Part shown: piece after piece, positions 1 to 64,000 of the stretch
How the letters are laid out: every line of letters starts with the position of its first letter
Numbering within the stretch: the stretch's first letter is position 1
Assembly: GCF_037042905.1 (NCBI RefSeq)
Contig: NC_087245.1
Location: forward strand, 26,970,001 to 27,034,000
Source: Lytechinus pictus
Taxonomy: Eukaryota
Length of the DNA: 64,000 bases
Direction of reading: 5' to 3'
Notes under the pieces: generated by a model
Databases searched by the model: none
What the model saw: the letters and a program-made list of their open reading frames with translations, nothing else
Told to the model about the DNA's origin: nothing
Position numbers and translations under genes: made by a program

Positions 1-170
1 AATGGTAATAGACGAACTGGTGATTAGACGAAGTGATGATTGGACCAAATTGTTATTTGACCAAATTATTATGAGACGAACTGTTGATGGACGGAATGGC
101 ATAAGACTAAATGAAGTTAGACCATGTGGTGAGTGGACGAGTTGGCAGTGGACGAATTGGCAATTTACCG
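1..170. repeat. End of an element made of degenerate ~17-bp tandem repeats
   Basis: Recurrent (A/G)GAC(G/C)AA.TG units ending ...ttggcaatttaccg; truncated by the window start. Confidence 0.6.
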
Positions 171-1724
171 TTAGTAAATGTCCAAAAGTGTGAGGTTGTG
201 TGCTTGTGTGTGTAAGATAGAGAAGAAGAAATACATGGAGAAATGTGAGCTATAGGTATGAGCGTGGGGAGTGGATGTGCGTGTAAGAGGGTAGAAGGTG
301 TGGGTGAGGGTGTGTGTGGGAGTGAGAGTATTGAAAGAGGGATAGATAAAACTCAGACAGACAGGTTGGAAGAAAAATAGAGACGCAAATCAGGAAACAA
401 AATATGAGGCTAAAAGGCTAACATCGGACATCATAATGACAATGCAGGCCATGGTGGTGTTTTTGGTGGCGATGCTCGTGATGGAGATGTAGATGATGAC
501 GACGAAGATGATGAAAATAACAATCAGATAAAGAGGCAGGGGGAATGGAGGAAGTTGAAGAAGGATTAAAAAAAGGTTTAAATGGTTATAGTAAAAAAAA
601 AGAACAAATCGGAACTAGATCACACTCAGAATTGAATCATATCGGCAGATCACCAGAATTGTTCCCAAAGTGACTGGGAGTGACAGCTGACATATGCTGA
701 AATAAAATATCAGCACATGTGAGAAATTATTATACCTGCCAACCTCGTTTATTGGGTGTGAATATCCGTTCTAAAATCAATAAAAGACAAAGAACGACAA
801 AGAAGTCGTCTGGTCCAGATGGGGATCATGCATAGACACCTCCAAGTTATAGCAGCATCAGGAGAAAGGTCTAGACGGGTGATTTTGAAGTATTATGGGA
901 ACCATTTATGATGTATAATAATCAGAAGGGCTTTTAAAGAAATGAATAGTAAATCAAGAAATGCGCAATTAGTTCACAATCGGAAGTAAACCATATACTA
1001 ATTGTAATATAATTATACAGAGTATAATGATGGAATAGTCATGTGTTGTCCACTGTTATTTTTTTTTAAAAGAATAGAAAAACATTAAAATAAGAGCACA
1101 TATTTCATTGGGTAGCTCAAAAATTATACAAATTTGTAAATTTGTATGTTTTTGTATGATTTAAGATATTTCCTCCAAATTCATTTTTTTTTTCGATCAC
1201 TTCAACCTCATCTTCAACACTTTAAACTTTTCAAGCAAACAGGCGGTTCTATATATATACCTTTTATGTTTTATTATTTCTTCTCCGATACTCATTCTCT
1301 TTCTACTATAAGGTGGGGGTGATTATGTAACAGTAAATATATCACTTTAACACTCTTCAGTTCTCCATCCCAAAGGAAAACAAATATTCACCATAATATT
1401 TTCAAACTAAATTAGAGCAATCTACTTTCTCCTTGGAGTGACTATTTTTCTTGGGTAATATTTTCTGTACGTCGACTGTTTAGTTATGCAATCCCATCTG
1501 CCACCGATTCCTCGCCAAAGAAAAAAAGTAGAAATTTCCCATATTTTAAGTAAAAAGAACAAAGGAGTTGTACTTTTACAAATGAAGGCAATATTATAAA
1601 ACCAAAAGTGGGTGTGGGAAATCGCAAAGCAGTAAAACAATGGAGTATTTTAATCAATACTAGATACCAGTAAAAGGGCGCCTTATTACCAAATTCCGAC
1701 AGTCAATTTATTGGGTATGGCCTC

Positions 1725-1947
1725 AATCTGATTGGTCGATTGTTAGACCGCGTGATCATTACGTGTGAAACGTGCAGCTATTGCTTTCATCGGTAGATGA
1801 GGAAAAACGCATTTGTGATTCAGTTTGATTTCATTTCTGTCAAAGAGTTGATCGGTGACAGTAAATGCACCGAAAACTCCAGGTTTTCTTGTGAATTTGA
1901 CTTGGAATCCAGACCCATACAGAATCGTAAAGCTATACAATAATAAG
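1725..1947 (+). promoter_or_regulatory. Candidate promoter (inverted CCAAT box) and non-coding first exon
   Basis: CTGATTGG at ~1728-1735 in a locally CpG-richer stretch, then a strong donor AAG|GTAAGG at 1947/1948. The ATG exon starts with an acceptor at 6673, so an upstream exon is needed. Confidence 0.4.
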
Positions 1948-3840
1948 GTAAGGTTACCAATTTATATTTCGACATTGCAGGGGGTCGTTAATCTAAACAA
2001 ATCATGTACAAATTATATACTTCAATACTTAAGTGATGCTTGAATAACAAAATAAAAATAACTATGGGGTAACGTGTTTCACTGTTCGCTTATTTTTTTC
2101 AGTAATGTAATTCGTTCATTTTTTTATTCATTTAATTTATGTGTTATTAGTTTATTTACAGACTTAGTCTTTGACAATTTAAAACAAATTAAATGTACAT
2201 GTAGATTTACACTTTCCTTCATTTGGTAACTAAGTTCACGAGAGACTAAAAGGGTCAACGCATACGCACAATTGTTTTTGTTTTTTATTTATTAAACAAT
2301 GATAATACAGACATGTAATCAATGAAATCAATTAACAATATTGAAATACTATATTGTAATATGAAGATACAGAGGAATTTAGTTTTTAGTAAGTTGCTTA
2401 GAGATTAACAGAAAAGTAAAATAAACTACATGGTAGAACGAGAGGACAATTACTTATTTGTGTTTGAATCTTTTTTACTTGGAGAGATACATTTTTACGC
2501 TTCACCCATTTTATAAATCATTTCTTGTAATAGGTATTTTTTGTATAATTTTTTTTTGGAATAGGTATTTTTTTTTTACTTCTTTTTGAAACATTCTTAT
2601 ATGTGATTTTATTGAGCAGTATATTGCTATTGGGTTTTTATACACGTTTAAAATTGAAATTTGATATTTAATGGGGATATTTCATCTAATAAAAAGCTTT
2701 AATGGCTTTGAATTGATATAATTCAATTTAATTTACACCATTGCCCCCCACCCCCCCCCCCACACACACACACCCCACAGACCCTCACATTTTTGTAACT
2801 TTTCCATTTAATTACTATATTTTAAGAATGTGTATATCCTAAAACTGTTTTGATTGAAATAATATGAAATCAAACCATGTTAAAGTGTTTTGCTATTCTG
2901 AATGAAAGGATATCTTGATTGGGATCCCGAACAAAAAAAATGTATACCAATTTTCAAACACGTCAGCTGAAAATGTACAATTGTTAAATTAATAGTGATA
3001 ATCAAGTGTACGATTAGTTAACTTTTTGAGTTAACCTTTTTTGTTACGGGACCCATGCAGGCCAATAAGAAATGGATTTCCAAATCACTTTTTAGGAATT
3101 TACCTGATTACTACCCCCTTTTTTCTAAACTTTTCCATGGCTTCCATTTTTCTTTGATACATGATACATGTTATTTTCCATTCCTGTACATATTGCAAAT
3201 TGTTCTTTATGCTGAGAAAATGAATTAATTGCTAGATAAATTTAACATAAGGGGTATTGTGCTAAATATTCTCACTGCTTTTTGTCGATTTAGATAATAT
3301 GCATTATTTAACAATTTCAGTGCATTTTATATCACTATCATCACTCTGTTTCAATACTAGCTTCATTTCAAGCAAAGCATATCTAAAAATATTACTCTAC
3401 ATCGGCAAAAACTCTATTGTGACATGTATGTACAGTATATATATATTTTTTTTTGATAAAATGGAGAACCCAGACAGGTCGCTTGATAGGAGGAATTAGT
3501 GATTTATTCAACATAAGCAGTCCAATCTGAGATTGGTATTGTCCAGTATGTTTTATAAAAGCTTTTATATATCGGAGCTCCTTGATAGTAAATGACCTGC
3601 CTTATTTGCTGTTAAAGTAACAACAATTTTGATAAAGCAATAAATACAGAAAATTTAGACACTCATACAGCATTGAAAATTCAACTTACTGAAAATCAAA
3701 TATGAATATTATGGTATTTTAAGGTTCGGCTAGTTTTTATGATACAGTTGTATGCACATTTCAGTCAATATTCAAACGAAAGACCTGATGATGTCACACA
3801 CTCATATAACAAATTTAATTTCGTAATGATGACAAAGATG

Positions 3841-4139
3841 CACTGTTAAAAAACCCTGATATTTACAGAAAAAAAAGATTTTGCAGAAAGCAATAACAGA
3901 CTCATTCTGTAAATTTCATAAAACAGGAATTTTCTGCAATTTTGCAGAACAGGTCTGTTTAAAAAGGGGAAAAGGGTGTTTTATTTAAGGAAATTTTTAA
4001 GGTTCCATACACCAAATACCACTTTCCTGTAATTTTACATGATATAATGTAAGATTACGCAATCTGGTAAGATTACAGGTGTTCTCGAGACTTTGCTGCA
4101 GGAACTTCTTTTATTTTAAGGATAAATTTTCTAACAGTG
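3841..4139. mobile_element. MITE
   Basis: Terminal inverted repeats CACTGTTAAAAAA / TTTTCTAACAGTG. Confidence 0.55.
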
Positions 4140-6708
4140 TGATCTCTATAAAATCACAATAAATTATTGAAATAATGAGCTGAAACATATTTCATGAACA
4201 ATACGAAAACTGGAAGGACAGAATTGAATGCAGAGTATTATCCACACAGTAAAATGTATGCAAAATAAATAAATGTAGTGAATTTCTGACGTCATGGGTT
4301 CTTTCAAGTCCATATCGCATTATGATGTGAATATCACTGCGAAAATAAGCGGGAGTTTAAAATGTTTTTTTTTATCATTTTCTATCCATGTTTGAAGAAA
4401 TTTTCCGTTTTAATATAATTTCTATCTGTTCTATTCAAATCGATATTTTATTGGAATTTTAAAGGCTTAATATAGGGAAGTTTGATAATTTGAATAAAAA
4501 ATTTCACCCATTTCTCACAATTTACAAGGCGAGAGCAAAACAATGTGTTTACATTACATTTTAACATTCCAGTGGGATGGACTTTGAATAATACGAACTA
4601 GCAGGTAGTTCACGCTTCAAAGGATAGGCCTATAGTAATTGTGAGCATGTTTCAATGAAAAAAGAAGCCGTTAGAAAGGGGACAGAGACGAAACCTTATC
4701 AAAGAAATAAACAATTAAGGCTCAGATACTAGTACACAAAGGTACACAAATTAAAATGAATATAAAAAAACTCGTCGTAATCACAAAACCTATGGAGACT
4801 TAAAATTGGCAGCATAGGCGATGTCATTAAGACGTAGGTATGAATTTCACTTCTATTTGTTCCTATTCACAAAATTACGAAAATGTCAACTTTCCAAAAA
4901 AAAAAAAAATATTAAAAGAGGAACTGGGAATATTGGCGCGAAGACAAATTTGGTTAGAAGGAAAAAACCATTAATTTCATTAATTTTTGGTAATAAAATT
5001 CACCGTAAACATGGTAAATGCGAACATTATCTACTGCAAATTGAAAAAAATCTTGTATCTTATTTACCATTATAGTATATTTTGGATTTTATTTCGGGAG
5101 GTTCTATTTAAAGTTTTTCAGAATTTTTGGTCCATCAAGAATTACGAATAAAGATTAAACAGATCCTCCTGTGCGAACACGGACGATCCTCCGTTCTTTA
5201 CACGATGAACGGCGTTTTGAATACGGTCCATTGCAGACCACAAATATTGCCACTCAAAATTAAACATGTTTAATTTTGGACAGTTCCCCGAGAATATTGG
5301 GGTTTGAGGCGGATGAGCGACAGATGTCCAGAGTTTATGTACGGTGTCAACACGGTCTGTGGCAAAGCACAGCGGTTTTGCCCAACCGCCATCTAAACCG
5401 GCGATGATCACCTCTTCATGATAGTTACCATGGATTGAAAAGTTACCATGATGAAAAAAATTTATTGAACATGGGCGAGAAATGTTTTCACTGAGTTACA
5501 CCACTTTTGACAAATTAACACAGTCTTGAGTGATTCTGACTGGATTGTGTTTAAAATATATAGTAAAATATCAAAGGTGAATTTGAAAAGTGAAATAAAA
5601 ATCGATTTGAGTACGTGCAAAACTGCATGAGATTTGTTTTTTCTGAATTTGGACAATAATTCCACCAGGTATTGACTAAAATCCCTTCTAAACAATGGGG
5701 CCTTGCTGGTGATATGAAAGAGAAAGTGTCCATCTGGTATTATTCACAAATAAAGGTCCATTAGCATTTCGTCATGATTTACAACTTCTCATCAACTTTT
5801 CACAGGTCTGTTTTAACTCACCTGCTATTCAATTGTTCTCTATTAATTGAACGATAATAAAAGGGAGCGAGAAAAGTGATCCATAACAAATCGATATTTG
5901 TAGATACCAGCTGACTAGTTTAGTATGGAACGATCCGTCGTCCTTTCCCTTTAAAATAAAAATCAAGTTGAAGTTTCAAATTTAACACATTACATGACCA
6001 GAAATATTTTGTTCATTATCCGTCAAGTCAATGAAGTCTCAAGTTTTATTTCTGATTCGATTTGTTAGGCGTACCAGTTATTGCCATAAAAAAAAACATT
6101 GAAGCAACAAACTTATGAACAAAGATGTCGACGTATTGCGATATATGTACAATCATATCAATAAATGGAGCATGTATCTTTCGAAAGCAATGCACTGGAT
6201 CAGGGATGGCCTTTAGATTTACAGGAAGTACAAATAATTTCAATGTAATTGGATCCTTAGTTCTTTGTTTGATAAAATACATGTATTTCATTTGATATTA
6301 AAAATAACGAGAAAAGTATGAGAAGTATATATTTTTATTACAGTTAAGACCCGAAACAGATATGTGTAATAAAGCAATAAATAAGGGGCAATGTCTTTTT
6401 AAGAGAATGATATTGTTTTTTCTTCTGTCAAAAGGATTATTGACAATAATAATTATTTAAATGTTTCTTTATAGCTCCGAACACTTATTCCAGCAAAAGT
6501 CCCTAAAAACCCATTTGTTCACAAGAGTTAATTACAGTATCACGTGGATGGATTTGTGGCTACAAAAATCCGGAGAAGGGTTCGAACCCACCATTCTCTG
6601 AAAAAAAGGAAAAAAGAAACACTATTTCCGTTTGTTCTTGATTGTGCAAACATAAATTCTTTCCAAATTATAGATTGTTTTGCCAGGAAGGGCTTGTCTA
6701 GGTGAGAC

Positions 6709-6775
6709 ATGTTCACCATGAAAACTGTGGCGTTGAGTGTTGCCCTACTTCTGACTGCGGTCGTTTCAACTTCAG
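6709..6775 (+). CDS. Coding exon 1, signal peptide MFTMKTVALSVALLLTAVVSTS
   Basis: Acceptor TAG at 6671-6673, ATGs at 6709 and 6718, Lys followed by a hydrophobic core, donor CAG|GTATT, phase 1. Confidence 0.85.
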
Positions 6776-9700
6776 GTATTATATGATATTTATTATGAAT
6801 TAAGTATTTGCTGGGGTTTTTATGTAAGAATTTGCAATTTTGAATAATTAATTGGTTTATTTTATTTGAATATGAATGTATTCGTGCATCGAATTGTGTG
6901 GACGGCACACAAATGAGGGAGTAAGGTGCCTGTCACAAAAGTCATGAATGGTGGGTGCTCGTCACCCAGCATTGCCCAGCACGGAACCTTTGTTGAATTC
7001 ATCATTCAAGTGCCAACGCCTACGTATGCACGTTATTGTTGCTTTTTGCTAATTTGTTTTACCAGAAGAGGATTGGTAGCGTGTGCGTTAGTGCGTGGGT
7101 TGAAGAATGTGTGTGTGTGTGTTGTGTGCAAAGAGGATTGGTATGTGCATTCGTAAACGGGGTGAAGGTGTATTTATGTGAGGGTGTGCGTGTGCGCGCC
7201 TGAAAGAGAGGGGGGACACACACTCCACTGGCGTAAATCCGTGTTGATGGGTGGGGGGATGACTGAAATATTTTGGCATTTTTTTTGCAATCATGTTTTT
7301 AGATATGCAAGGAATTGTCATTACTATTTCCACAGTGGCGTACCGTGGGTCACGGCATGGGGGGGGGGGGCACCAGCAAAATGTTTGAATCACTGAGTGA
7401 GTGCGCGCGAAGCGCGCTCAGTTGCCAGTTATACTGACCTAATAGAGACATTTTAAAGACAATGTCATTAAACGGATATGTATCTCACCAATCAACTAAT
7501 GCGAGCGTGAAGCGCGAGCTGAATTTTTTTTATATTCACACCTAAAAAGGGACATTATAATCAAATTTGTGTAATCATGATAGGTACCTGTCTCGCTAAA
7601 CAATGCGAGCGCAAAGCGCGAGCTGAAAATTTAGATAATTCAGACCTGAAGTGGGGCATTCTAAGGTTTCTTTGTTGGAATTAACTAGGACCATACGTAT
7701 TTCATTAACCAAATGATGCGAGCGCGAAGCGCGAGCTGAATTTTTTTGATATTCAGAACAGAAGAAGGGACAATTTAAGGACTGATTTTAGGAATTCATG
7801 AAGAGCAGACATATCTCACCGATCCACTAATGCGAACGTAATCACGAACAGGAAATGTTTCATATATACGAAGACCTTAACATGGGGCAATCACTTTTTG
7901 AGTCATGAAAAAGAAGCATATGTCACTACATAAAACAATGATAACTATTCAATTTCAATTTAATTTAATATGTCTGCTCTTCATGAATTCCTAAAATCAG
8001 TCCTTAAACTGTCCCTTCTTCTGATCTGAATATCAAAAATTCAATTTTCAATTTCAATTCAATTTATTCAAATAACTCAAGTGCTGGGAAATATATTTGG
8101 TTTATATTGACTTGAAAACGGGATGTTTTAGTACAACAGGATTATATATCTCGTTAAACAGACAATGCGAGCACCAAGAACAATGAAGACATAGGCCCTG
8201 GGCAAATTATGTTTCATAAAGTTATGATAAAAATGTTTCTTATGTAATGTAACATAACATAATTATAATATAATATAACATTATAATGAATAATATTTTC
8301 TTCTTTCCCACTACGTTTCTCTTCCTTTCTCCCTCTTTTCTCCTTCCCCCCCTTTCCCCGTTTTTTTGTGTCAGCCGATGGGGGGGGGATGTGCCCCCCC
8401 ATGCCCCCCGTAGTTACATCACTGTATGTCCATACGGCGAATACCCCTCCAATATTTTTTACCCCATGATGGTTTAATGGTTTTATTAGAGATTACATTC
8501 AAAACAATTTTGACATTCCATCTTAATCCCTTCCCAAAGACCCCAACGGGGGTTTCTCTTCAATGCTATAAAGGACATAAGTATTTCGTTTGGAAATGGT
8601 GAACTGGCTCTTTATTTGCATTTTATGATTCAATAATATTGTTTTATTTGTTAAGCGGTATGTTAGGAAGAATTTTCACCAATAAAACAATTACCTCTTG
8701 TGATTTTTTTTAAATTTCTTTCGTAAAAAGTGGGGGGATGTTTGTACAGGCCATCCCCCCTCCTCGAAAAGTGGGGGGATATATCCCCCATCCCCCCCCC
8801 CGGGATTTACGCCAGTGACACACTCACACCCACGCACAGATAGAGAGGGGAGAGTGTGGGAGAGTAATAAAGAAAGTGAGAAGAGTCGGGGAAGAAAGGA
8901 AATTACCGATAGTATTTGCATTAGGAAAGACTTGCAAAATTGTAGAGAGAGGGGGGAAATAATAGTATATCAAGAAGATGAAATAAGGAGGAAAATTAGA
9001 TGGAGGAAGAAAATATAGAGTGGTGACGATGATATTGATAATGAAGACAAAAAGAAGAAGCAGAAAAAGGAGGAGGAGAAGAAAGATGAATAAGATGAAG
9101 TAGACAATCATTGAAAAATGCAGTTTGATGGATGATTAAATCTTCGCATCTCTTAATATTTATTTTTTACAGTCTCTGCAGGTGGCAGTTACAACGGTAA
9201 GGATTGACTTTAATTTGATATCATTTAAACTATCTTGAGAAATACACATGTTTTTGTCTTGCATTTATTTTTCTTTAATTTCGATGTTTAAACAAAATTA
9301 ACACATTCATTTTCCTCTAAAAAATCAACCTTAACAATTATAACATTATTCCATTCATTAATTCATCAATGCATTATATTATATTTTCCATTTCATAAAT
9401 TCTTTGTTACATATCTATTGTTTTTATTCATATCTACCAATTTATTGCGGGCGGGGTATTGCATCGTAAGTTATTATATTGCAGCCTATCATTATAATAT
9501 TTGTATTTATGTAAATCGCCTATATACATCAATGATATATCTCTTTGTCCCTTTCGCTGCTTGAATTTCTCGTTGGTCACGTGTTCAAATGGACCGGAAG
9601 CTGTATATTCTCAAACTACAAAGCGTTACAGAGGCAAAGCAGCTACATGGGGATAATGGGCATAACCCGTAACTTTTCAGGTAGTTATGGAGAGGAAAGA

Positions 9701-12700
9701 GTAACAAAAAGAAGAAGAAGAAATATAAACATAGAAGAAAGAAGAGTAACGAAACATAACATATTTAGGCCGTGTAGGTCTTTAATACTGCCATTGTTAT
9801 TCAGTTCGCCCCTCCTCTTTCGTTATACTCTGGCTAATCCCTGACAGTCGGGCATATATATTGCTGATGAAAAGATTAAAATATATTCTCCTTTAAAAAA
9901 AATATTTGTTTCCTTCTCTTCATTATCACTATGATTTACACAGTTGCAGATAATAATGATCGTTTCACACATAGCGGAGGATCAGGTGAGAAAAAGAAGA
10001 TAAAAATTTGTTCAACAAGATATTTGTCAGTATATTCAATATCTATATTAATAATAATAATAATAATGTACATTTATATAGCGCTTATTACATTAGTTTC
10101 TAAGCGCTTCATATTCACATATGAAAGTCTAGTTTACGTTATGGAATTTTATGTTTCTTTCAGTTTAAGTTACAACAGATTTTGAATTTTATTTACATGA
10201 GTCTACATTACACCTAGCCCTTATTTCTTAATACTACGCGTCTACTCCAGCTTCAGAAAATACTTCCTTCTTTAGCTTGAGCTGTGTACTTTACATTTTA
10301 CACAACAATAAATAAAGCCATCAAATTTGCACGTTAACAAATTAGGAACAGATGAATCCAAGATAAATATTTGGACAGAAAAAAGTCGTGAATTTTGTAA
10401 ATAACTGGTTTTAAAGTGTTCTGGTATCGATTCTGTCGATGCAATCTTTTTTTCATTAAGATGTATTAAAAATTGATATTAAGGAGGAAAGTAAAGTGAA
10501 ATCGACATTTTGAAATCATGCTTTCATTGTCAGGTCTTCAAGGCCTCAACATCCAGCAAAGTGGTTTCACGAAAGTGTCACATTCAACCAGTGAGAAGAC
10601 CATCACCACAGAAAATGGTAAATACGGAATTTATGAAATATATTATTATGAGCAGAATTAGAGAGAAAGAGGGGGGGGGGGCGGATCTGGTAAGATGGGA
10701 ACCGCCATCAACTCCCCTCTCCTAGATTCACCAGTTAGGCCTACTACTGCTGGTAAAAGTCCCTGTAAAAATGCTGCATATTTTTGTTAATATCAAGGAT
10801 GTAAGAATTTGTTTAATATGTAAGTGAAACAAACACGAATAACACTGATATAGACATGAAATTAATGGTAAATATCATTTGTATATCTAATCAATGAAAA
10901 GTGCCCATTTAAAAATGATGCACATCTGTTAGCTCGGAGACTCGTCTAAAAATCTGAAGAGTGTCAGTTTTGAATGGTTGTCTGTATTTCTATTTCCTAA
11001 AAAGAGAGTAACAAGGGTACAATGAAGAACCAGAGAGGGGATACAGAAACAACTCAAGAAAGGTCACGAAAAGGTAACGATTAATTTATTTGTTTTTTCA
11101 TTTTTTATTTAAAGTGTGATCATTATATTGAATATTATTGCAATACGTTCAAGTCATCTCTAACTCATAACCCAATTAAAAAAATGCATTACGCCTTTTT
11201 TGAAACTATCTTTCAAATAACAGATTGTTGATTCAAGAAGACTGGTTTTTCATTGCAACGAAAAAAAGGACTCTGTTAAGAATCACCAAGGGCCTCTTGC
11301 ATAAAAGAAAAACTCAATGTGTTAAATGTCAATAGTATAATGTTGTTTGCCAGAGTTTAAGGCTAAATTTTATGCAACAAGCCCCAGGAGTCTAACATTG
11401 TATAAAATATGGGATCACCAAGATGATATCCTTATAAAATTTGTCATTTGTCAAAACATTGTCTCATTTTATTATTTATTTTTTTTACCAGGGAAGAAAA
11501 ATAAACAAAATGAAGAAACGGAAGTCAAGCAACGGGGAGGAGATCGTCGCAAAAATGGAGACGATAATGGTATGAAAGATAGCTAAAAAAATTATTGATT
11601 TTTTTTAAATAATGACTGATTTATAACAATCGTCGGATGTCTCATGCTCACATTTTATCAGATTTTTTAAAATAAACTGAAGACAGATGACCTTACATGT
11701 TCCATGACGAATAAAACCAGGTTTTACATCTTAACCTTTTGATTTTAGTATATTGTCCTCTTTTATATAATACCAAAATATATATAGTTGATCATTACCT
11801 ATTCATAAACTGTTTTAAATTGAATTTTAATTAATTCTTATTATGGATTTAATACTAAAGTAATACACTGTATTTGTATCAAGGGTGGTCATCTTTACAA
11901 TAACATCCGGGGTTTTTATGACTGCCCAAAACCAATACTCTTTTTGTCTTGTATGTTGTTTATTATTACAATTGTAATATTATATTTTGAATTTTTAATT
12001 GCTCAATTTTAAAGGAGTTTTGACGCAATTGATGTATGTCTCATTGGAATTAAATGAATATTTAATTGAATTGGAGGGAAGTGGAAATATTTTATTTTTT
12101 CAAATAATCATTTTTTTCGCATTTTGATTAGCTATTATCTTTTGTGGTTGTATCTAGGAAGACGAAAAGGAGACAAGGGACACACTGAGACAGTGATTGA
12201 GAGAGTACGAGAAGGTGGTCGACGTAAAGATAAAGATCGAAGTGGTAAGACATTAAACTATGTTTATATATATTTATAATAAGGCATTTTGATTTTATGG
12301 TGTTCAGAGGGGGGGGGGGCGTTACCACCATAAAGGCCAGGCAAAATAGGGAAGATTCAATTGATTAAGTTCTGGAAAAGGAACAGAAGAAGAGCTTATT
12401 AAAGCAAAATTTTACAAATCAATTAGTGTCTATCATTCTTTTTATGAAAAATCAAAGTAATATTTGAAAGTAATACGAGCAGAAATAAGTAATTGAAACC
12501 GACTTAAGCTCTCGAACAAGTTTAGGTCATACTAATAGGACTTCATCAATGTTTCATTAGGTTCTAAAGGCGGCAGTTCGGAAGGCCAAAGGAACAGAGG
12601 AAATGGAGGTAAAGTTTTCTTATGATAACCAATGGGGTGCCCAATGTAATTTTTTTTTCAAAAGAATTTGTGAGCATGTCTTCACGTTTTTACATAAGTC

Positions 12701-13734
12701 CACCATTCACACATGCACTTTCTCATTTTGAGTTCCATTTCTCAATATAACACTCCCACCCCCTCGAACCAACATCTCTCTCCCTCTGCAAGCTCCCTTT
12801 CCATCACTTTCTGTTGAACTCCTGGTCTCGATTTTTCTTTCTATATTGAATGAATTTTTGTAAACATATATTTTTATTAAATACGCTAACACTTTTTGAG
12901 TATTAATTGGGGTGCCAGTCGTATAATACATAACAAATATGACCACCTTAAAAGAATCGACCCTTTTTTACTCTTAGCACAAGTATGAATTTTCCCAAAC
13001 ACGTTACCATTATATTCATTTATTCATGATATGACATGTACGTGTCTATTTTCCGTTCTTTGCCCCGTGGTCGATATCAATCTATTCTGTTGTCATTTCA
13101 AGGACGAAAAGCGGACAAGGGAAATGCTGAGACGGTGGTCGAGAGAGTACGGGGTGGTGGTCGATCTCAAAATAGAAACCGAAATGGTAAATACTTATAC
13201 AGTACATCAATAAATATTATAACTCAAGGTGGCCATATAACGTTGTGTCAAATACCGTGTGGGGAGGGGATAGAAAGGCATTTGAAGATGTAGAATGAAA
13301 TTAAGATTACACATATAATAGTTGATGATGATGGTGATGATGATGATGATGGTAATGGTGGAGGTGGTGGTGAACCTCGATTTTTGCATTTGTGAGAATC
13401 ATGTACTGTAAGTCTAGGCCTACTTATTTGTGGATTTGCCTTAAACTTTAAATCCTTTAATGTGTGTGTTGTATTTATATTGTTTATGTGGATTCAAAAT
13501 ATAATAAGCACAATCAAATTTGTACAGACACTTCAAAACATCTGTGACTGAAAAAAAAAATCCTCGCTTAATTTCTCTGCTGGGGAAAATATTTATAACA
13601 CAATAACTTTACGTAATAAAATTTAATTATTTATTTATTTATTCAGTTTTATTTCAACAGGGTAGCCCCATCAGTAATTTAAATACTGTTTTACATGGAG
13701 GCCCTGCATAACAAAAGAACACATTGAATTACAA

Positions 13735-13797
<63 letters not shown>

Positions 13798-16700
13798 AAA
13801 CAAAAGATAGTAATAGTAAACAAAGTCAATTGCCAACTCTGCCAGTCAAACTTATCAAGAAAATCATATAAGAACAACATCTTGAAAAACAAATCATTGC
13901 ATCTAGAAAAGAATATGTTAAAATAAAAGAAAATCATAATGAATATTTCAACAAAGAATATCATGGTAAACAATGGATGATATAATTTGGATGTTATTTT
14001 CGGCAATTGAACAAAAATTTTCAGTTTATTTCTTTACAACATATCACAGACACTGACAGGTATCTGACACTTTTGACTGTACAGCTCATTTTTTTTCCAC
14101 AGTCCAGAATTCCTTTAAACTGTGACTTTCAATTGTAATGGTATGACACATTGGTAAGATCCGTCCTTTTGTCCGGGCGTTTTGTTCAGAAAATTGTTCT
14201 GAAAGAACTAGAAATGATATTGGAAGATAATCAGGTATTCACCATTGTTATAAACCAATGACGATTACTTTATTTTGACTTACCCCAGAGTGGAGGACGT
14301 TCACATGTAGGAGAGGACAAAGAGAGCTAGTCTTTGAAGATCTTACCGAGAATGAGAAACTGGAATATGAAATGACAAGCTCTGCCGAATCTTTTTCCTT
14401 CAGTTTCTGTCGAAATAAAAATGGAAAGAACTGTCTTGAGATTGGTAAGAGATAAAGAAAAAAATATAGGCCTATATTCTTAAGAGTAAAAAAACAAAGC
14501 TTCTGAGAATCTACGCTTCTTATGTATCCCCTGTCTCCAAGAATATTCATTTCTTCCTCATTCCAGCTCATTGAACTTTTTTTTACTAGTCAATCATGAA
14601 TATGTTTCACAAGTGTCCAAAATCTAACATGTATATGATAATGTCAATGAAATACATGAACATTGTTCTATAACTTGTTTTTCATAGTGCCTTTACGAAA
14701 CTATTGTCGTGGTATTGCCTATAATTTCTCGTATTTCTTAATACTGTTTATTGAAAGGTTAAGAACTTAACGTATGTCACATTATAGAACGTACTATGGA
14801 TACTATACTTTGTCATTTTTCATTTCATTATTTTTGTTTTCGCTTTGGAGAGCTAGCCATATTAGGACATCTGTAAAGACACAAAAACTTGTATTTGCAC
14901 TTTACTTTTTTTTTACAGTACTAAGCTCTTCTGGTGAATCGACCATGAAATTTAATGGTGAAGATTTGTGCCTCCCCATTGGATCATTCTACGAAAAAGA
15001 GAAGAGGTTTTCCTTCACAATCATCTACACCCGGTATTGTCTGGTTGTCAGGAACGTTTTATCAGGGGTTGAACTTGCTGCATCGGTCGAGAGTGATGAA
15101 TTGAGTGGTTTCAACTACTGCTATGCCACTTCCAATGGTGGAGGAGATTCTTCGCTACAGATTAAGGAGCTTGAATGTAAGTTGAGCCACTACACAAAAA
15201 TCCCTGTTGGAAAAAGAAACTACCACAGTGTGTTCACAGTGTGGTTGCATTATGTTCACGTTGCATTCGCAGTGAGTTCACATAGTGTTCCCAGTGTGTT
15301 CACAGTGTGTTCACAGTGTATTCACTCTGTATTCGCAGTGTGTTCACAGTGTATTGGCAGTGAGTTCGCATTTCGTTCGCAGTGTTTTCACAGTGTATTC
15401 ACTCTGCATCCGAAGTGTGTTCACAGTGTATTCGCAGTGAGTTCAAATTGTGTTCACGGCATATTCACTCTGTATTCGCAGTGTTTTCACAGGGTGTTCA
15501 CATTGTATTCGCATTGTGTTCACAGTGTGTTTGCACTCTATTCACAGTTTGTTCGAATAATACATGTAAGTGGACAATGCGGAGATGTAATTCACACTGT
15601 TGAATAATATTGTGTTCCACACTGTAAACACACTGTGAGCACACAGTGTTCTGCTCAGTAGGGATATAGGAAACGTAATATATTACTTCACCTCGATCAC
15701 AGGACCGTTCCGTAAAGAGATCCAACTATGGCAACTTTGCCAGTATTGTATCTACCATGGAAACCTCGATTTCAAAGTTACCATAGTAAGTCTTTATGGA
15801 ACGATCCCTACATGTCTTTTCTAAACTTTTCACAGCTAAACCTGAAAATCCCGTTGTTCAAAAGAAAATCAAAGAAATAGTTTCTGTTTCTGTCTGAAAA
15901 GGGGGAAGGGTGAGTGACCTGTTGGGTCATGCTGAATAGCTTTAACTTGTTAAATATTATGGACCCGATTTATTTGGCTTACCATCATGCATAGATTATT
16001 CTTTAGTTGCTTATTTTGACTTCAGTGTACCTTGTCTGGTAATTATTCATGATCTGACTATCATTGAACATCTTTCCTATTTTACACTTTGCGCCATAAG
16101 GTAATTATGATTCATGCGCATTAGTTTGATTTGATTTGATTTATTGTTTTCTTCTGCATTCATAACATTCGTATACAATACAATTTTCATTACGTAACAA
16201 ACATAATATATCGGTAATTGATTTGGTATGAATCATAAAGAAAAAAAAATAAAAAGGTCATTCTAAACAAATATGATCTACTACCGACAAAGAAAATAAC
16301 ATTTACAGTTTGCAGGAGAAGGATTAGCATTATAAGCAGATTGTTTGAAAAAAAATGACAACCCCGGTTTAGTTTGGTAAGTAAAAGGTAGTATAAAATA
16401 CGCTTTAAAGTCTCATATAGAAGGTGTTATTTCGCTGATATCAAAAGGGTATATTTTTATTTAACTAGATCGTTGTAATACACAAACATATCTGTATTAT
16501 CTATAATAAACAAACATATCTGTATTATTTATAATACACAAACATATCTTTATTATTTATATATGTATGTATATACTGAAAAAACCATTGACCATGTTTG
16601 CAATCACATTAAATCATTTATGACATCCAGCCCTAATCATAGTGTTCACTTTATCCCTTTCCAATGTTTAAGTTTCCGGAACTGAGATCTCGACGTTTAT

Positions 16701-19700
16701 AGGACGGTATAGAGGTAAAGGACGTGGAGGCGGTAAGTTTTCATGATTCATTCAACAGACTAAGAAAATCATTAAAAAAATTAAACAATATTTACTGAGT
16801 AAGTAAAATCTAATGATTAAGCTTGACATCAGCATTAAACTATAATATATATCCAGTAAAAGCATCCTCTCCTAAATAATTTGATACCATATTTTGTGAG
16901 ATATATTTGCACTTAGTTTCGATCCCTTTTCAATAAGATTGTGATGGAAAATTTTCAATGAAAATCATGAAGTATCAACTATAATGTTAATTCATACTCC
17001 AATTACATTGTTCCCTTGATTTTACAGCAACTCTTATAGAGTTCCAAAGTGATGTCACATAAACTTATTTTGCATTTCAGCGTTTTTTATACCATATTTT
17101 GTTAGAGCATGATGACAAACATTTAGAACCAGGTCATAGACTTTCAATGGAGCTAATTATGTATTCATGAGGTTATATCTACGGCCACCAAGGGACCGAT
17201 TCCCAACCAAATTTGGGTTTAAGGAGGTATTTCATCATGCAACCAATGATGTGACTTAAAGCGCTTTCTCTGAAGTTTAAAAAATGTCCGAATTTCACAC
17301 ACTTTTAGATTTAGATGCAATATTCTAAGAAGTATAGAATGCATATAACGTATCGCACATTTCAGGATGCAAAGGGGTGATTTCAGGTTTTCTTCAAATG
17401 CAAAACGCGCCCCCTTTTTATCTATCATAGAATTCAAGATTGTGCCCCAAAAGGAAATGTCACTGTTATTTATTTTGTGGTACATTATTATTAAGATAAA
17501 GAATCCCCATCAAATACATTTGTAACAAATCCACTTTTCATGATAACCATGGTTTGGAATTCAGTAAACCTTCAAATGCAAAGTTAGGGTTAATCTTTTT
17601 GTCAGCAATTATTTGAGAGGATGTTAGGTTACAAGCTCTGTGATGATATAGTTAGACCACCGAGTTCAAATATATTTGTGTAACAGGACGAGGCCAAGTC
17701 GAAGTTGGAAATACAGACGCTAGCAATGGACGAGGGAGTGGACGACGCGGCAAGAAAGGAGGAAAAGGTATATCATTTTATCTACATTTATCGTACTTCT
17801 ACGCATTTTTTAAAATGATCTGGCGGTATAACAAATGACCGTGAGAAAATAATGTAACTTAGAGGGAAATTCAAATTGGCACTCTGTTGGTTTAAATTGA
17901 AATAGAAAGTAAGACAAACACATCAACGTAACTTCATGTCAAGTTCATGAAATAATATTTGGATAGTGTTATAGTAAGAATAAGCTTATAGTTACTTCAA
18001 TTCATGTCGGTGATTGTTTTCTTATTAATTTGACAGGTTCTGATGAGAGTTCAGAAAGCAATGAGAATGGTGGCAAAGGAGGTAAAATATATAGTCTTTA
18101 TAATTTTGGGAATATTCATTGATAGATCACATTTAGACGTTATAATTAGTAATCCTATGGGAAAAATAGGTAACTTTGACTTATTTGATTTTATTGTGAA
18201 CATAAAAATCCGTTAGAAGTAAACATGGTGGAAGATGTAAATAACACGTGTTAAGCATAATCTGGTCTAATGAATTGCTTCGACTAAAGCGAACATTGGA
18301 TTTATGGAAGGTATGCGCCATTGTTAATGTTATTTATCCATGATAATTTGAAAGAACCAACTGCTGATTTAGCTTAGAAATATTACGAAAACAATTTTAT
18401 GGGACCGAATGGCGCGGCTGACCGTGGAATTGACCCAAATCAGAACAAATTAATAAGAAATACACTTGTAATTACAGGAGGCCAAGTTGGAAATGCAGAC
18501 GTTGCTTATGGACGACAGCGTGGAGGACGTGGCAAGAAAGGAAAAGGTAATATTGTGAATACGGAAAAGTTGAATTCATCTTAATCCACTCTGACTTTTG
18601 GATATTGAAGTAGACGTAGACGTAGTGCATTAGAATATTTTGAAGTCTTCCAATAACAATGGAAGTTAGCATACACATCGGGCTTATAAAGTTGGATTTA
18701 AATTGTATCAGAGTAAAACACACTGAAAGTTTGATTCGAAGTTGGTGAATGTGTTCATTATTTATTTAGATTCCAGTGGCAGTTCAGAAAGCAAAGAGAA
18801 CAGTGGCAAAGGAGGTAAGGTTTATTCCACATCTTATTCCTCGGAAAAATAATATCCATGCAGTAATGAGCAATATTGGTATTCGAGAATAAAGTATACC
18901 CCATGTATATCCATTAATATTTGTATATGACTTGATTTTGCTTAAAGCTTAGAAGAGACTTCGTAAATTTCATTTTGATGAAGGGCGTTTATTCTGTCAT
19001 GTCTGAATATTATAATAAAAGGTAGTACTCTGATTTTCAGATATTAAAGTAGATGTTGCAAACGAGAAAATAAGAGTTCTCGTGAATTGCTTGAATTGCA
19101 TTAGAGTAAAATACACAAACGTGATTTCGAGTCGGCGAATGTTCCCATTTTTGACAGATTCCGATAGCAGTTATAAGAAATATGGCAAATGAGGTAAAGT
19201 TAATTTATTGGGAATATTCCTCGAAAAATAAAATCCATGAAGTAATTAGTAATAATAGTATTCAAGATTAAAGCATTCATCGTGCATTCCAATTACAATT
19301 CAATTATGACATTACATTTAATTCATTTAAGTTAGTGAGAAAAATATCATGATTACAGGAGGCCAAGTCGAAGTTGGGAATGCAGAAGCTGCTTATGGAC
19401 GACAGCGTGGAGGACGTGGCAAGAAAGGAAAAGGTAATATTTTGTATACGGAAAAGTTGAATTCATCTTAATACACTCTGACTTTTTGATATTGGAGTAG
19501 ACGTAGCAAACAATCAATTGTGAGCTCTCTTGCATCTTGTATACCTAGTAGTGCGTCAGAAAATTTTGAAGTCTTCCAATAACATGATAACAATGAAAGT
19601 TAGCATACACGTCGGGCTTATAAAGTTGGATTAAAATTGTATCAGAATAAAATACACTCAAAGTTTGATTTGAAGTTGGTGAATGTTTTCATTATTTATA

Positions 19701-22700
19701 TAGATTCAAGTGATAGTTCAGAAAGCAAAGAGAAAAAAGGCAAAGGAGGTAAGGTTTAGTCTTCATCTGAGTTATTGGGGATATTCCGCAAAAAATAAAA
19801 TCCATCTTATAATGAGTAACATTGTTATTCGAGAATAAAGTACACCCCAGGTATACCCATTATTATTTATGTATGACTTGGTCTTAGACATTTCGTGAAT
19901 TTCATTTTGATGAGGGACGTTTATTCTGTCATGTCTGAATATTATAATAAAAGGTAGTACTCCGATTTACGGATATTAAAGTAGATGTTGCAAATGAGTA
20001 AATAAGAGTTCTCGTGAATCCCTTAAACGTAATAGTTGATCAAAAAAACCATAGACAGCAGAAAAGATATATAAGTCTTTGAATAGTCTTGACATTTAGC
20101 ACGTTACTTATAAAGTTGGATTTAAATTGTATTAGAGTAAAATACACTCAAACATGATTTCAAGTCGGTGAATGTTTCCATTTTTTGACAGATTCCGATA
20201 GCAGTTCAGGAAGCAGAGAGAACAATGGCAAAGGAAGTAAGGTCATGTCATTTATTGGGAATATTCCTCGAAAAAAATTTAATGTAGTAATTAGTAAAAT
20301 GGTATTCATGATCATGAATAAAGTATTCATCATGCACTCCAATTATAATTTAATTATGAAATTAGATTTAATCTATATAAGTTATTGAGACAAATATTTT
20401 TGAAAGTTGCTTATGGACGACAGCGAGGAGGACGTGGCAAGAAAGGAAAAGGTAATATACGGAAAAATTGTATTCATCTTTATACACCCTGACTTTTTGG
20501 ATATTGGAGTAGATGTAGCAAACAATCAATTGTGAGCTCTCTTTCATTATGTACACCTAGTAGTGGAGTGGAGCGTTGTGGCCCAGTGGATTAGTCTCCG
20601 GACTTTGAAACAGGGGGTCTGGTAGGAATTTATTCCTTGAAATGCCGAGCGCTGGAGAGGCTCCTTGAGCTACAGCCGGGGTAATAATATCCAATTCATT
20701 TGGAAGCGCATAGAGACGTTATTCATATGCGCTGTACAAGAACTGACTATTATTATTATTAGTAGTAGTAGTAGTGCATCGGAAAATTTTGAAGTCTTCC
20801 AATAACAATGAAAGTTACCATACACGTCGGGCTTATAAAGTTGGATTTAAATTTTATCAGAGTAAAACACACTCAAAGTTTGATTTGAAGTTGGTGAATG
20901 TTTTCGTTATTTATTTAGATTCCAGTGGCAGTTCAGAAAGCAAAGAGAACAGTGGCAAAGGAGGCAAGGTTTAGTCTTCATCTGAGTAATTGGGGATATT
21001 CCTCGAAAAATAATAACCATGCAGCAATGAGTAATACTGGTATTCGAGAATAAAGTACACCCCATGTATACCCATTATTATTTGATTATGACTTGATTTT
21101 GATTAAATCTTAGATGAGATTTCGTGAATTTTATTTTGATAAGAGACGTTTATTCTGTCATGTCTGAATTTTATAATAAAAGGTAGTACGCTGATTTTCG
21201 TTGCAAACGAGTTCTCGTGAATTCCTTGCACGTAATGGTATTAGGTCCCCAAAACATAGCAGAAAAGATTAACAAGTCTTCCAATAGTCTTGACATTTAG
21301 CACGTAACTTAAAGGACAAGTCCACCCCAACAAAAACTTGATTTGAATAAAAAGAGAAAAATTCAACAAGCATAACACTGAAAATTTCATCAAAATCGGA
21401 TGTAAAATAAGAAAGTCATGACATTTTAAAGTTTCGCTTCATTTCACAAAACAGTTATATGCACATCTCGGTCGGTATGCAAATGAGGGAACTGATGACA
21501 TCACTCACTCACTATTTCTTTTGTATTTTATTATATGAAATATGAAATATTTTGATTTTCTCGTCATTGTCATGTGAAATGAAGTTTCATTCCTCCCTGA
21601 ACACGTGGAATTCCATTATTTTAACATTTTGTGCTTCAGGCAAGGAGGTCCTAATCATCAAATTCGTAAAAATTGAAATATTGTATGATTAAAACAATAA
21701 AAAACAAAAGAAATAGTGAGTGAGTGACATCATCGACTCTCTCATTTGGATGTAACTGGCTCGTTCATATAACTATTTTGTTAAAAATAAGCGTAACTTT
21801 GAAATGTCATAACTTTCTTATTTTACATCCGATTTTGATGAAATTTTCAGCATTGTGCTTGTCTGATTTTTCTCTATTGATACAAATCAACATTTTTCTG
21901 AGGTGGACTTGACCTTTAATGCCAATCTAATCAAGTTGGATTTAAATTGTATTAACGTAAAATACACTTAAACATGATTTCACGTCGGTGAATGTTTCAA
22001 TTTTTTCACAGATTCCGATAGCAGTTCAGGAAGCAAAGAGAATAATGGCAAAGGAGGTAAGTTAATTTATTGGGAATATTCCTCAAAAAATAAAATAGGA
22101 ATCAGTAACAATGGTTATCAAGATTAAAGTATTCATCATGCATTCCAATTATACTTTGATTATGAAATAAGATATAATTTATTTAAGTTATTGAGATAAA
22201 TATTTTGAATCATGATGATTACAGGAGGCAAAGTCGAAGTTGGAAATGCAGAAGTTGATTTTGGACGACAGCGTGGAGGACGTGGCAAGAAAGGAAAAGG
22301 TAATACTGTGTATACGGGAAAGTTGAATTCATCTTAATCCACTCTGACTTTTGGATATTGGAGTAGACGTAGCAAACAATCAATTAAGAGCCCCCTGGCA
22401 TTCTGTACACCTAAATAGTGCATCATAAAGTTTTGAAGTCTTCTAATAACAATGAAAGTTAGCATACATGTCGGGCTTATAAAGTTGGATTTAAATTGTA
22501 TCGGAATAAAACACATTTAAACATGATTCGATGTTGGTGAAAGGAGGTGAGGTTTAGTCTACATCTGAGTTATTAGGGATATTCCTTAAAACTAATATCC
22601 ATGCAGTAATGAGTTATATTGGTATTCGAGAATAAAGTATACCCCATGTATACCCATTATTATTTGTGTATGACTTGATTTTGCTTAAATATTAGAAGAG

Positions 22701-25700
22701 ATTTCGTGAATATCATTTTGATAAAGGACGTTTACTCTGTCATGTCTGAATATTATAATAAAACGTAGTACTCCGATTTTCGGATATTAAAGTAGATGTT
22801 GCAAACGAGTAAATAAGAGTTCTCGTGAATTCCTTGCACGTAATGGTATTAGATCCCCAAAACATAGCAGAAAAGATTAACAAGTCTTCCAATAGTCTTG
22901 ACATTTAGCACGTAACTTAATGCCAATCTAATCAAGTTGGATTTAAAATTGAATTAGAGTAAAATACACTCAAACATGATTTCACGTCGGTGAATGTTTC
23001 CATTTTTTCACAGATTCCGATAGCAGTTCAGAAAGCAAAGAGAAAAATGGCAAAGGAGGTAAGGTTAATTTATTGAGAATATTCCTCGAAAAATAACATT
23101 CATGTAGTAATTAGTAATAATGGTATTCAAGATTAAAGTATTAATCATGCATTCCAATTCCAAACATGATTCGATGTTGGTGAAAGGAGGTGAGGTTTAG
23201 TCTACATCCGAGTTATTAGGGATATTCCTTAAAACTAATATCCATGCAGTAATGAGTAATTTTGGTATTCGAGAATGAAGTATACCCCATGTATACCCAT
23301 TATTTTTTGTGTATGACTTGATTTTGCTTAAAGCTTAGAAGAGATTTCATGAATTTCAATTTGATAAGGGACGTTTATTCTGTCATGTCTGAATATCATG
23401 ATAAAGTGTAGTATTCTGATTTTCGTATTCAAGTACTAGTAGATGTTGCAAACGAATAAATAAGAGTTCTCGTGAATTGCTTGCACGTAATGGTATTAGA
23501 TCCCTAAAACATAGCAGAAAAGATTAACAAATCTTCCAATAGTCTTGATATTTAGCACATAACGTAATGTCAAACTTTTAAAGTTAGATTTAAATTGTAA
23601 AAGAGTAAAATACACTCAAACACGAGTTCAAGTCGTTGAATGTTTTTTGTTGTTGATAGATTCCGATAGCAATTCAGGAAGCAAAGAGAATAATGGCAAA
23701 GGAGGTAAGTTAATTTATTGGGAATATTCCTCAAAAAATAAAATAGGAATCAGTAACAATGGTTATCAAGATTAAAGTATTCATCATGCATTCCACTTAT
23801 ACTTTGATTATGAAATAAGATATAATTTATTTAAGTTATTGAGATAAATATTTTGAATCATGATGATTACAGGAGGCAAAGTCGAAGTTGGAAATGCAGA
23901 AGTTGATTTTGGACGACAGCGTGGAGGACGTGGCAAGAAAGGAAAAGGTAATACTATGATGCAGCGGTAAATGCAAATAGCAAACGAAAAGGTCATTTTG
24001 ATTGGTCACTTGGTTTTTAATGAACAGTTCCGTGGTTACCGATTATAAATGTCAATATCTGGTAGTCATAAAATAACTAAACTTTGCCGCTTTAATTTTG
24101 TATCAATAGGTTCTAGTGAAAGCAGTTCAAAAAGCAGGGAGAAATCAGGAAGACGAGGTAAAATATTAATGTGATTAGCCTTTGTCGTTATTAAACACTC
24201 TTTTGCTGGTTTATTAGGCCTTTTCTTTCATAACCGTGATACAGTAATAACCTATAAGCCCGTTGGTTTTAAGGACATCTTATGTCGACCTTGCGATACA
24301 GGACAAGTCAGCTTGTTGAAAAGATGCCCTCACAAAATGTCAATGACATATATCAGGAATAATGCCGACCCAAGTGCTGAGCCTTGTGGCACCCTGAGAG
24401 CACACTGGAAAAGATGAGATCTGCCAGGAATCCTATGATCCAACCATGTTTTAGGCCCGTAATCCCATAATTCTCCACTTTGCCATGCAACTTCATGTGT
24501 TACACCTTGTCAAAAGGTAGATCTTTAGGCTTCTTATACGCTACTGCCTTAATGCCAATGTAAATCATGTAATTATCGAGTTAATTGTTGATTTTAGGGC
24601 CTTGCTGAAAACAAAGGCTGATTTTATAGGTATTTTTTTCTATGATTTTACTTCACAAAAGCTCAAACTAAGAAATCGTTTCTTTAGAGATGGTTTGAAT
24701 TTGAGTCTTACCAATAATTACATATTATTTTGTTGTGAAGGATGGCGTACTTTTCAATGTCGACGGGGCGAACGTGAACAGGTGCTTAGAGGGCTATCTG
24801 AGAACGGAGATCTGGAGTTTGAATTTGGCAGCACTGATTCCGAATCGATCAGGATCGAGTTTACCAGGAGCAAGAATGCCTTCGACGACAGTATCGTTAT
24901 TGGTAAGAAAGGGGAATATCATGATATTATCATCCAAAATGTTTATGAAATAAACCCTGATATTTTATTTTGCGCAAATCCTTTTCTCCGAAATGGTAGT
25001 ACAATTAAAGCACTTATTATATTCTGGTAAATCTACGGAGCATTAATTATCAAAGTTTGGAGTCACATATTTTGTATGATAAATCATATTTTTAGTGAAA
25101 TATTGAAGGAGAAACACCTGTCCCTTAGAAAATCATTTATAGACGTATTGGATCCTGAGCGGAGAGGAAAAGAAAGAAAAGGAGAGAGAAAGAGAGGTAT
25201 AAAATAAACTGATGTTTAATCGGATATTAAATTTCGAATATCATCTCCAACAGTTCTAAGTTCTTCTGGAGAATCATCCATCAGGCTTGGTGGACAGGAT
25301 TTGTGCGAGCCAATGCTGGGCTCATTTTACACACTTGGCTTGGAGTTTTCCTTCAGCATCAGATATGCATCAGGGAGACTCGTTGTCAGTAATGATAATA
25401 TTGAAGGAGCAGAAATGGTGGCAGTGATCGACGAGGATGTACTGGTCGGTTATAGGTTCTGTTATGCAACTGTAAATGGTGGATCGGACGTTACAACGTC
25501 GCTGAACGTCAAACAGATCGAATGTAAGTAAGCTTATTCACACCTTTGTATACTGGGGGATCGGTGGCAAAGGATTAAAAGAATTGTCACCCCCATAAAA
25601 AGGAGACTTTTGACATGTTAAACAAAAAATATATATATCCTATCAAACTATTCAAACTTTTGTTTTGCCCAATTACGAGTTTTCAGCATTGGCGGCGGAA

Positions 25701-28700
25701 GCCCAAAAATTATGGGGGGACCACCAAAATTTGTTGACAAGCAACAAAAAAGGTTATCATAAAAAAAAAAAAAAAATATGTGTCCAAGTGTTTTAACATT
25801 TTTTTTCTCAAAACCTTATTCAGTTTCTTCAGATTTCCTCTCCGAGTTTGTATCACGATACGGAAGCAGAGTCCGAGAACGTGTTCGAGGTAAATACAAT
25901 GTGCTCGTGATACATATAAAGAATGTGGGATAATTTATATGGACTTTGCTTTGGTTATTTCTGTAATGTGTGAATAATAGCACAAGAAACATGTTTTTGT
26001 TGTTGTTGTAATGATATGCTGGCTCTCATCTTTTACTGGGAGGGTCGTGTATTAATATCCCATCGAGACACTATAACGTCCCATTATCACAAAGCATCAA
26101 ATCACACTTTTCCACTCTCCACCCAGGTGTTTGGTGGGATGCGAATGCCAATGCAGGAAGAAGAAGAACATAGAAAGAAAATGAAATAAAGAAGAAAAGA
26201 AGAAAAAGAGAAGAAAAAGAAAAATGTTTGAACATATAACTTGTACAAAAAGACAAGGAAAATCGGAGTCGAAAAGGAGATCAAAAACAGCAACAGAAGA
26301 AGAAATTATGAAGAATTGATAATTCATAATCTTTATTTCTGTTTGTAATAAGTATAGACATCCGACTCTTGCATGTATGCCATTAATCCTTATCATATGC
26401 ATTAACAGGGAACCTTGGGAGGAACGTTGGAGATGCTGAAGTTGAAGCTGAACGCACGAGAGGACGTAAGAGAGGAAAGGGAAATAGTAAAGGTAGATAT
26501 CTCTTATATATTTTCCTTTAGAAGTTAACATCAGCTGAACTATACTGTAATTTACAGGGATATAATCATTAGCGTGATAAAAGGGGTATTCACAGTAAAA
26601 ACGCCGTTTACAAACTGTTTAAACAGTTTTAAACAAGTGTACGAAAATCTTAAGCAAAAAAGTTTAATTTTTAATACTTATTAGATTTAGATTTGATTTT
26701 AGATTTAGATTTTATTTCCGTTCAACAATTTTTTCAAAATATAATCAAAGTAACAATACATATTCAATATAATCGATGATACAGACAAATCAATGAAATT
26801 TCGTAACAAATGTTGAATATAAATTAAACAAAACTAAAATTTGTTGCAGTAATTTTATAAATGAAAAGAAACAAGAAATGAACGGAGGGACTTGCCAAGA
26901 AAAGCAATAGCTTGTAGAGAAGGCAAGCCCCTAAACTTAGTTTCAATACTAATTATAAACAAACTATATATACAACTCTATACAAAAATCGAGACGGACA
27001 CAGAAGACAAACTTAAAACAAGTAATCCACAAATATCAAAATAAAACGAATAAGCGACAACAAAAATAAGAGAAAGTAATTCAAATAATAATAATTACAG
27101 TGGTAACACACAAAAAAAAGTATTTATACAAAATCATAATAGGGAGGGAAAAGTGGCAAAGGAAAGAAAGAGGGAGATAAGGGAGGTGCAAATAAAAAGT
27201 GCAAATGAAAAGAGGAACATGGCAGGTGCACAGGTCGTAATGTATTGTATCATGTTGTAGTATTGGTTTTTTTTTATAAGTAAAGTTTGACAAATTTATT
27301 GGTAGTTAAAGGTTAAGTTATTATGTAGTTTTAGTTTAGGTTATGTGTTAGCTTGACATGTTGGTGTGGAGCAGGGGCCGCGGAACGGTTTTCAAAGTGG
27401 GGGGTCTGACCATGCTAAAAATCACAATCATATGGTCATTTTTACATTTTTGTACACGGTTTTGGAAAAAAGTGGGGGGCTGAAGCCCCCCCCCCCCCCG
27501 GTTCCGCGGCCCCTGTGGAGTATTGACAAATGAGCATCTTTTTAAGTTTGCGTTTAAAAATATTAAGGTTTGTAGATTCTTTAAAGTCGTTGGGCAGGGA
27601 ATTCCAATACACAGGTCCAAAAAAGATAAAAGAGTTTTTCGCTAATATACAGTGCGTATCAAAAAAAAGTTTACACTTTGAAAAAGCCCTGTGAATAAAA
27701 AAATATACAACATGTGGGTACATTTTTCACATATATTCTTGAGTTTGGGTCTCATCTATCAAATGAAAGTAAAAGTTTTGACAGGATGTTACACTTGAGT
27801 GAGCACTGTCCATTTTTGTAAAGCTCGCAGAAATCTGTTTGCGCAGAAATGCTCATTTTCACGTTGTGTCAAGGGGAAAGGGCGAAATCAAACTTACCCT
27901 GCGAAACATTTCTCATATATTTCCCTTGCACTTTTAGTCAATTGAAGTAAAACAGATACATTCAAGCATTTTGTAACAATTTTGCCATCCAAATTGAAAT
28001 TTCAACACTTAGTAAGCACAACCTTTACCCTTTTTGTGCTAGCTGGATCTGAGGACATAACTGAATCTGAACAAAAGTTTATATCAGACATCTCCAGAAT
28101 TTTTTCACTTAGTTTTTATCATTCTTAGTGGGTTTACATTTCATTTTTCATTTAACACTTGTTTCTCCACACTTTTCCCAAGCTTGACAATGATTAAAAA
28201 AATGAAAATCAAGCCTAAGCCATTTCATGTAAATCACAGCTTAGTGTAAAGCAAATATCGTCACGATGGCCTCAGTGTGTGGGGGAGCGGGATAGGGCGC
28301 AATTCACTCTTCGAAGTGTTTTGGGCAAGGAAACAAGTTAAAAAAGGTAAAAAGATATCTTTAAATCAATTTTATTAGCTAAATTCCACATTTTTTTCAT
28401 GATCAAGGTCTACTTTTATTGCATAACTATTTCAAAGTTCTGCGCAAATCATTTTTCACTAACTTTTCAAAAGTAAGTGGTGCTCACTCAAGCGAAAATA
28501 TTTTTCGACAGTTATATCGTCATTCGCTTAAATGGATCTGTATTAATGTTAAAATGTGGAAAAATCTTCAGGATATTACAAATGTATAATTTTACAGGAT
28601 TTTTTCAAAGTGTAAACTTTTTTTTGATACGCACTGTAGTACGGTTAGGGGGTAGGTGATAACAATTACGTTGTCTCGTTGGGTAATCGTGTATAGAGGA

Positions 28701-31700
28701 GTTTTTACAGAACATATTTGAAAAAAATTGTTGGGAGATCATCTTTGTTTAGTTTATACATAAATTGGGTGAGTTGGAAAAGATATAAATCACTCACTTT
28801 AAGAATATTATTTTGGAAGAATAGTATATCTGTGTGTGATCTGAATTGGTTTTGAAAAATTATTCTAAGAGCCTTCTTCTGCAGCAACAGTATTCTTTGT
28901 AATTGTGTTTGGATCGCACAACCCCATGCCAAAATGCCATAACTAATGTATGGTAATATTAATGTATGATACAGTGTTAGTAAAGTGTGAGATGGGAGAA
29001 AATATTTCAGTTTGTTCATAATTCCGATGTTTCTTGAAATTGTTTTGCATATATTATTGATGTGTGGTTTCCATGATAGCTTATTATCAATAGTAATTAT
29101 CTTAGTAGCTTATTATCAATAATATTATCTTAATAGCTTATTATCAATAGCTTATTATCAATATGTAATGTATACAGACCCGCTTTGGTTAGTGACAAGC
29201 TGCGTGTTGGATTCAGTTGATAGACGAATAATAATGTTTGTTTTGAGACACAAAAGTAAACCACACATTTGTCATACCATCTGAAAATGTGACTCGCGTG
29301 ACAATAGCATTTTTAGGATTGAAACTTGAACCAATTATAAAAACTGCTTGAACGGAGAAGGTGGTAAAACAATTTAGATTTACCGCTTCAAATGTATCCT
29401 GCAAAACGGTAATCATTCTTTTTGGATTGGTTGGGCTTTTTTTTGTAAACGGGTAGAATTTGGCATTTTTAGCTGTGTCTAACGGCTACTATACAGCAGG
29501 GACCGCGAAACTGAAGAATGAGGAAGTTTCATCCCCCGCCATCTTTTAAAGTAAACGTGTACAAAAATATATTATTTTACCATTTATTGTGTTTGTATGT
29601 TCACCCCCCTCACTTTCCACAACATTTTGAGGCCTTGTATAGTGTTGTACCTTTATGTTGATAGAACATTCTATCAATTTTAATGTACTGTACTTTGCAA
29701 TTAAATCGGTATAACTAGGTAAAGTATAAACAACATTATCCTACATCTTTTTCATTCTAGGCTCTAGTGGAAGCAGTTCTGAAAGTAAAGACAGAAGCGG
29801 AAAACGAGGTACACGTATTATTTTATTCATTGAACATATTGAGGCATGTATCCAATAGGGTGTGGCAGCAAATAAAAGGCCAGTGTCACACCGGCAAAAT
29901 TGACTCCTGGTGCCCCGTTGCTTAAAACTTACCATTATGGTAACTTTGCCATCCAATGGTAACTTGCATAAAAAATCCTTGAATTTGATTGGCTGTTGAT
30001 CAGCGTTTCCATGGTAGTTACCATTGGATGGCAAAGTTACTTTAATAGTAACTTTTATGCAACGGGGCCCAGACTGACCAAATATATTATTTCATATGAC
30101 ATATCAATGTTCAGTACGAAGTCGGTTTCGTTGATGTGACTATATAGTACTCACCTGTTATGAAATGGGTCACTCGTTTTGGAAATAATACCCCCCCCCC
30201 TTAGTACGGAGAAAAATTTGTCCCTTTTCAGTGTGAAGCCTTTTTTATTATTGTGCTCGGCAGATTACTTTTAATGGGAGAATTAGGTTAATTTGGGGAC
30301 GTGAAATAACCTTTTTAATGCAAAGCAGAATCAGCAATCTCTCCGACGAATAATGATAATGGCAAAGACATATAATCAATTCATAAAATCCTGGATCTGT
30401 CGATGGACTTGTTGATCATTTTTGGCTGCCACTTTCCACTCCTTAGTGTATTAAAAAACTTTGAGAGAACCCCAAAACAGATTACACTGGAATATTAAAA
30501 GAAGATAAATAAAATTAAGATCCATGTAGCAGGGGCTAAAGAGAAAGTATAATAAACAAATACGTAAGGCAATAACACTACATATGCACAAAGAGAACAA
30601 GAAGGGTGCAAAGGGAGAATAAACGATCGATCATTATTTTTATTCGTTTTGTTATTTAGTGTTGATATTGATATAGAAATATGATTGATTGATATCTTCG
30701 TGGATAGGTAACCGAAATAGGAATGGCGGAGACAGTGAAGTTGAAAATGACAGCGATGGAGGACGAAGGAGGGGAAATGGTAGGGGTCGAGGTAAATATT
30801 CCTAATAATGTGGAATGAATTATTTATAATGCTTTAAAAAAGATACCTTGCTGGCTTTTTGCTGCTGAATGAATTCAAGATGATTACTGTCATTATTTCT
30901 GTTTAAATGAATACAAACTAATTTGAATTGTCATTTGAATTTGAACATATTGCTGATGATGAAGATGGTTAGACAAACTGTCCCTTTTTAAAACCTTTAG
31001 AATGCAGTACACCTAATCCAATGGAATGAAAAAAAATAGAAATATATTAATATATATCTTATGGAAAATTTCAAGTAGAATGAGTTTGATCATAATTGTC
31101 CCTTTGGCATCTACATTGGTGTTCATGTATCTCAATACGTACATAGGGCCATACTCACTATAGCTTATTTACATTTATGAGGAGAAATTATCACAGGTTA
31201 ATATAGGCCTATATTTTTTATCTGGTAAATTTATTCAACCAGAGAGTAGGAGGAAGGAGGTCGGATATACAGAAACTGCATCCAGGCGAAACAGGTATAA
31301 GGACAGACGACAATGGGGCAGTAGAAGAGGTGGGACAGATTGCTTCATTCATACCATAATTCTCTTGTCTATTTTTGAACATAGTATATGGGTCTAGTTC
31401 TCTCCAATGTTCACATTTTGTTGTACGAATTATTGCTTGTTAACTTGTAGGGCGTAGTAACATACAGGTTTTTGCCTCTTCTCGGCTACTTTTCTGTAAC
31501 ATCAGCAGCAACAATNNNNNNNNNNNNNNNNNNNNNNNNNNNNNNNNNNNNNNNNNNNNNNNNNNNNNNNNNNNNNNNNNNNNNNNNNNNNNNNNNNNNN
31601 NNNNNNNNNNNNNNNNNNNNNNNNNNNNNNNNNNNNNNNNNNNNNNNNNNNNNNNNNNNNNNNNNNNNNNNNNNNNNGGGGACAGGGGGCGATCACCATT

Positions 31701-34700
31701 CCCCATGAAAATATTGGTGGAAGGGCATACATACAGATTTGCCCCCCCCCCCCCCATAAATCTGAAAATTCATAATATGCAATACAAATAGTTACAAAAG
31801 CATGAGAAACTGCTATAAAACCACTGAACCTACCTTAAAACTACTTTTAATCATAAAAATTGTAAACCTTTCAGCTTCCTTTACGCACAAAATTATTTAT
31901 TATAATTTTAGACATTTTTGCCTACCCCCAATCTGAAACATGGATTGACTCCCCTGGTAGACGAAAAGCACTATCATCATTAGAATCTTATATTTATTTT
32001 CCCCCTTTTACTGTAAAACAGGTGGATCATGGAGATCACGAAGGGGCAAATGTAAGTTTTCATTCGCTTCTCTACAGTGCGTCTCAAAAAAAACTATACA
32101 CTTTTGAAATGGCTGCCAAACAAAAAATATGTCACCTTGGGGAAAAATACCTATATATATGGAAAGCCAATAAATTAAAATTTCAAATGACACCAAAAAG
32201 TTGGAAAACTATTCATGCTTGAGTGAGCACTACCCACTTAAACAAAGGGTATGAAAATTAGGGTGGGCAGGAATTAGCCTTCCAATTTCTTTCAGTTTTT
32301 GAGAGGCGAGTCCCCTGGAACTTGCAAAGTTGAGGGTAATGTGATAAATTAATGATCAATCATTATTAATTTAGGTTCTTAGAGCTAATTTCAAGAATTA
32401 TCAAATTTAAATTTATGCATGAGTGAACATGAATTACATTTTTTAGTGCATCATTTTGACCTTTTCACGTGGATCTCAGCAATGTGTTTATGGGAGTCAG
32501 AATAGGGATGAGATATGACTTAGGTGGGGGAAGTAGGTTGATGGCACAAAGGCCAACAGAACAAGCCACCCCCCTCTCTCTCTCTACCCCTTCCTCCCAT
32601 CCTGAGAGACTAGCCTTTGCTAGGGCGAGCAGGAATGAGCCTTCCAGTTTTGTTTAGTGGTGAGTCCTTTGGAACTTGCCAAGTTAAAGGTGTCATGCTA
32701 AATTATTGATGAATTGAGATCAGTTTTTGGTTTTACTTAGGCTAATTTCATGAGTTACTAAATTGAAATGCAGTGCATGAGTAAACAGGAATTTTAATTT
32801 TAGTGCAGCATTTTAAGTTTATTATGTGGATCTTAGCAAGTGTGCTTGTGAGAGTCAGAGTAATGTGATGTCACCTGTTGCATGCAAGGGGTGTCAGATA
32901 GGGTAAGACTGGGTTAAACAGTTAAAAGGGCGTTCTTCTTCTTTGTTTTCTCTTACAAATTCCCTCCCCTTCAGCCCCTCTTTCTCTCTTTCTCCTGGAT
33001 CATGGTATTCAAAACTTAAATGCTAAGTGACTGATGGTTGATGGGTCTTTTATTTTCCATTGAATGATTCTAAGAAATTTACTAATTATGATGATTTATG
33101 AATTCATTGAAAAAGCTGAATAATTGATTGATAATTTATTGAAAAAGCTGAATGTTTAATTGATCACATTGATTTACTAACAAATTGTTGATCAAATGGT
33201 AAAAGTTGATGATCGAATTCTCAAAATTTATCAAATTGACAGTCCGCTCTGGACTTTATGTGTACATGTAATAGCATTCAGTCTCGATCTAAGGGAGTCT
33301 AAACATTCTGTTGACCTTTTACCCATTAGCTTACTTCACCCATTTAAGTCCTATCTCACCCCTATTCTCCTTACTTCAATGAACACACTGCTGAGATCCA
33401 CATGATAAAAAGTTAAAATGCTGCACTAAAGATTACAACTGACACTCACTCATGCATGAAATTTCAATCTAGTAATTCATGAAATTTGCTCTAACAATTT
33501 AAATTGATCATTAATTTATCACAACACCCTCAACTTTGCAAGTTCCAAGGGACTCGCCTCTTAAAAACTGAAAGAAATTGGAAGGCTAATTCCTGCCCAC
33601 CCTAATTTTCATACCCTTTGTTTAAGTGGGTAGTGCTCACTCAAGCATGAATAGTTTTCCAACTTTTTGGTGTCATTTGAAAGTTTAATTTATTGGCTTT
33701 CCATATATATAAGTATTTTTCCCCAAAGTGACATATTTTTTGTTTGGCAGCCATTTCAAAAGTGTATAGTTTTTTTTGAGACGCACTGTATACTTTTATC
33801 ACATTTATACCATGCGTTCCTAATTGTCAACAAATTAGCAATTTGTCAGTGATAATACACAAAAGGTTGACAGAGTTCAGGAACTGGCACATTTGATTTA
33901 AGTTGGCTCTGATGGCCAAGGTTTATGTCTCAAACTTGCCTTAACTTGCCTTTTGTTGACTGTTCAAATGATTTCATATTATCATGATTACGTCACAAAT
34001 GGTATTATTATCGTGCTGCACTCGCCAAAGGTGAGGTAAAATGGGAACTTGCAAGAAGAAATTCCTAAAAGCCTTTGAGCAGTAGAATTGCTAGCCCACA
34101 GCTTAGCCGTGGTGATATAAGCATCTTGAGTAATGGCATACAGATGGGGGCTCGGGGGCCAATGCTCACCAAAAGTTCCACCACCAAAAAAAATGAGAAA
34201 AAAGAAGAAAAAAAGAAATCACACTAAATTAGCTTTTTCAGAATTCAGAGAGTCAGTATTTTTGCTGGCTTGTGACCTTTAAAAAATGTTGTTCCATACA
34301 TCATGTTTGGCCCCCTCAAAATTTGGGATCATTACACCAATAGCCTTGAGCACCTAACATTGTGGAGCATTGTGGACCAGTGGGTTAGTGTCTGGACTTT
34401 TAAACAGGGTTGTGGGTTCAAATCCCAGGCATGGTATCATTTCCTTCAGTAAGATATTGATTGTGCTGTACTTAATCCAGATGAGATAATTGAATACCTA
34501 GTAGGACTAATTCCTTTAATGCATCAAGTGCCTTATTGAGCAGCTGGAGCTAAGCCAGGGTATAAAGCATCATTGAATATTGGCAACTGGATGATTGGCG
34601 CCCCATAAATGCTATATGTTATTGTTATTTGTGCATTATTCATAGATATCCTATATCAATGTTACAATTATTTTCATCTCATTGTGTCGTATCACCTTTC

Positions 34701-37700
34701 TAGTTTATAGATGGCGAACTCTCAGCGGGAAAGAAAGATCTCACGCACTTCACCTCGATGAACAACAACTTGCCATGTCTATGTACGTCAGAAGCAGGGC
34801 AGCTCGATTCGATCTAGAATTCTGCATGGCACCAAATGGCAAAGACTGTCTCACTGCTTGTAAGTTTGCAATGGTTTAGTAAATCTAGACGATCTGGTCC
34901 CTGGAACATAAAAGGTTTGCAATGAAATGAAATAATAGCGATGAAAGAACCATTCTGATTGGTTCCTGTCCAGTGTCAGACCAAGGTGCTAAATTACACC
35001 TGTGCCCTCAAAGACAATCTCAGTGTGAGATTGCCAAAGGTGTTCTTGAACCTCTTCTCATAGGGTGTGGATTAATGAGTTATTATTAGTATTATTATTT
35101 ATCACTTTAACTACAGCATCTGTATGTTGTTATCACAATGGTTAGACAAAGTGCCCCATTCCCTACCAATTCATACGGAATCAATTTTTTTCTTTACGTT
35201 AACCATGATATCTACAGATCTGTATCAATTGATGTCAATGCCATGCCAAATTACGGTGACATCCATTGTTATTTCGCCTGAATGATATAGAAAGTGTACT
35301 GTGCCCCCTGCTTAAATACTCCAAGTGCACTGGTCAAGAATGTCAATATTGTCTTCTATTCTTTCTTTCTGTAGATATGAGTACACAGGATGATTCTCGC
35401 GCATACGTTGATTACAAAGGCACCAAGGTTGCAGAGAGCACAAAGGGAGCCTTCATTAGACTTGCCAGAAGAACCAAATTGAACGTGCTAATCTCAAGTC
35501 ATCGATTAAGCATCGTCAATGGCCATGGAGACCAGCTTTCGGTCGAATTACCAGAAGGTTCATCAGTTGAAGATATCTACATGTCCACACCAGATGGAAA
35601 ATGGACAAAGGTGAAAATCCGCCTCCGAAGAAGTATGTACCTTAGCTCACTCTTCATATATTCTTTTAAAATCAGTGTCTGTTCATAAATGTTCTCATTT
35701 CAATCAAGTAGTAAATGGGTACTTAACCTGTGTGTAAGAAAATGTATTCCTTAAACAAAATAGGTCTAAGGAATTGTCGTACCCTGTAAATCAGCAATCA
35801 ATCCGTTCATATATGTTCATGAGGACATACATAGAACTGATGCAAAATTTTTAATATTTATAACTTTGTCATACCTTGTCCATTTTTTTATGGATTCTTT
35901 AGTATTTTTGTGTTCAATTCACACAATTTTCAGCTTTGTGTACCCCTAAACACCAACTCCACAATGTTTAGCTTTAGCTCATGTCCTGGACTACTTAAAC
36001 GGTTAATGGTTAACTACTAGTACCAGAATGCAATATCATGTATACAGCCTATTCTATACCCAGAATCCAAACAAATTATCCTCTGTTTACGTTTTTACAA
36101 ATATTACAAATATATTGTGCCAAGTTATAAAATGATTACAGGATACTTAAAAAAAAATTATGGAGATCAAATGACTGGCATTAGTTATACAAGTTCATTT
36201 TATTTTTGTTTTTAACAAAAAAAAAAGGATTATGTGGTATATATTTGCATCATATGACCCTTACTATTTACTTTACTTCCTTTTAATACAGCAATACTTT
36301 AGGGCAGAAGTGCAGAGCTTCAACAGAAAAGAATTCAAATATGTAATGACATGATTATCAGAATACACTGAACAGTTTTTTAATTCACTAGTGCTGGCCT
36401 AATCACACGATTCTTAAAAATTATCAGTTTGTCTCTATTCTATTCATACTGATATGCTATATTCATTTTTGAATTATCTTAGTGGGCAAAAAACTCACTA
36501 GCTCTGGTGGACCTCTGACTCGCAGTACTGCCTTTGAGGATATTGGTTCGAAAAGAACGTCACTGTCCTGTGGAATACGCACCGTGGCCACATTCGTCAG
36601 ATTCTACTTTTGTTTTGATCGTAGCAATTGCTACATAGCCGGTAAGGACAATACCCTTGAGGACTCTCATTCCCCTACACTTGCTCTATCACTCCCTGAC
36701 ACCCCTATATACTTGAACACAAGAGACGGGTGAAGGAGAAGAGGTAGAATGCAGTAATCTGGGGGGGGGGGGGTTAAGTCACAAGAGAAAATATATCTAC
36801 ACACATTGAATTCACTCCTGGAAAGAAAGTTTCTCCCATCGCCATATGGAAAATCTGTGAACATTGTGTCTCCTGAATACCGCTAAGGTAACTGACTTCA
36901 CTTATACCAGGGGTCATATTTTTAGGTGCTCAAGGCGAGTGTCAAACAGATTACAAACCGCCTATTTCACAAGAAAAAGTATTAAAGATGTTTCAAATTT
37001 GAAAAGTCTTGAAAATACATATTGTCAAATGGAAGATGGTGTGTATGGAACTGACAACATATATATTTCGTTGTATACTGCAAATTGAATCCCTCCTTGC
37101 TTTCCTAATTATGTTATTCACAAAATCTATATATGTGTAAAAGATGGTCCCTTTGGCTTTTTCGATATGATTTTACATTGATATCAGCTTTAATGTTATC
37201 ACCATGGTCATAACGGTGTTTTTTTCTTTCAATCTTCTCCGGTATAGACCTTAGCACGCAACCTACAGAAACATCCCAAATCACTTACCAAGGAGATTTG
37301 GTGAGTGATGAGGTACCAGGTATCTTTATCATCCCAAACAAAGATAAGGAATTTGAAATCTTCTTCGATGTCAATGGGGGTTACCTCAAGATCTGGAATA
37401 CCAATCCAGATGGTGAACGCCAACTCATCGCTGACATTCCTAAAGGTCGTCGGTTTGAATCTGTCTCGGCTTCTACAGATGACGGTGATTTCACAGAACT
37501 ACAGATGATTGAGATTGAAGGTATCTCCTGTTGTCTTTTTCTTCGGTCGATTTCAGTGTTTTCTTTTTCTCCCTTTAAAAAAAAATACCCCTAACCATGG
37601 TTTATCTTAAAAAAAACACAATTATTCCACATGAAATTCTTGGCCTGGATATACTTACACAAAATTTTGTCTCAATCCCATCTAATTTCAAGGTTAAATC

Positions 37701-40700
37701 TAGTGCGTGTCACTCAAATCCTTTTTGACTAAACCCTTTTTTTTCAGATTGTGAATATCCTAGATTATATTTCAATAGAAATCTGCTATCAATCCCTTAC
37801 AGTATATCTCCAGTGATAAAAACTAAAAAAGTATGCTTTAATTACATAGTTGTATAATAATTCTGTTTCTCCTGTTTTTGTTCTCTTTTTTTTTCAATGT
37901 CAGCAAGTCGAGAGATTTCTTCTGAGACATCGCTTGAAAGGACAACGGTTGCTGAACAACTTACTTTCCCTGCAACCTTACAGTTTTCATTTAATCTCGA
38001 GGCTGACCTGTTGTACCTGATATTGAGTCGCTCAGATGGGTCTAGTTATACGATAAGTAAATAGATTCAGTCACTTATGTATACTGACATTAGTTTGGAA
38101 ATTTGCTCCTGCTCTCCTTTCTGAGCGGATGTAGGCCTGTAATCTGAACTCGGGTTAAATTCAAGCTCTGGTCCAAAGTTGTAGTTTGACTATGGAGACC
38201 CAAATGTGACACAAATATTTAATAATACAGGTTTGATTCATCTGCTCATTTGAAATTGAAATCATTCATAACTATTTGGGTATGATAACTTATAATTACT
38301 AATACCATGACCTAAGTTCAAAGAGAATTCAGACTATGGGCCATAGGGTTAGGCATTGGTGGTGCTTCAAGGGGGCAGGGGAGATGGTCCTTTTTTTTCT
38401 TCAAGTAATGAACAAAAGATGAATAAGAAAAAAAACTACTTTAGTTTAAAAAGAGATGAATCGAAGAAAACAGAAGGATACGAGGTTATGGCCAAGTGAC
38501 TCTATATAATACTCTATATAATACTTTTATTTAATAATGAAGAACAATATTGACATTAATTTGGGGTCATATATCCCCTTTCCATAATACCAGAATAAGA
38601 GTTGCAACTATGAGGAATGAAATTAGGGTTATCATCAGGGCGATTATGAATCATTAATAATGTAGAAAACATAACATGCTATCTGTTTAAATAATGAAAT
38701 CTCTACAATTATTTCACCCCCCCCCCCCAAAAAAAAAAATAATAATTACAAAGCTTCTCACCATTCCACTCTCTTGACACTAAGGCATGCATCAGGTCTT
38801 TTTTCTGGGACACATTGTATAAGAAACGTTATGGAGATAAACATCTAGCAATATTCAATCTACACAAGATAAGAATGTCACATTTTCTAATTAAAATAAA
38901 TCTTTATATAACTTTGGTCATGGTAAAAATATTTAAGTAAACACAGGGTTAGTCATTTGTACTTGGATCATCTTCAATCATTTTTTTTTATTATATTCAT
39001 GTTTTCTCTTAAATGCTTTTTATTCTCTGTTTCATATATCTGCAGAAATGAGTACAAAGCCGACAGATTCATCTGTTATTATCACTGGGAGTGATGAAAT
39101 CCTCGCCAAGTCACCAAGCGAACCTTTCCTCCTGTGGGGCAATGACATTCCCATACAAAACAACCTCATAGTTACGGTTGAAAAAACCAATGTGGTAGTT
39201 AGCAATATGGCTACCGATTTGACTATGACAGCTGCTATATCAGAAGCCCATTTGTACAATCACATCGACATCAGGACGGAAGGAGGTGGTATTCAGGATT
39301 TCAGCGAGGAAGAAGTCGAAGGTAGGTAGAACGTTTCAAGCAGGGACAGATTGAGGATTTCAGAATAAGAAGGGCACAAAAATCTTGTTTTTTGTAAAAT
39401 CACCCAGTCAACCAATATAGGGGAAATAGCTGTTACTCATAATCCATCACTTTTATTCTATCCAAGAAGTAGAGAAGGGACAGGTTGGTCTTTCATAAAG
39501 ATGTTCATAAGTTAGAAATGAGTGAGCACAAAGTGGTGAGAGTTTTTTTTTAGTAAGTGATATGTCCCTACTTCGCTGACTGAGCATCTCAGACATTTAG
39601 AAGTTGTATTTAAATTGTGCATTACCTGAGAAGAATGATAATAATGTATGTGATGCAAAAGAAGTTGAATAAACAGGAAATTCCATTTCAGTAAATGTGT
39701 GTAATACGTTGACCTAAAATTTTGCACAAAAATTACCCAAATGGATTTCATTTTTTAATGATTGAAACTAAGTTTATTGATTATGGGAGGATGTGTGCTT
39801 ATGCAGAAAATCCATGCATTCCTTTCTGGCAAAGTGATGTTCTGACATTCTATTCGGTGGGTAGCCTATAATAGGGTAGCTCTGAAATTATAAATAATTT
39901 TAACAGTTAGTTTAAAATTGCTGTAGGAAAATTGATGATGATTATCCTTTGTTATACACTAAGCCAACTTGAAGAACTTGTCAAACATTTTTCATTTAAA
40001 AAAAATTAATTTATTCCTTTGCCATAGAACCACCAGCAACAGAGTCACCAGCTGAAGAAACTGAGGCACCAGCAACAGATCCACCACCTGCAGAGACTGA
40101 GGCACCAGCAACAGAGCCACCAGCTGAAGAAACTGATGCACCAGCAACAGAGCCACCACCTGCAGAAACTGAGGCACCAGCAACAGAGCCACCACTTGCA
40201 GAGACTGAGGCACCAGCAACAGAGCCACCAGCTGAAGAAACTGATGCACCAGCGACAGAGCCACCACCTGCAGAAACTGAGGCACCAGCAACAGAGCCAC
40301 CACCTGCAGAGACTGAGGCACCAGCAACAGAGCCACCACCTGCAGAGACTGAGGCACCAGCAACAGAGCCACCACCTGCAGAGACTGAGGCACCAGCCAC
40401 AGAGCCACCACCTGCAGAGACTGAGGCACCAGCCACAGAGCCACCACCTGCAGAGACTGAGGCACCAGCCACAGAGCCACCAGCTGAGGAAACTGAGGCA
40501 CCAGCCACAGAGCCACCACCTGCAGAGACTGAGGCACCAGCAACAGAGCCACCACCTGCAGAGACTGAGGCACCAGCAACAGAGCCACCACCTGCAGAGA
40601 CTGAGGCACCAGCAACAGAGCCACCACCTGCAGAGACTGAGGCACCAGCAACAGAGCCACCACCTGCAGAGACTGAGGCACCAGCCACAGAGCCACCAGC

Positions 40701-42278
40701 TGAGGAAACTGAGGCACCAGCAACAGAGCCACCACCTGCAGAGACTGAGGCACCAGCAACAGAGCCACCACCTGCAGAGACTGAGGCACCAGCAACAGAG
40801 CCACCACCTGCAGAGACTGAGGCACCAGCAACAGAGCCACCACCTGCAGAGACTGAGGCACCAGCAACAGAGCCACCACCTGCAGAAACTGAGGCACCAG
40901 CAACAGAGCCACCACCTGCAGAAACTGAGGCACCAGCAACAGAGCCACCAGCTGAAGAAACTGATGCACCAGCAACAGAGCCACCAGCTGAAGAAACTGA
41001 GGCACCACCAACACAGCCACCAGCTGAAGAAACTGAGGCACCAGCAACAGAGCCACCACCTGCAGAGACTGAGGCATCACCAACACAGCCACCAGCTGGA
41101 GAAACTGAGGCACCAGAACCGGATGAAGGAACAAGGGGAGACAGTCCCGTGGTAGAATTACCAAGGAATCGGGGAAATAGAATCATACAAGAAGGTAATG
41201 ACCAATCAACACAAGGATCATCTTTGAAACCATCTCAAGTTCCCCCAGTCATCGAAACAATTCAAAACACTGGATCTACTGACGAATCAGGTATATTAAC
41301 TTCTTATACAACATATTGCTTTATAAGAATATCATTACGTGCATATGAAAATATTAAAAATCAGGGCATTTTCTGATTTTAAAAAATCCACTTTGTCAAA
41401 CCATATTCAATCTGAATTTCTGAATTATGTTTTTTAGGCTTAAAGATATTTCACATGGATGGAATTATCATTAAGTGCATGTGATAATACTAAAAAACTT
41501 AACATTTTTCTGGTTAAAAAAAATCACTTTGCCTATATTCATTGTGAATTGTTATGTTTTTTAGTCTTGAAGATATTTCACATGGATTGAGTTATGTTTC
41601 CATGATGAAAAGGATAATACATGAGTATTTTTATATTTTTGCCTCTTTCTAATTTTATTTACTACATATCCATAAAAGGTATCTTGTGTTCTGCAATGTC
41701 AGTTCTAGTACTAGTAGAGCTAGGAGCGGGAACAGTACAGTAGTAGTAGAAGAAGTAATAGAGTACTGAACTGTGACATCATCAATTTTCACTTTTTGCA
41801 TATCATCGTTTTTTATACCATATTTTCGTAGAGCATGATGAAAAACCCCTACAACCCAAATTTGGTAGGAATCGGTCCGTGGGGTCCCAAGATATGACCT
41901 CATGAATACATAATTATACCAATTGAAGTCAATGCATGATAGGCTTGGTTCCTAACATTTAGAACCAGGCCAATAATACACCGACTTCAATGGGACTAAT
42001 GTATTCACGAGGTTATATCTAAGGCCCCCATGGAACAATTCCCTCCAAAGTTTGGTAGTGGGGTCATCATGTTCTACCAAAATATAGTATCAAGATGCTG
42101 AAATGCTAAAAAAGTTTTTGTGACATCATCACTTTGGTACTCTATAGTAGTAGTAGTAGTAGTAGTAATAGTAGTAGTAGTAGTAGTAGCATATTAGTTG
42201 TACTACAAGTAGTAGTATTAGTAGTATTAGTAGTACTAGTGGTAGTAGTAGTAATAATAGTAGTAATAGTAGTAGTAA

Positions 42279-42337
<59 letters not shown>

Positions 42338-45300
42338 CTAGTAGTAGTAGCAGTAGTAATATATTATTTGTTGAACTACAAGGAGTACATGTAGAATTAC
42401 AAATAAGATAAATAGCAATGGTCATCATCAACATTGTCATATGAAGTATTAAGAAAAGGATGAGGAGGCTATAAAAAGAATGATGAGAGGATGTGGTGCT
42501 GGTGATGGTGGTGGTGATGTTGGTGGTGGTAGTGGAATTATCTGTTGATCTTGTTGTTGCATCAGACTCACTGGGATCTTTTATTCATTTCACGCAGATG
42601 TAAAAGAGACAGTTGTCCCTGAAGTCGCAGAGCCTGGTAAGTCAAGTTATGCTAAAATTTTACCCCATATCCCCAGGATGAGTATATCATACCTATCTTG
42701 GTTCTGTAACACAAAGCTTAGCGATTAATTGTATGCTTGATGTTTGTGATTGATTGTCCATTCATTGTAGTCAGTGCAATTATGTTACAGGCTCCAGAGG
42801 ATATACACCCTGGGCAATGGAAACCTATACCCGACACGGGTCTTTCCAACTGACAAGATTCATACTGGCTATAAAGTGCTCACTACTATCAAGATCCTAC
42901 CATGGTCAAAATTAGGTTCTATCCCCAACATATCCCACAACTGTACACTTCTTTCAAAAACTTCTCAAGAAATAAACTGCGCTTATATGTATGCTCATTG
43001 TAATATTAAATGATATGTCATTAACTTTGCCCTTCATAATGATAATGTTGCTGAATATATTTAAACAGGAATCATATTTTGTAGGGTGTTTTTATCCATC
43101 ATATCTACATGTAAACATATATATTTCATATTAGTTTTGTATACATGTTTTTTACCTCTGTAAAATTTTTTTTCAACAAATTTGCATTATTTTACATAGC
43201 CTCCACTTCTTTTTCTTCTCTCCATTATATAGCTGTGAAACCATTCAATGAAGAGCCTGGTAAGTTCTATGACCATATTCAATAAGGTTTCTAGCAAAAA
43301 AAAGTGCTGGGACAAGTTCTACAAATGCGAAATACACCCATTAAATATCCAACAATGGACAGCGGACTCTTCCAATATATTCATGATTAGTAACTTCTTT
43401 GGTTGTCATATAAACTTTGGAGTTTAAGTCCAATCTGAGGATTACTTAATGGACATGAAATTGATGAAATTCATGAAATTTGAAACCACAAGGCCAATTT
43501 AAAGAAATTTAAAGCTGCTACAGGACAATAAGAAACACTGAAGGACGATGGGAGATATACGGTTTTTTTACTGAAATATAAAAAATAACAAGATATTGAT
43601 CTTTATCAAGCTTTGGTTTTGATATTATTGATTATCATTTACCGTAATCATTACTATTTATGATTGTAGGTTGCTTGTTTAAATTGCTGTTCATTCATTT
43701 TTGGCCCGCAAATCTGACTGTACCAGGAGCCATTTCATAAAGCTGTTCGTAAGTTAAGAGTGACTTTAAGAATGACCGGTAATCCCTTTTTTGTGGTAAA
43801 TAATATTCACCATTAAATGTTAATTTGTGATTATTTAGCGCATAAGAAAGGTTCACCAGTCGTTCTTAATGTCACTCTTAACTTACAAACAGCTTTATGA
43901 AACACTCACCAGGGCCTATGTTTGATTAAACAACTATAGGCATCTATATTTGATTAATTTGTGTACCTGAAAAACTATTCAAGAAGAGATAAAGTTTTCA
44001 CTTATTATTCTGTCTTCCCCCTGTTAGACGAGTCGGGTATAATACAAACTCAACCTTCTGGTGATGCCCAGTTCTTTGACCAGTCTTTGGATATTGATCG
44101 TCTATTACAGCTTCAGTTTGATTTCAGCGTGACCATACCAAAAGGTTTCTCAATCCTTTTGACACAAGAACAATTCCTTCATGGAGATTATTATTCAATC
44201 GGTGAGAATATATCTTTTTCTCTTAAGTACTAGTTCTCAAGATTATTTGACAAACATTTATTTCATACTAGCATCTTGAGCATGTCTGAACATTTTGTCA
44301 TCCATACAAGAACAAAAAGGTGATTTTTTTTCTATTTAGACTTTCATAAATGTTCCACTTTCCTAAATTTCTAAATATGAAAATATTTGCTGTAAAATGT
44401 GTTCGACTTGGGATGCTTGCCCCCCCCTAAAAAAATAAGAAAAGAAACTCTTTTTTTTCTTTCCTTTAAAAAAAAATTAATAGTATTCTTCATCTGACAT
44501 GAGACTGTATTGGGATGCAAATGGGTATGTTGAGAGTTGATCATAAGTTGTCATGGAATACTTTGTGAAAATTGTAACTCCTACCAAATATACACAACAA
44601 AAAAAGTAAGTCCCCCCTAAATCAAATTACTGTAACTTTTGAATGGAATAATTTCAAAATATGAAATTTCGTAGGTGGTTTTCTACACTCATTATGCAAC
44701 TCCTGAAGAAAAATGAGATTCATTGATTTAGTCATGCATGAGAAATCAAAGATTGAATTAAAAATTACCATTTTTGAAAGTCACAAGAGTCGATTTCAGA
44801 TTGTGTAAATACAAAGTTGGGCAAATGTTGTTTTTAGGTGAATTTCATGGTGTTAATGCTGTTTTACTGTCCATCATTTAGCCACTTCACACAAAATTTT
44901 GATATCGTATGTTTATGGTTGAGTGAGCACAATGTTTTGTGACGTATTATCATAGGGGTTTATGGCAGTATCCCCTATACAACTTATTAAACATGTTAAA
45001 ATTGGAAAATGTTGGTGGCTCCCCCAATTACTCGGCCCCTCCCCAATTTAAAATTCTGGATCCACCACTGATTTGTCCATAAATTCAACTGATCCTGAGA
45101 AATTGCTAGGAAAATAATGCATTTATGCAGTATAAAGAGTATTCATTCCCAAGTTTTCGAATGTGCTCGCTCAACCATGAAAATGTAAAAAGTTCAGAAA
45201 GTGTGTGGTGATAAAACTGATGGATGATAAAAACAACAGCAATTAAGTCACATTTGAAACCGAATTTGCCCCCATTATTCGCTTAATTAACCCCTTAAAA

Positions 45301-47789
45301 TGAGTCTGTGACATTGAAAATGCCTCTTTTCCCACTTTGATGCATGCTCACTCATCCATGAATAAACATATCGATTTCATTTTTGCACAGAATTCTGCCC
45401 ATAGGTTGATAAACATAACTGTCAAATGACATTGCTAACGACAGCCTTGAAAAAAAGTTCCACCATATTGAATAAGGGGTCACTTATTCTTAAACATATG
45501 AACCCAAAGTGTACACAATGTCTATGAGAGAGGAAGTCAAAATTTTAACAAAAATGAAATGAGGGTTTGTTTCATGGACGGATTTTGTTACTTCTGCCAA
45601 CAATTTTTTTCATGAAACTTCGCACATAGCTTTAGATTTACACTATCCAAAAGGCGCGCACACCAAAATAGTCATTCGATATGGCACAGAGTGGGGCCAA
45701 GGCCTTAAACTTTCTTCTCATTTGCATAATTTTCGAATATTATGTGCTCACTGAAGCATTAGACATCGGGATTTTCATAAAAATCAAATCAAATGAACTA
45801 TGCAAGGTTTGTGACAGACATCCATAGTTAGCAATTGCATTTTTTCCAATACCATAAAAAAGAGCTAATTGCATTCCACATGTTCATTCAAGCATGAATG
45901 TTTAATTAAACTTATTTGAATCATTGAAACATGTTAATTGGTCATGAACATAACAAAAAAAATTGAGAAAAGATCATTTCAGTTACCAAAATGAAACAAT
46001 ACTTGCCTATGATATTTGAAATTCGTATTTTTTGCTTTCATTAAATGTTCATTGGTTCGTGAAACAATGAATATTGTTGAAGATACTCTTCCCAAAAATA
46101 ATTGTCATCATATTCGATCATTTTTATCGATAGAAATGTGTAAAAAAATCAAATTATAGCAAATTTTAACTTGTGTTGATTCAACCGTGAAATTTAGCAA
46201 AAACATTGTATCGTATTTTAGAAAGTACCTTTTACAAGCCTTCTGACTATTTTTCATGAGAATGTGGAATTCGTTCTAATAAAGTGGAATCAAAATCATG
46301 ATATTTGGCTTGTGACTTTTGAAAAGTGACAATTTTGCCTTCTGGCGGTGCTCACTGAAGCATGACATAAAATACGTCCATAACATTTACTCAGAGGGTA
46401 GCTTATAAAATTACCTACACGCTCATGTAAAAATATATCGAAAACTCGCATTGGTTCGTAAATTATGGATGTTTGTTTAAGGGGGACTTACTTTTTTGTT
46501 GTGTATATCTTACTAAATTTGGACTACAGGTACCTGCAAACACTGATGGACTGATTGTGGGGTTTGTTTTTTCTTGGTCTTATTTTAAATAATTACTGAT
46601 TTAACAGGGATTAAATTGTTTATTTCATTTTATCGTTTCATGCTCTATGTCAGGCATAACTGAAGGAAATGAATTCATGGTTATGCGATGTAACACAGAA
46701 ACTAACCAATGCGATTCCCTCTACGCCGGACCAATTGAACAAATTGTAAGTGAACTTATATCAAATTAATTTCACCCAAATTAATGATGAATATCTGCCG
46801 TTTGTACTTTTCGTCAACTTTAGTTTACCTCCTGCCTTCCTAGCCTTTTCAGAGAGCCCTATATTTCTCCCTATTCTAAATTCATTTATTTTAATCTTTC
46901 CACTAATAGTTGTGCTTAGAGATTTTTGTTCTATTTCTGTATAGTGTATATCATATCAGGATTTTTGTGTTCAAATGTAATTTGATTCATGTTTCCTCCA
47001 CATTATCTTTGAAAATTGCATGTAGATAATTGAACTTGTTTCGACATGAGAATATACAGTTATCTATGACCTGACATTGATCATTTGTGGAGGCATATTT
47101 GCAACATTTTGATTTGAAAATCAGGAATTGAGGACAGCTGTGCAGGACATAGCGGCATGCAAATCAATTTATGAATATATGGAATTTAAATAATTTGAAT
47201 TAATTGATAATAAGCATATATCCATGTATGTATATATTACATGTCAGGTAATTTCTTAAGAAAAGGTATTGGGACTGTGAGTCATCCATGCCTAATATAT
47301 CATGGTTTTCTCCTGTCCCCCTGCCACACCATGAAGGGTTTATATATCCTTCTCAGGATATGCACTATTATTAAAGTTGCTTTCTTGATCTGTTCTTTTT
47401 AAGGGCGAGGTGCTAGGAGCATATATATTCACTCTGAAGATTCAGAAGACATTCGATGACAAGGATGACCATGACGGAGCATACTCCTACAAATTCACAT
47501 TGCTTTATGGAGGAGCTGTGGTCGGACAGGAGGTGGTGGTCGAGTATCCAGATACTTTCTATATCAGGTACATTGGATGCACTTCTGAAGGGTACTTGGC
47601 GACATGGAAGATCTTCTCAATTGTATCACCTGGTACGTTTCAGTTGGTCATGCTCACTTTATTTTGAAAAAAGGTAGTTAGAATTTGATGATATTGGCAA
47701 TGAGAGAGAAGCAGAAAGAGCCATTCCTACACAAGGGCACTGACTGCTGCTGATAAAGTTCCAGAGGAAAATCATTAATATGTGTAAAG

Positions 47790-47836
<47 letters not shown>

Positions 47837-50800
47837 TATGTGTGTGTGTGTTCGTGTATGGGTAGTGTGTGTGGGTAGGTGGGTGAGTGTGTGGGTGTGT
47901 GTATTTGGATGAGGTTGTATGTATTAGGGCAAGATTATGTGTGAATGCATGTGTGGGGGTGGGATGAGTGTGCATTATTATGCGTTAGAAAGAGAATACA
48001 TCAGATTAATCATCGTTAATGCAAGAAATTAACCCCACTGAGTACCGTAGATAATGTATTTCATATATGCGCTAAACGACAACCTGCAACTCGATGAAGT
48101 GATTGTTTAAAAGAGTATTTTACAATATTTCCGAATTTTGATGTTTGCAATTGTCAGAATGTTCCCAGTGGAGTAGATCATGTGCATTCATGAGTCACAT
48201 GACCTTCTTCCACATTTGATACAGGTACTACTCAGAGGTCGTCTTCAATCATTCTTCGGGATATTGATGATTCTTGCAGTCTGGAAGTGGATGTGTTTGA
48301 TCGCGAGCTGGTATTCAGTGTAGAAGCAGAAGAATTGCTCTACATTCATCTGTACACCAGCAACGGCATGTACATACTCCGTAAGTTGAATGTTGTCGAA
48401 TTCCTCTTTCACTTCCTCCTAATCTTCTCCTTCTTCCTCCTTCATCATCACATTTTTCCTTTTCCTTTTCTTCTTCTTCCTTCGCCAAAGATATGTTGTT
48501 TTGACTGAGACATTGTTGTATAGGCCTATACTTCCCATTGGCACTGATAAGTGGACCCCATAAATATGCAGCAAATTGTCTCTCATTTCCTTGGATTCTC
48601 CAAGCCCGTCACTAGCTTATTTCTTGAAGGAGAGACTTTTCTTAATGTTCAAGGAAGAAGAATTGTCAGAGGGAACAAAGTCTTACCAAGATGGGTTAGG
48701 TGCCCTCACCTTCCAATGGAAACACTCCAGAAGTAGGATACAGATTATCAGGGTACAACTTTATTTCTGTGATGACCGGCCAGATCCTTCATTTCAAAAA
48801 ACTTTTTTTTATTATCTAACTGATCTCTTTGATTTTTATCCAATTCAATTGATGAATAAGTTGCACATTCTATGAACTACTACATGGAAGACCAAATCTG
48901 GCAAAGTACTTTATTGTAGATTCTCAGTTCCCTGTGATTGTTTCTTTATATGTCATGGTACTGCATGGAACTCTTCACTCCTTTCCACGGTACCCCATGC
49001 TACTCTACATGTATGCTGCTTTCCATGGTACTTTCACAGTTTTCTATGATACTTTCAGAGTACTCCATGTTACTCTCACAGTTATCTATGCTCCCATAGA
49101 ACTCCATGGTACTTCATGGAACTCAGTACTACTTTCCATGGTACAACATGGTATTCCATGGTACTTTCACAGTTTTCTATGATACTTTCAGAGTACTCCA
49201 TGTTACTCTCACAGTTATCTATGCTCCCATAGAACTCCATGGTACTTCATGGAACTCAGTACTACTTTCCATGGTACAACATGGAATTCCATGGTACTTT
49301 CACAGTTTTCTATGATACTTTCAGAGTACTCCATGATACTCTCACAGTTATCTATGCTCCCATAGAACTCCATGGTACTTCATGGAACTCAATACTACTT
49401 TCCATGGTACCACATGGTATTCCACGGTACTTTCACAGCTTTCTATGATACTTTCATAGTACTCTAAGGTGTTTCCATGGTTCTCTCTCATACCCTAAAT
49501 GTTCTTTCTGAAACTACCCCAGGTGTTGGAGACAACAGCAACGAATACGTTACAGGATCCCTCGGTGAGGCAACGTCTCCTGGCGATGCCTCTCGTCGGG
49601 TTCAAGAAGGTGTGCTGAGTCTTTCAGGCAAGCAGTACTACCTATCCTGGAGAAACAGCAGGATTAAGTTTGGAGAATCAGCAGAGGACAGCGAAGCGAT
49701 GCTAGACTGGGTCATTGGGGAGGAGATCTCGGTGTCCAAGCTAGAGTTTGTTGCTAAGGTGGACAGCGTGTATCTTATTCACACCTACAAATACTTCTAT
49801 TTATATGGTTAGTAGAACTTAAATGATGTAATATAATTGTATTGATGACACCTGATAAGGTTGCTAGATTTGCGTTAATGTATTACTCTAACCTGTAATT
49901 TAACTGAAGTTTACATTTCAGCACCCGCATATTGTTTATTTAACGTTGGAAAAGAATTATGATTTATTTTTCATATAATGCTTAAGTTTATATAAAGTAA
50001 AATGGATGTCATCATTTTCTCTTGTTTCTCCTAACTATATGTATCAACATGTGTACCTCTTTATGTTTTGTGTGAAATACGAACGAAATAGCACAAAAAA
50101 CGATCCAGAAATAACTTTTTACTTTTGTGATATACTGTATATACAGTATGCTGGCAGGAATATAATGATAAATTCAATGCTTTTGAGTTTTGTCTCAAGC
50201 CTATTACATCTTTTTCTAAAACCTATAGCCAATGTTCTGCAATGGACCCATGACCGCATCCGAGCAACATCCCTTACTTTCTTCCGGCTTCGATATGAGC
50301 GAGGTGCACCATTCGTAGACCTCAAGATCAAAGCTTCAGGTACTGTCTTGATTGCACTTGCCACAGACCAGGCGCACCCAGAGTCAAGCATGAGTTTGAT
50401 ACGTAAGTTGACAGGAGATTACCGGAATTACCTTGGACTCTTTACTTAATATGATTGTGTTGAGTGATATATTTTGTTCTAAAATATTTCATTTGTATCA
50501 TTACCGATCATTGACTTGTATGTTGATAATTGAAGAGGAGGATCATGAATAAAATTATCGAAATCACATTGTCAGATGGCCATTTCAACGAAAAAAAAAT
50601 CATTCCTACGGCCTGTTTCACCGAGAACTTGCAATCATTTGAGCTTTGCCATTTAAGATAACTGACATGGCAAAAGAGCTCAGCAGCTGATCAAAGTCAA
50701 AGTTTCCACTGTAGATATACTGTCAAAGTTACGATAATTAGAAATCTTCACGAAGCAGACCCTAGGAATAATAACCTTTAGACAGAAAATATGTATGACT

Positions 50801-53661
50801 TTGCTATTAACCACAGTTTTCATATAATAGTATAACTACTTGGGAGAAAATGCTCTCAGTGGATGTTCATGAGTCTTACTTTTAAAAGTATGAAGATTTA
50901 AATGTCATTGTTATTTTCTTACCATTCTTTCTATTTTCCTCTCCAGATATGAGTTCCCGGAAGATATCTCTCTCGGAGTGCCTTGGTTGTGAAGCCATCT
51001 CCTCCGTCACCATCCGTGAAGACCAGCCAGCCCTCCTGGATCCGTCCTTGTTCCTGGAGTATCAGATAATATTTGAAGATGGCATTCTTAAGATCTTCTC
51101 CACCACCCAAGAAGCTGCATTATTTACCTACGATGGCATCCAGCAAGGCACACTCTTTTTCTATGATGGTTTCGGAGGAACGATCGGTAGCTACTACCAC
51201 ATCAGACTCAACCAGGGTGAGTCAAGATAAGAGACTTGGATTTAAAGTTTAAATAACAAATTTAAACAATGAAGAGTAAACCCTTCATGAATTTCATGAT
51301 AGATGGGTGTTTAATATAATAAACAACCAGTAATATTTCATTGACAAATTTGCTCTGGCCAATCAGATACAAGGAAGTTGATAGCTTAAAACAATAGTCA
51401 GTGAAAATGGTTCCACGACATTTGCTCCGGCGACGATCGCTCTGATGAAAAATCTGCATGTTAATCCAAGCCTAAAATCTAACCTAAAAAACTGAATAAA
51501 CCCTAATCCTTATCTTTGCATTATTCTGAACCAAAAACTCTATTTACATTTACTGGGATGTTAAGATAAGGGCAAATGTCGCAGGGGCACATGTCGTGTC
51601 ACCGTGAAAATTAGTGTTTCATGAAATGCTTCCAAAATAACTTGCATTGCAGTAATGGCGAAACAAAGTTTGAATCTGATTTCATACCATTGCACTAGGT
51701 TGTCAGGTTTACAGTTGATGTACTTACTAACATTGTAATACCATGTAGGATTACTATATAAAGTATGCAATAATGTTATGATCAATGTTTTTTTATCAGG
51801 AACTATTTACCGAGCAGAGCATTGTCATGATATAAGCACATACTTGGATGGGGGATTGAAGCTACTGAATATTCAACATTCTGATCAGATGATTGCTTTC
51901 TTTGATGAAGAGGTCAACCTGGAAGCAGAGCTTGGTAAGTGCAGTCAAATCTGTTGGTGGTCACCTGTCTATAGCAGCCACCTGCCTATAGTGACCACTA
52001 AAACGGATTCCCATGGAGAGGTAGATTGTGTGTATAAGAACCTGTCTCTAGCACCAACCTTCCTATAATGACCACTGAAGTTGAATCCCATGGAGGTAGA
52101 TTGTGTGTATAAGATTAAGTTTTGTGTTTCCCTTAAGTGGCCACTACAGACAGGATTTACTGCATATGAATCATACAAATTGTATTTTATCAGGTCAAAG
52201 ATTGTAGCTACTCACAATTCACAAGTGCCTTAATTTAAAGTCATGTACATGTATGTGCCCTTGATTTGGGGCTCACAAACACCTTGGGGCAACATTTGAG
52301 CAGTAAAAACATGATATGTACTCTAAAAATTCTTTATGATATTTGTAATTAGTGAAAACATATATTTTGATACATTCACATCTACACAAGATAAATGCAT
52401 TAATAGTGTACAGATAATGCATAGGTTTACATGTATTGTGTTAGAGGATATCTAGGATTCCTTGGTATTTGCCATGTTGTGCAAAAGCACCACTGTAAAT
52501 ATGGCAGAGCATGCTGCAGTGCCAGCAGCACATTCACACTTAGAATTATTGTATATCTGATATCTTGGGTAGATGTGAACAGACTGGTATATGTAATGGC
52601 AGTACAGTTGATAGAAATAAGAATGGACATACCATAATGCTGTGAAATCTTAAAAATATCAGTAAAAATGATTCAATGGCAAGATTCTTGAGACATGATC
52701 ATGATTCTCAATAAATCAAATATGTTTGCCTTTTGTAGGGAACAAAAGGAGCTACCTCCAAGTGCCTTTTCATAAATGAATTTTAAAAACTTCAAAATCA
52801 TGATTTAGAGCCAGCGGGCACATTTCCATAATCAATGTGCAATAGTTCTTGTCTACTGCTCATATGACCAATGAAGTGATGTGACATACATCACAGGCAA
52901 CTGGAAATTTGTATGCTCTTTCAAATCGCACTCACAGCATTGTGACCTATTCCCCTCCCTCCATCACATGATATACACTTTTAACATTATTAATGATGCA
53001 TAAGGCTGATAGAATTTCCAAAGGGTGGTTTTCATTTAATAACTATCTGCAAAAGTTAATCTTTCATTTTTGAATAATCACCCAACTCTAAGCATTAATT
53101 CAGACCAGAATATGCAAAAAAATGTGTAATAACACCTTGAAAGTCAAATTTCATCTAGTTGAAAAAATTATCTGGTCCAAAGAGACTCAACTTGGGCAGA
53201 GTTACCTGAAATTGTTATTGTCCATCGTCTATTCGTCTCTCCACTGCATTTTCATTTCAGCCATGGAAGACACAAGGACAGAGCTGCGTACCTCCCGCGG
53301 TGGCAACGCCATCGACATGACAACTAATCCCAGTTGCATCTACCATGACCCCTCCACTCTAGTCTGGCTCTCTTTCACCGATGGGGCTATTCAATATGGT
53401 ACCTACGACAAGGAGAATCACCAGAGAAGTGACCCGTGTATGACCTTTAACCTCCACGAGGGTCATAAGGTCAAGTACATCTCGTTTGGCCGACAGCGTC
53501 CAGAGTGGAGTTTGAGACATCACTCCATTGAGAGGAAGGTTGTCTACAAGCAGTTGATCACTCGTGTGAAGAGTTCTGTACTTGTAAAAGGCCCTCCCAT
53601 ACGTGTGAACGGCCCTCTCAAACGTGTGAACGGTCCTCCCGTTCGTGTAAATGGTCTTTAG
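6709..53661 (+). CDS. Large secreted multi-exon protein (~2,410 aa, 53 coding exons): signal peptide, G/R/K/S/E micro-exon modules, nine FAMeT-like domains, Pro/Glu/Thr/Ala mucin-like stalk, RGD motifs
   Basis: Manual join of the exons listed below. All have AG acceptors and GT donors (one GC), the frame is continuous, the lengths sum to 7236 nt and the join ends in TAG 53659-53661. All introns are phase 1 except 46746-47403 (phase 0). The stop-containing copy at 19158-19193 is excluded. Confidence 0.85.
7226..8817. mobile_element. Non-autonomous hAT-like DNA transposon (outer element)
   Basis: TIRs CACTGGCGTAAATCC / GGATTTACGCCAGTG; 8-bp TSD ACACACTC at 7218-7225 and 8818-8825. Confidence 0.85.
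7333..8424. mobile_element. Nested non-autonomous hAT-like element with internal GCGAGCGCGAAGCGCGAGC repeats
   Basis: Imperfect TIRs CAGTGGCGTACC / AGTTACATCACTG with poly-G/poly-C subterminal tracts; TSD TATTTCCA/TATGTCCA; ~110-bp internal repeats. Confidence 0.75.
9173..9196 (+). CDS. Micro-exon VSAGGSYN (end of signal peptide)
   Basis: tttttacAG acceptor, G|GTAAGG donor, 24 nt, phase 1-1. Confidence 0.75.
9944..9985 (+). CDS. Micro-exon VADNNDRFTHSGGS
   Basis: cAG acceptor, CAG|GTGAG donor, 42 nt, phase 1-1. Confidence 0.75.
10534..10617 (+). CDS. Exon GLQGLNIQQSGFTKVSHSTSEKTITTEN
   Basis: cAG acceptor, G|GTAAAT donor, 84 nt, open in phase 1-1. Confidence 0.75.
11005..11073 (+). CDS. 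Micro-exon ESNKGTMKNQRGDTETTQERSRK (contains RGD)
   Basis: Pyrimidine tract plus aAG, AAG|GTAACG donor, 69 nt. Confidence 0.7.
11492..11569 (+). CDS. Micro-exon GKKNKQNEETEVKQRGGDRRKNGDDN
   Basis: ttttaccAG acceptor, G|GTATG donor, 78 nt. Confidence 0.8.
12158..12244 (+). CDS. Micro-exon GRRKGDKGHTETVIERVREGGRRKDKDRS
   Basis: tAG acceptor, G|GTAAGA donor, 87 nt; paralog of 13103-13186. Confidence 0.8.
12561..12608 (+). CDS. Micro-exon GSKGGSSEGQRNRGNG
   Basis: tAG acceptor, GAG|GTAAAG donor, 48 nt; A-type module. Confidence 0.8.
13103..13186 (+). CDS. Micro-exon GRKADKGNAETVVERVRGGGRSQNRNRN
   Basis: aAG acceptor, G|GTAAAT donor, 84 nt. Confidence 0.8.
13735..13792. repeat. (TA)n microsatellite
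   Basis: Direct reading. Confidence 0.95.
14289..14444 (+). CDS. Domain 1 exon a (EWRTFTCRRGQRELVFEDLTENEKLEYEM...CLEI)
   Basis: cccAG acceptor, G|GTAAGA donor, 156 nt; clear paralog of 24741-24902. Confidence 0.85.
14919..15176 (+). CDS. Domain 1 exon b (VLSSSGESTMKFNGEDLCLPIGSFY...CYATSNGGGDSSLQIKELE)
   Basis: ttttacAG acceptor, T|GTAAGT donor, 258 nt; paralog of 25254-25523. Confidence 0.85.
15201..15664. repeat. Degenerate 11-bp tandem repeat (CACAGTGTGTT), probably a MITE interior
   Basis: Repeated cacagtgt(g/a)tt units; weak inverted ends TCCCTGTTG / CAGTAGGGA. Confidence 0.7.
16673..16732 (+). CDS. Micro-exon FSGTEISTFIGRYRGKGRGG
   Basis: aAG acceptor, G|GTAAGT donor, 60 nt; positional paralog of 25824-25889. 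Confidence 0.75.
17687..17767 (+). CDS. B-type micro-exon GRGQVEVGNTDASNGRGSGRRGKKGGK
   Basis: cAG acceptor, AAG|GTATA donor, 81 nt. Confidence 0.8.
18037..18081 (+). CDS. A-type micro-exon GSDESSESNENGGKG
   Basis: cAG acceptor, GAG|GTAAA donor, 45 nt. Confidence 0.8.
18478..18546 (+). CDS. B-type micro-exon GGQVGNADVAYGRQRGGRGKKGK
   Basis: cAG acceptor, AAG|GTAAT donor, 69 nt (6-nt in-frame deletion relative to sister copies). Confidence 0.75.
18770..18814 (+). CDS. A-type micro-exon DSSGSSESKENSGKG
   Basis: tAG acceptor, GAG|GTAAGG donor, 45 nt. Confidence 0.8.
19158..19193 (+). pseudogene. Degenerate A-type exon copy with in-frame stop (DSDSSYKKYGK*)
   Basis: Splice sites intact, 9 nt shorter than sister copies, GGA changed to TGA at 19190-19192. 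Confidence 0.7.
19359..19433 (+). CDS. B-type micro-exon GGQVEVGNAEAAYGRQRGGRGKKGK
   Basis: cAG acceptor, AAG|GTAAT donor, 75 nt. Confidence 0.8.
19704..19748 (+). CDS. A-type micro-exon DSSDSSESKEKKGKG
   Basis: tAG acceptor, GAG|GTAAGG donor, 45 nt. Confidence 0.8.
20192..20236 (+). CDS. A-type micro-exon DSDSSSGSRENNGKG
   Basis: cAG acceptor, GAA|GTAAGG donor, 45 nt. Confidence 0.75.
20407..20451 (+). CDS. 5'-truncated B-type micro-exon xAYGRQRGGRGKKGK with a deletion-created acceptor
   Basis: Original acceptor deleted; tttttgaaAG at 20405-20406 gives a 45-nt phase 1-1 exon. Confidence 0.45.
20566..20768 (+). mobile_element. tRNA-derived SINE, internally deleted
   Basis: Head GGAGCGTTGTGGCCCAGTGGATTAG (A box), (TAT)n/(TAG)n tail, TSD TAGTAGTG; empty site in the sister unit at ~19546-19553. 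Confidence 0.85.
20919..20963 (+). CDS. A-type micro-exon DSSGSSESKENSGKG with GC donor
   Basis: Same sequence as 18770-18814, but the donor is GAG|GCAAGG. Confidence 0.55.
21313..21915. mobile_element. Non-autonomous TTAA-targeting DNA transposon (Kolobok-like ends AGG...CCT)
   Basis: TTAA|AGGACAAGTCCACC ... GGTGGACTTGACCT|TTAA with long subterminal inverted repeats; empty site cgtaacTTAAtgcc at 22911-22924. Confidence 0.9.
22012..22056 (+). CDS. A-type micro-exon DSDSSSGSKENNGKG
   Basis: cAG acceptor, GAG|GTAAGT donor, 45 nt. Confidence 0.8.
22225..22299 (+). CDS. B-type micro-exon GGKVEVGNAEVDFGRQRGGRGKKGK
   Basis: cAG acceptor, AAG|GTAAT donor, 75 nt. Confidence 0.8.
23014..23058 (+). 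CDS. A-type micro-exon DSDSSSESKEKNGKG
   Basis: cAG acceptor, GAG|GTAAGG donor, 45 nt. Confidence 0.8.
23660..23704 (+). CDS. A-type micro-exon DSDSNSGSKENNGKG
   Basis: tAG acceptor, GAG|GTAAGT donor, 45 nt. Confidence 0.8.
23873..23947 (+). CDS. B-type micro-exon GGKVEVGNAEVDFGRQRGGRGKKGK
   Basis: Same sequence as 22225-22299; cAG acceptor and GT donor. Confidence 0.8.
24110..24157 (+). CDS. Micro-exon GSSESSSKSREKSGRR
   Basis: tAG acceptor, GAG|GTAAA donor, 48 nt; paralog of 29761-29808. Confidence 0.8.
24330..24530 (-). mobile_element. Degenerate CR1/L2-clade LINE reverse transcriptase fragment
   Basis: Minus strand reads FDKV*HMKLHGKVENYGITGLKHGWIIGFL and, after a frameshift, VPQGSALGSALFLIYVIDI (RT motif GVPQGSVLGP). 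Confidence 0.75.
24741..24902 (+). CDS. Domain 2 exon a (GWRTFQCRRGEREQVLRGLSENGDLEFEF...SIVI)
   Basis: aAG acceptor, G|GTAAGA donor, 162 nt. Confidence 0.85.
25254..25523 (+). CDS. Domain 2 exon b (VLSSSGESSIRLGGQDLCEPMLGSFY...CYATVNGGSDVTTSLNVKQIE)
   Basis: cAG acceptor, T|GTAAGT donor, 270 nt. Confidence 0.85.
25824..25889 (+). CDS. Micro-exon FSSDFLSEFVSRYGSRVRERVR
   Basis: cAG acceptor, GAG|GTAAAT donor, 66 nt. Confidence 0.75.
26409..26492 (+). CDS. Micro-exon GNLGRNVGDAEVEAERTRGRKRGKGNSK
   Basis: cAG acceptor, AAG|GTAGA donor, 84 nt. Confidence 0.8.
27372..27515. mobile_element. Small MITE inside the LINE
   Basis: TIRs CAGGGGCCGCGGAAC / GTTCCGCGGCCCCTG; 5-bp TSD TGGAG. Confidence 0.85.
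27650..28636. mobile_element. Non-autonomous Tc1/mariner-type element inside the LINE
   Basis: TA|CAGTGCGTATCAAAAAAAAGTTTACACTTTGAAAAA ... inverse|TA. Confidence 0.9.
29761..29808 (+). CDS. Micro-exon GSSGSSSESKDRSGKR
   Basis: ttctAG acceptor, GAG|GTACA donor, 48 nt. Confidence 0.8.
29907..30072. mobile_element. Palindromic MITE
   Basis: GCCCCGTTGC...GGTAACTTTGCCATCCAATGGTAACT mirrored; same family as 55415-55579. Confidence 0.75.
30708..30791 (+). CDS. Micro-exon GNRNRNGGDSEVENDSDGGRRRGNGRGR
   Basis: tAG acceptor, GAG|GTAAAT donor, 84 nt. Confidence 0.75.
31243..31329 (+). CDS. Micro-exon ESRRKEVGYTETASRRNRYKDRRQWGSRR
   Basis: cAG acceptor, GAG|GTGGG donor, 87 nt, open in phase 1-1. Confidence 0.65.
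31516..31677. other. Assembly gap (162 N)
   Basis: Direct reading. Confidence 1.
32022..32051 (+). CDS. Micro-exon GGSWRSRRGK
   Basis: cAG acceptor, T|GTAAGT donor, 30 nt. Confidence 0.7.
32075..33788. mobile_element. Non-autonomous Tc1/mariner-type element with ~300-bp TIRs
   Basis: TA|CAGTGCGTCTCAAAAAAAACTATACACTTTTGAAATGGCTGCC ... inverse|TA; 32075-32370 mirrors 33500-33788. Confidence 0.9.
34364..34630 (+). mobile_element. tRNA-derived SINE (same family as 20566)
   Basis: GGAGCATTGTGGACCAGTGG A box and GGTTCAAATCC B box. Confidence 0.8.
34704..34859 (+). CDS. Domain 3 exon a (FYRWRTLSGKERSHALHL...FDLEFCMAPNGKDCLTA)
   Basis: tAG acceptor, T|GTAAGT donor, 156 nt; shares WRT and FC...NGK.CL with domain 1a. 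Confidence 0.85.
35375..35632 (+). CDS. Domain 3 exon b (YMSTQDDSRAYVDYKG...IYMSTPDGKWTKVKIRLRR)
   Basis: tAG acceptor, A|GTATGT donor, 258 nt. Confidence 0.85.
36483..36641 (+). CDS. Domain 4 exon a (MGKKLTSSGG...FYFCFDRSNCYIA)
   Basis: tAG acceptor, G|GTAAGG donor, 159 nt. Confidence 0.8.
37248..37520 (+). CDS. Domain 4 exon b (DLSTQPTETSQITYQG...ASTDDGDFTELQMIEIE)
   Basis: tAG acceptor, AAG|GTATC donor, 273 nt. Confidence 0.85.
37904..38056 (+). CDS. Domain 5 exon a (ASREISSETSLERTTV...LILSRSDGSSYTI)
   Basis: Long pyrimidine tract plus cAG, A|GTAAAT donor, 153 nt. Confidence 0.8.
39046..39321 (+). CDS. Domain 5 exon b (KMSTKPTDSSVIITG...IRTEGGGIQDFSEEEVE)
   Basis: gcAG acceptor, AAG|GTAGG donor, 276 nt. 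Confidence 0.85.
40028..41290 (+). CDS. Large exon: ~30 x EPPPAETEAPAT mucin-like repeat, then EPDEGTRGDSPVVELPRNRG...STDES
   Basis: catAG acceptor at 40027, CAG|GTATA donor at 41290, 1263 nt, phase 1-1; same frame as ORF 41149-41376. Confidence 0.9.
40030..41115 (+). repeat. Coding 36-bp minisatellite, ~30 copies
   Basis: Unit GAGCCACCACCTGCAGAGACTGAGGCACCAGCAACA with few variants. Confidence 0.95.
41759..42146. mobile_element. MITE, with a related fragment at ~17035-17270
   Basis: Inverted ends ATAGAGTAC...TGACATCA / TGACATCA...GTACTCTAT; internal blocks shared with 17035-17270. Confidence 0.6.
42144..42360. repeat. (TAG)n microsatellite
   Basis: Direct reading. Confidence 0.95.
42598..42636 (+). 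CDS. Micro-exon DVKETVVPEVAEP
   Basis: gcAG acceptor, CTG|GTAAGT donor, 39 nt. Confidence 0.8.
43233..43259 (+). CDS. Micro-exon AVKPFNEEP
   Basis: tAG acceptor, CTG|GTAAGT donor, 27 nt; ends like the previous exon (GAGCCTG|GTAAGT). Confidence 0.75.
43723..43912. mobile_element. Palindromic MITE
   Basis: TTTCATAAAGCTGTTCGTAAGTTAAGAGTGAC mirrored by GTCACTCTTAACTTACAAACAGCTTTATGAAA. Confidence 0.75.
44028..44201 (+). CDS. Domain 6 exon a (DESGIIQTQPSG...FDFSVTIPKGFSILLT...YYSI)
   Basis: tAG acceptor, G|GTGAGA donor, 174 nt. Confidence 0.85.
44593..46503. mobile_element. Non-autonomous TA-flanked DNA transposon
   Basis: TA|CACAACAAAAAAAGTAAGTCCCCC ... GGGGGACTTACTTTTTTGTTGTG|TA; no transposase ORF. 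Confidence 0.85.
46654..46745 (+). CDS. Domain 6 exon b1 (GITEGNEFMVMRCNTETNQCDSLYAGPIEQI)
   Basis: cAG acceptor, ATT|GTAAGT donor, 92 nt, phase 1-0. Confidence 0.8.
47404..47632 (+). CDS. Domain 6 exon b2 (GEVLGAYIFTLKI...IRYIGCTSEGYLATWKIFSIVSP)
   Basis: aAG acceptor, CTG|GTACGT donor, 229 nt, phase 0-1; FAMeT-like C-terminal motif YIGxxxxGxxxxWKI. Confidence 0.85.
47791..47975. repeat. (TA)n followed by a TG-rich simple repeat
   Basis: Direct reading. Confidence 0.9.
48225..48380 (+). CDS. Domain 7 exon a (GTTQRSSSIILRD...LVFSVEAEELLYIHLYTSNGMYIL)
   Basis: cAG acceptor, C|GTAAGT donor, 156 nt. Confidence 0.8.
48950..49480. repeat. 133-bp intronic tandem repeat, ~3.5 copies, built from CCATGGTAC subunits
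   Basis: Unit starts at 49021, 49154, 49287 and 49420. Confidence 0.9.
49523..49807 (+). CDS. Domain 7 exon b (RVGDNSNEYV...VLSLSGKQYYLSWRNSRIKFGES...MLDW...YFYLY)
   Basis: ccAG acceptor, G|GTTAGT donor, 285 nt; resembles the FAMeT core (ILS....R.FWISW..G.I.VG.....FL.W). Confidence 0.85.
50229..50402 (+). CDS. Domain 8 exon a (ANVLQWTHD...VDLKIKASGTVLIALATDQ...SLI)
   Basis: tAG acceptor, C|GTAAGT donor, 174 nt; resembles the FAMeT F.VKA..DAHIAL motif. Confidence 0.85.
50947..51216 (+). CDS. Domain 8 exon b (HMSSRKISLSEC...LLDPSLFLEYQIIFEDGILKI...YYHIRLNQ)
   Basis: ccAG acceptor, G|GTGAGT donor, 270 nt. Confidence 0.85.
51800..51934 (+). CDS. Domain 9 exon a (GTIYRAEHCHD...NLEAEL)
   Basis: cAG acceptor, G|GTAAGT donor, 135 nt. 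Confidence 0.8.
53261..53661 (+). CDS. Terminal exon: domain 9 part b (VWLSFTDGAIQYG...VKYISFG...W) plus GPPxRVN tail and stop
   Basis: tttcAG acceptor at 53260, TAG at 53659-53661; FAMeT-like motifs. Confidence 0.85.
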
Positions 53662-54459
53662 GCCTACCCTATCCACAACCACCATAGTGGTCACATTTTA
53701 TTTTAACTATTTGAATAATTTATTGAAAATATTTTACTAAAAGCTGGCCTATCCTAGCCAGAATGAAGAATAATATTTCTTTATAAGATTTTAGAAAAGA
53801 AGAATTATTATTTCCCATAATGAACTGTAATGTCTCCAATGAAGAGGTGTGTTTATAATGACTTGATTTGTTGGAATTGAACTGGAATGACAATGACTTA
53901 TGGCAAATCTATGAATCTAAATCAGTATTTCAACTTTGATTTTTAGTACATGTATTACACTTATTGCAGAATTTAAATGAAATTACAGTAAAGCCTCTAA
54001 ACATTATGCATAGCAATTGTTATGATTATATTGTGCAATCATTCAATTAAGAAATTACTAAAATTATGTAATGATATCTGAATGCATGATTGACATCACA
54101 CATAAGGCTGAAAGTACATGTACTGTAGTGTATTTGATGAAATATACAATACCCATCTGATTGTAATATTTGTTTACATACAGTAAGCCTGGCATCCTCT
54201 AACCAACATAAAGAAAATGGAGATTACAAAATCGGTAATTGCCAATTTTGTAATCTTCATTTTCTTTGTTTTTATATTCACTTCATACATATCCATCCTA
54301 ATTTTCTCAAGAAAAGAGATGTCAGTATGTATCATTCCTGAATGTTATTAATGTCTACAATTTTGCAAAAGGGCAAAATTTCCAAGAATTAGGGCTGCAT
54401 GTACATGTAGAAGTGGATTTCTGACATCTTCAGTGGATTGTCTGCTTTGTTGTGTAGAT

Positions 54460-54733
54460 CAGGGCTCTGTCTTACAAAGAGTTGCGATTAATCTGATTAA
54501 CCACAACTATGGAAACCCATCAACGTCAACATCTAAAATGGATGTTTGCTCAAAATATTTTCTGGATATGCTATAAATTCATACATTCATTCTTATCTTG
54601 AATTTCAGTGTGCTTCTCCTTGTTTACAAAGTACATTGTGCAATTTTCTTGTAGAAAAAATTATGACATTGATGGAGTTCCGTACAGTTGAGTTGATCGG
54701 ATCTGTCGGAACTCTTTGTAAGACGGGCCCCTG
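54460..54733. mobile_element. MITE
   Basis: TIRs CAGGGCTCTGTCTTACAAAGAGTT / AACTCTTTGTAAGACGGGCCCCTG. Confidence 0.75.
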
Positions 54734-55414
54734 ATTCATTCAGAGGAAGGTCCCTATGGAAATTATGTGTCTGCCTTCTCATGTAATCCTTGGATGAATG
54801 ACCATTGGTTTCATCTTAAGACAAATGAAAAGAAAATCAAGTTTTTCATCACTTTTAGTCAGATATTTTATGTCAACACTCTCCTGTTACATTCTGAATT
54901 ATTAAAGAGCATTTTGTGAAACCTATTACTAATTACCTGACATTGTCAGGAATGACAGGAGTCAATATGCAGAGAATCACAGTCCTGTCCAAGAAAATGA
55001 TAATCATTATTATTACACTTTCTACTAAAAAGTCTACTATAATTAATCATTATCTTGAATGGGATAAATGCATCTGCAACCCTTCCTAATCTAATACCTA
55101 GAGGATGTCAGGCATTATCAAGCATTATGAAGTACAATTATATTTTCAAGGTATTCTGAGGTAGAATGTGATTATTCCAAATACTACTACATCTTCTTGA
55201 AATCAATTTAGTTATGTTTGACAATATTGCATTCAATGAAAAAGTGAGAAAAAATAATTAAAAAGTTGGTGATTGGGAAAAATGTTTTCTTGTTTGTGTT
55301 GTTTATACTTTGTACTATGTACCTGGAAAGAACTACAGGGCGATTCCCTCTAAAAAGAGAAAGTCAAACTTCACAATAGCATTTCATTTACACCCTTTGA
55401 AAAGTTTGAATGAG

Positions 55415-55579
55415 CTGGGCCCTGTTGCATAAGAGTTACTATTATAACATAGCCATCCAGTTGTAACTGCCATAGCAACGGTGTCATACAACCAATCAAA
55501 ATAAAGGGAATTCTTGGGAAATTACCATTATTGAATGGCAAAGTTACCATAACAGTAACTCCTATGCAACAGGACCCAG
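55415..55579. mobile_element. Palindromic MITE
   Basis: CTGGGCCCTGTTGCATAAGAGTTACT / AGTAACTCCTATGCAACAGGACCCAG. Confidence 0.75.
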
Positions 55580-55859
55580 GATTATTATAATGACAAGTGT
55601 AAAGGTTAACTTTCAAGCTAAACACAGTGGGTGATTTTTAGTTTGGTGTTGGAAACTTGAAATGGAGAGGGATGGAGGGGGGGGGGTGAATGATGCAACT
55701 GCATGTGGGTGTTGAGCTATCACTGTGAAATATTTGGTCTTTAAACTTTGCCAAGCAAGTTCATTCACACTACAAACCACAGCCAAACCAACACTGAATT
55801 AAATATTGCTCATGACATGAAATAACAATATTCAACATTAAAAAGAGAAGATAAGTTAC

Positions 55860-56004
55860 AGCTTTTATATTGTGCCATTTCATAATTCATAAACAAGCAA
55901 CCAGTGGACCGACGGCTTGAAGGCCTCTCAGAGGGACCTGGTAATGAGAATCTAAATGCCTTACCAAAGGGCACTAGCTCTTCTGACTGAGCTATCGCGC
56001 CTCC
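55860..56004 (-). mobile_element. Deleted tRNA-derived SINE fragment
   Basis: Minus strand begins GGAGGCGCGATAGCTCAGTC (A box), followed by GTGCCCTTTGGTAAGGCATTTA. Confidence 0.55.
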
Positions 56005-58560
56005 TCATTATAGCAGTATTACAAAAAATCGACTTCTAATTGCCTCTTGAAAAAATCACAAATGTGGTTCGAATCCACAGATTTTAACCATGGTATATGC
56101 AGATTTCATGAGTTGGATATGCTTAATTTATCCTGCATAATGAGAAACTATTCAATTATGAACAGATGTTGTCTTATAGCATTGCCAATTCATGTTTTTT
56201 TTTTTTTGGAAATCATTGTTGCCATTCAGGGGCCTAGTAATGGTTTTGATAATGGTGGGCTGAGCCAAAAGTGGGGGGGGGGGCTGGCCATGCAAGAATC
56301 GCAATCAGATGTTAATTTTTATGTGTTTTTTTTTACACGGTTTCAGAAAAAAGTGGGAGGGGGGCTGCAGCCCATCCATGCCCCCCCCCACTTTTTTCCA
56401 ACAGTGGATTAAAAAAATTAGTCATTAATAGTCATAGCAACAAGCATGGGTTTAGCACACGTGTGCATTCATTATTCATGAAGTTAGTGTAATTCATGAA
56501 ATACATGTATGCATTAACCAAGGAGCCCAACCACCTTCGTGTTCAAATCTGTTTTCTTAATGTTTTGCAATCTCTCTCTCTCTCTCTCTCTTACTTCAAT
56601 AAAAGATGGGATATTTAAAGTGTTTAATACTGAAGAAATAAAGAGAAATGGCATACCTATAGTAGTAGATTTATTTATGTTTTATTGCTAAGGTCCACAA
56701 TTAAATCAAAATCATCACAGCATCACATATGCTTCCATTCCAAATATTGGTCATTACACAATCAGGGTAAACAAGTTTTAAAAGACACTTGAACATTGTT
56801 GCCTTTAATTCAAGCACATCACCTTACAATTTTACACTCATTAATTTGGAAATGTTATAATAAGACACCCATAACAAAATTATGTGGCATATCTTATAGT
56901 TTATACAATACTTAGCAGACATCCTGTTCAGCCTTTTTCGTATAAGTATTCAAGAACCATCCCTAAACGGTGACAGACATTTGCTCCCGCCTGCAACATT
57001 TGCTCTAGACTTAATACCTCAGAGGGCATATGGTTAAAGTTGGCATTGTAATAGAGTTTTGGGTTCAGAATAATGCAAAGATAATGATTATGGTTTATTC
57101 AGTATTGGAGGTTTGGTTTTATGTTGGGCTTAATGTGCAGATTTTCTATCAGAGCAATTGACTCTAGAGTAATTGTCGCCGGAGCAAATGTCATGGAACC
57201 CCATAAACAACTTCAAAACAAAACTAAATACACATCTATTACAATAATTCTATGCTAAAAAAAAATCAACAATTTTACGACGCTTTTCAACCTGCTGTCC
57301 AAACAAACAAGGAACTTCAATTTGTTTTGTGGTAAATATCAAAGTACTACTTGATTGTCGTGTAAAAAATGACAACCAACAAAAACAGGTTTTCCATAGA
57401 TGAATTAGGGGTGTGTCATGGATGACACAACATTTTCACCTTTCATTTACCCATACTCAAAAACATTTTTGGTTGGTTACCAGTTTTTCACATCACTACC
57501 CACTTTAACTTTATCGTTGACAAAAGGAAAGTTTCATTGCTTAAGCATTCAACTAAGAGACTATAAATTGTTGTCAAAATGTCCCGTACGACACGTATGG
57601 AAGTGCCCTAATAACAATCATTTTAGGAGTAACACGTAACAGAGTATATACTTTAGTGAATGGTTTTTGCACTCAATCTATTATTATCATAATTATTATC
57701 ATTATTACTACAGTGAAATAGGAAGACTGGAATTGAAAAGACACCAAGTGTGATTCCTCCTACTCTGCTAAAACTCTTGTAAATGGGCATAAAACCCCCC
57801 AAAAATATACAATGGGAGAAATAAGTTTCTAAACCATGTAATTCTTCTATCTCAATTTCAAAACTAATTGCTGTCTCATTAGATTTTTTCAGAAGTTGGT
57901 GAAAATTCATTCCTTACAATGAGAATCAAATGTTTAAATATTAAACTCTCTAACGCAGTGGCCTTTTCTCTCAATGCACCAAAAACAGGTGCAAAAGCAT
58001 TCTAAGAATCTACCTTATTTTAACCAGTGAATCACTATGAAAACCTGGCTTTCAGTGATTATGAGTATGACAAAAGTATATCCATTAGTATTTGGTTTTC
58101 TGTGCATATAAACCCCTAAAAAATTCTGCAACCCAAAGTTTGAGGGATGATATCCTTTTTTTTTAGTGAAGTAGGCCTATTCAAAACTTGTGAATACGGT
58201 ATCACAGGAAAGCTTCATTATTCCTCTTTACCATGATGTGTCGTCAAATGTGCAGTTACCCAGAATATAGGGCAAAGTCAGAAGTGAAAATGCAAAAAGC
58301 ATTATTTTCTAATCAGAGTCTCCATTTCTTTAAAGAATTTGCCCATGCAGGTGACAGTGAATGTTTTTGAAAAATGTCTGGTGAATGGTGCTATCTTTAA
58401 AGAATGAGATGTTTGAATGCTATTCAGGTGGTTATTATGCATAAAACGTGAATTTTGAGTAAATTAATTATGCCCTTTAATCTTAAAGATCTGTCCTCAT
58501 TAGTGCGTGTTTGAGGTAAAAATGTCATTATAGGAGTGGTGGTTTGTAACATGTTTCAAT

Positions 58561-59150
58561 ATGCCTTGCTTATCAAATTCCTCAAGGCCCAAGCGATTGG
58601 ACTGCTCCAAGTAAGAATACCCCCAAAAGATGTTGTGATTCAATTTGGGGTGGGCAAAAGTACCATACAAAGATTGCGTGCAAAATTCCTGGAATTTGGG
58701 AAAGTTAAAAGTATTTCACAGAGAAGATGTCCTGTCACATAACACTAAAACATGGTGACAGAGATTAAGTCAAGAAAGCCCTGAAAGCAACAAAAAGATG
58801 AATGCATAAAACAGTTCAGTAGATATAAGAAGGAATTCCCAAAGTGAATACATGATTGCTGGAGACACCAACCTGCAAGCTTTTACCAAGAGCACAGATC
58901 GCAAGCAAAGAGTACACTGGTTATCTGTGGTAACCATATGGGGTTCTTTAATTCCCGATACCTGGAAAGGCATAGGAAAAATTGTGAACAAAAATTCTAC
59001 CAAAGGCTATGATGTTCCTGCTGGGATTAAGTTTGTTCAAGGGGTACCACTCTATCTCCTTGGTTTGTTGAAATCACTATGACTTCACACCACCAAGCAA
59101 TGGATATTGTACAATGCCTACTTAGCTTGTTGTATGCGAGCAAATGGGAG
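58561..59150 (+). mobile_element. Degenerate Tc1-like transposase relic
   Basis: HTH-like AQAIGLLQ...KDVVIQFGVGKSTIQRLRAKF at 58585-58700, stops and frameshifts, and a C-terminal CMRANG at ~59130-59150 resembling Tc1 C..ANGG.T.Y. Confidence 0.65.
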
Positions 59151-59261
59151 GCTGAATGTCAAACATTTGTTCCATTGCACAAAAGACGTACCATCCAAAA
59201 TGTACCGTTGCACGGCTTTAGGAGGTGACGTCACAATACGATTTAATCCATTGCACTCAGT

Positions 59262-60225
59262 AACAAGTGGAATGCCTCTGGCCGTCTCACCTGCATCACG
59301 CGATTCAATATAGCAGCAGTGCTGATTTTGAAAACTACTATAACTCGCACAAGATGTTCAGTGATACTTGGTTACTCTTATTTCCACGTTTTATGAACTA
59401 GACCAATACACTTACAGAGATATGATGGCAATTCAACAAATACCCCCAACGTGGCCAAAGTTCTTTGACCTTACATGACCTTTGACCTTGATCATGTGAC
59501 CTGAAACTCGCACAGGATGTTCAGTGATACTTGATTACTCTTATGTCCAAGTTTTATGAACTAGACCAACACACTTTCAAATTTATGGCTGTAATTCAAC
59601 AAATACCCCAATTTGGCCAAAGTTCATTGACCCTAAATGACCTTTGACCTTGATCATGTGACCTGAAACTTGCACAGGATGTTCAGTAATACTTGATTAC
59701 TATTATGTCCAAGTTTCATGAATCAGATCCATAAACTTTCAAAGTTATGATGGTAATTCAACAGATACCCCCAATTCGGCCAAAGTTCATTGACCCTAAA
59801 TGACCTTTGACCTTGGTCATGTGACGTGAAACTCATGCAGGATGTTCAGTGATACTTGATTAACCTTATGTATAAGTTTCATGAACTAGGTCCATATATT
59901 TTCTAAGTTATGATGACATTTCAAAAACTTAACCTTAGGTTAAGATTTTGATGTTGATTCCCCCAACATGGTCTAAGTTCATTGACCCTAAATGACCTTT
60001 GACCTTGGTCATGTGACATGAAACTCAGGCAGGATGTTCAGTAATACTTGATTAACCTTATGGCCAAGTTTCATGAACTAGGTCCATATACTTTCTAAGT
60101 TATGCTGTCATTTCAAAAACTTAACCTCAGGTTAAGATTTGGTGTTGACGCCGCCGTCGCCGCCGCCGTCGCCGTCGGAAAAGCGGCGCCTATAGTCTCA
60201 CTCTGCTATGCAGGTGAGACAAAAA
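59262..60225. mobile_element. Non-autonomous element with internal ~160-190-bp tandem repeats (HINE/DINE-1-like architecture)
   Basis: Subterminal inverted repeat GTCTCACCTGCAT (59284-59296) / ATGCAGGTGAGAC (60208-60220), 3' hairpin, (GCC)n tract, TGACCTTTGACC units at 59477, 59638, 59801 and 59993. Confidence 0.7.
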
Positions 60226-60439
60226 TGAAGGTGCAATACGCGTATAAGCCTGCTGGCTAAATGCGCAATGCTCCCCAAGTTCATGTGCGCTTGTGGGATT
60301 TTGCTTTTTGCTCCCTTTTCATAGATTACTACAGGGATAAACTATTGTTTTTTTATACGCCTCGTTGAATAGAGCATCTTTCTTTCACCTCAAGCGAAAT
60401 CTCGCACCATCGCACTCATGCCTATTCGCTATCTGTATA

Positions 60440-60527
60440 AAAGAGGATGGCAAGAACTGGAATCCATCATACTTCCTAACTGATATTTCTGAAAGAGAAA
60501 TCAAAGCAACTGAAGCAACATTTCCAG
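60440..60527 (+). mobile_element. MULE-type transposase relic
   Basis: Reads NWNPSYFLTDISEREIKATEATFP, resembling the MULE motif W.P..FMTD....EI.A....FP; recognised from memory only. Confidence 0.5.
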
Positions 60528-61565
60528 GTGAATAACTCGACTGTGTGCAATAGCAAAATGGTCTAATGTGAGATCTAGATCTGGTCTGAAACCTTTGGTG
60601 AAATTTGTGATCAAGAAGTATGAAGACATCAGCAGGGTTCCAGGTTTCTGAAAGGATCAGAACGATTACAAGAAGGTTCTTGCGGTAAGAATGTATAAGT
60701 CCCAAGTCTGTTAAAAGTAACCAAGAGAGATAGCTGTAAATGTCATTAAATTAGAATGTGCAGGGTTTTAGCTCAGCTGAGCTGAATAGTTTTTAAAAGT
60801 GAGCGTTAATGGTCGCTCTTCATCCTGCATCCATAAAACTCTTTGCCATTCAGTCTTCCTCACAATCCTTCTGATGGGCAATTCCATGAATTATATAGGA
60901 CATGGGGCCAAAGTTTGCATTTTGAAGGCTCAATGCTCCAGTAATAAACCTGTTGAAGACGAGTCCTGAGTATAATTGGGCTGGTGTCTATGGGAAATGT
61001 GTATTATAGCATAATCAGCTCGCCTTCAACGGGAGAGGGCTATCATTGCCACCTTCATTTCACTCTGACACATATCTGTTAAGTAGAACCATCGTTTTGT
61101 TGCCGTTGTTCAAGCTGAGGGGGAGGGTGGCTGGAACCCATCCCCTACCTACAGCTATAAAGTGCATTTGTGTAGAGCCCCCCTCCCCCCAAAAATAAAC
61201 TTACTTACAAATATGATGACGGTCACACTTTTTCCTGTCAGATAAGATTTGCAGACCTGCCAACCTCTGGGAATAAAAAAGTGTATTCTGTGATTTTAAA
61301 AAAAAGTGTATTTTTCCAAAAAAAATGTATTTCATAATAAAATGTGTGGCGCACTCGCTCATCGTGGCGCTCAAGCTGCATGCAAGCTAAAATGCGCACT
61401 GCTCTTGCAGATGAAAAAAAAAAAAAAGCATTTAAACATGTGTATATCTCACCCTGGTTTTAACAAAATGATTGAAAAAAAAAAAAAGTTACCTAAAATT
61501 ACATTGATCTAATAACCATATTTGTGTAAGTTTTATGAAATAGAGACATATAGATGACTTTTCTC

Positions 61566-61602
<37 letters not shown>

Positions 61603-61612
<10 letters not shown>

Positions 61613-62061
61613 AGGGTAGAAGCAGTACGCAAGCCCTTGCAACAACCGTATAACGGTCCCTTCAAAGTCTTGAAGAAGAATAGCAAATTCTTCAACCTGG
61701 ACATAGGGGGCAAGCGCGAAACGGTGAGTGTTAACCAGTTGAAAGTTGCGTATATAGAAGAGCGAGCTGATGGCGATGCACTTATTTCTGAGAAAGCGCC
61801 AGCGAACTACGCCGCAGCTTCGAAAACCAGTCCGTCAACTGCAAAAATGTTCATTGGCCTAAACGATAAATGGCAGTTGGTTAGTTCACAATTTGTAATT
61901 GTGATAATATGTCAATATACAATTTGTACTTCATTGTAAATCGTAATTTAGTTGTAATTCGTAATTGTAACATATTTTGTAATTGTAATATATTTTGTAC
62001 CACTTTATATACTCCCTGTGTGTGAAAACGTTTACAACTTCATTACTAAGGGGGGATTTTT
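61603..62061 (+). mobile_element. Ty3/Gypsy integrase C-terminal fragment and polypurine tract
   Basis: IFVRVEAVRKPLQQPYNGPFKVLKK...TVSVNQLK (GPY/F module); PPT AAGGGGGGA at 62048-62056. Confidence 0.8.
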
Positions 62062-63078
62062 TGTAGCGACCAAAATAATTTAATTAACCCTATTCTTAGT
62101 TTTGTCTAATTAAAGACACACTAGTTTCTTTTGCCGCCGTTTTAGATACGTCACAATCTTTACAAAACGTATCACTTATAATTTCCTCCGCTGACTAAGT
62201 AGTCCAGCTATGATATATTTTTATTATTGCTTAAAAATAACAGTGAAGTATTTGTATATATTAAAAATAAGATTACATGATATATCAATTGTTTTAACAT
62301 ATTTATTTATTACCTACCCTCTCATTCGGAAGCCCTGATTTATTTTATTAAAATATTCCAATAACTTATGTCAGGCAAGCCCTTCCGGGAAGGCGCGTTT
62401 AGCGTCACTTGCAGCTAATTAGTCATCGGGAAAGGTGGACGCTGACCGTACAGTATACGTCTTCGATATAAATCGATGTTCTGTTTGTACGTGGCAAGGC
62501 ATTTTAATTAATCAGCCAAGGTACGTTATTTTATATTAAATGATTATGTGATGATGATGATGATAAAGTATGTTGTATTATGATGTTTTATGGCAGTTAG
62601 CTATTTAATTCCGAGTTATATTTGATTTACTTTGATTTACCTGATATGTGATCGATCGACCGCCTTTACATTTTTTGGGCGTGGCACTGAACTAGTGCCT
62701 GGTATTATTTATTGTCGATTAATATGTAACTGGTATCTATTATTGTTGATCGTAATGAAAATGAAAGTTGTACCTTAACGATGTTTAATTTACCTGTTGT
62801 ATATATCGTAAAAGATAAAGATAAAGATTGAGAAGTTTTATAAATTTTAATTTTGACCAAATCTATGCGGCAGAACGATCAATTTATTGTCATGCGGTAC
62901 TCGCAAAATTTAGGGTACAAGTTAATTTCTTGAAACTTTTTGAATTATTAGTCTCGAGTGTCAGACTTAATTATGTGGTTTGTCTTGATTTACTTTTTTG
63001 ACTCTGTTAACTTAGAAAATAAAACTCGTGTATTTCATAATTTATTAAATTTATTTGTATTTTTAGCCACGTACTACA
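62062..63078 (+). mobile_element. Probable 3' LTR of the Gypsy element
   Basis: Starts TGTAG just after the PPT, ends CTACA (inverted termini), AATAAA near 63018; the second LTR is not in the window. Confidence 0.65.
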
Positions 63079-63694
63079 AATGCGGTCCGCCATCCGAGTT
63101 CCGAGCTGCTTTCTGCACCTGTAGGTGTAAATCATATTTTTACCGCCCCATGACCAGGGTGAGTGTAGCTTACTTAATGGATAATGTGAAGTATTTTTAT
63201 GTGATTCAATTAAGAACCAATAAATTATATCGATAGTTATTTCATTTGGCATTGTGATCGATTATAGATTTTTTATCGATTTGTATATCGATTCAGATAT
63301 TCTTAAAAAATATATATATATAAAATTTAATTTCATTATGATATCAATTATACAATTTAATTGATTGATAATATATTTGTTGCATATGGTGAAATTTCAT
63401 ATCCATGTGCTAGTTATTTAATTTTTGATTCATTAATTGAATATCGACTTCGAATTTATCTGACTGCATTCTTTACAGAAATATATTATCTTTTCATAAA
63501 TGCCATTCATACTGTAATTTAATTCAATATGTTAGTAATTATATGAATCGGTACTTATCGTGTTTTTGTTTGTATTTCTGTACAATGCAGGGGTTTCTTT
63601 TCTCCTATATTAAAAGTCGTCAATCTAGCACTTGACTCCTGTGTTTTTCTGTCGGGTGCATTTCTGAATCGAGGAATCTGCTCGGTTTCTTCAG

Positions 63695-64000
63695 ACCCAT
63701 ATAAAAACACAGTACTGTTTTCATATGGGGCCCAGATGGGCCATGTGGGGTTTACATGGGTTTTATGTGGGCTTGCCCAGATTTTCCCCATATGAAACCC
63801 ACATGGCCCACATATAAAAACACAGTATTGTTTCATATGGGGCCCAGATGGGCCATGTGGGGTTTACATGGGTTTCATATGTGGGCTTAACCAGATTTTC
63901 CCCATATGAAACCCACATGGGACCCATATAAAAACACAGTATTGTTTTCATATGGGGCCCAGATGGGCCATGTGGGGTTTACATGGGTTTCATATGTGGG
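63695..64000. repeat. ~115-bp tandem repeat running off the window end
   Basis: CATATAAAAACACAGTA...GGGGCCCAGATGGGCCATGTGGGGTTTACATGGG occurs three times. Confidence 0.9.

Follow-up and report, generated by a model that had tools for sequence, protein, structure and literature searches.

A very large secreted protein of the sea urchin Lytechinus pictus with nine predicted lectin-like domains and a regular phase-1 micro-exon architecture

Introduction

FAMeT domains (Pfam family Methyltransf_FA, PF12248) are known from several extracellular proteins. Six footprint proteins of sea stars carry them, namely Sfp1, 3, 4a, 5, 7 and 8 (PMC9382459), and the domain occurs in CPAMD8 as well (PMC9358689), so that an initial reading of the DNA described here, made from the letters alone and below called the sequence-only reading, was correct in naming both kinds of protein as background. 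In addition, the abalone shell protein 'Uncharacterized protein 5' (UP5) is a secreted methyltransf_FA protein (PMC6003135). The arthropod FAMeT proteins comprise either two PF12248 domains or one PF12248 domain with DUF3421 following it (PMC10015273).

Here we describe LOC129260138, a gene of the sea urchin Lytechinus pictus that is annotated but uncharacterised and belongs with the extracellular proteins that have FAMeT/ConA-like domains. What sets it apart is the number of its tandem domains and a very regular architecture of phase-1 micro-exons.

Results

The window, i.e. the whole stretch of 64,000 nucleotides that was analysed (contig NC_087245.1, positions 26,970,001 to 27,034,000), is AT-rich eukaryotic DNA with a GC content of about 0.33 and a single assembly gap. 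Employing one exon (37250-37519) as query against a library of representative proteins at 50% identity led to a protein of 2366 aa (P0001). An exact look-up identified it as XP_063955385.1, isoform X2 of LOC129260138, and it is 100% identical to the window throughout. Isoform X2 was placed codon by codon on the window with canonical splice sites required and comprises 50 coding exons. The longest isoform X1 (P0016; 2381 aa, 51 coding exons, 7146 nt) contains exon 23660-23704 in addition, and its translation matches the public sequence exactly. Thus the spliced exons of the window are identical to the RefSeq entry LOC129260138, an 'uncharacterized protein' of L. pictus. Repeat proteins from Phytophthora and bacteria that also appeared in the first library search were spurious, with unrelated Pfam domains. 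The features of the gene are as follows, in window coordinates:

6709-6775, + strand: exon 1 (67 nt) with start codon and signal peptide; encodes X2 residues 1-22 exactly, plus one base; GT donor at 6776
9173-13186, + strand: exons 2-9 with the basic modules of the N-terminus (Gly/Arg/Asn/Lys), to which P0001 maps exactly; each exon is phase 1-1 with AG/GT borders (9173-9196, 9944-9985, 10534-10617, 11005-11073, 11492-11569, 12158-12244, 12561-12608, 13103-13186)
14289-14444 and 14919-15176, + strand: exon pair of domain D1, which shares 50% identity with D2 and is a homologue of D3-D5
16673-24157, + strand: spacer and cassette micro-exon array, exact mapping, with direct-repeat families
16673-16732, 17687-17767, 18037-18081, 18478-18546, 18770-18814, 19359-19433 and 19704-19748, + strand: first seven exons of the array
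20192-20236, 22012-22056, 22225-22299, 23014-23058, 23660-23704 (absent from X2), 23873-23947 and 24110-24157, + strand: remaining seven exons of the array
24741-24902 and 25254-25523, + strand: exon pair of D2
25824-25889, 26409-26492, 29761-29808, 30708-30791, 31243-31329 and 32022-32051, + strand: third set of basic modules
31516-31677, no strand: assembly gap (N), located in an intron of 692 nt that separates exon 31 (31243-31329) from exon 32 (32022-32051)
34704-34859 and 35375-35632, + strand: exon pair of D3
36483-36641 and 37248-37520, + strand: exon pair of D4, the domain that was modelled
37904-38056 and 39046-39321, + strand: exon pair of D5
40028-41290, + strand: single exon of 1263 nt with the acidic Pro/Glu/Ala/Thr stalk and trailing sequence
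40031-41116, + strand: 36-nt tandem repeat, about 30 copies, 93% match
41134-41148, + strand: RGDSP just past the stalk, X1 residues 1670-1674
42598-42636 and 43233-43259, + strand: two linker micro-exons
44028-44201, 46654-46745 and 47404-47632, + strand: three exons of D6, with the only phase-0 intron
48225-48380 and 49523-49807, + strand: exon pair of D7
50229-50402 and 50947-51216, + strand: exon pair of D8, best match to Pfam Methyltransf_FA
51800-51934 and 53261-53661, + strand: D9 (PF12248 match), basic C-terminal tail and TAG

The gene lies on the + strand; it begins with the ATG at 6709 and ends with a TAG stop codon, which was confirmed, at 53659-53661. All introns are GT-AG, and 49 of the 50 introns of X1 are in phase 1, the sole exception being the phase-0 intron 46745|47404 inside D6. 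The exact mapping of X1 and X2 agrees with the sequence-only reading in span, start, stop and strand. That reading had further described purine-rich islands with AG/GT borders that join in one stop-free frame, and such islands are what we found: the micro-exons contain 70.6% purines compared to 50% in the introns. The module order it gave, from a signal peptide through charged Gly-rich modules and D1 to D9 to the tail, was reproduced by exact exon mapping, and its proposal of an echinoderm origin is borne out by the RefSeq protein being one of L. pictus. However, 53 exons had been counted, whereas the longest public isoform possesses 51. Likewise, contrary to what had been stated, the gene is not hidden: LOC129260138 is a RefSeq entry with nine isoforms, and the annotations of L. 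variegatus and S. purpuratus include its orthologs. Consequently, gene finding itself adds nothing new, since the gene is already part of the public annotation. An architecture of no named protein, as originally suggested, does hold, since every source says 'uncharacterized protein' and a search of the literature for the gene identifiers of LOC129260138 and its orthologs LOC121431742 and LOC576141 found no mention of them.

The nine RefSeq isoforms X1-X9, which are automatic models and may share errors, range from 2301 to 2381 residues. They differ solely by the skipping of cassettes (19359-19433, 19704-19748, 22012-22056, 22225-22299, 23014-23058, 23660-23704 and 24110-24157). Independently of the annotation, a splice-aware dynamic-programming gene finder trained on a few long stop-free stretches proposed a chain of about 54 exons on the + strand from 6.9 to 56 kb, in which nearly every internal exon is symmetric in phase 1. 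This chain missed the true exons 11005-11073 and 37904-38056, while its additional exons 10726-10752, 13322-13369, 32296-32335, 32624-32659 and 55898-55990, together with a false start, were rejected as spurious. Unused look-alike exons are present at 13322-13369, 20407-20451 and 20919-20963, the last one with a GC donor. At the level of transcripts, 0.22-0.23 of the 31-mers of 35260-39330 were present in RNA-like runs, and the calculated share for exons only is about 0.24. A search with residues 790-925 for transcript-derived protein fragments spanning exons 29-34 found none. Taken together, we are highly confident that the locus is a single protein-coding gene for a secreted protein.

The assembly gap deserves separate consideration. 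Exons 31 and 32, on its two sides, both enter and leave in phase 1, and thus the reading frame is independent of the unread letters. In the L. variegatus ortholog, nothing is inserted at either join, exon 31|32 or exon 32|33. A comparison of the positions of differences shows that P0017, a further L. pictus record of 2155 residues, has neither insertion nor deletion at the joins next to the gap. Two RNA-like runs of L. pictus contain 0.21 and 0.15 of the 31-mers sampled from 30690-31345, and exons 30 and 31 alone predict 0.18. Formally, a cassette exon within the gap that is skipped by all models still has to be allowed for.

Isoform X1 has a calculated mass of 259 kDa, a pI of 4.9, 23 cysteines and two N-glycosylation sequons. 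A signal peptide with no transmembrane segment had been read from the sequence, and a hydropathy scan of the whole protein agrees: the signal peptide in exon 1 gives a 19-residue peak of 2.04, every other stretch stays at or below 1.26, and no transmembrane segment is predicted. Three stretches of the protein are strongly basic, look disordered and consist of Gly/Arg/Lys/Ser spacers, each encoded by symmetric phase-1 micro-exons. The nine D domains, predicted to be beta-rich and 138-165 residues long, are arranged with the other regions of X1 as follows:

1-22: signal peptide
23-194: basic modules, pI 10.5
195-332: D1
333-598: spacer and cassette array, pI 10.0, Gly 26%, Ser 17%, Lys 13%
599-742: D2
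743-875: basic modules, pI 11.6, Arg 23%
876-1300: D3, D4 and D5
1301-1721: 421-residue exon with the acidic stalk, Pro 28%, Glu 24%, Ala 21%, Thr 15%
1722-1743: linker
1744-2345: D6, D7, D8 and D9
2346-2381: basic tail with three short Gly-Pro-rich repeats

The repeat unit of the stalk comprises 12 residues (Pro/Thr/Glu/Ala) in about 30 near-identical copies. The RGD tripeptide at 41134-41142 is located in a predicted non-domain region, and a second one is found near the N-terminus (11034-11042). RGD tripeptides are frequent by chance. Throughout X1 there are 34 Ser-x-Glu motifs, and runs of Ser, Asp and Glu are present in the cassette exons. Cleavage of a polyprotein by proprotein convertases at the basic linkers was considered and rejected, as R-x-K/R-R sites number no more than one or two per ortholog.

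The sole Pfam family in the protein is Methyltransf_FA (PF12248), for which the whole protein (P0001) reaches 38.2 bits and an E-value of 1.5e-09 (cut-off 24.2) through D8 and D9 together. The match of D8 comprises X2 residues 2068-2174 over profile positions 20-125. Both orthologs are likewise above the cut-off, at 34.0 and 39.1 bits. If scanned as single domains, D8 reached 20.0 and D9 16.4 bits, both below 24.2, and scans of D1-D7 one by one gave no Pfam match at E-values up to 10. By sequence, the label FAMeT-like that the sequence-only reading had used stands for D8 and D9, and D1-D7 are without a Pfam match. Domains D1-D5 are mutually homologous, with BLAST E-values from 5e-42 (D1/D2) to about 1e-3, and by sequence comparison they form a family of their own. 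Since their internal intron occupies the identical alignment column in all five, the exon pair was duplicated as a unit. Overall, an exon pair encodes eight of the nine D domains, the exception being D6 with its three exons. Comparison of the D1-D5 profile with the profiles of D6, D7, D8 and D9 (hhalign) gave probabilities below 1%, and sequence searches of the Protein Data Bank, including one with the D1-D5 profile, delivered no significant match. No D domain has a Pfam galectin match at E-values up to 10. Besides Methyltransf_FA, no EGF, vWD, FN3, discoidin or any other Pfam domain was found. This includes the Sfp-type families (vWD, C8, TIL, EGF, discoidin and galactose lectin), searched at E-values up to 1, and the macroglobulin, bait-region, thioester and receptor-binding domains of CPAMD8 and alpha-2-macroglobulin, for which Pfam likewise gave no match.

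An AlphaFold2 model of D4, built on a 13-sequence alignment of D1-D5, is all beta with ten strands (mean pLDDT 81.6, pTM 0.82). Among solved structures it resembles galectins, legume lectins, LNS domains and CBM66, and the N-domains of galectin-8 and galectin-9 give the highest TM-score, 0.65. Within the Swiss-Prot part of the AlphaFold database, galectins and collagen N-terminal domains were recovered, along with abalone UP5 and the N-terminus of At2g30600 from Arabidopsis at a TM-score of 0.60. Clusters with a FAMeT name account for five among the best 30 AlphaFold database clusters (TM 0.49-0.63). However, galectins, DUF1080 and other ConA-like folds fit the D4 model equally well as the FAMeT models, and all of these are predictions. 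The modelled fold of D1-D5 is thus a ConA/galectin-like sandwich that is compatible with a distant kinship to FAMeT, without FAMeT being singled out, and for D4 it is this predicted fold that makes a link to FAMeT compatible with our data. The alignment for D6-D7 contained only three sequences, and the resulting model has a mean pLDDT of 52.8. At this low confidence, its D7 part matches galectins at Z 10.9 over 120-132 residues, and its D6 part matches GH43 C-terminal, thrombospondin C-terminal and legume-lectin-like sandwiches at Z 9-9.7. A language-model atlas search with D6 gave only leads to ConA-like families, below the recognition threshold. Accordingly graded, the low-confidence model suggests a tentative FAMeT link for D6 and D7. 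A lectin-like fold by itself is no demonstration of sugar binding.

Orthologs were recovered in the sea urchins L. variegatus (LOC121431742, 2380 residues) and S. purpuratus (LOC576141, 2503 residues), both annotated as 'uncharacterized protein', and an older partial entry (P0002) was found in the same search. These are the only orthologs found, by searches bounded by word sharing and length, for which absence elsewhere is not evidence. The L. variegatus protein aligns end-to-end with X1, with 2144 identical positions in 2398 columns (about 90%). Identity between the two Lytechinus proteins amounts to 92-98% in the D domains, compared to 77% with gaps in the cassette array and 87% with gaps in the stalk. 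In S. purpuratus the signal peptide and the N-terminal modules are retained, as are D3-D5, at 49-61% identity to their L. pictus counterparts, and D6-D9, at 60-68%. This protein contains four D1-type domains that are nearly identical, together with their spacers, has no cassette array of the Lytechinus type, and a distinct acid/basic repeat of 50 residues replaces the Pro/Thr stalk. All three species have the RGD just past the central repeat, whereas the N-terminal RGD is not kept in S. purpuratus. Within L. pictus, record P0017 is shorter by 148 residues of the array and 60 residues of the stalk (five repeats), which is consistent with variation in copy number or splicing.

At the DNA level, direct-repeat families extend over 17.6-24.2 kb and take in exons together with their flanks. 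Their cores are purine-rich, 45 nt or 69-81 nt long and flanked by AG/GT. One array unit of 1.65 kb, including its introns, is duplicated at about 92% identity, and given this identity of the copies, introns included, the expansion of the array is recent. We infer that the gene grew through tandem duplication of phase-1 exon units. The lineages would differ in what was expanded: micro-exon cassettes in Lytechinus and whole D1 units in Strongylocentrotus.

Discussion

As a whole, an extracellular matrix or cell-adhesion scaffold is the explanation of LOC129260138 and its secreted product that we consider modestly probable. The mechanism by which it might act in the matrix or in cell adhesion is inferred and put forward more tentatively. 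The lectin-like sandwiches might offer many weak sites for glycans or other matrix components and so bind multivalently. The stalk, probably O-glycosylated, could serve as an extended spacer that holds both halves of the protein apart, while the RGD is a candidate integrin contact. Finally, the polyampholyte spacers, in which basic modules alternate with Ser/Asp/Glu-rich ones, may provide electrostatic cohesion, and exon skipping would set their length. Against a matrix scaffold one has to hold that 23 cysteines and two sequons are few for a large matrix protein and that the Pfam domains typical of matrix proteins are absent.

Among the alternatives, a component of the temporary adhesive of tube feet appears unlikely, though it is suggested by analogy with the FAMeT-bearing footprint proteins of sea stars. 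Such a protein would be secreted by gland cells of the disc, and its charged spacers would bind the surface or drive cohesion. The product of LOC129260138 is secreted, has charged disordered regions, and its domains D8 and D9 match the Pfam family that occurs in six footprint proteins (PMC9382459). However, it has no vWD, C8, TIL, EGF, discoidin, galactose lectin, hyalin repeat or WAP domain, and the AC1-specific footprint proteins are cysteine-rich in contrast to 23 cysteines in 2381 residues here. In addition, a word search of a Paracentrotus tube-foot study (main text and eight supplementary files) found neither 'farnesoic' nor PF12248 nor the S. purpuratus gene number.

Equally doubtful is the proposal that LOC129260138 stands for an echinoid-specific class of matrix or adhesive scaffolds. 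In this case, D1-D5 would be an undescribed domain family, the micro-exons would be spliced combinatorially and tune the length and charge of the spacers, and lineage-specific expansion of units might adapt the material.

One might also think of a humoral immune recognition protein or agglutinin that binds microbial surfaces through nine lectin-like domains, with the cassettes providing a variety of isoforms. This would fit the resemblance of the D4, D6 and D7 models to galectins and other lectin folds and the nine annotated isoforms, and a Methyltransf_FA protein of oyster haemocytes has microbe-binding activity, going by a title cited in PMC9358689. Yet the variation is located in low-complexity spacers, the putative binding domains are the most conserved parts of the protein, and the Pfam scans of the D domains gave neither a galectin match nor a sign of a sugar-binding site. 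We therefore regard an immune role, which is argued from analogy, as quite unlikely.

By the same kind of analogy, the Ser/Asp/Glu-rich and basic modules could contact mineral, which would make the product a matrix protein of skeleton or tooth that takes part in biomineralisation. This appears improbable. Spicule matrix proteins of urchins are typically C-type lectin proteins, which counts against it, and a link to any sea urchin skeletal proteome was not found. In favour, the Ser-x-Glu motifs of X1 and the Ser/Asp/Glu runs of the cassettes can be named, as can the shell protein UP5 of abalone, a carrier of Methyltransf_FA (PMC6003135) that the structural search with the D4 model recovered.

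A rather technical objection would be that automatic annotation fused neighbouring genes, for example one encoding D1-D5 and another encoding D6-D9. Both sets of domains are indeed unrelated by sequence, and the models of all three species originate from one annotation pipeline. However, the only signal peptide is that at the start of the protein, and the phase-1 exon chain with canonical sites is unbroken over the whole span. Furthermore, order and ends are alike in three species despite the replaced central repeat, and exons of both tested parts are present in the same RNA-like runs, so that a chimera is very improbable. Methylation of farnesoic acid, for which only the name of the Pfam family speaks, has a practically negligible probability: arthropod FAMeT was never reliably shown to methylate farnesoic acid and may be no enzyme (PMC10015273), and LOC129260138 encodes a secreted protein with the predicted fold of a lectin-like beta sandwich rather than that of a methyltransferase.

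The gene is of interest as that of a conserved, very large secreted protein in a genetically tractable urchin, with nine predicted lectin-like sandwiches, of which D8 and D9 are FAMeT-type. It would also represent a very clean case of a gene that grew as phase-1 exon units were duplicated, and its cassette micro-exons are skipped in annotated isoforms. If its tissue and its partners were found, they could clarify the role of FAMeT-like domains in echinoderm adhesives, mollusc shells and CPAMD8.

If compared to the known systems, LOC129260138 shares with the Sfp proteins that they are secreted echinoderm proteins with Methyltransf_FA, some of them with disordered regions (PMC9382459). However, Sfp proteins combine one or two FAMeT domains with vWD/C8/TIL, EGF, lectin, hyalin or WAP domains, whereas LOC129260138 has nine predicted sandwiches in tandem and none of those partners. 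CPAMD8, UP5 and the oyster haemocyte protein MFCP resemble it in having Methyltransf_FA in a secreted protein with no enzymatic context (PMC9358689, PMC6003135). Unlike LOC129260138, they possess one domain each, in a macroglobulin frame in CPAMD8 and alone in UP5, with neither micro-exon spacers nor a stalk. Arthropod FAMeT proteins likewise have PF12248 in tandem, and alternative splicing varies the number of their domains. They are small, whereas LOC129260138 comprises 2381 residues with a signal peptide and no DUF3421 match, and its splicing varies spacers rather than domains.

With galectins and the ConA-like lectin and glucanase folds only the predicted fold is shared, as identity is 7-14% and a Pfam galectin match is lacking. 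The stalk is reminiscent of mucin-type Pro/Thr/Ser stalks in being encoded by a large repeat exon, whose copy number varies between the L. pictus records of LOC129260138. In contrast to mucins it is strongly acidic, with 24% Glu, and contains little Ser, and mucin end domains are absent. The closest likeness in plan is that to the orthologs: the signal peptide, the order of the D domains, the RGD after the central repeat and the four C-terminal domains are common to all three urchins.

Possible copy-number differences between the two L. pictus records

The gene LOC129260138 is represented by two L. pictus protein records, and these differ in their repetitive parts. Compared with P0001 (RefSeq isoform X2), the second record, P0017, has a cassette array that is shorter by 148 residues and lacks five of the 12-residue stalk repeats, while 44 substitutions separate the two as well. 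These differences may reflect copy-number variation, either allelic or arising from the assembly.

Unused exon look-alikes and repeats

Besides the annotated exons, three exon look-alikes were found that are used by no RefSeq isoform. They are listed here together with the repeats within the introns and downstream of the gene.

Exon look-alikes, intronic repeats and downstream repeats (window positions)
13322-13369: look-alike, phase-1 poly-Asp/Gly candidate, which was taken up by our own gene finder
20407-20451: look-alike, truncated copy of the 75-nt cassette
20919-20963: look-alike, copy of a 45-nt cassette with a GC rather than a GT donor
15180-15600: 11/22/77-nt tandem repeat, intron directly after the second D1 exon
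42145-42358: (TAG)n microsatellite, ~72 copies, intron following the stalk exon
49021-49464: tandem repeat with a 133-nt unit, 3.3 copies at 97% match, intron preceding the second D7 exon
59342-60148: tandem repeats of 163-192 nt, downstream of the gene
63694-64000: 114-nt tandem repeat, downstream of the gene

Two of the intronic repeats mimic coding sequence: the 11/22/77-nt repeat gives rise to a long spurious open frame at 14774-15607, and the 133-nt repeat produces several long stop-free frames that are non-coding. On the 3' side of the gene, an open frame (58515-58739) matches HTH_23 (homeodomain-like) with 24.6 bits, which equals the cut-off, and is probably the remnant of a DNA transposon.

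Comparison with other sea urchins

The ortholog models carry peculiarities of their own. In the S. purpuratus protein P0019 (LOC576141), residues 188-971 comprise a D1-type domain plus spacer four times over in near-identical copies; these stem either from a tandem expansion that took place very recently or from an artefact of the S. purpuratus assembly or annotation. The L. variegatus protein P0018 (LOC121431742) matches, at residues ~540-560, the translation of an L. pictus intron stretch (~19604-19703) which lies immediately upstream of a 45-nt cassette exon. This match suggests either an alternative upstream acceptor or an error in the L. variegatus model.

Follow-up and report, generated by a model that had tools for sequence, protein, structure and literature searches.

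A nine-module gene of Lytechinus pictus and its kinship with the Methyltransf_FA (PF12248) domain family

The window, by which we mean the whole stretch of 64,000 nucleotides that was analysed, contains the Lytechinus pictus gene LOC129260138, which spans positions 6709-53661 on the + strand in about 57 coding exons. Isoform X2 of this gene is a protein of 2366 aa that maps at 100% onto 6709-53661, and the RefSeq record XP_063955385.1 matches modules D1-D9 at 100% in every module. The nine-module stretch is the larger part of this one gene, which is already annotated and still uncharacterised; the RefSeq label is 'uncharacterized protein' only. From the N to the C terminus, the protein consists of a signal peptide, a basic N-terminus, modules D1-D5, an acidic repeat linker and modules D6-D9, and polycationic spacers coded by micro-exons separate D1, D2 and D3. 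The features are given below in window coordinates; unless another source is named, the module exons rest on exon analysis and on the mapping of XP_063955385.1.

6709..6774, + strand, first coding exon with start codon and signal peptide (MFTMKTVALSVALLLTAVVSTS); XP_063955385.1 residues 1-22, 100%
9172..13185, + strand, basic Gly/Arg/Lys-rich N-terminal region, eight small exons, aa 23-194, pI 10.4; peptide mapping, limits approximate to a few bases
14289..14444, + strand, D1 first exon (D1a), 156 nt, phase 1/1
14919..15176, + strand, D1 second exon (D1b), 258 nt, phase 1/1
16675..24159, + strand, about 13 micro-exons (45-81 nt) between D1 and D2, aa 333-584; XP_063955385.1 mapping
24741..24902, + strand, D2 first exon (D2a), 162 nt, phase 1/1
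25254..25523, + strand, D2 second exon (D2b), 270 nt, phase 1/1
25826..32051, + strand, about 7 Arg/Gly/Ser-rich micro-exons between D2 and D3, aa 728-861, pI 11.6
31516..31677, no strand, assembly gap (N) in the intron between exons at about 31242-31334 and 32022-32051
34704..34859, + strand, D3 first exon (D3a), 156 nt; RNA joint 34859>35375 and XP_063955385.1 mapping
35375..35632, + strand, D3 second exon (D3b), 258 nt; RNA contig and XP_063955385.1 mapping
36483..36641, + strand, D4 first exon (D4a), 159 nt; RNA contig and XP_063955385.1 mapping
37248..37520, + strand, D4 second exon (D4b), 273 nt; RNA contig and D4 model
37904..38056, + strand, D5 first exon (D5a), 153 nt; RNA contig and XP_063955385.1 mapping
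39046..39321, + strand, D5 second exon (D5b), 276 nt; RNA contig and XP_063955385.1 mapping
40028..41290, + strand, linker exon, 1263 nt, acidic, mucin-like, about 420 aa; RNA contig end and XP_063955385.1 mapping
42597..43258, + strand, two micro-exons (about 42597-42635 and 43232-43258) from linker to D6; XP_063955385.1 mapping
44028..44201, + strand, D6 first exon (D6a), 174 nt
46654..46745, + strand, D6 middle exon, 92 nt, phase 1 to 0
47404..47632, + strand, D6 last exon, 229 nt, phase 0 to 1
48225..48380, + strand, D7 first exon (D7a), 156 nt
49523..49807, + strand, D7 second exon (D7b), 285 nt
50229..50402, + strand, D8 first exon (D8a), 174 nt
50947..51216, + strand, D8 second exon (D8b), 270 nt; exon analysis and Pfam/hhalign on D8
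51800..51934, + strand, D9 first exon (D9a), 135 nt
53261..53661, + strand, D9 second exon (D9b) with C-terminal tail and stop codon; PF12248 at 23.0 bits and XP_063955385.1 mapping

The nine modules are each about 140-165 aa long and all lie on the + strand. Every one of them is the product of two symmetric phase-1 exons, except D6, which has three exons. First exons measure 135-174 nt and second exons 258-285 nt (the second part of D6 is split, and D9b is longer). AG and GT flank every module exon boundary, and all boundaries are in phase 1 apart from the extra D6 intron (phase 0). The original prediction had placed nine modules with their exon pairs here from the letters alone; all were located on the + strand with the backing of XP_063955385.1, and every motif quoted for them was found in the sequence.

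A spliced contig from RNA run X1 reproduces the five introns from D3a to D5b (joints 34859>35375, 35632>36483, 36640>37247, 37518>37902 and 38056>39046) and extends into the linker exon, whose first letters form the loose end of the contig after 39321. At its other side, micro-exon 32022-32051, the last before D3, is joined to D3a. Further downstream, RNA runs X1-X4 contain 14-23% of the words of 47404-53700, where the estimated exonic share is about 27%. The raw RNA runs X5-X7 gave no reads on exons of this gene; their reads fall only at 34941-34973 (33 bases), with flanking letters that are unlike, and probably reflect a short repeat.

The micro-exons between D1 and D2 code for basic peptides (GQVEVGNAE..GRQRGGRGKKGK) that alternate with Ser/acidic ones (DSSGSSESKENSGKGG), and the differences among RefSeq isoforms X1-X9 are confined to this array. 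Splicing D1b straight to D2a creates a TGA stop, which the annotated micro-exons in between remove; the idea that D1 and D2 are mutually exclusive modules was dropped because XP_063955385.1 has these micro-exons. The linker exon is built from a 36-nt unit present 30.2 times, coding for PAETEAPATEPP repeats with a composition of Pro 27%, Glu 23% and Thr 15%. The assembly gap lies outside every module, and the annotated frame continues across its intron. Two orthologues keep the module order, that of L. variegatus at 94% identity and that of S. purpuratus at 64%; module copy number varies across species. A literature search on S. purpuratus LOC576141 found no paper naming that locus.

Compared among themselves, the modules form two classes, an N-type comprising D1-D5 and a C-type comprising D6-D9. 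D1 and D2 are 48% identical, blastp between modules links D1 with D3 (E 6e-7), D3 with D4 (E 3e-10) and D4 with D5 (E 0.004), and hhalign gives 98% for D3-D4, 91% for D1-D3 and 76% for D1-D5. By these sequence matches, D1-D5 are clearly related to one another. A divergence gradient along the gene had also been proposed; we see no steady fall but the two classes, with similarity to the PF12248 family in the order D8 > D7 > D6 > D9.

Searched as a whole, XP_063955385.1 matches Pfam Methyltransf_FA (PF12248) at 38.2 bits (E 1.5e-9), above the curated cut-off of 24.2 bits, and the whole protein of the S. purpuratus orthologue record does so at 40.1 bits. When D1-D9 are searched as single modules, none reaches 24.2 bits. 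D8 remains sub-threshold in all three species (20.0, 18.5 and 22.9 bits), D9 scores 16.4 bits as a module and 23.0 bits when its second exon is taken alone, and D6 and D7 as single modules have no match. In a Pfam search of separate exons, D9b was the sole match, the pieces being too short. The profile-profile comparison with hhalign used 18 bona fide PF12248 domains as its target; the family alignment was built up from other loci of the same genome, and a word-based protein search gave one match. Against these domains, D8 reaches 96% (P 3e-9), D7 89% (2e-6), D6 80% (1e-5) and D9 30% (6e-4). D8 is the module nearest to Methyltransf_FA, and the best 16 language-model clusters of D7 are all PF12248, with a top score of 0.97. 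D6-D9 also retain the family pattern YxI.xG..N...R.C, followed by G.I.v and then vG..TG.G. These comparisons show D6-D8 to be remote yet detectable PF12248 domains, and D9 weakly so. The assignment of D6-D9 to the FAMeT type is in this way upheld by the whole-protein Pfam match and by hhalign, less strongly than had been implied: the suggested search of each module with PF12248 yielded sub-threshold matches for D8 and D9, but none passed the cut-off and D6, D7 and D1-D5 were blank. Weak matches of D6 to Zona_CL1 (E 0.014 and 0.0066) were discarded, being below threshold and missing from S. purpuratus.

For D1-D5, Pfam gives no match at all. D1-D5 lack nearly all of the family motifs and have their own set (WRT, FC....C, LSS/MST, T.(D/G)G). 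With hhalign, D1 aligns to the PF12248 domains at P 0.0018, collinear over 110 columns, which is marginal, D5 follows at P 0.034, and D3 and D4 have no match to the 18 domains. A merged D1-D5 profile gave non-significant values against the family (E 0.071, and P 0.0075 in a second comparison). HHalign bore out part of what was expected of it, interlinking D1-D5 and tying D6-D8 to the family, but the link between D1-D5 and the family came out marginal or absent. Locus C1:23155601 was considered as a bridge between D1-D5 and PF12248 and set aside, as it matches the D1-D5 profile only.

The AF2 model of D4 (pLDDT 89, pTM 0.87) is a galectin/concanavalin-like beta sandwich, and PF12248 clusters fill the first five rows of its Atlas listing, with TM 0.70-0.71; one of these clusters is a 147-aa single-domain cluster (TM 0.71/0.70, 132 residues aligned, rmsd 3.1). 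A bacterial GDPD-linked cluster exceeds the PF12248 clusters in TM with the D4 model, at 0.75. The D6 model is moderate (pLDDT 69), and the neighbours of D6, both in the Atlas and by language model, belong to generic concanavalin-like families without PF12248; D4 and D6 have 10 of their 20 top PDB neighbours in common. Folding the modules with AlphaFold, another check that had been suggested, was carried out on D4 and D6 and favoured the proposal for D4, which resembles PF12248; the generic neighbours of D6 count neither for nor against it, since hhalign links D6 to the family. The language-model clusters nearest to D1 are PF12248 (0.92 and 0.90; 12 hits), with galectin at 0.89.

Intron position provides a separate mark of descent. 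Seven further loci of the genome carry bona fide PF12248 domains; their second exon begins behind a phase-1 acceptor, at position 50-56 of the profile. The family intron point lies at about position 50/51 (YEI|x|IGGW), in phase 1. This phase-1 intron after the YEI strand, seen in echinoid genes, is present here too: the a/b junctions of D6-D9 align with it, and those of D1-D5 lie at the equivalent point in phase 1, as judged by inspection of exon ends. The phase-1 rule is a local regularity of this genome and no curated criterion, and within that scope intron position and phase are a useful descent marker once sequence signal has been lost. The D4 model, the language-model neighbours of D1 and the intron position together support placing D1-D5 with PF12248. 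The claim that D1-D5 are a derived subfamily missed by profile searches has held up in that Pfam is blank, while fold, features and intron position point to PF12248. The FAMeT family thereby exceeds the reach of profile searches, with five of the nine modules here invisible to Pfam.

Three other explanations deserve consideration. D1-D5 could be an independent galectin/concanavalin-like beta-sandwich family, exon-shuffled into the gene, whose likeness to PF12248 is that of a superfold only. Beta sandwiches are common, the sequence link is never significant, non-PF12248 Atlas clusters equal the PF12248 ones in TM with D4 (0.68-0.75), and galectin comes close to PF12248 in the features of D1 (0.89 versus 0.92). 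We nevertheless consider this improbable, as PF12248 takes first place in the shape search with D4 and in the feature search with D1 (12 hits), and as this genome's bona fide PF12248 genes have the intron position, phase and exon sizes seen in D1-D5. Moreover, four PF12248-type modules lie in the gene that houses D1-D5, and the hhalign matches, though weak, run collinearly for 80-110 columns. Pfam gives no Gal-bind_lectin match in any module; the galectin profile PF00337 had no match in any module at E up to 10. Much less probable still is an annotation artefact in which the gene predictor merged pseudo-exons or at least two neighbouring genes. RNA proof is limited to the last micro-exon, D3-D5 and the start of the linker, there is an assembly gap within the gene, and a direct D1b-D2a joint yields a stop codon. 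However, that stop vanishes with the annotated micro-exons included, every exon has an open frame, keeps phase and is bounded by canonical splice sites, two further species are annotated with the same module order at 64-94% identity, and the word share of runs X1-X4 in 47404-53700 is near the exonic share estimated there.

The least credible alternative, to which we give hardly any weight, is a genuine farnesoic acid O-methyltransferase with nine catalytic domains, as the Pfam family name and the older crustacean literature, as cited in PMC9382459, would suggest. The signal peptide implies that the protein is secreted, and the predicted fold of the modules is galectin/concanavalin-like, not that of a methyltransferase; no Rossmann-type methyltransferase occurs among the matches listed in two structure searches. 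Farnesoic acid O-methyltransferase activity is doubted across the FAMeT family; in vitro activity was never reliably shown and hormone levels are normal in a Drosophila mutant (PMC10015273). A PDB sequence search with a bona fide PF12248 member found no solved relative. Galectin-2/-8/-9, CBM66, the GH32 C-terminal domain and SPRY resemble the modules in predicted fold only, at 4-13% identity.

The best overall explanation, to which we assign a probability of about 0.75, is that LOC129260138 is one gene encoding nine modules descended from PF12248 in a secreted, non-enzymatic scaffold. One Methyltransf_FA-type exon pair would have been tandemly duplicated to give all nine modules, a process that keeps the frame because the exons are in phase 1/1, and D1-D5 would later have drifted past the reach of profile searches. 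As the protein is secreted and the predicted fold is that of a lectin, the domain is presumably non-enzymatic here. Its most likely function, we infer, is that of a multivalent extracellular binding scaffold, with nine putative binding modules on flexible charged spacers whose length may be tuned by micro-exon skipping. The family was named for an enzyme activity without convincing proof, and a secreted, lectin-like protein of nine modules favours the view of the domain as a binding module.

As in known PF12248 proteins, such as arthropod FAMeT proteins and the intronless three-domain L. pictus LOC129271549, an all-beta domain of about 140 aa occurs here in tandem. LOC129260138 differs in carrying nine copies per chain, where insects have one to four (PMC10015273), in lacking the DM9 partner domain, and in being secreted with long charged spacers. 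In the sea star Asterias rubens, six footprint proteins contain FAMeT domains (Sfp1, 3, 4a, 5, 7 and 8; PMC9382459). Like LOC129260138, these are secreted echinoderm proteins that combine FAMeT domains with disordered regions; unlike it, they are Cys-rich and include EGF, hyalin, WAP, vWF or other domains, whereas LOC129260138 has FAMeT-type modules only and is Cys-poor (1%). Analogy with sea-star footprint proteins and mollusc shell-matrix proteins makes LOC129260138 a candidate for a matrix or adhesive component, kept in Lytechinus and Strongylocentrotus. More tentatively, and with the odds somewhat against it, D1-D5 may be an echinoid-restricted FAMeT/galectin-like subfamily that, with the spacers and the linker, forms a dedicated adhesive or matrix protein in parallel to the sea-star footprint proteins. 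If so, the enigmatic FAMeT domain would gain a binding role, open to testing, that lies outside hormone metabolism.

Stop-free + strand stretches, read together with splice signals, gave a model of 20 exons between 14289 and 53661. Each of the nine modules (D1-D9) is encoded by a first exon (a) of 135-174 nt and a second exon (b) of 258-285 nt, with AG/GT signals and phase 1 at all module boundaries; D6 has an additional phase-0 intron, its second part being 92 + 229 nt, and the D9b exon also carries the tail and the stop codon. A profile built on the second exons of D1-D5 (alignment A1), searched against 1.84 billion representative proteins, recovered with five matches (E 2e-153) the L. pictus 'uncharacterized protein LOC129260138 isoform X2' (XP_063955385.1, 2366 aa; P0005). 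This annotated protein maps whole onto 6709-53661 of the window (G000:C1:26970001-27034000, in a genome of 812 Mb) in ~57 coding exons, with the start codon and signal peptide at 6709. It matches D1-D9 and the linker at 100%, which bears out, with an extra intron in D6, the original prediction of nine modules encoded by the same phase-1 exon pair. An N run at 31516-31677 lies inside the intron between coding exons ~31242-31334 and 32022-32051; none of the modules overlaps it, and the annotated reading frame carries on across that intron.

Splicing D1b straight to D2a gives rise to a TGA, because micro-exons intervene there, as they do between D2 and D3:

16675-24159, + strand: micro-exon array 1, ~13 micro-exons between D1 and D2
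25826-32051, + strand: micro-exon array 2, ~7 micro-exons between D2 and D3

The micro-exons of both arrays are of symmetric phase 1 and 45-93 nt long, and encode basic peptides (..GRQRGGRGKKGK) alternating with Ser/acidic ones (DSSGSSESKENSGKGG). The spacers are polycationic (pI 10.1-11.6; Gly 17-27%, Arg+Lys 22-29%) and the central linker is polyanionic and mucin-like (Pro 27%, Glu 23%, Thr 15%); the D5-D6 linker exon, of 1263 nt, bears a 36-nt coding tandem repeat of 30.2 copies at 93% match (40031-41116). The nine RefSeq isoforms (X1-X9) differ solely by micro-exon skipping in the D1-D2 array, and all nine modules are constitutive across them. In another L. pictus record (P0029), 98% identical, 60 aa of the 36-nt repeat region and 146 aa of the micro-exon stretch are missing, which reflects either variable copy number or differing assemblies. 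Two intronic minisatellites, open in several frames, swell ORF lists and are absent from the annotated protein: CSQCVHSVFTL-like units after D1b (15190-15600) and ~133-nt units in the D7 intron (48900-49460). An inverted repeat pair with an open frame (..SASQKKLYTFEMAAKQKICH..) was also seen at ~32075-32222 (+) and 33641-33802 (-), the expressed micro-exon 32022-32051 sitting just upstream of the first copy.

Transcript data support parts of the model. A 2232-nt Logan contig from RNA run X1 includes, upstream, the 30-nt micro-exon 32022-32051, is spliced exactly at the modelled D3a-D3b-D4a-D4b-D5a-D5b junctions, and continues into the opening bases of the linker exon. Between 14 and 23% of sampled words of 47404-53700 are present in runs X1-X4, the exonic share of this interval being ~27% as counted from the model exon coordinates. 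Expression of the gene was not seen in three raw RNA runs (X5-X7). Their reads were confined to a 33-base intronic stretch, 34941-34973 (8 in X5, 2 in X6, 11 in X7). These reads differ by C>G at 34955 and do not match the window on either side; they probably stem from a short element expressed at another place.

D6-D9 had been predicted to be FAMeT-type modules. The Pfam model for that domain (Methyltransf_FA, PF12248) scores 38.2 bits on the whole protein, above its cut-off of 24.2, but none of the nine modules reaches the cut-off singly: D8 scores 20.0, 18.5 and 22.9 bits in three species, D9 16.4 bits as a module and 23.0 as second exon alone, and D6 and D7 give no match. Support for the assignment comes from hhalign against an alignment of 18 bona fide domains (nine from three-domain echinoid proteins, two from an insect FAMeT and seven from other L. 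pictus loci), which matches D8 (96%, P 3e-9), D7 (89%, 2e-6) and D6 (80%, 1e-5, 120 columns) and, more weakly, D9 (30%, 6e-4, 102 columns). In a language-model search with D7, the nearest 16 clusters were all PF12248 (best 0.97, 199 shared features), and alignment A4 places the family motifs in register, e.g. D6 YYSIGITEGNEFMVMRC against YEIIIGSEGNRKSEIRRC. D6 has an insertion, and its structure model is moderate (pLDDT 69).

D1-D5 are related to one another on sequence grounds. D1 and D2 share 48% identity, and D1-D3 (E 6e-7), D3-D4 (E 3e-10) and D4-D5 (E 0.004) match, always collinearly along the whole module; orthologue alignments (T1-T9 for D1-D9) compared by hhalign give 98% for T3-T4, 91% for T1-T3 and 76% for T1-T5. 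A genome-wide search with the D1-D5 second-exon profile found only the five exons and one weaker match, C1:23155601-23155828 (L010:4602-4829; 33.6 bits), with no partner exon recognised within 9.5 kb. In a public protein library, the clear matches besides the L. pictus protein were an entry from S. purpuratus and some short fragments without a name.

That D1-D5 belong to the PF12248 family is unsupported by sequence alone: Pfam gives no match, their merged profile compares with the family at E 0.071 (P 0.0075 in a second comparison), and the best single value (T1, P 0.0018, collinear across 110 columns) is not convincing. Three independent lines nevertheless point to the same kind of domain. 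The AlphaFold2 model of D4, built from 17 paralogue and orthologue rows, has eleven strands (pLDDT 89, pTM 0.87); in the ESM Atlas, PF12248 clusters occupy its first five family rows, including plant BTB + FA and arthropod DM9 + FA clusters and a 147-aa single-domain cluster that aligns over 132 residues (TM 0.71/0.70). One bacterial cluster has a higher TM than these, 0.75, and 10 of the 20 best PDB neighbours are common to the D4 and D6 models, the two modules of nine modelled, the fold itself being a common one. In language-model features, the clusters closest to D1 are PF12248 (0.92, 0.90; 12 hits of the set), then galectin (0.89). As to gene structure, at seven bona fide PF12248 loci of the genome the exons split after YEI and before IGGW, the second-exon Pfam match starting at profile position 50-56 with a phase-1 acceptor. 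D6-D9 split in phase 1 at the residue aligned with the family (middle letter in YSI-G-IT, YIL-R-VG, SLI-H-MS, AEL-A-ME), and D1-D5, by inspection, at the equivalent point (LEI-V-LS, LTA-Y-MS, YIA-D-LS, YTI-K-MS). These lines fit the suggestion that D1-D5 are a derived subfamily missed by profile searches.

The predicted divergence gradient did not hold. Similarity to the family ranks D8 > D7 > D6 > D9, with D1-D5 far lower, and L. pictus and S. purpuratus are 48-60% identical in D1-D5 and 59-69% in D6-D9; there are therefore two module classes, not a gradient along the gene.

Module order is unchanged in the L. variegatus (LOC121431742, 94% identity) and S. purpuratus (LOC576141, 64%; P0031) orthologues. 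In the latter, four nearly identical modules are of the D1 type, and one and the same basic spacer comes after each; its central linker repeat is rich in Lys/Arg/Asp/Glu, as against the Pro/Thr/Glu repeat of L. pictus. The number of modules and the chemistry of the linker have thus changed between genera. In Lytechinus, D1 and D2 form a younger duplicate pair, and the D1 type expanded independently to four copies in S. purpuratus.

Public annotation already contains the gene and labels it with PF12248. What is new is that there are nine modules where Pfam sees one or two, that D1-D5 form a Pfam-invisible subfamily apparently of the same fold, so far in sea urchins only, and that their descent is marked by the family intron position. 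FAMeT enzyme activity has never been reliably demonstrated in vitro, and hormone levels are normal in the Drosophila mutant (PMC10015273). FAMeT domains occur in six sea-star footprint proteins and in mollusc biomineralisation proteins cited in the same work (PMC9382459). A search of solved structures with the sequence of a bona fide family member found no relative. Because of this literature, the signal peptide and the charged spacers and linker, we infer that the LOC129260138 protein is probably a secreted, non-enzymatic, multivalent binding scaffold, its partner, tissue and role being conjectural.

The same genome holds an intronless three-domain family member, 100% identical to an L. pictus NCBI protein. 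Three more PF12248 exons (61, 29 and 34 bits) lie at G000:C1:26884947-26918342 (+; loci L002 and L003), 52-85 kb before the window begins, and hint at one or more further members of the family arranged in tandem with LOC129260138.

Follow-up and report, generated by a model that had tools for sequence, protein, structure and literature searches.

Three described systems offer parallels for the exon array considered here. Tropoelastin (ELN) is an extracellular protein whose exon borders are all phase 1:1, and two classes of exon, hydrophobic and cross-linking, alternate along its gene. The PEVK region of titin is a disordered spacer coded by many small repeated exons; tandem exon duplication has grown and shrunk it, with transposons involved, and differential exon skipping sets its length (PMC6469411, PMC3575840). 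The micro-exon genes (MEGs) of schistosomes are a schistosome-only family in which exons of at most 36 bp form most of the coding sequence; the exons are symmetric and removable without a frameshift, the products are secreted, and variation arises by exon skipping (PMC8293314).

A first-pass annotation had likened to the MEGs an array of small exons in the sea urchin Lytechinus pictus. The window analysed is a stretch of 64,000 nucleotides (NC_087245.1, positions 26,970,001 to 27,034,000, forward strand), and positions below count from its first letter. We conclude, with good confidence, that small exons, each symmetric and in phase 1-1, have been duplicated in tandem within the gene LOC129260138 to form an array, that the array codes for a probably disordered linker, and that the subset of exons used varies.

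The gene and its exon array

LOC129260138 is an uncharacterised gene with a protein product of about 2,380 aa (2,381). The product looks secreted, to judge from its signal-peptide-like N-terminus, and it carries several galectin/ConA-like beta-sandwich domains, a Pro/Thr/Glu-rich mucin-like exon and an RGDSP motif. PF12248 (Methyltransf_FA) is the sole Pfam family matched, the matches being the C-terminal domains; in RefSeq protein P0013 residues 2083-2189 score 38.1 bits against a gathering cut-off of 24.2. D1 and D2, the domains on either side of the linker, fell below the PF12248 gathering score in the Pfam search, and single-exon translations gave nothing useful there, with one weak PF12248 match far downstream. 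D1 and D2 are 53% identical and paralogous, and modelling predicts that both fold as a galectin/ConA-like sandwich matching the CPAMD8 952-1089 region. A protein-atlas search with the D2 exon returned weak leads alone, all at or below 0.90. The relatives found for the protein are echinoid proteins only, and a literature search on the locus names LOC129260138, LOC121431742 and LOC576141 returned no paper that mentions them. The surroundings of the array are as follows.

14289-14444 and 14919-15176, + strand: D1, predicted galectin-like beta-sandwich of two phase-1 exons, upstream of the linker (P0013 residues 196-333)
16673-16732, + strand: L0, first linker exon, 60 nt, phase 1-1, peptide SGTEISTFIGRYRGKGRGG
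24741-24902 and 25254-25523, + strand: D2, predicted galectin-like beta-sandwich of two phase-1 exons, downstream of the linker (model pLDDT 87, fold matches)
25824-30791, + strand: second linker, unexpanded, homologous to the array linker (L0' 25824-25889, B' 26409-26492, A' 29761-29808, B'' 30708-30791)

The flanking exons that the first-pass annotation had placed at 16673 and 24741 are thus real, being L0 and the first exon of D2. Phase 1 holds for D1, L0, the array, D2 and the second linker alike. Between L0 and D2, positions 17687-24157 of the + strand contain 16 exon-like copies, 10 of A type and 6 of B type, together with 2 A remnants. Two transposon-like insertions lie among them.

17687-17767, + strand: B1, 81 nt, old diverged B exon with an L. 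variegatus orthologue
18037-18081, + strand: A1, 45 nt, old A exon with an L. variegatus orthologue
18478-18546, + strand: B2, 69 nt, joined onward to A2, A4 or A10 in RNA contigs
18770-18814, + strand: A2, 45 nt, Aα type (exon map, RefSeq isoforms, RNA contigs)
19158-19193, + strand: A3*, 36 nt, Aβ type, shortened by a 9-nt deletion and interrupted by an in-frame TGA, splice sites both intact
19359-19433, + strand: B3, 75 nt, cassette exon absent from RefSeq isoforms X6 and X9
19704-19748, + strand: A4, 45 nt, Aα type, cassette exon absent from RefSeq isoforms X3, X6, X8 and X9
20192-20236, + strand: A5, 45 nt, Aβ type (exon map, RefSeq isoforms, RNA contigs)
20407-20451, + strand: B4t, 45 nt, unused B copy whose 5' 30 nt and original acceptor are gone
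20567-20770, + strand: SINE-like high-copy insertion in the intron after B4t (depth 9,000-20,000, loose ends 20568/20619)
20919-20963, + strand: A6, Aα type, exon identical to A2, with a GC donor in place of GT
21309-21919, no strand assigned: MITE-like palindromic high-copy element in the A6-A7 intron (143-nt arms 84% complementary; word depth 10^4-10^5)
22012-22056, + strand: A7, 45 nt, Aβ type, cassette exon absent from RefSeq isoforms X5, X7, X8 and X9
22225-22299, + strand: B5, 75 nt, cassette exon, identical to B6
about 22519-22560, + strand: Aα remnant 1, exon body deleted, ...AAAGGAG|gtgagg remaining
23014-23058, + strand: A8, 45 nt, Aβ type, present in RefSeq isoforms X1-X6, X8 and X9
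about 23162-23200, + strand: Aα remnant 2, duplicate of the 22519 remnant (surrounding segment matching at 570/630 positions)
23660-23704, + strand: A9, 45 nt, Aβ type, 1 nt different from A7, absent from RefSeq isoform X2
23873-23947, + strand: B6, 75 nt, identical to B5
24110-24157, + strand: A10, 48 nt, old A exon with L. variegatus and S. purpuratus orthologues, absent from RefSeq isoform X4

The exon map agrees with the earlier count of 16 copies of two types. The sizes given for them, 45 nt for A and 69-81 nt for B, fit most copies; the exceptions are A3* (36 nt) and A10 (48 nt) among the 10 A copies, and the 5'-truncated B4t (45 nt) among the 6 B copies. As had been claimed, all lengths are divisible by 3 and every junction is phase 1 (16/16), so that each exon is symmetric and removable without a frameshift. 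With phase 1 at both ends of every exon, the omission of any subset keeps the frame. The phase-1 frame of the array is that of the RefSeq protein. The codon split at the array exon borders is mostly Gly (G|GN), as in tropoelastin.

The array codes for about 265 of the 2,381 aa, or about 11% of the coding sequence. A exons are Ser-rich with S-x-E motifs, and a GRQRGGRGKKGK-type basic block marks the B exons; the linker as a whole is 26% G, 17% S and 13% K, with a net charge of +21 and 14 S-x-E motifs. From its sequence, the linker between D1 and D2 is probably intrinsically disordered and may serve as a spacer.

The repeats were defined by repeat finding and pairwise alignment. These upheld an arrangement in repeated B-A-A units, more exactly B-Aα-Aβ, of about 0.9-1.0 kb where free of transposon insertion. 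The description of the introns as near-identical was overstated, since identity between the flanking introns of different copies is mostly 70-95%; it does suit the closest pair of segments, A7..B5 and A9..B6 (367/391 overall), with 99% identity in the 120 nt after A7/A9 and in the 120 nt before B5/B6. The flanking introns carry direct, not inverted, repeats. Tandem Repeats Finder called no repeat in the array, whose unit is longer than the 500-nt maximum period of that program. Array matches in the 811.7-Mb assembly number 14, and because all fall inside the array, it is unique there and no dispersed repeat. In the SINE-like insertion, scanning for tRNAs turned up no intact one.

Turnover of linker exons among sea urchins

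What evolutionary steps might account for the array? The loci LOC121431742 of L. variegatus and LOC576141 of S. purpuratus share with LOC129260138 a common domain order, phase-1 A/B linker micro-exons and orthologous B1, A1 and A10 exons. The locus of L. variegatus, the sister species, has one B-Aα-Aβ unit, which bears out the claim of a recent expansion in L. pictus; its one Aα is accompanied by a dead Aβ, with acceptor TG in place of AG. L. variegatus has a different expansion, (B-A1')x3, of near-identical copies about 794 bp apart. In S. purpuratus whole domain-plus-linker modules have been multiplied, the linkers are short, and a 48-nt A10-like cassette is skipped. In a comparison among related species, such as the first-pass annotation had proposed, each of the three urchins has expanded a different unit. 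It follows that turnover, presumably by unequal crossing over, is fast and lineage-specific.

The probable path begins with an ancestral linker L0-B-A-B-A, such as the second linker of LOC129260138 still shows. The Lytechinus ancestor would have had the linker L0 B1 A1 B Aα Aβ B A10, and in L. pictus unequal crossing over of the B-Aα-Aβ unit of about 0.9-1.0 kb would have multiplied its middle part. Decay came afterwards, through a stop (A3*), a truncation (B4t), a GC donor (A6) and the deletion of two Aα exons, giving birth-and-death turnover. These dead copies make up 5 of 18, counting the 16 exon copies and the 2 remnants, which suggests weak selection on copy number and makes a finely tuned function less likely.

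An older L. pictus annotation (proteins P0019 and P0021) has a linker of L0 B1 A1 B A10 only. The substitutions in these proteins are many, and they therefore represent another haplotype or assembly.

Exon use in transcripts

RefSeq gives nine isoforms (X1-X9) of LOC129260138, array exon choice being their sole difference; these models, like the RNA contigs, pool many individuals, and some reads may be misplaced among near-identical exons (A7/A9, 1 nt; B5=B6; A2=A6). RNA runs that contain the gene were picked by a search with exon 24741-24904. A search with the whole array returned runs matching 0.08-0.10 of its words, much of which is explained by the two transposon insertions. In RNA-derived contigs from three runs (X1, X2 and X29) of two studies, cover is confined to exons. 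The joints listed at predicted borders, all GT..AG, include B2>A2, B2>A4, B2>A10, A2>A5, A4>A5, A5>A7 and A7>B5/B6. From B2 they run 18544>18768 (A2), >19702 (A4) and >24108 (A10), the last skipping the whole inner array; those of A7 lie at 20236>22012 and 22054>22223. The array is expressed, its splice borders being exactly those predicted, and different exon subsets occur in frame in transcripts, as the nine isoforms and these joints show. In-frame variation in exon use, which had been predicted, is therefore borne out, and the linker ranges from about 70 to about 265 residues. Exon choice may thereby tune the linker functionally.

It had also been argued that the stop-bearing copy must be skipped, and A3* is used in 0/9 RefSeq isoforms and in none of the RNA-contig joints listed. 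B4t and A6 are likewise in 0/9 isoforms; the depth of B4t was 0 in runs X1 and X2 and 0.17 in run X29. A raw-read run, X31, gave transposon reads only and no cover of any array exon; the gene may be expressed elsewhere. Looking for the linker among protein fragments derived from transcripts gave no match.

Could an assembler have made the array by copying one or two true units? The close likeness of A7..B5 and A9..B6 would fit, as would the lack of cover of A8 and A9 in the contigs of runs X1, X2 and X29. We find this extremely improbable. Introns diverge by 5-30% between copies, and lesions and transposon insertions are private to individual copies; RNA of other samples contains A2, A4, A5 and A7 as distinct exons, joined as A4>A5 and A5>A7; and A8 and A9 are present in RefSeq isoforms.

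A more serious question is whether the array is real but the variety of isoforms allelic. Each haplotype would then have one constitutive splice path, and copy-number or gene-conversion polymorphism, with misplaced reads, would produce the apparent choice within a neutral repeat in a disordered linker. Joints that go back, from an A5-like to a B3-like exon, are found in the contigs of all three runs and are hard to reconcile with linear splicing of the haplotype in the reference. The chain B2>A2>A5-like>B3-like of run X2 would be collinear with unit 1 of the reference if A3 were intact in the haplotype concerned. Back-splicing into circular RNA was also considered for these joints, but an intact Aβ or B copy in other haplotypes is the likelier cause, because of this collinearity and because the flanking introns carry direct repeats. 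Together with the short linker of the older L. pictus protein, the joints point to structural polymorphism. A4 is covered in run X1 and has no cover in X2 or X29, and the dead copies of the reference, read as relaxed constraint, and the fast turnover between the sister species would also suit alleles. Against this, B2>A10 coexists with B2>A2 or B2>A4 inside single runs at similar depth, in three runs of two studies. Isoforms that lack just the A10-type 48-nt exon are found in both S. purpuratus and L. pictus (X4), and many haplotypes would be needed for nine-plus distinct paths. A purely allelic origin is possible, though we regard it as doubtful, and we prefer an array whose exon subsets would vary by splicing, perhaps alongside allelic differences.

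A bolder proposal joins the two, with an array both copy-number polymorphic and truly alternatively spliced. Individuals would then have personal, tissue-dependent repertoires of linker length in a secreted multi-lectin-domain protein, and selection would have driven the expansion, perhaps through a role in matrix assembly, adhesion or recognition. We think this unlikely.

Comparison with known systems

Is the array a MEG-like diversity generator, with combinatorial exon choice giving functionally distinct variants that diversifying selection favours, perhaps in immune or gamete recognition? Its product looks secreted and has lectin-like domains, exon use varies in frame, and turnover is fast and lineage-specific. 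However, the array peptides are low in complexity and near-identical, so that skipping alters length and not sequence diversity. Identity between orthologous exons is about 94%, whereas the region around them reaches about 88%, and such better conservation of exons than of introns speaks against diversifying selection. Since the defining features of MEGs are also lacking, we consider this explanation highly unlikely. Array and MEGs do share symmetric exons, in-frame variation in exon use and, as far as the N-terminus tells, secretion. The array exons are, however, 36-81 nt, mostly 45 or 75, rather than at most 36 bp; they form about 11% of the coding sequence rather than most of it; and a sea urchin gene lacking MEG homology lies outside a schistosome-only family. 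The parallel drawn earlier is one of analogy only.

The locus is a clean, young case of symmetric-exon tandem duplication building and remodelling a disordered linker. Intermediates are visible: live copies stand beside ones inactivated by a stop, a truncation or donor loss, and beside transposon insertions. In each of three urchin species a different unit of one locus has been expanded. It is a possible natural system for telling length variation at the level of splicing from that at the level of alleles. The effect on general understanding is small, because tropoelastin, the PEVK region of titin and modular proteins of the extracellular space have already established the principle, and the isoforms are already in RefSeq.

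The locus does have a single border phase, and tandem duplication with differences in number between species, as in the phase 1:1 cassette linkers of tropoelastin and titin PEVK, which are a kind and not a homologous family. With titin PEVK the array shares small repeated exons, tandem duplication, a probably disordered spacer and, it may be, exon skipping that sets spacer length; titin, by contrast, works inside muscle cells, has hundreds of exons and is known to be regulated by RBM20. Tropoelastin and the array protein have no sequence homology, and their paired exon classes differ, those of the array being Ser-rich/acidic and basic RGG/KK. The array, unlike tropoelastin, supplies only some 265 aa of linker, set between the folded domains of a 2,381-aa protein, and its recent intron-plus-exon tandem duplication is still visible. 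In its extracellular setting, uniform 1:1 borders and two alternating exon classes, tropoelastin is nevertheless a closer parallel to the array than the schistosome MEGs.

The linker array and its gene

An exhaustive protein search with exon 25220-25528 as query returned a 2,366-aa protein containing the window's own sequences, the Lytechinus pictus "uncharacterized protein LOC129260138". RefSeq already holds both gene and isoforms, as uncharacterised, and a search on locus names found no discussion of it in the searchable literature. At the N-terminus a signal-peptide-like segment is followed by two paralogous domains, D1 and D2, each of about 140 aa, and the entire linker between them is encoded by an array of small exons of two kinds, A and B. 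The first-pass annotation had described about 16 exon copies of two types, with lengths that are multiples of three and phase 1 junctions, and our mapping confirms this: the lengths of all 16 copies are divisible by three, and all share the same split codon, of which the exon start contributes two bases and the exon end one. Modular extracellular proteins typically have phase 1-1 exons.

Features of the D1-D2 region and beyond (window positions)
14289-14444, 14919-15176 (+): D1 exons
17687-24157 (+): array of 16 exon-like copies
B copies (+): B1, 81 nt; B2, 69 nt; B3, B5 and B6, 75 nt each; B4t, 45 nt, 5'-truncated
A copies (+): A1, A2, A4, A5, A6, A7, A8 and A9, 45 nt each; A10, 48 nt
A3* (+): 36 nt; 9 nt deleted, TGA stop in frame
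about 22519 and about 23162: two extra A remnants, exon body deleted
20567-20770: SINE-like element, intron of unit 3
21309-21919: palindromic MITE-like element, intron of unit 3; 143-nt arms, 84% complementary
24741-24902, 25254-25523 (+): D2 exons
25824-25889 (L0'), 26409-26492 (B'), 29761-29808 (A'), 30708-30791 (B'') (+): second linker

The A exons form two subtypes, distinct in exon and flanking-intron sequence, Aalpha (A2, A4, A6) and Abeta (A3*, A5, A7, A8, A9), so that the genomic repeat unit is B-Aalpha-Abeta, of about 0.9-1.0 kb. The expansion is fairly recent, as had been claimed, but the introns were too generously called near-identical: between-unit identity is 70-95% for most, and the only very close pair of segments is A7..B5 versus A9..B6 (367/391). 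A whole-assembly search (811.7 Mb) found no match to the array elsewhere. Downstream of D2 lies a second, unexpanded linker with the same exon kinds, and B-like and A-like micro-exons are also present ahead of D1; the ancestral linker design therefore looks to have been L0-B-A-B-A, L0 being the first linker exon (16673-16732 in the expanded linker).

Unit 3 introns carry two transposon insertions. Most raw RNA reads at the SINE-like element match up to 20618/20619 and then run on as GTGGGTTCGAATCCC..., which resembles a tRNA T-arm, so that these reads come from tRNA-related copies elsewhere; ARAGORN found no tRNA in the insertion itself. The MITE-like element has a very high word depth in RNA-derived contigs (10^4-10^5) and therefore represents a transcribed high-copy repeat family of the L. 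pictus genome. The intron that follows the second D1 exon holds a tandem repeat (15226-15554, period 22/44/77 nt, CAGTGTGTTCACA...), and another intron of the gene contains 162 N (31516-31677, gap or masked).

A D2 model based on 12 homologous domains has high confidence (pLDDT 87, pTM 0.85), and its structural matches are galectin/ConA-like beta-sandwiches and, in CPAMD8, the corresponding region (TM 0.55-0.67, about 10% identity); further downstream of D2 the protein passes the Pfam threshold for PF12248. In isoform X1 the expanded linker is 265 aa long (Gly 26%, Ser 17%, Lys 13%), with a net charge of +21 and 14 S-x-E motifs, and from its sequence we infer a disordered chain. In one large exon of the gene, 40027-41148 (+), a Pro/Thr/Glu-rich, mucin-like-looking repeat of 12 aa (TEAPATEPPPAE) recurs about 29 times, followed directly by an RGDSP motif (41134-41148; RGD at residue 1670 of the L. 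pictus RefSeq protein).

Exon use, splicing and alleles

RNA contigs were available from three runs of two studies (X1, X2 and X29, labelled only as probable RNA), and RefSeq, independently of these contigs, gives nine isoforms, numbered separately, that differ only in the D1-D2 linker. The downstream exon is complete or nearly so in contigs of all three runs. Over 18160-24159 the contigs cover exon bins and leave introns at zero, which is the pattern of spliced RNA, and the joints fall exactly on the predicted exon borders, with GT..AG ends. Raw-read RNA run X31 gave no signal at the gene.

Contig joints
B2>A2: runs X2, X29
B2>A4, A4>A5, A5>A7: run X1
A2>A5: run X2
A7>B5/B6: RNA contigs
B2>A10: all three runs; skips 5.6 kb, the whole inner array

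RefSeq isoforms (linker exons)
X1: L0 B1 A1 B2 A2 B3 A4 A5 A7 B5 A8 A9 B6 A10
X2: without A9
X3: without A4
X4: without A10
X5: without A7, B5
X6: without B3, A4
X7: without A7, B5, A8
X8: without A4, A7, B5
X9: without B3, A4, A7, B5

That the stop-bearing copy, A3*, must be skipped was correctly foreseen: none of the nine isoforms uses it, nor B4t, nor the GC-donor copy A6, and A3* is in none of the contig joints shown for the three runs, whose contigs also give no cover of B4t (depth at most 0.17, run X29) or A8. The need to skip it is unremarkable; A3* is one of several dead copies.

Does the linker variety reflect splicing or alleles? In all three runs a joint goes back from an A5-like to a B3-like exon, an order that cannot arise from the reference haplotype by linear splicing; it is most simply explained by other haplotypes with an intact Abeta at A3* or an intact B at B4t. 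The chain B2>A2>A5-like>B3-like of run X2 is collinear with reference unit 1. True skipping is favoured by B2>A10, which each of the three runs has together with B2>A2 or B2>A4 at similar contig depth, and by isoforms that differ by the 48-nt A10-type exon alone in both L. pictus (X4) and Strongylocentrotus purpuratus (X1 versus X2-X4). The junction evidence is weakened by near-identical exons, as short sequences cannot separate B5 from B6 or A2 from A6, which are identical, or A7 from A9, which differ by one base. Our estimate is that skipping and haplotype differences both contribute. In an older L. pictus annotation the protein shows many substitutions and its linker is just L0 B1 A1 B A10, pointing to a shorter haplotype, to collapse in the older assembly or to a short isoform. 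The array is real, and so are its recent expansion and the in-frame isoform variety; of the proposed isoform generator, regulated and functional exon choice remains putative.

Turnover of the array in sea urchins

The L. variegatus orthologue, LOC121431742 (locus L013), has the linker order L0 B1 A1 [B A1']x3 B Aalpha (Abeta pseudo-exon) B A10. Its three B-A1' units are spaced about 794 bp apart and hardly differ (branch lengths of 0-0.003 in the tree), and its Abeta homologue (L013:16767-16811) is a pseudo-exon, with the acceptor AG changed to TG and the frame still open. B1, A1 and A10 form orthologue pairs between the species. Aalpha and Abeta are older than the split of the two species, and the B-Aalpha-Abeta multiplication is specific to L. 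pictus, that of B-A1' to L. variegatus. The pattern is the classic one of copy birth and death, probably through unequal crossing-over. Identity between orthologous array exons is about 94%, versus about 88% in the surrounding region, which suggests that the array peptide is under mild purifying, not diversifying, selection.

The L. variegatus RefSeq model contains 18 aa (ETHSKFDLKLVNVFIIYL, residues about 538-555) that correspond to intron sequence just upstream of Aalpha, probably through a mis-chosen acceptor; the same stretch, also open, lies upstream of the L. pictus Aalpha copy A6 (about 20860-20918). S. purpuratus LOC576141 has kept a short linker and has the whole domain+linker module in four to five nearly identical copies. 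Residues 190-1000 of its protein P0023 comprise four near-identical tandem modules of about 217 aa each, and its isoforms omit a 16-aa cassette, RDKGSKKDRSSKKSGR, from varying modules.

Comparison with known systems

The first-pass annotation likened the array to schistosome micro-exon genes (MEGs), in which exons of <=36 bp form most of the coding sequence and which occur in schistosomes alone (PMC8293314). The likeness goes no further than symmetric, skippable exons and a secreted product, and LOC129260138 is therefore not a MEG: it lacks the defining exon size and coding share, and is not from a schistosome, so that the likeness is a loose analogy. The closest functional parallel is tropoelastin, with all exon borders in phase 1:1, two alternating exon classes and extensive cassette-like removal (PMC12554196). 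A second is titin, whose PEVK spacer is remodelled through duplication and differential skipping of exons (PMC6469411).
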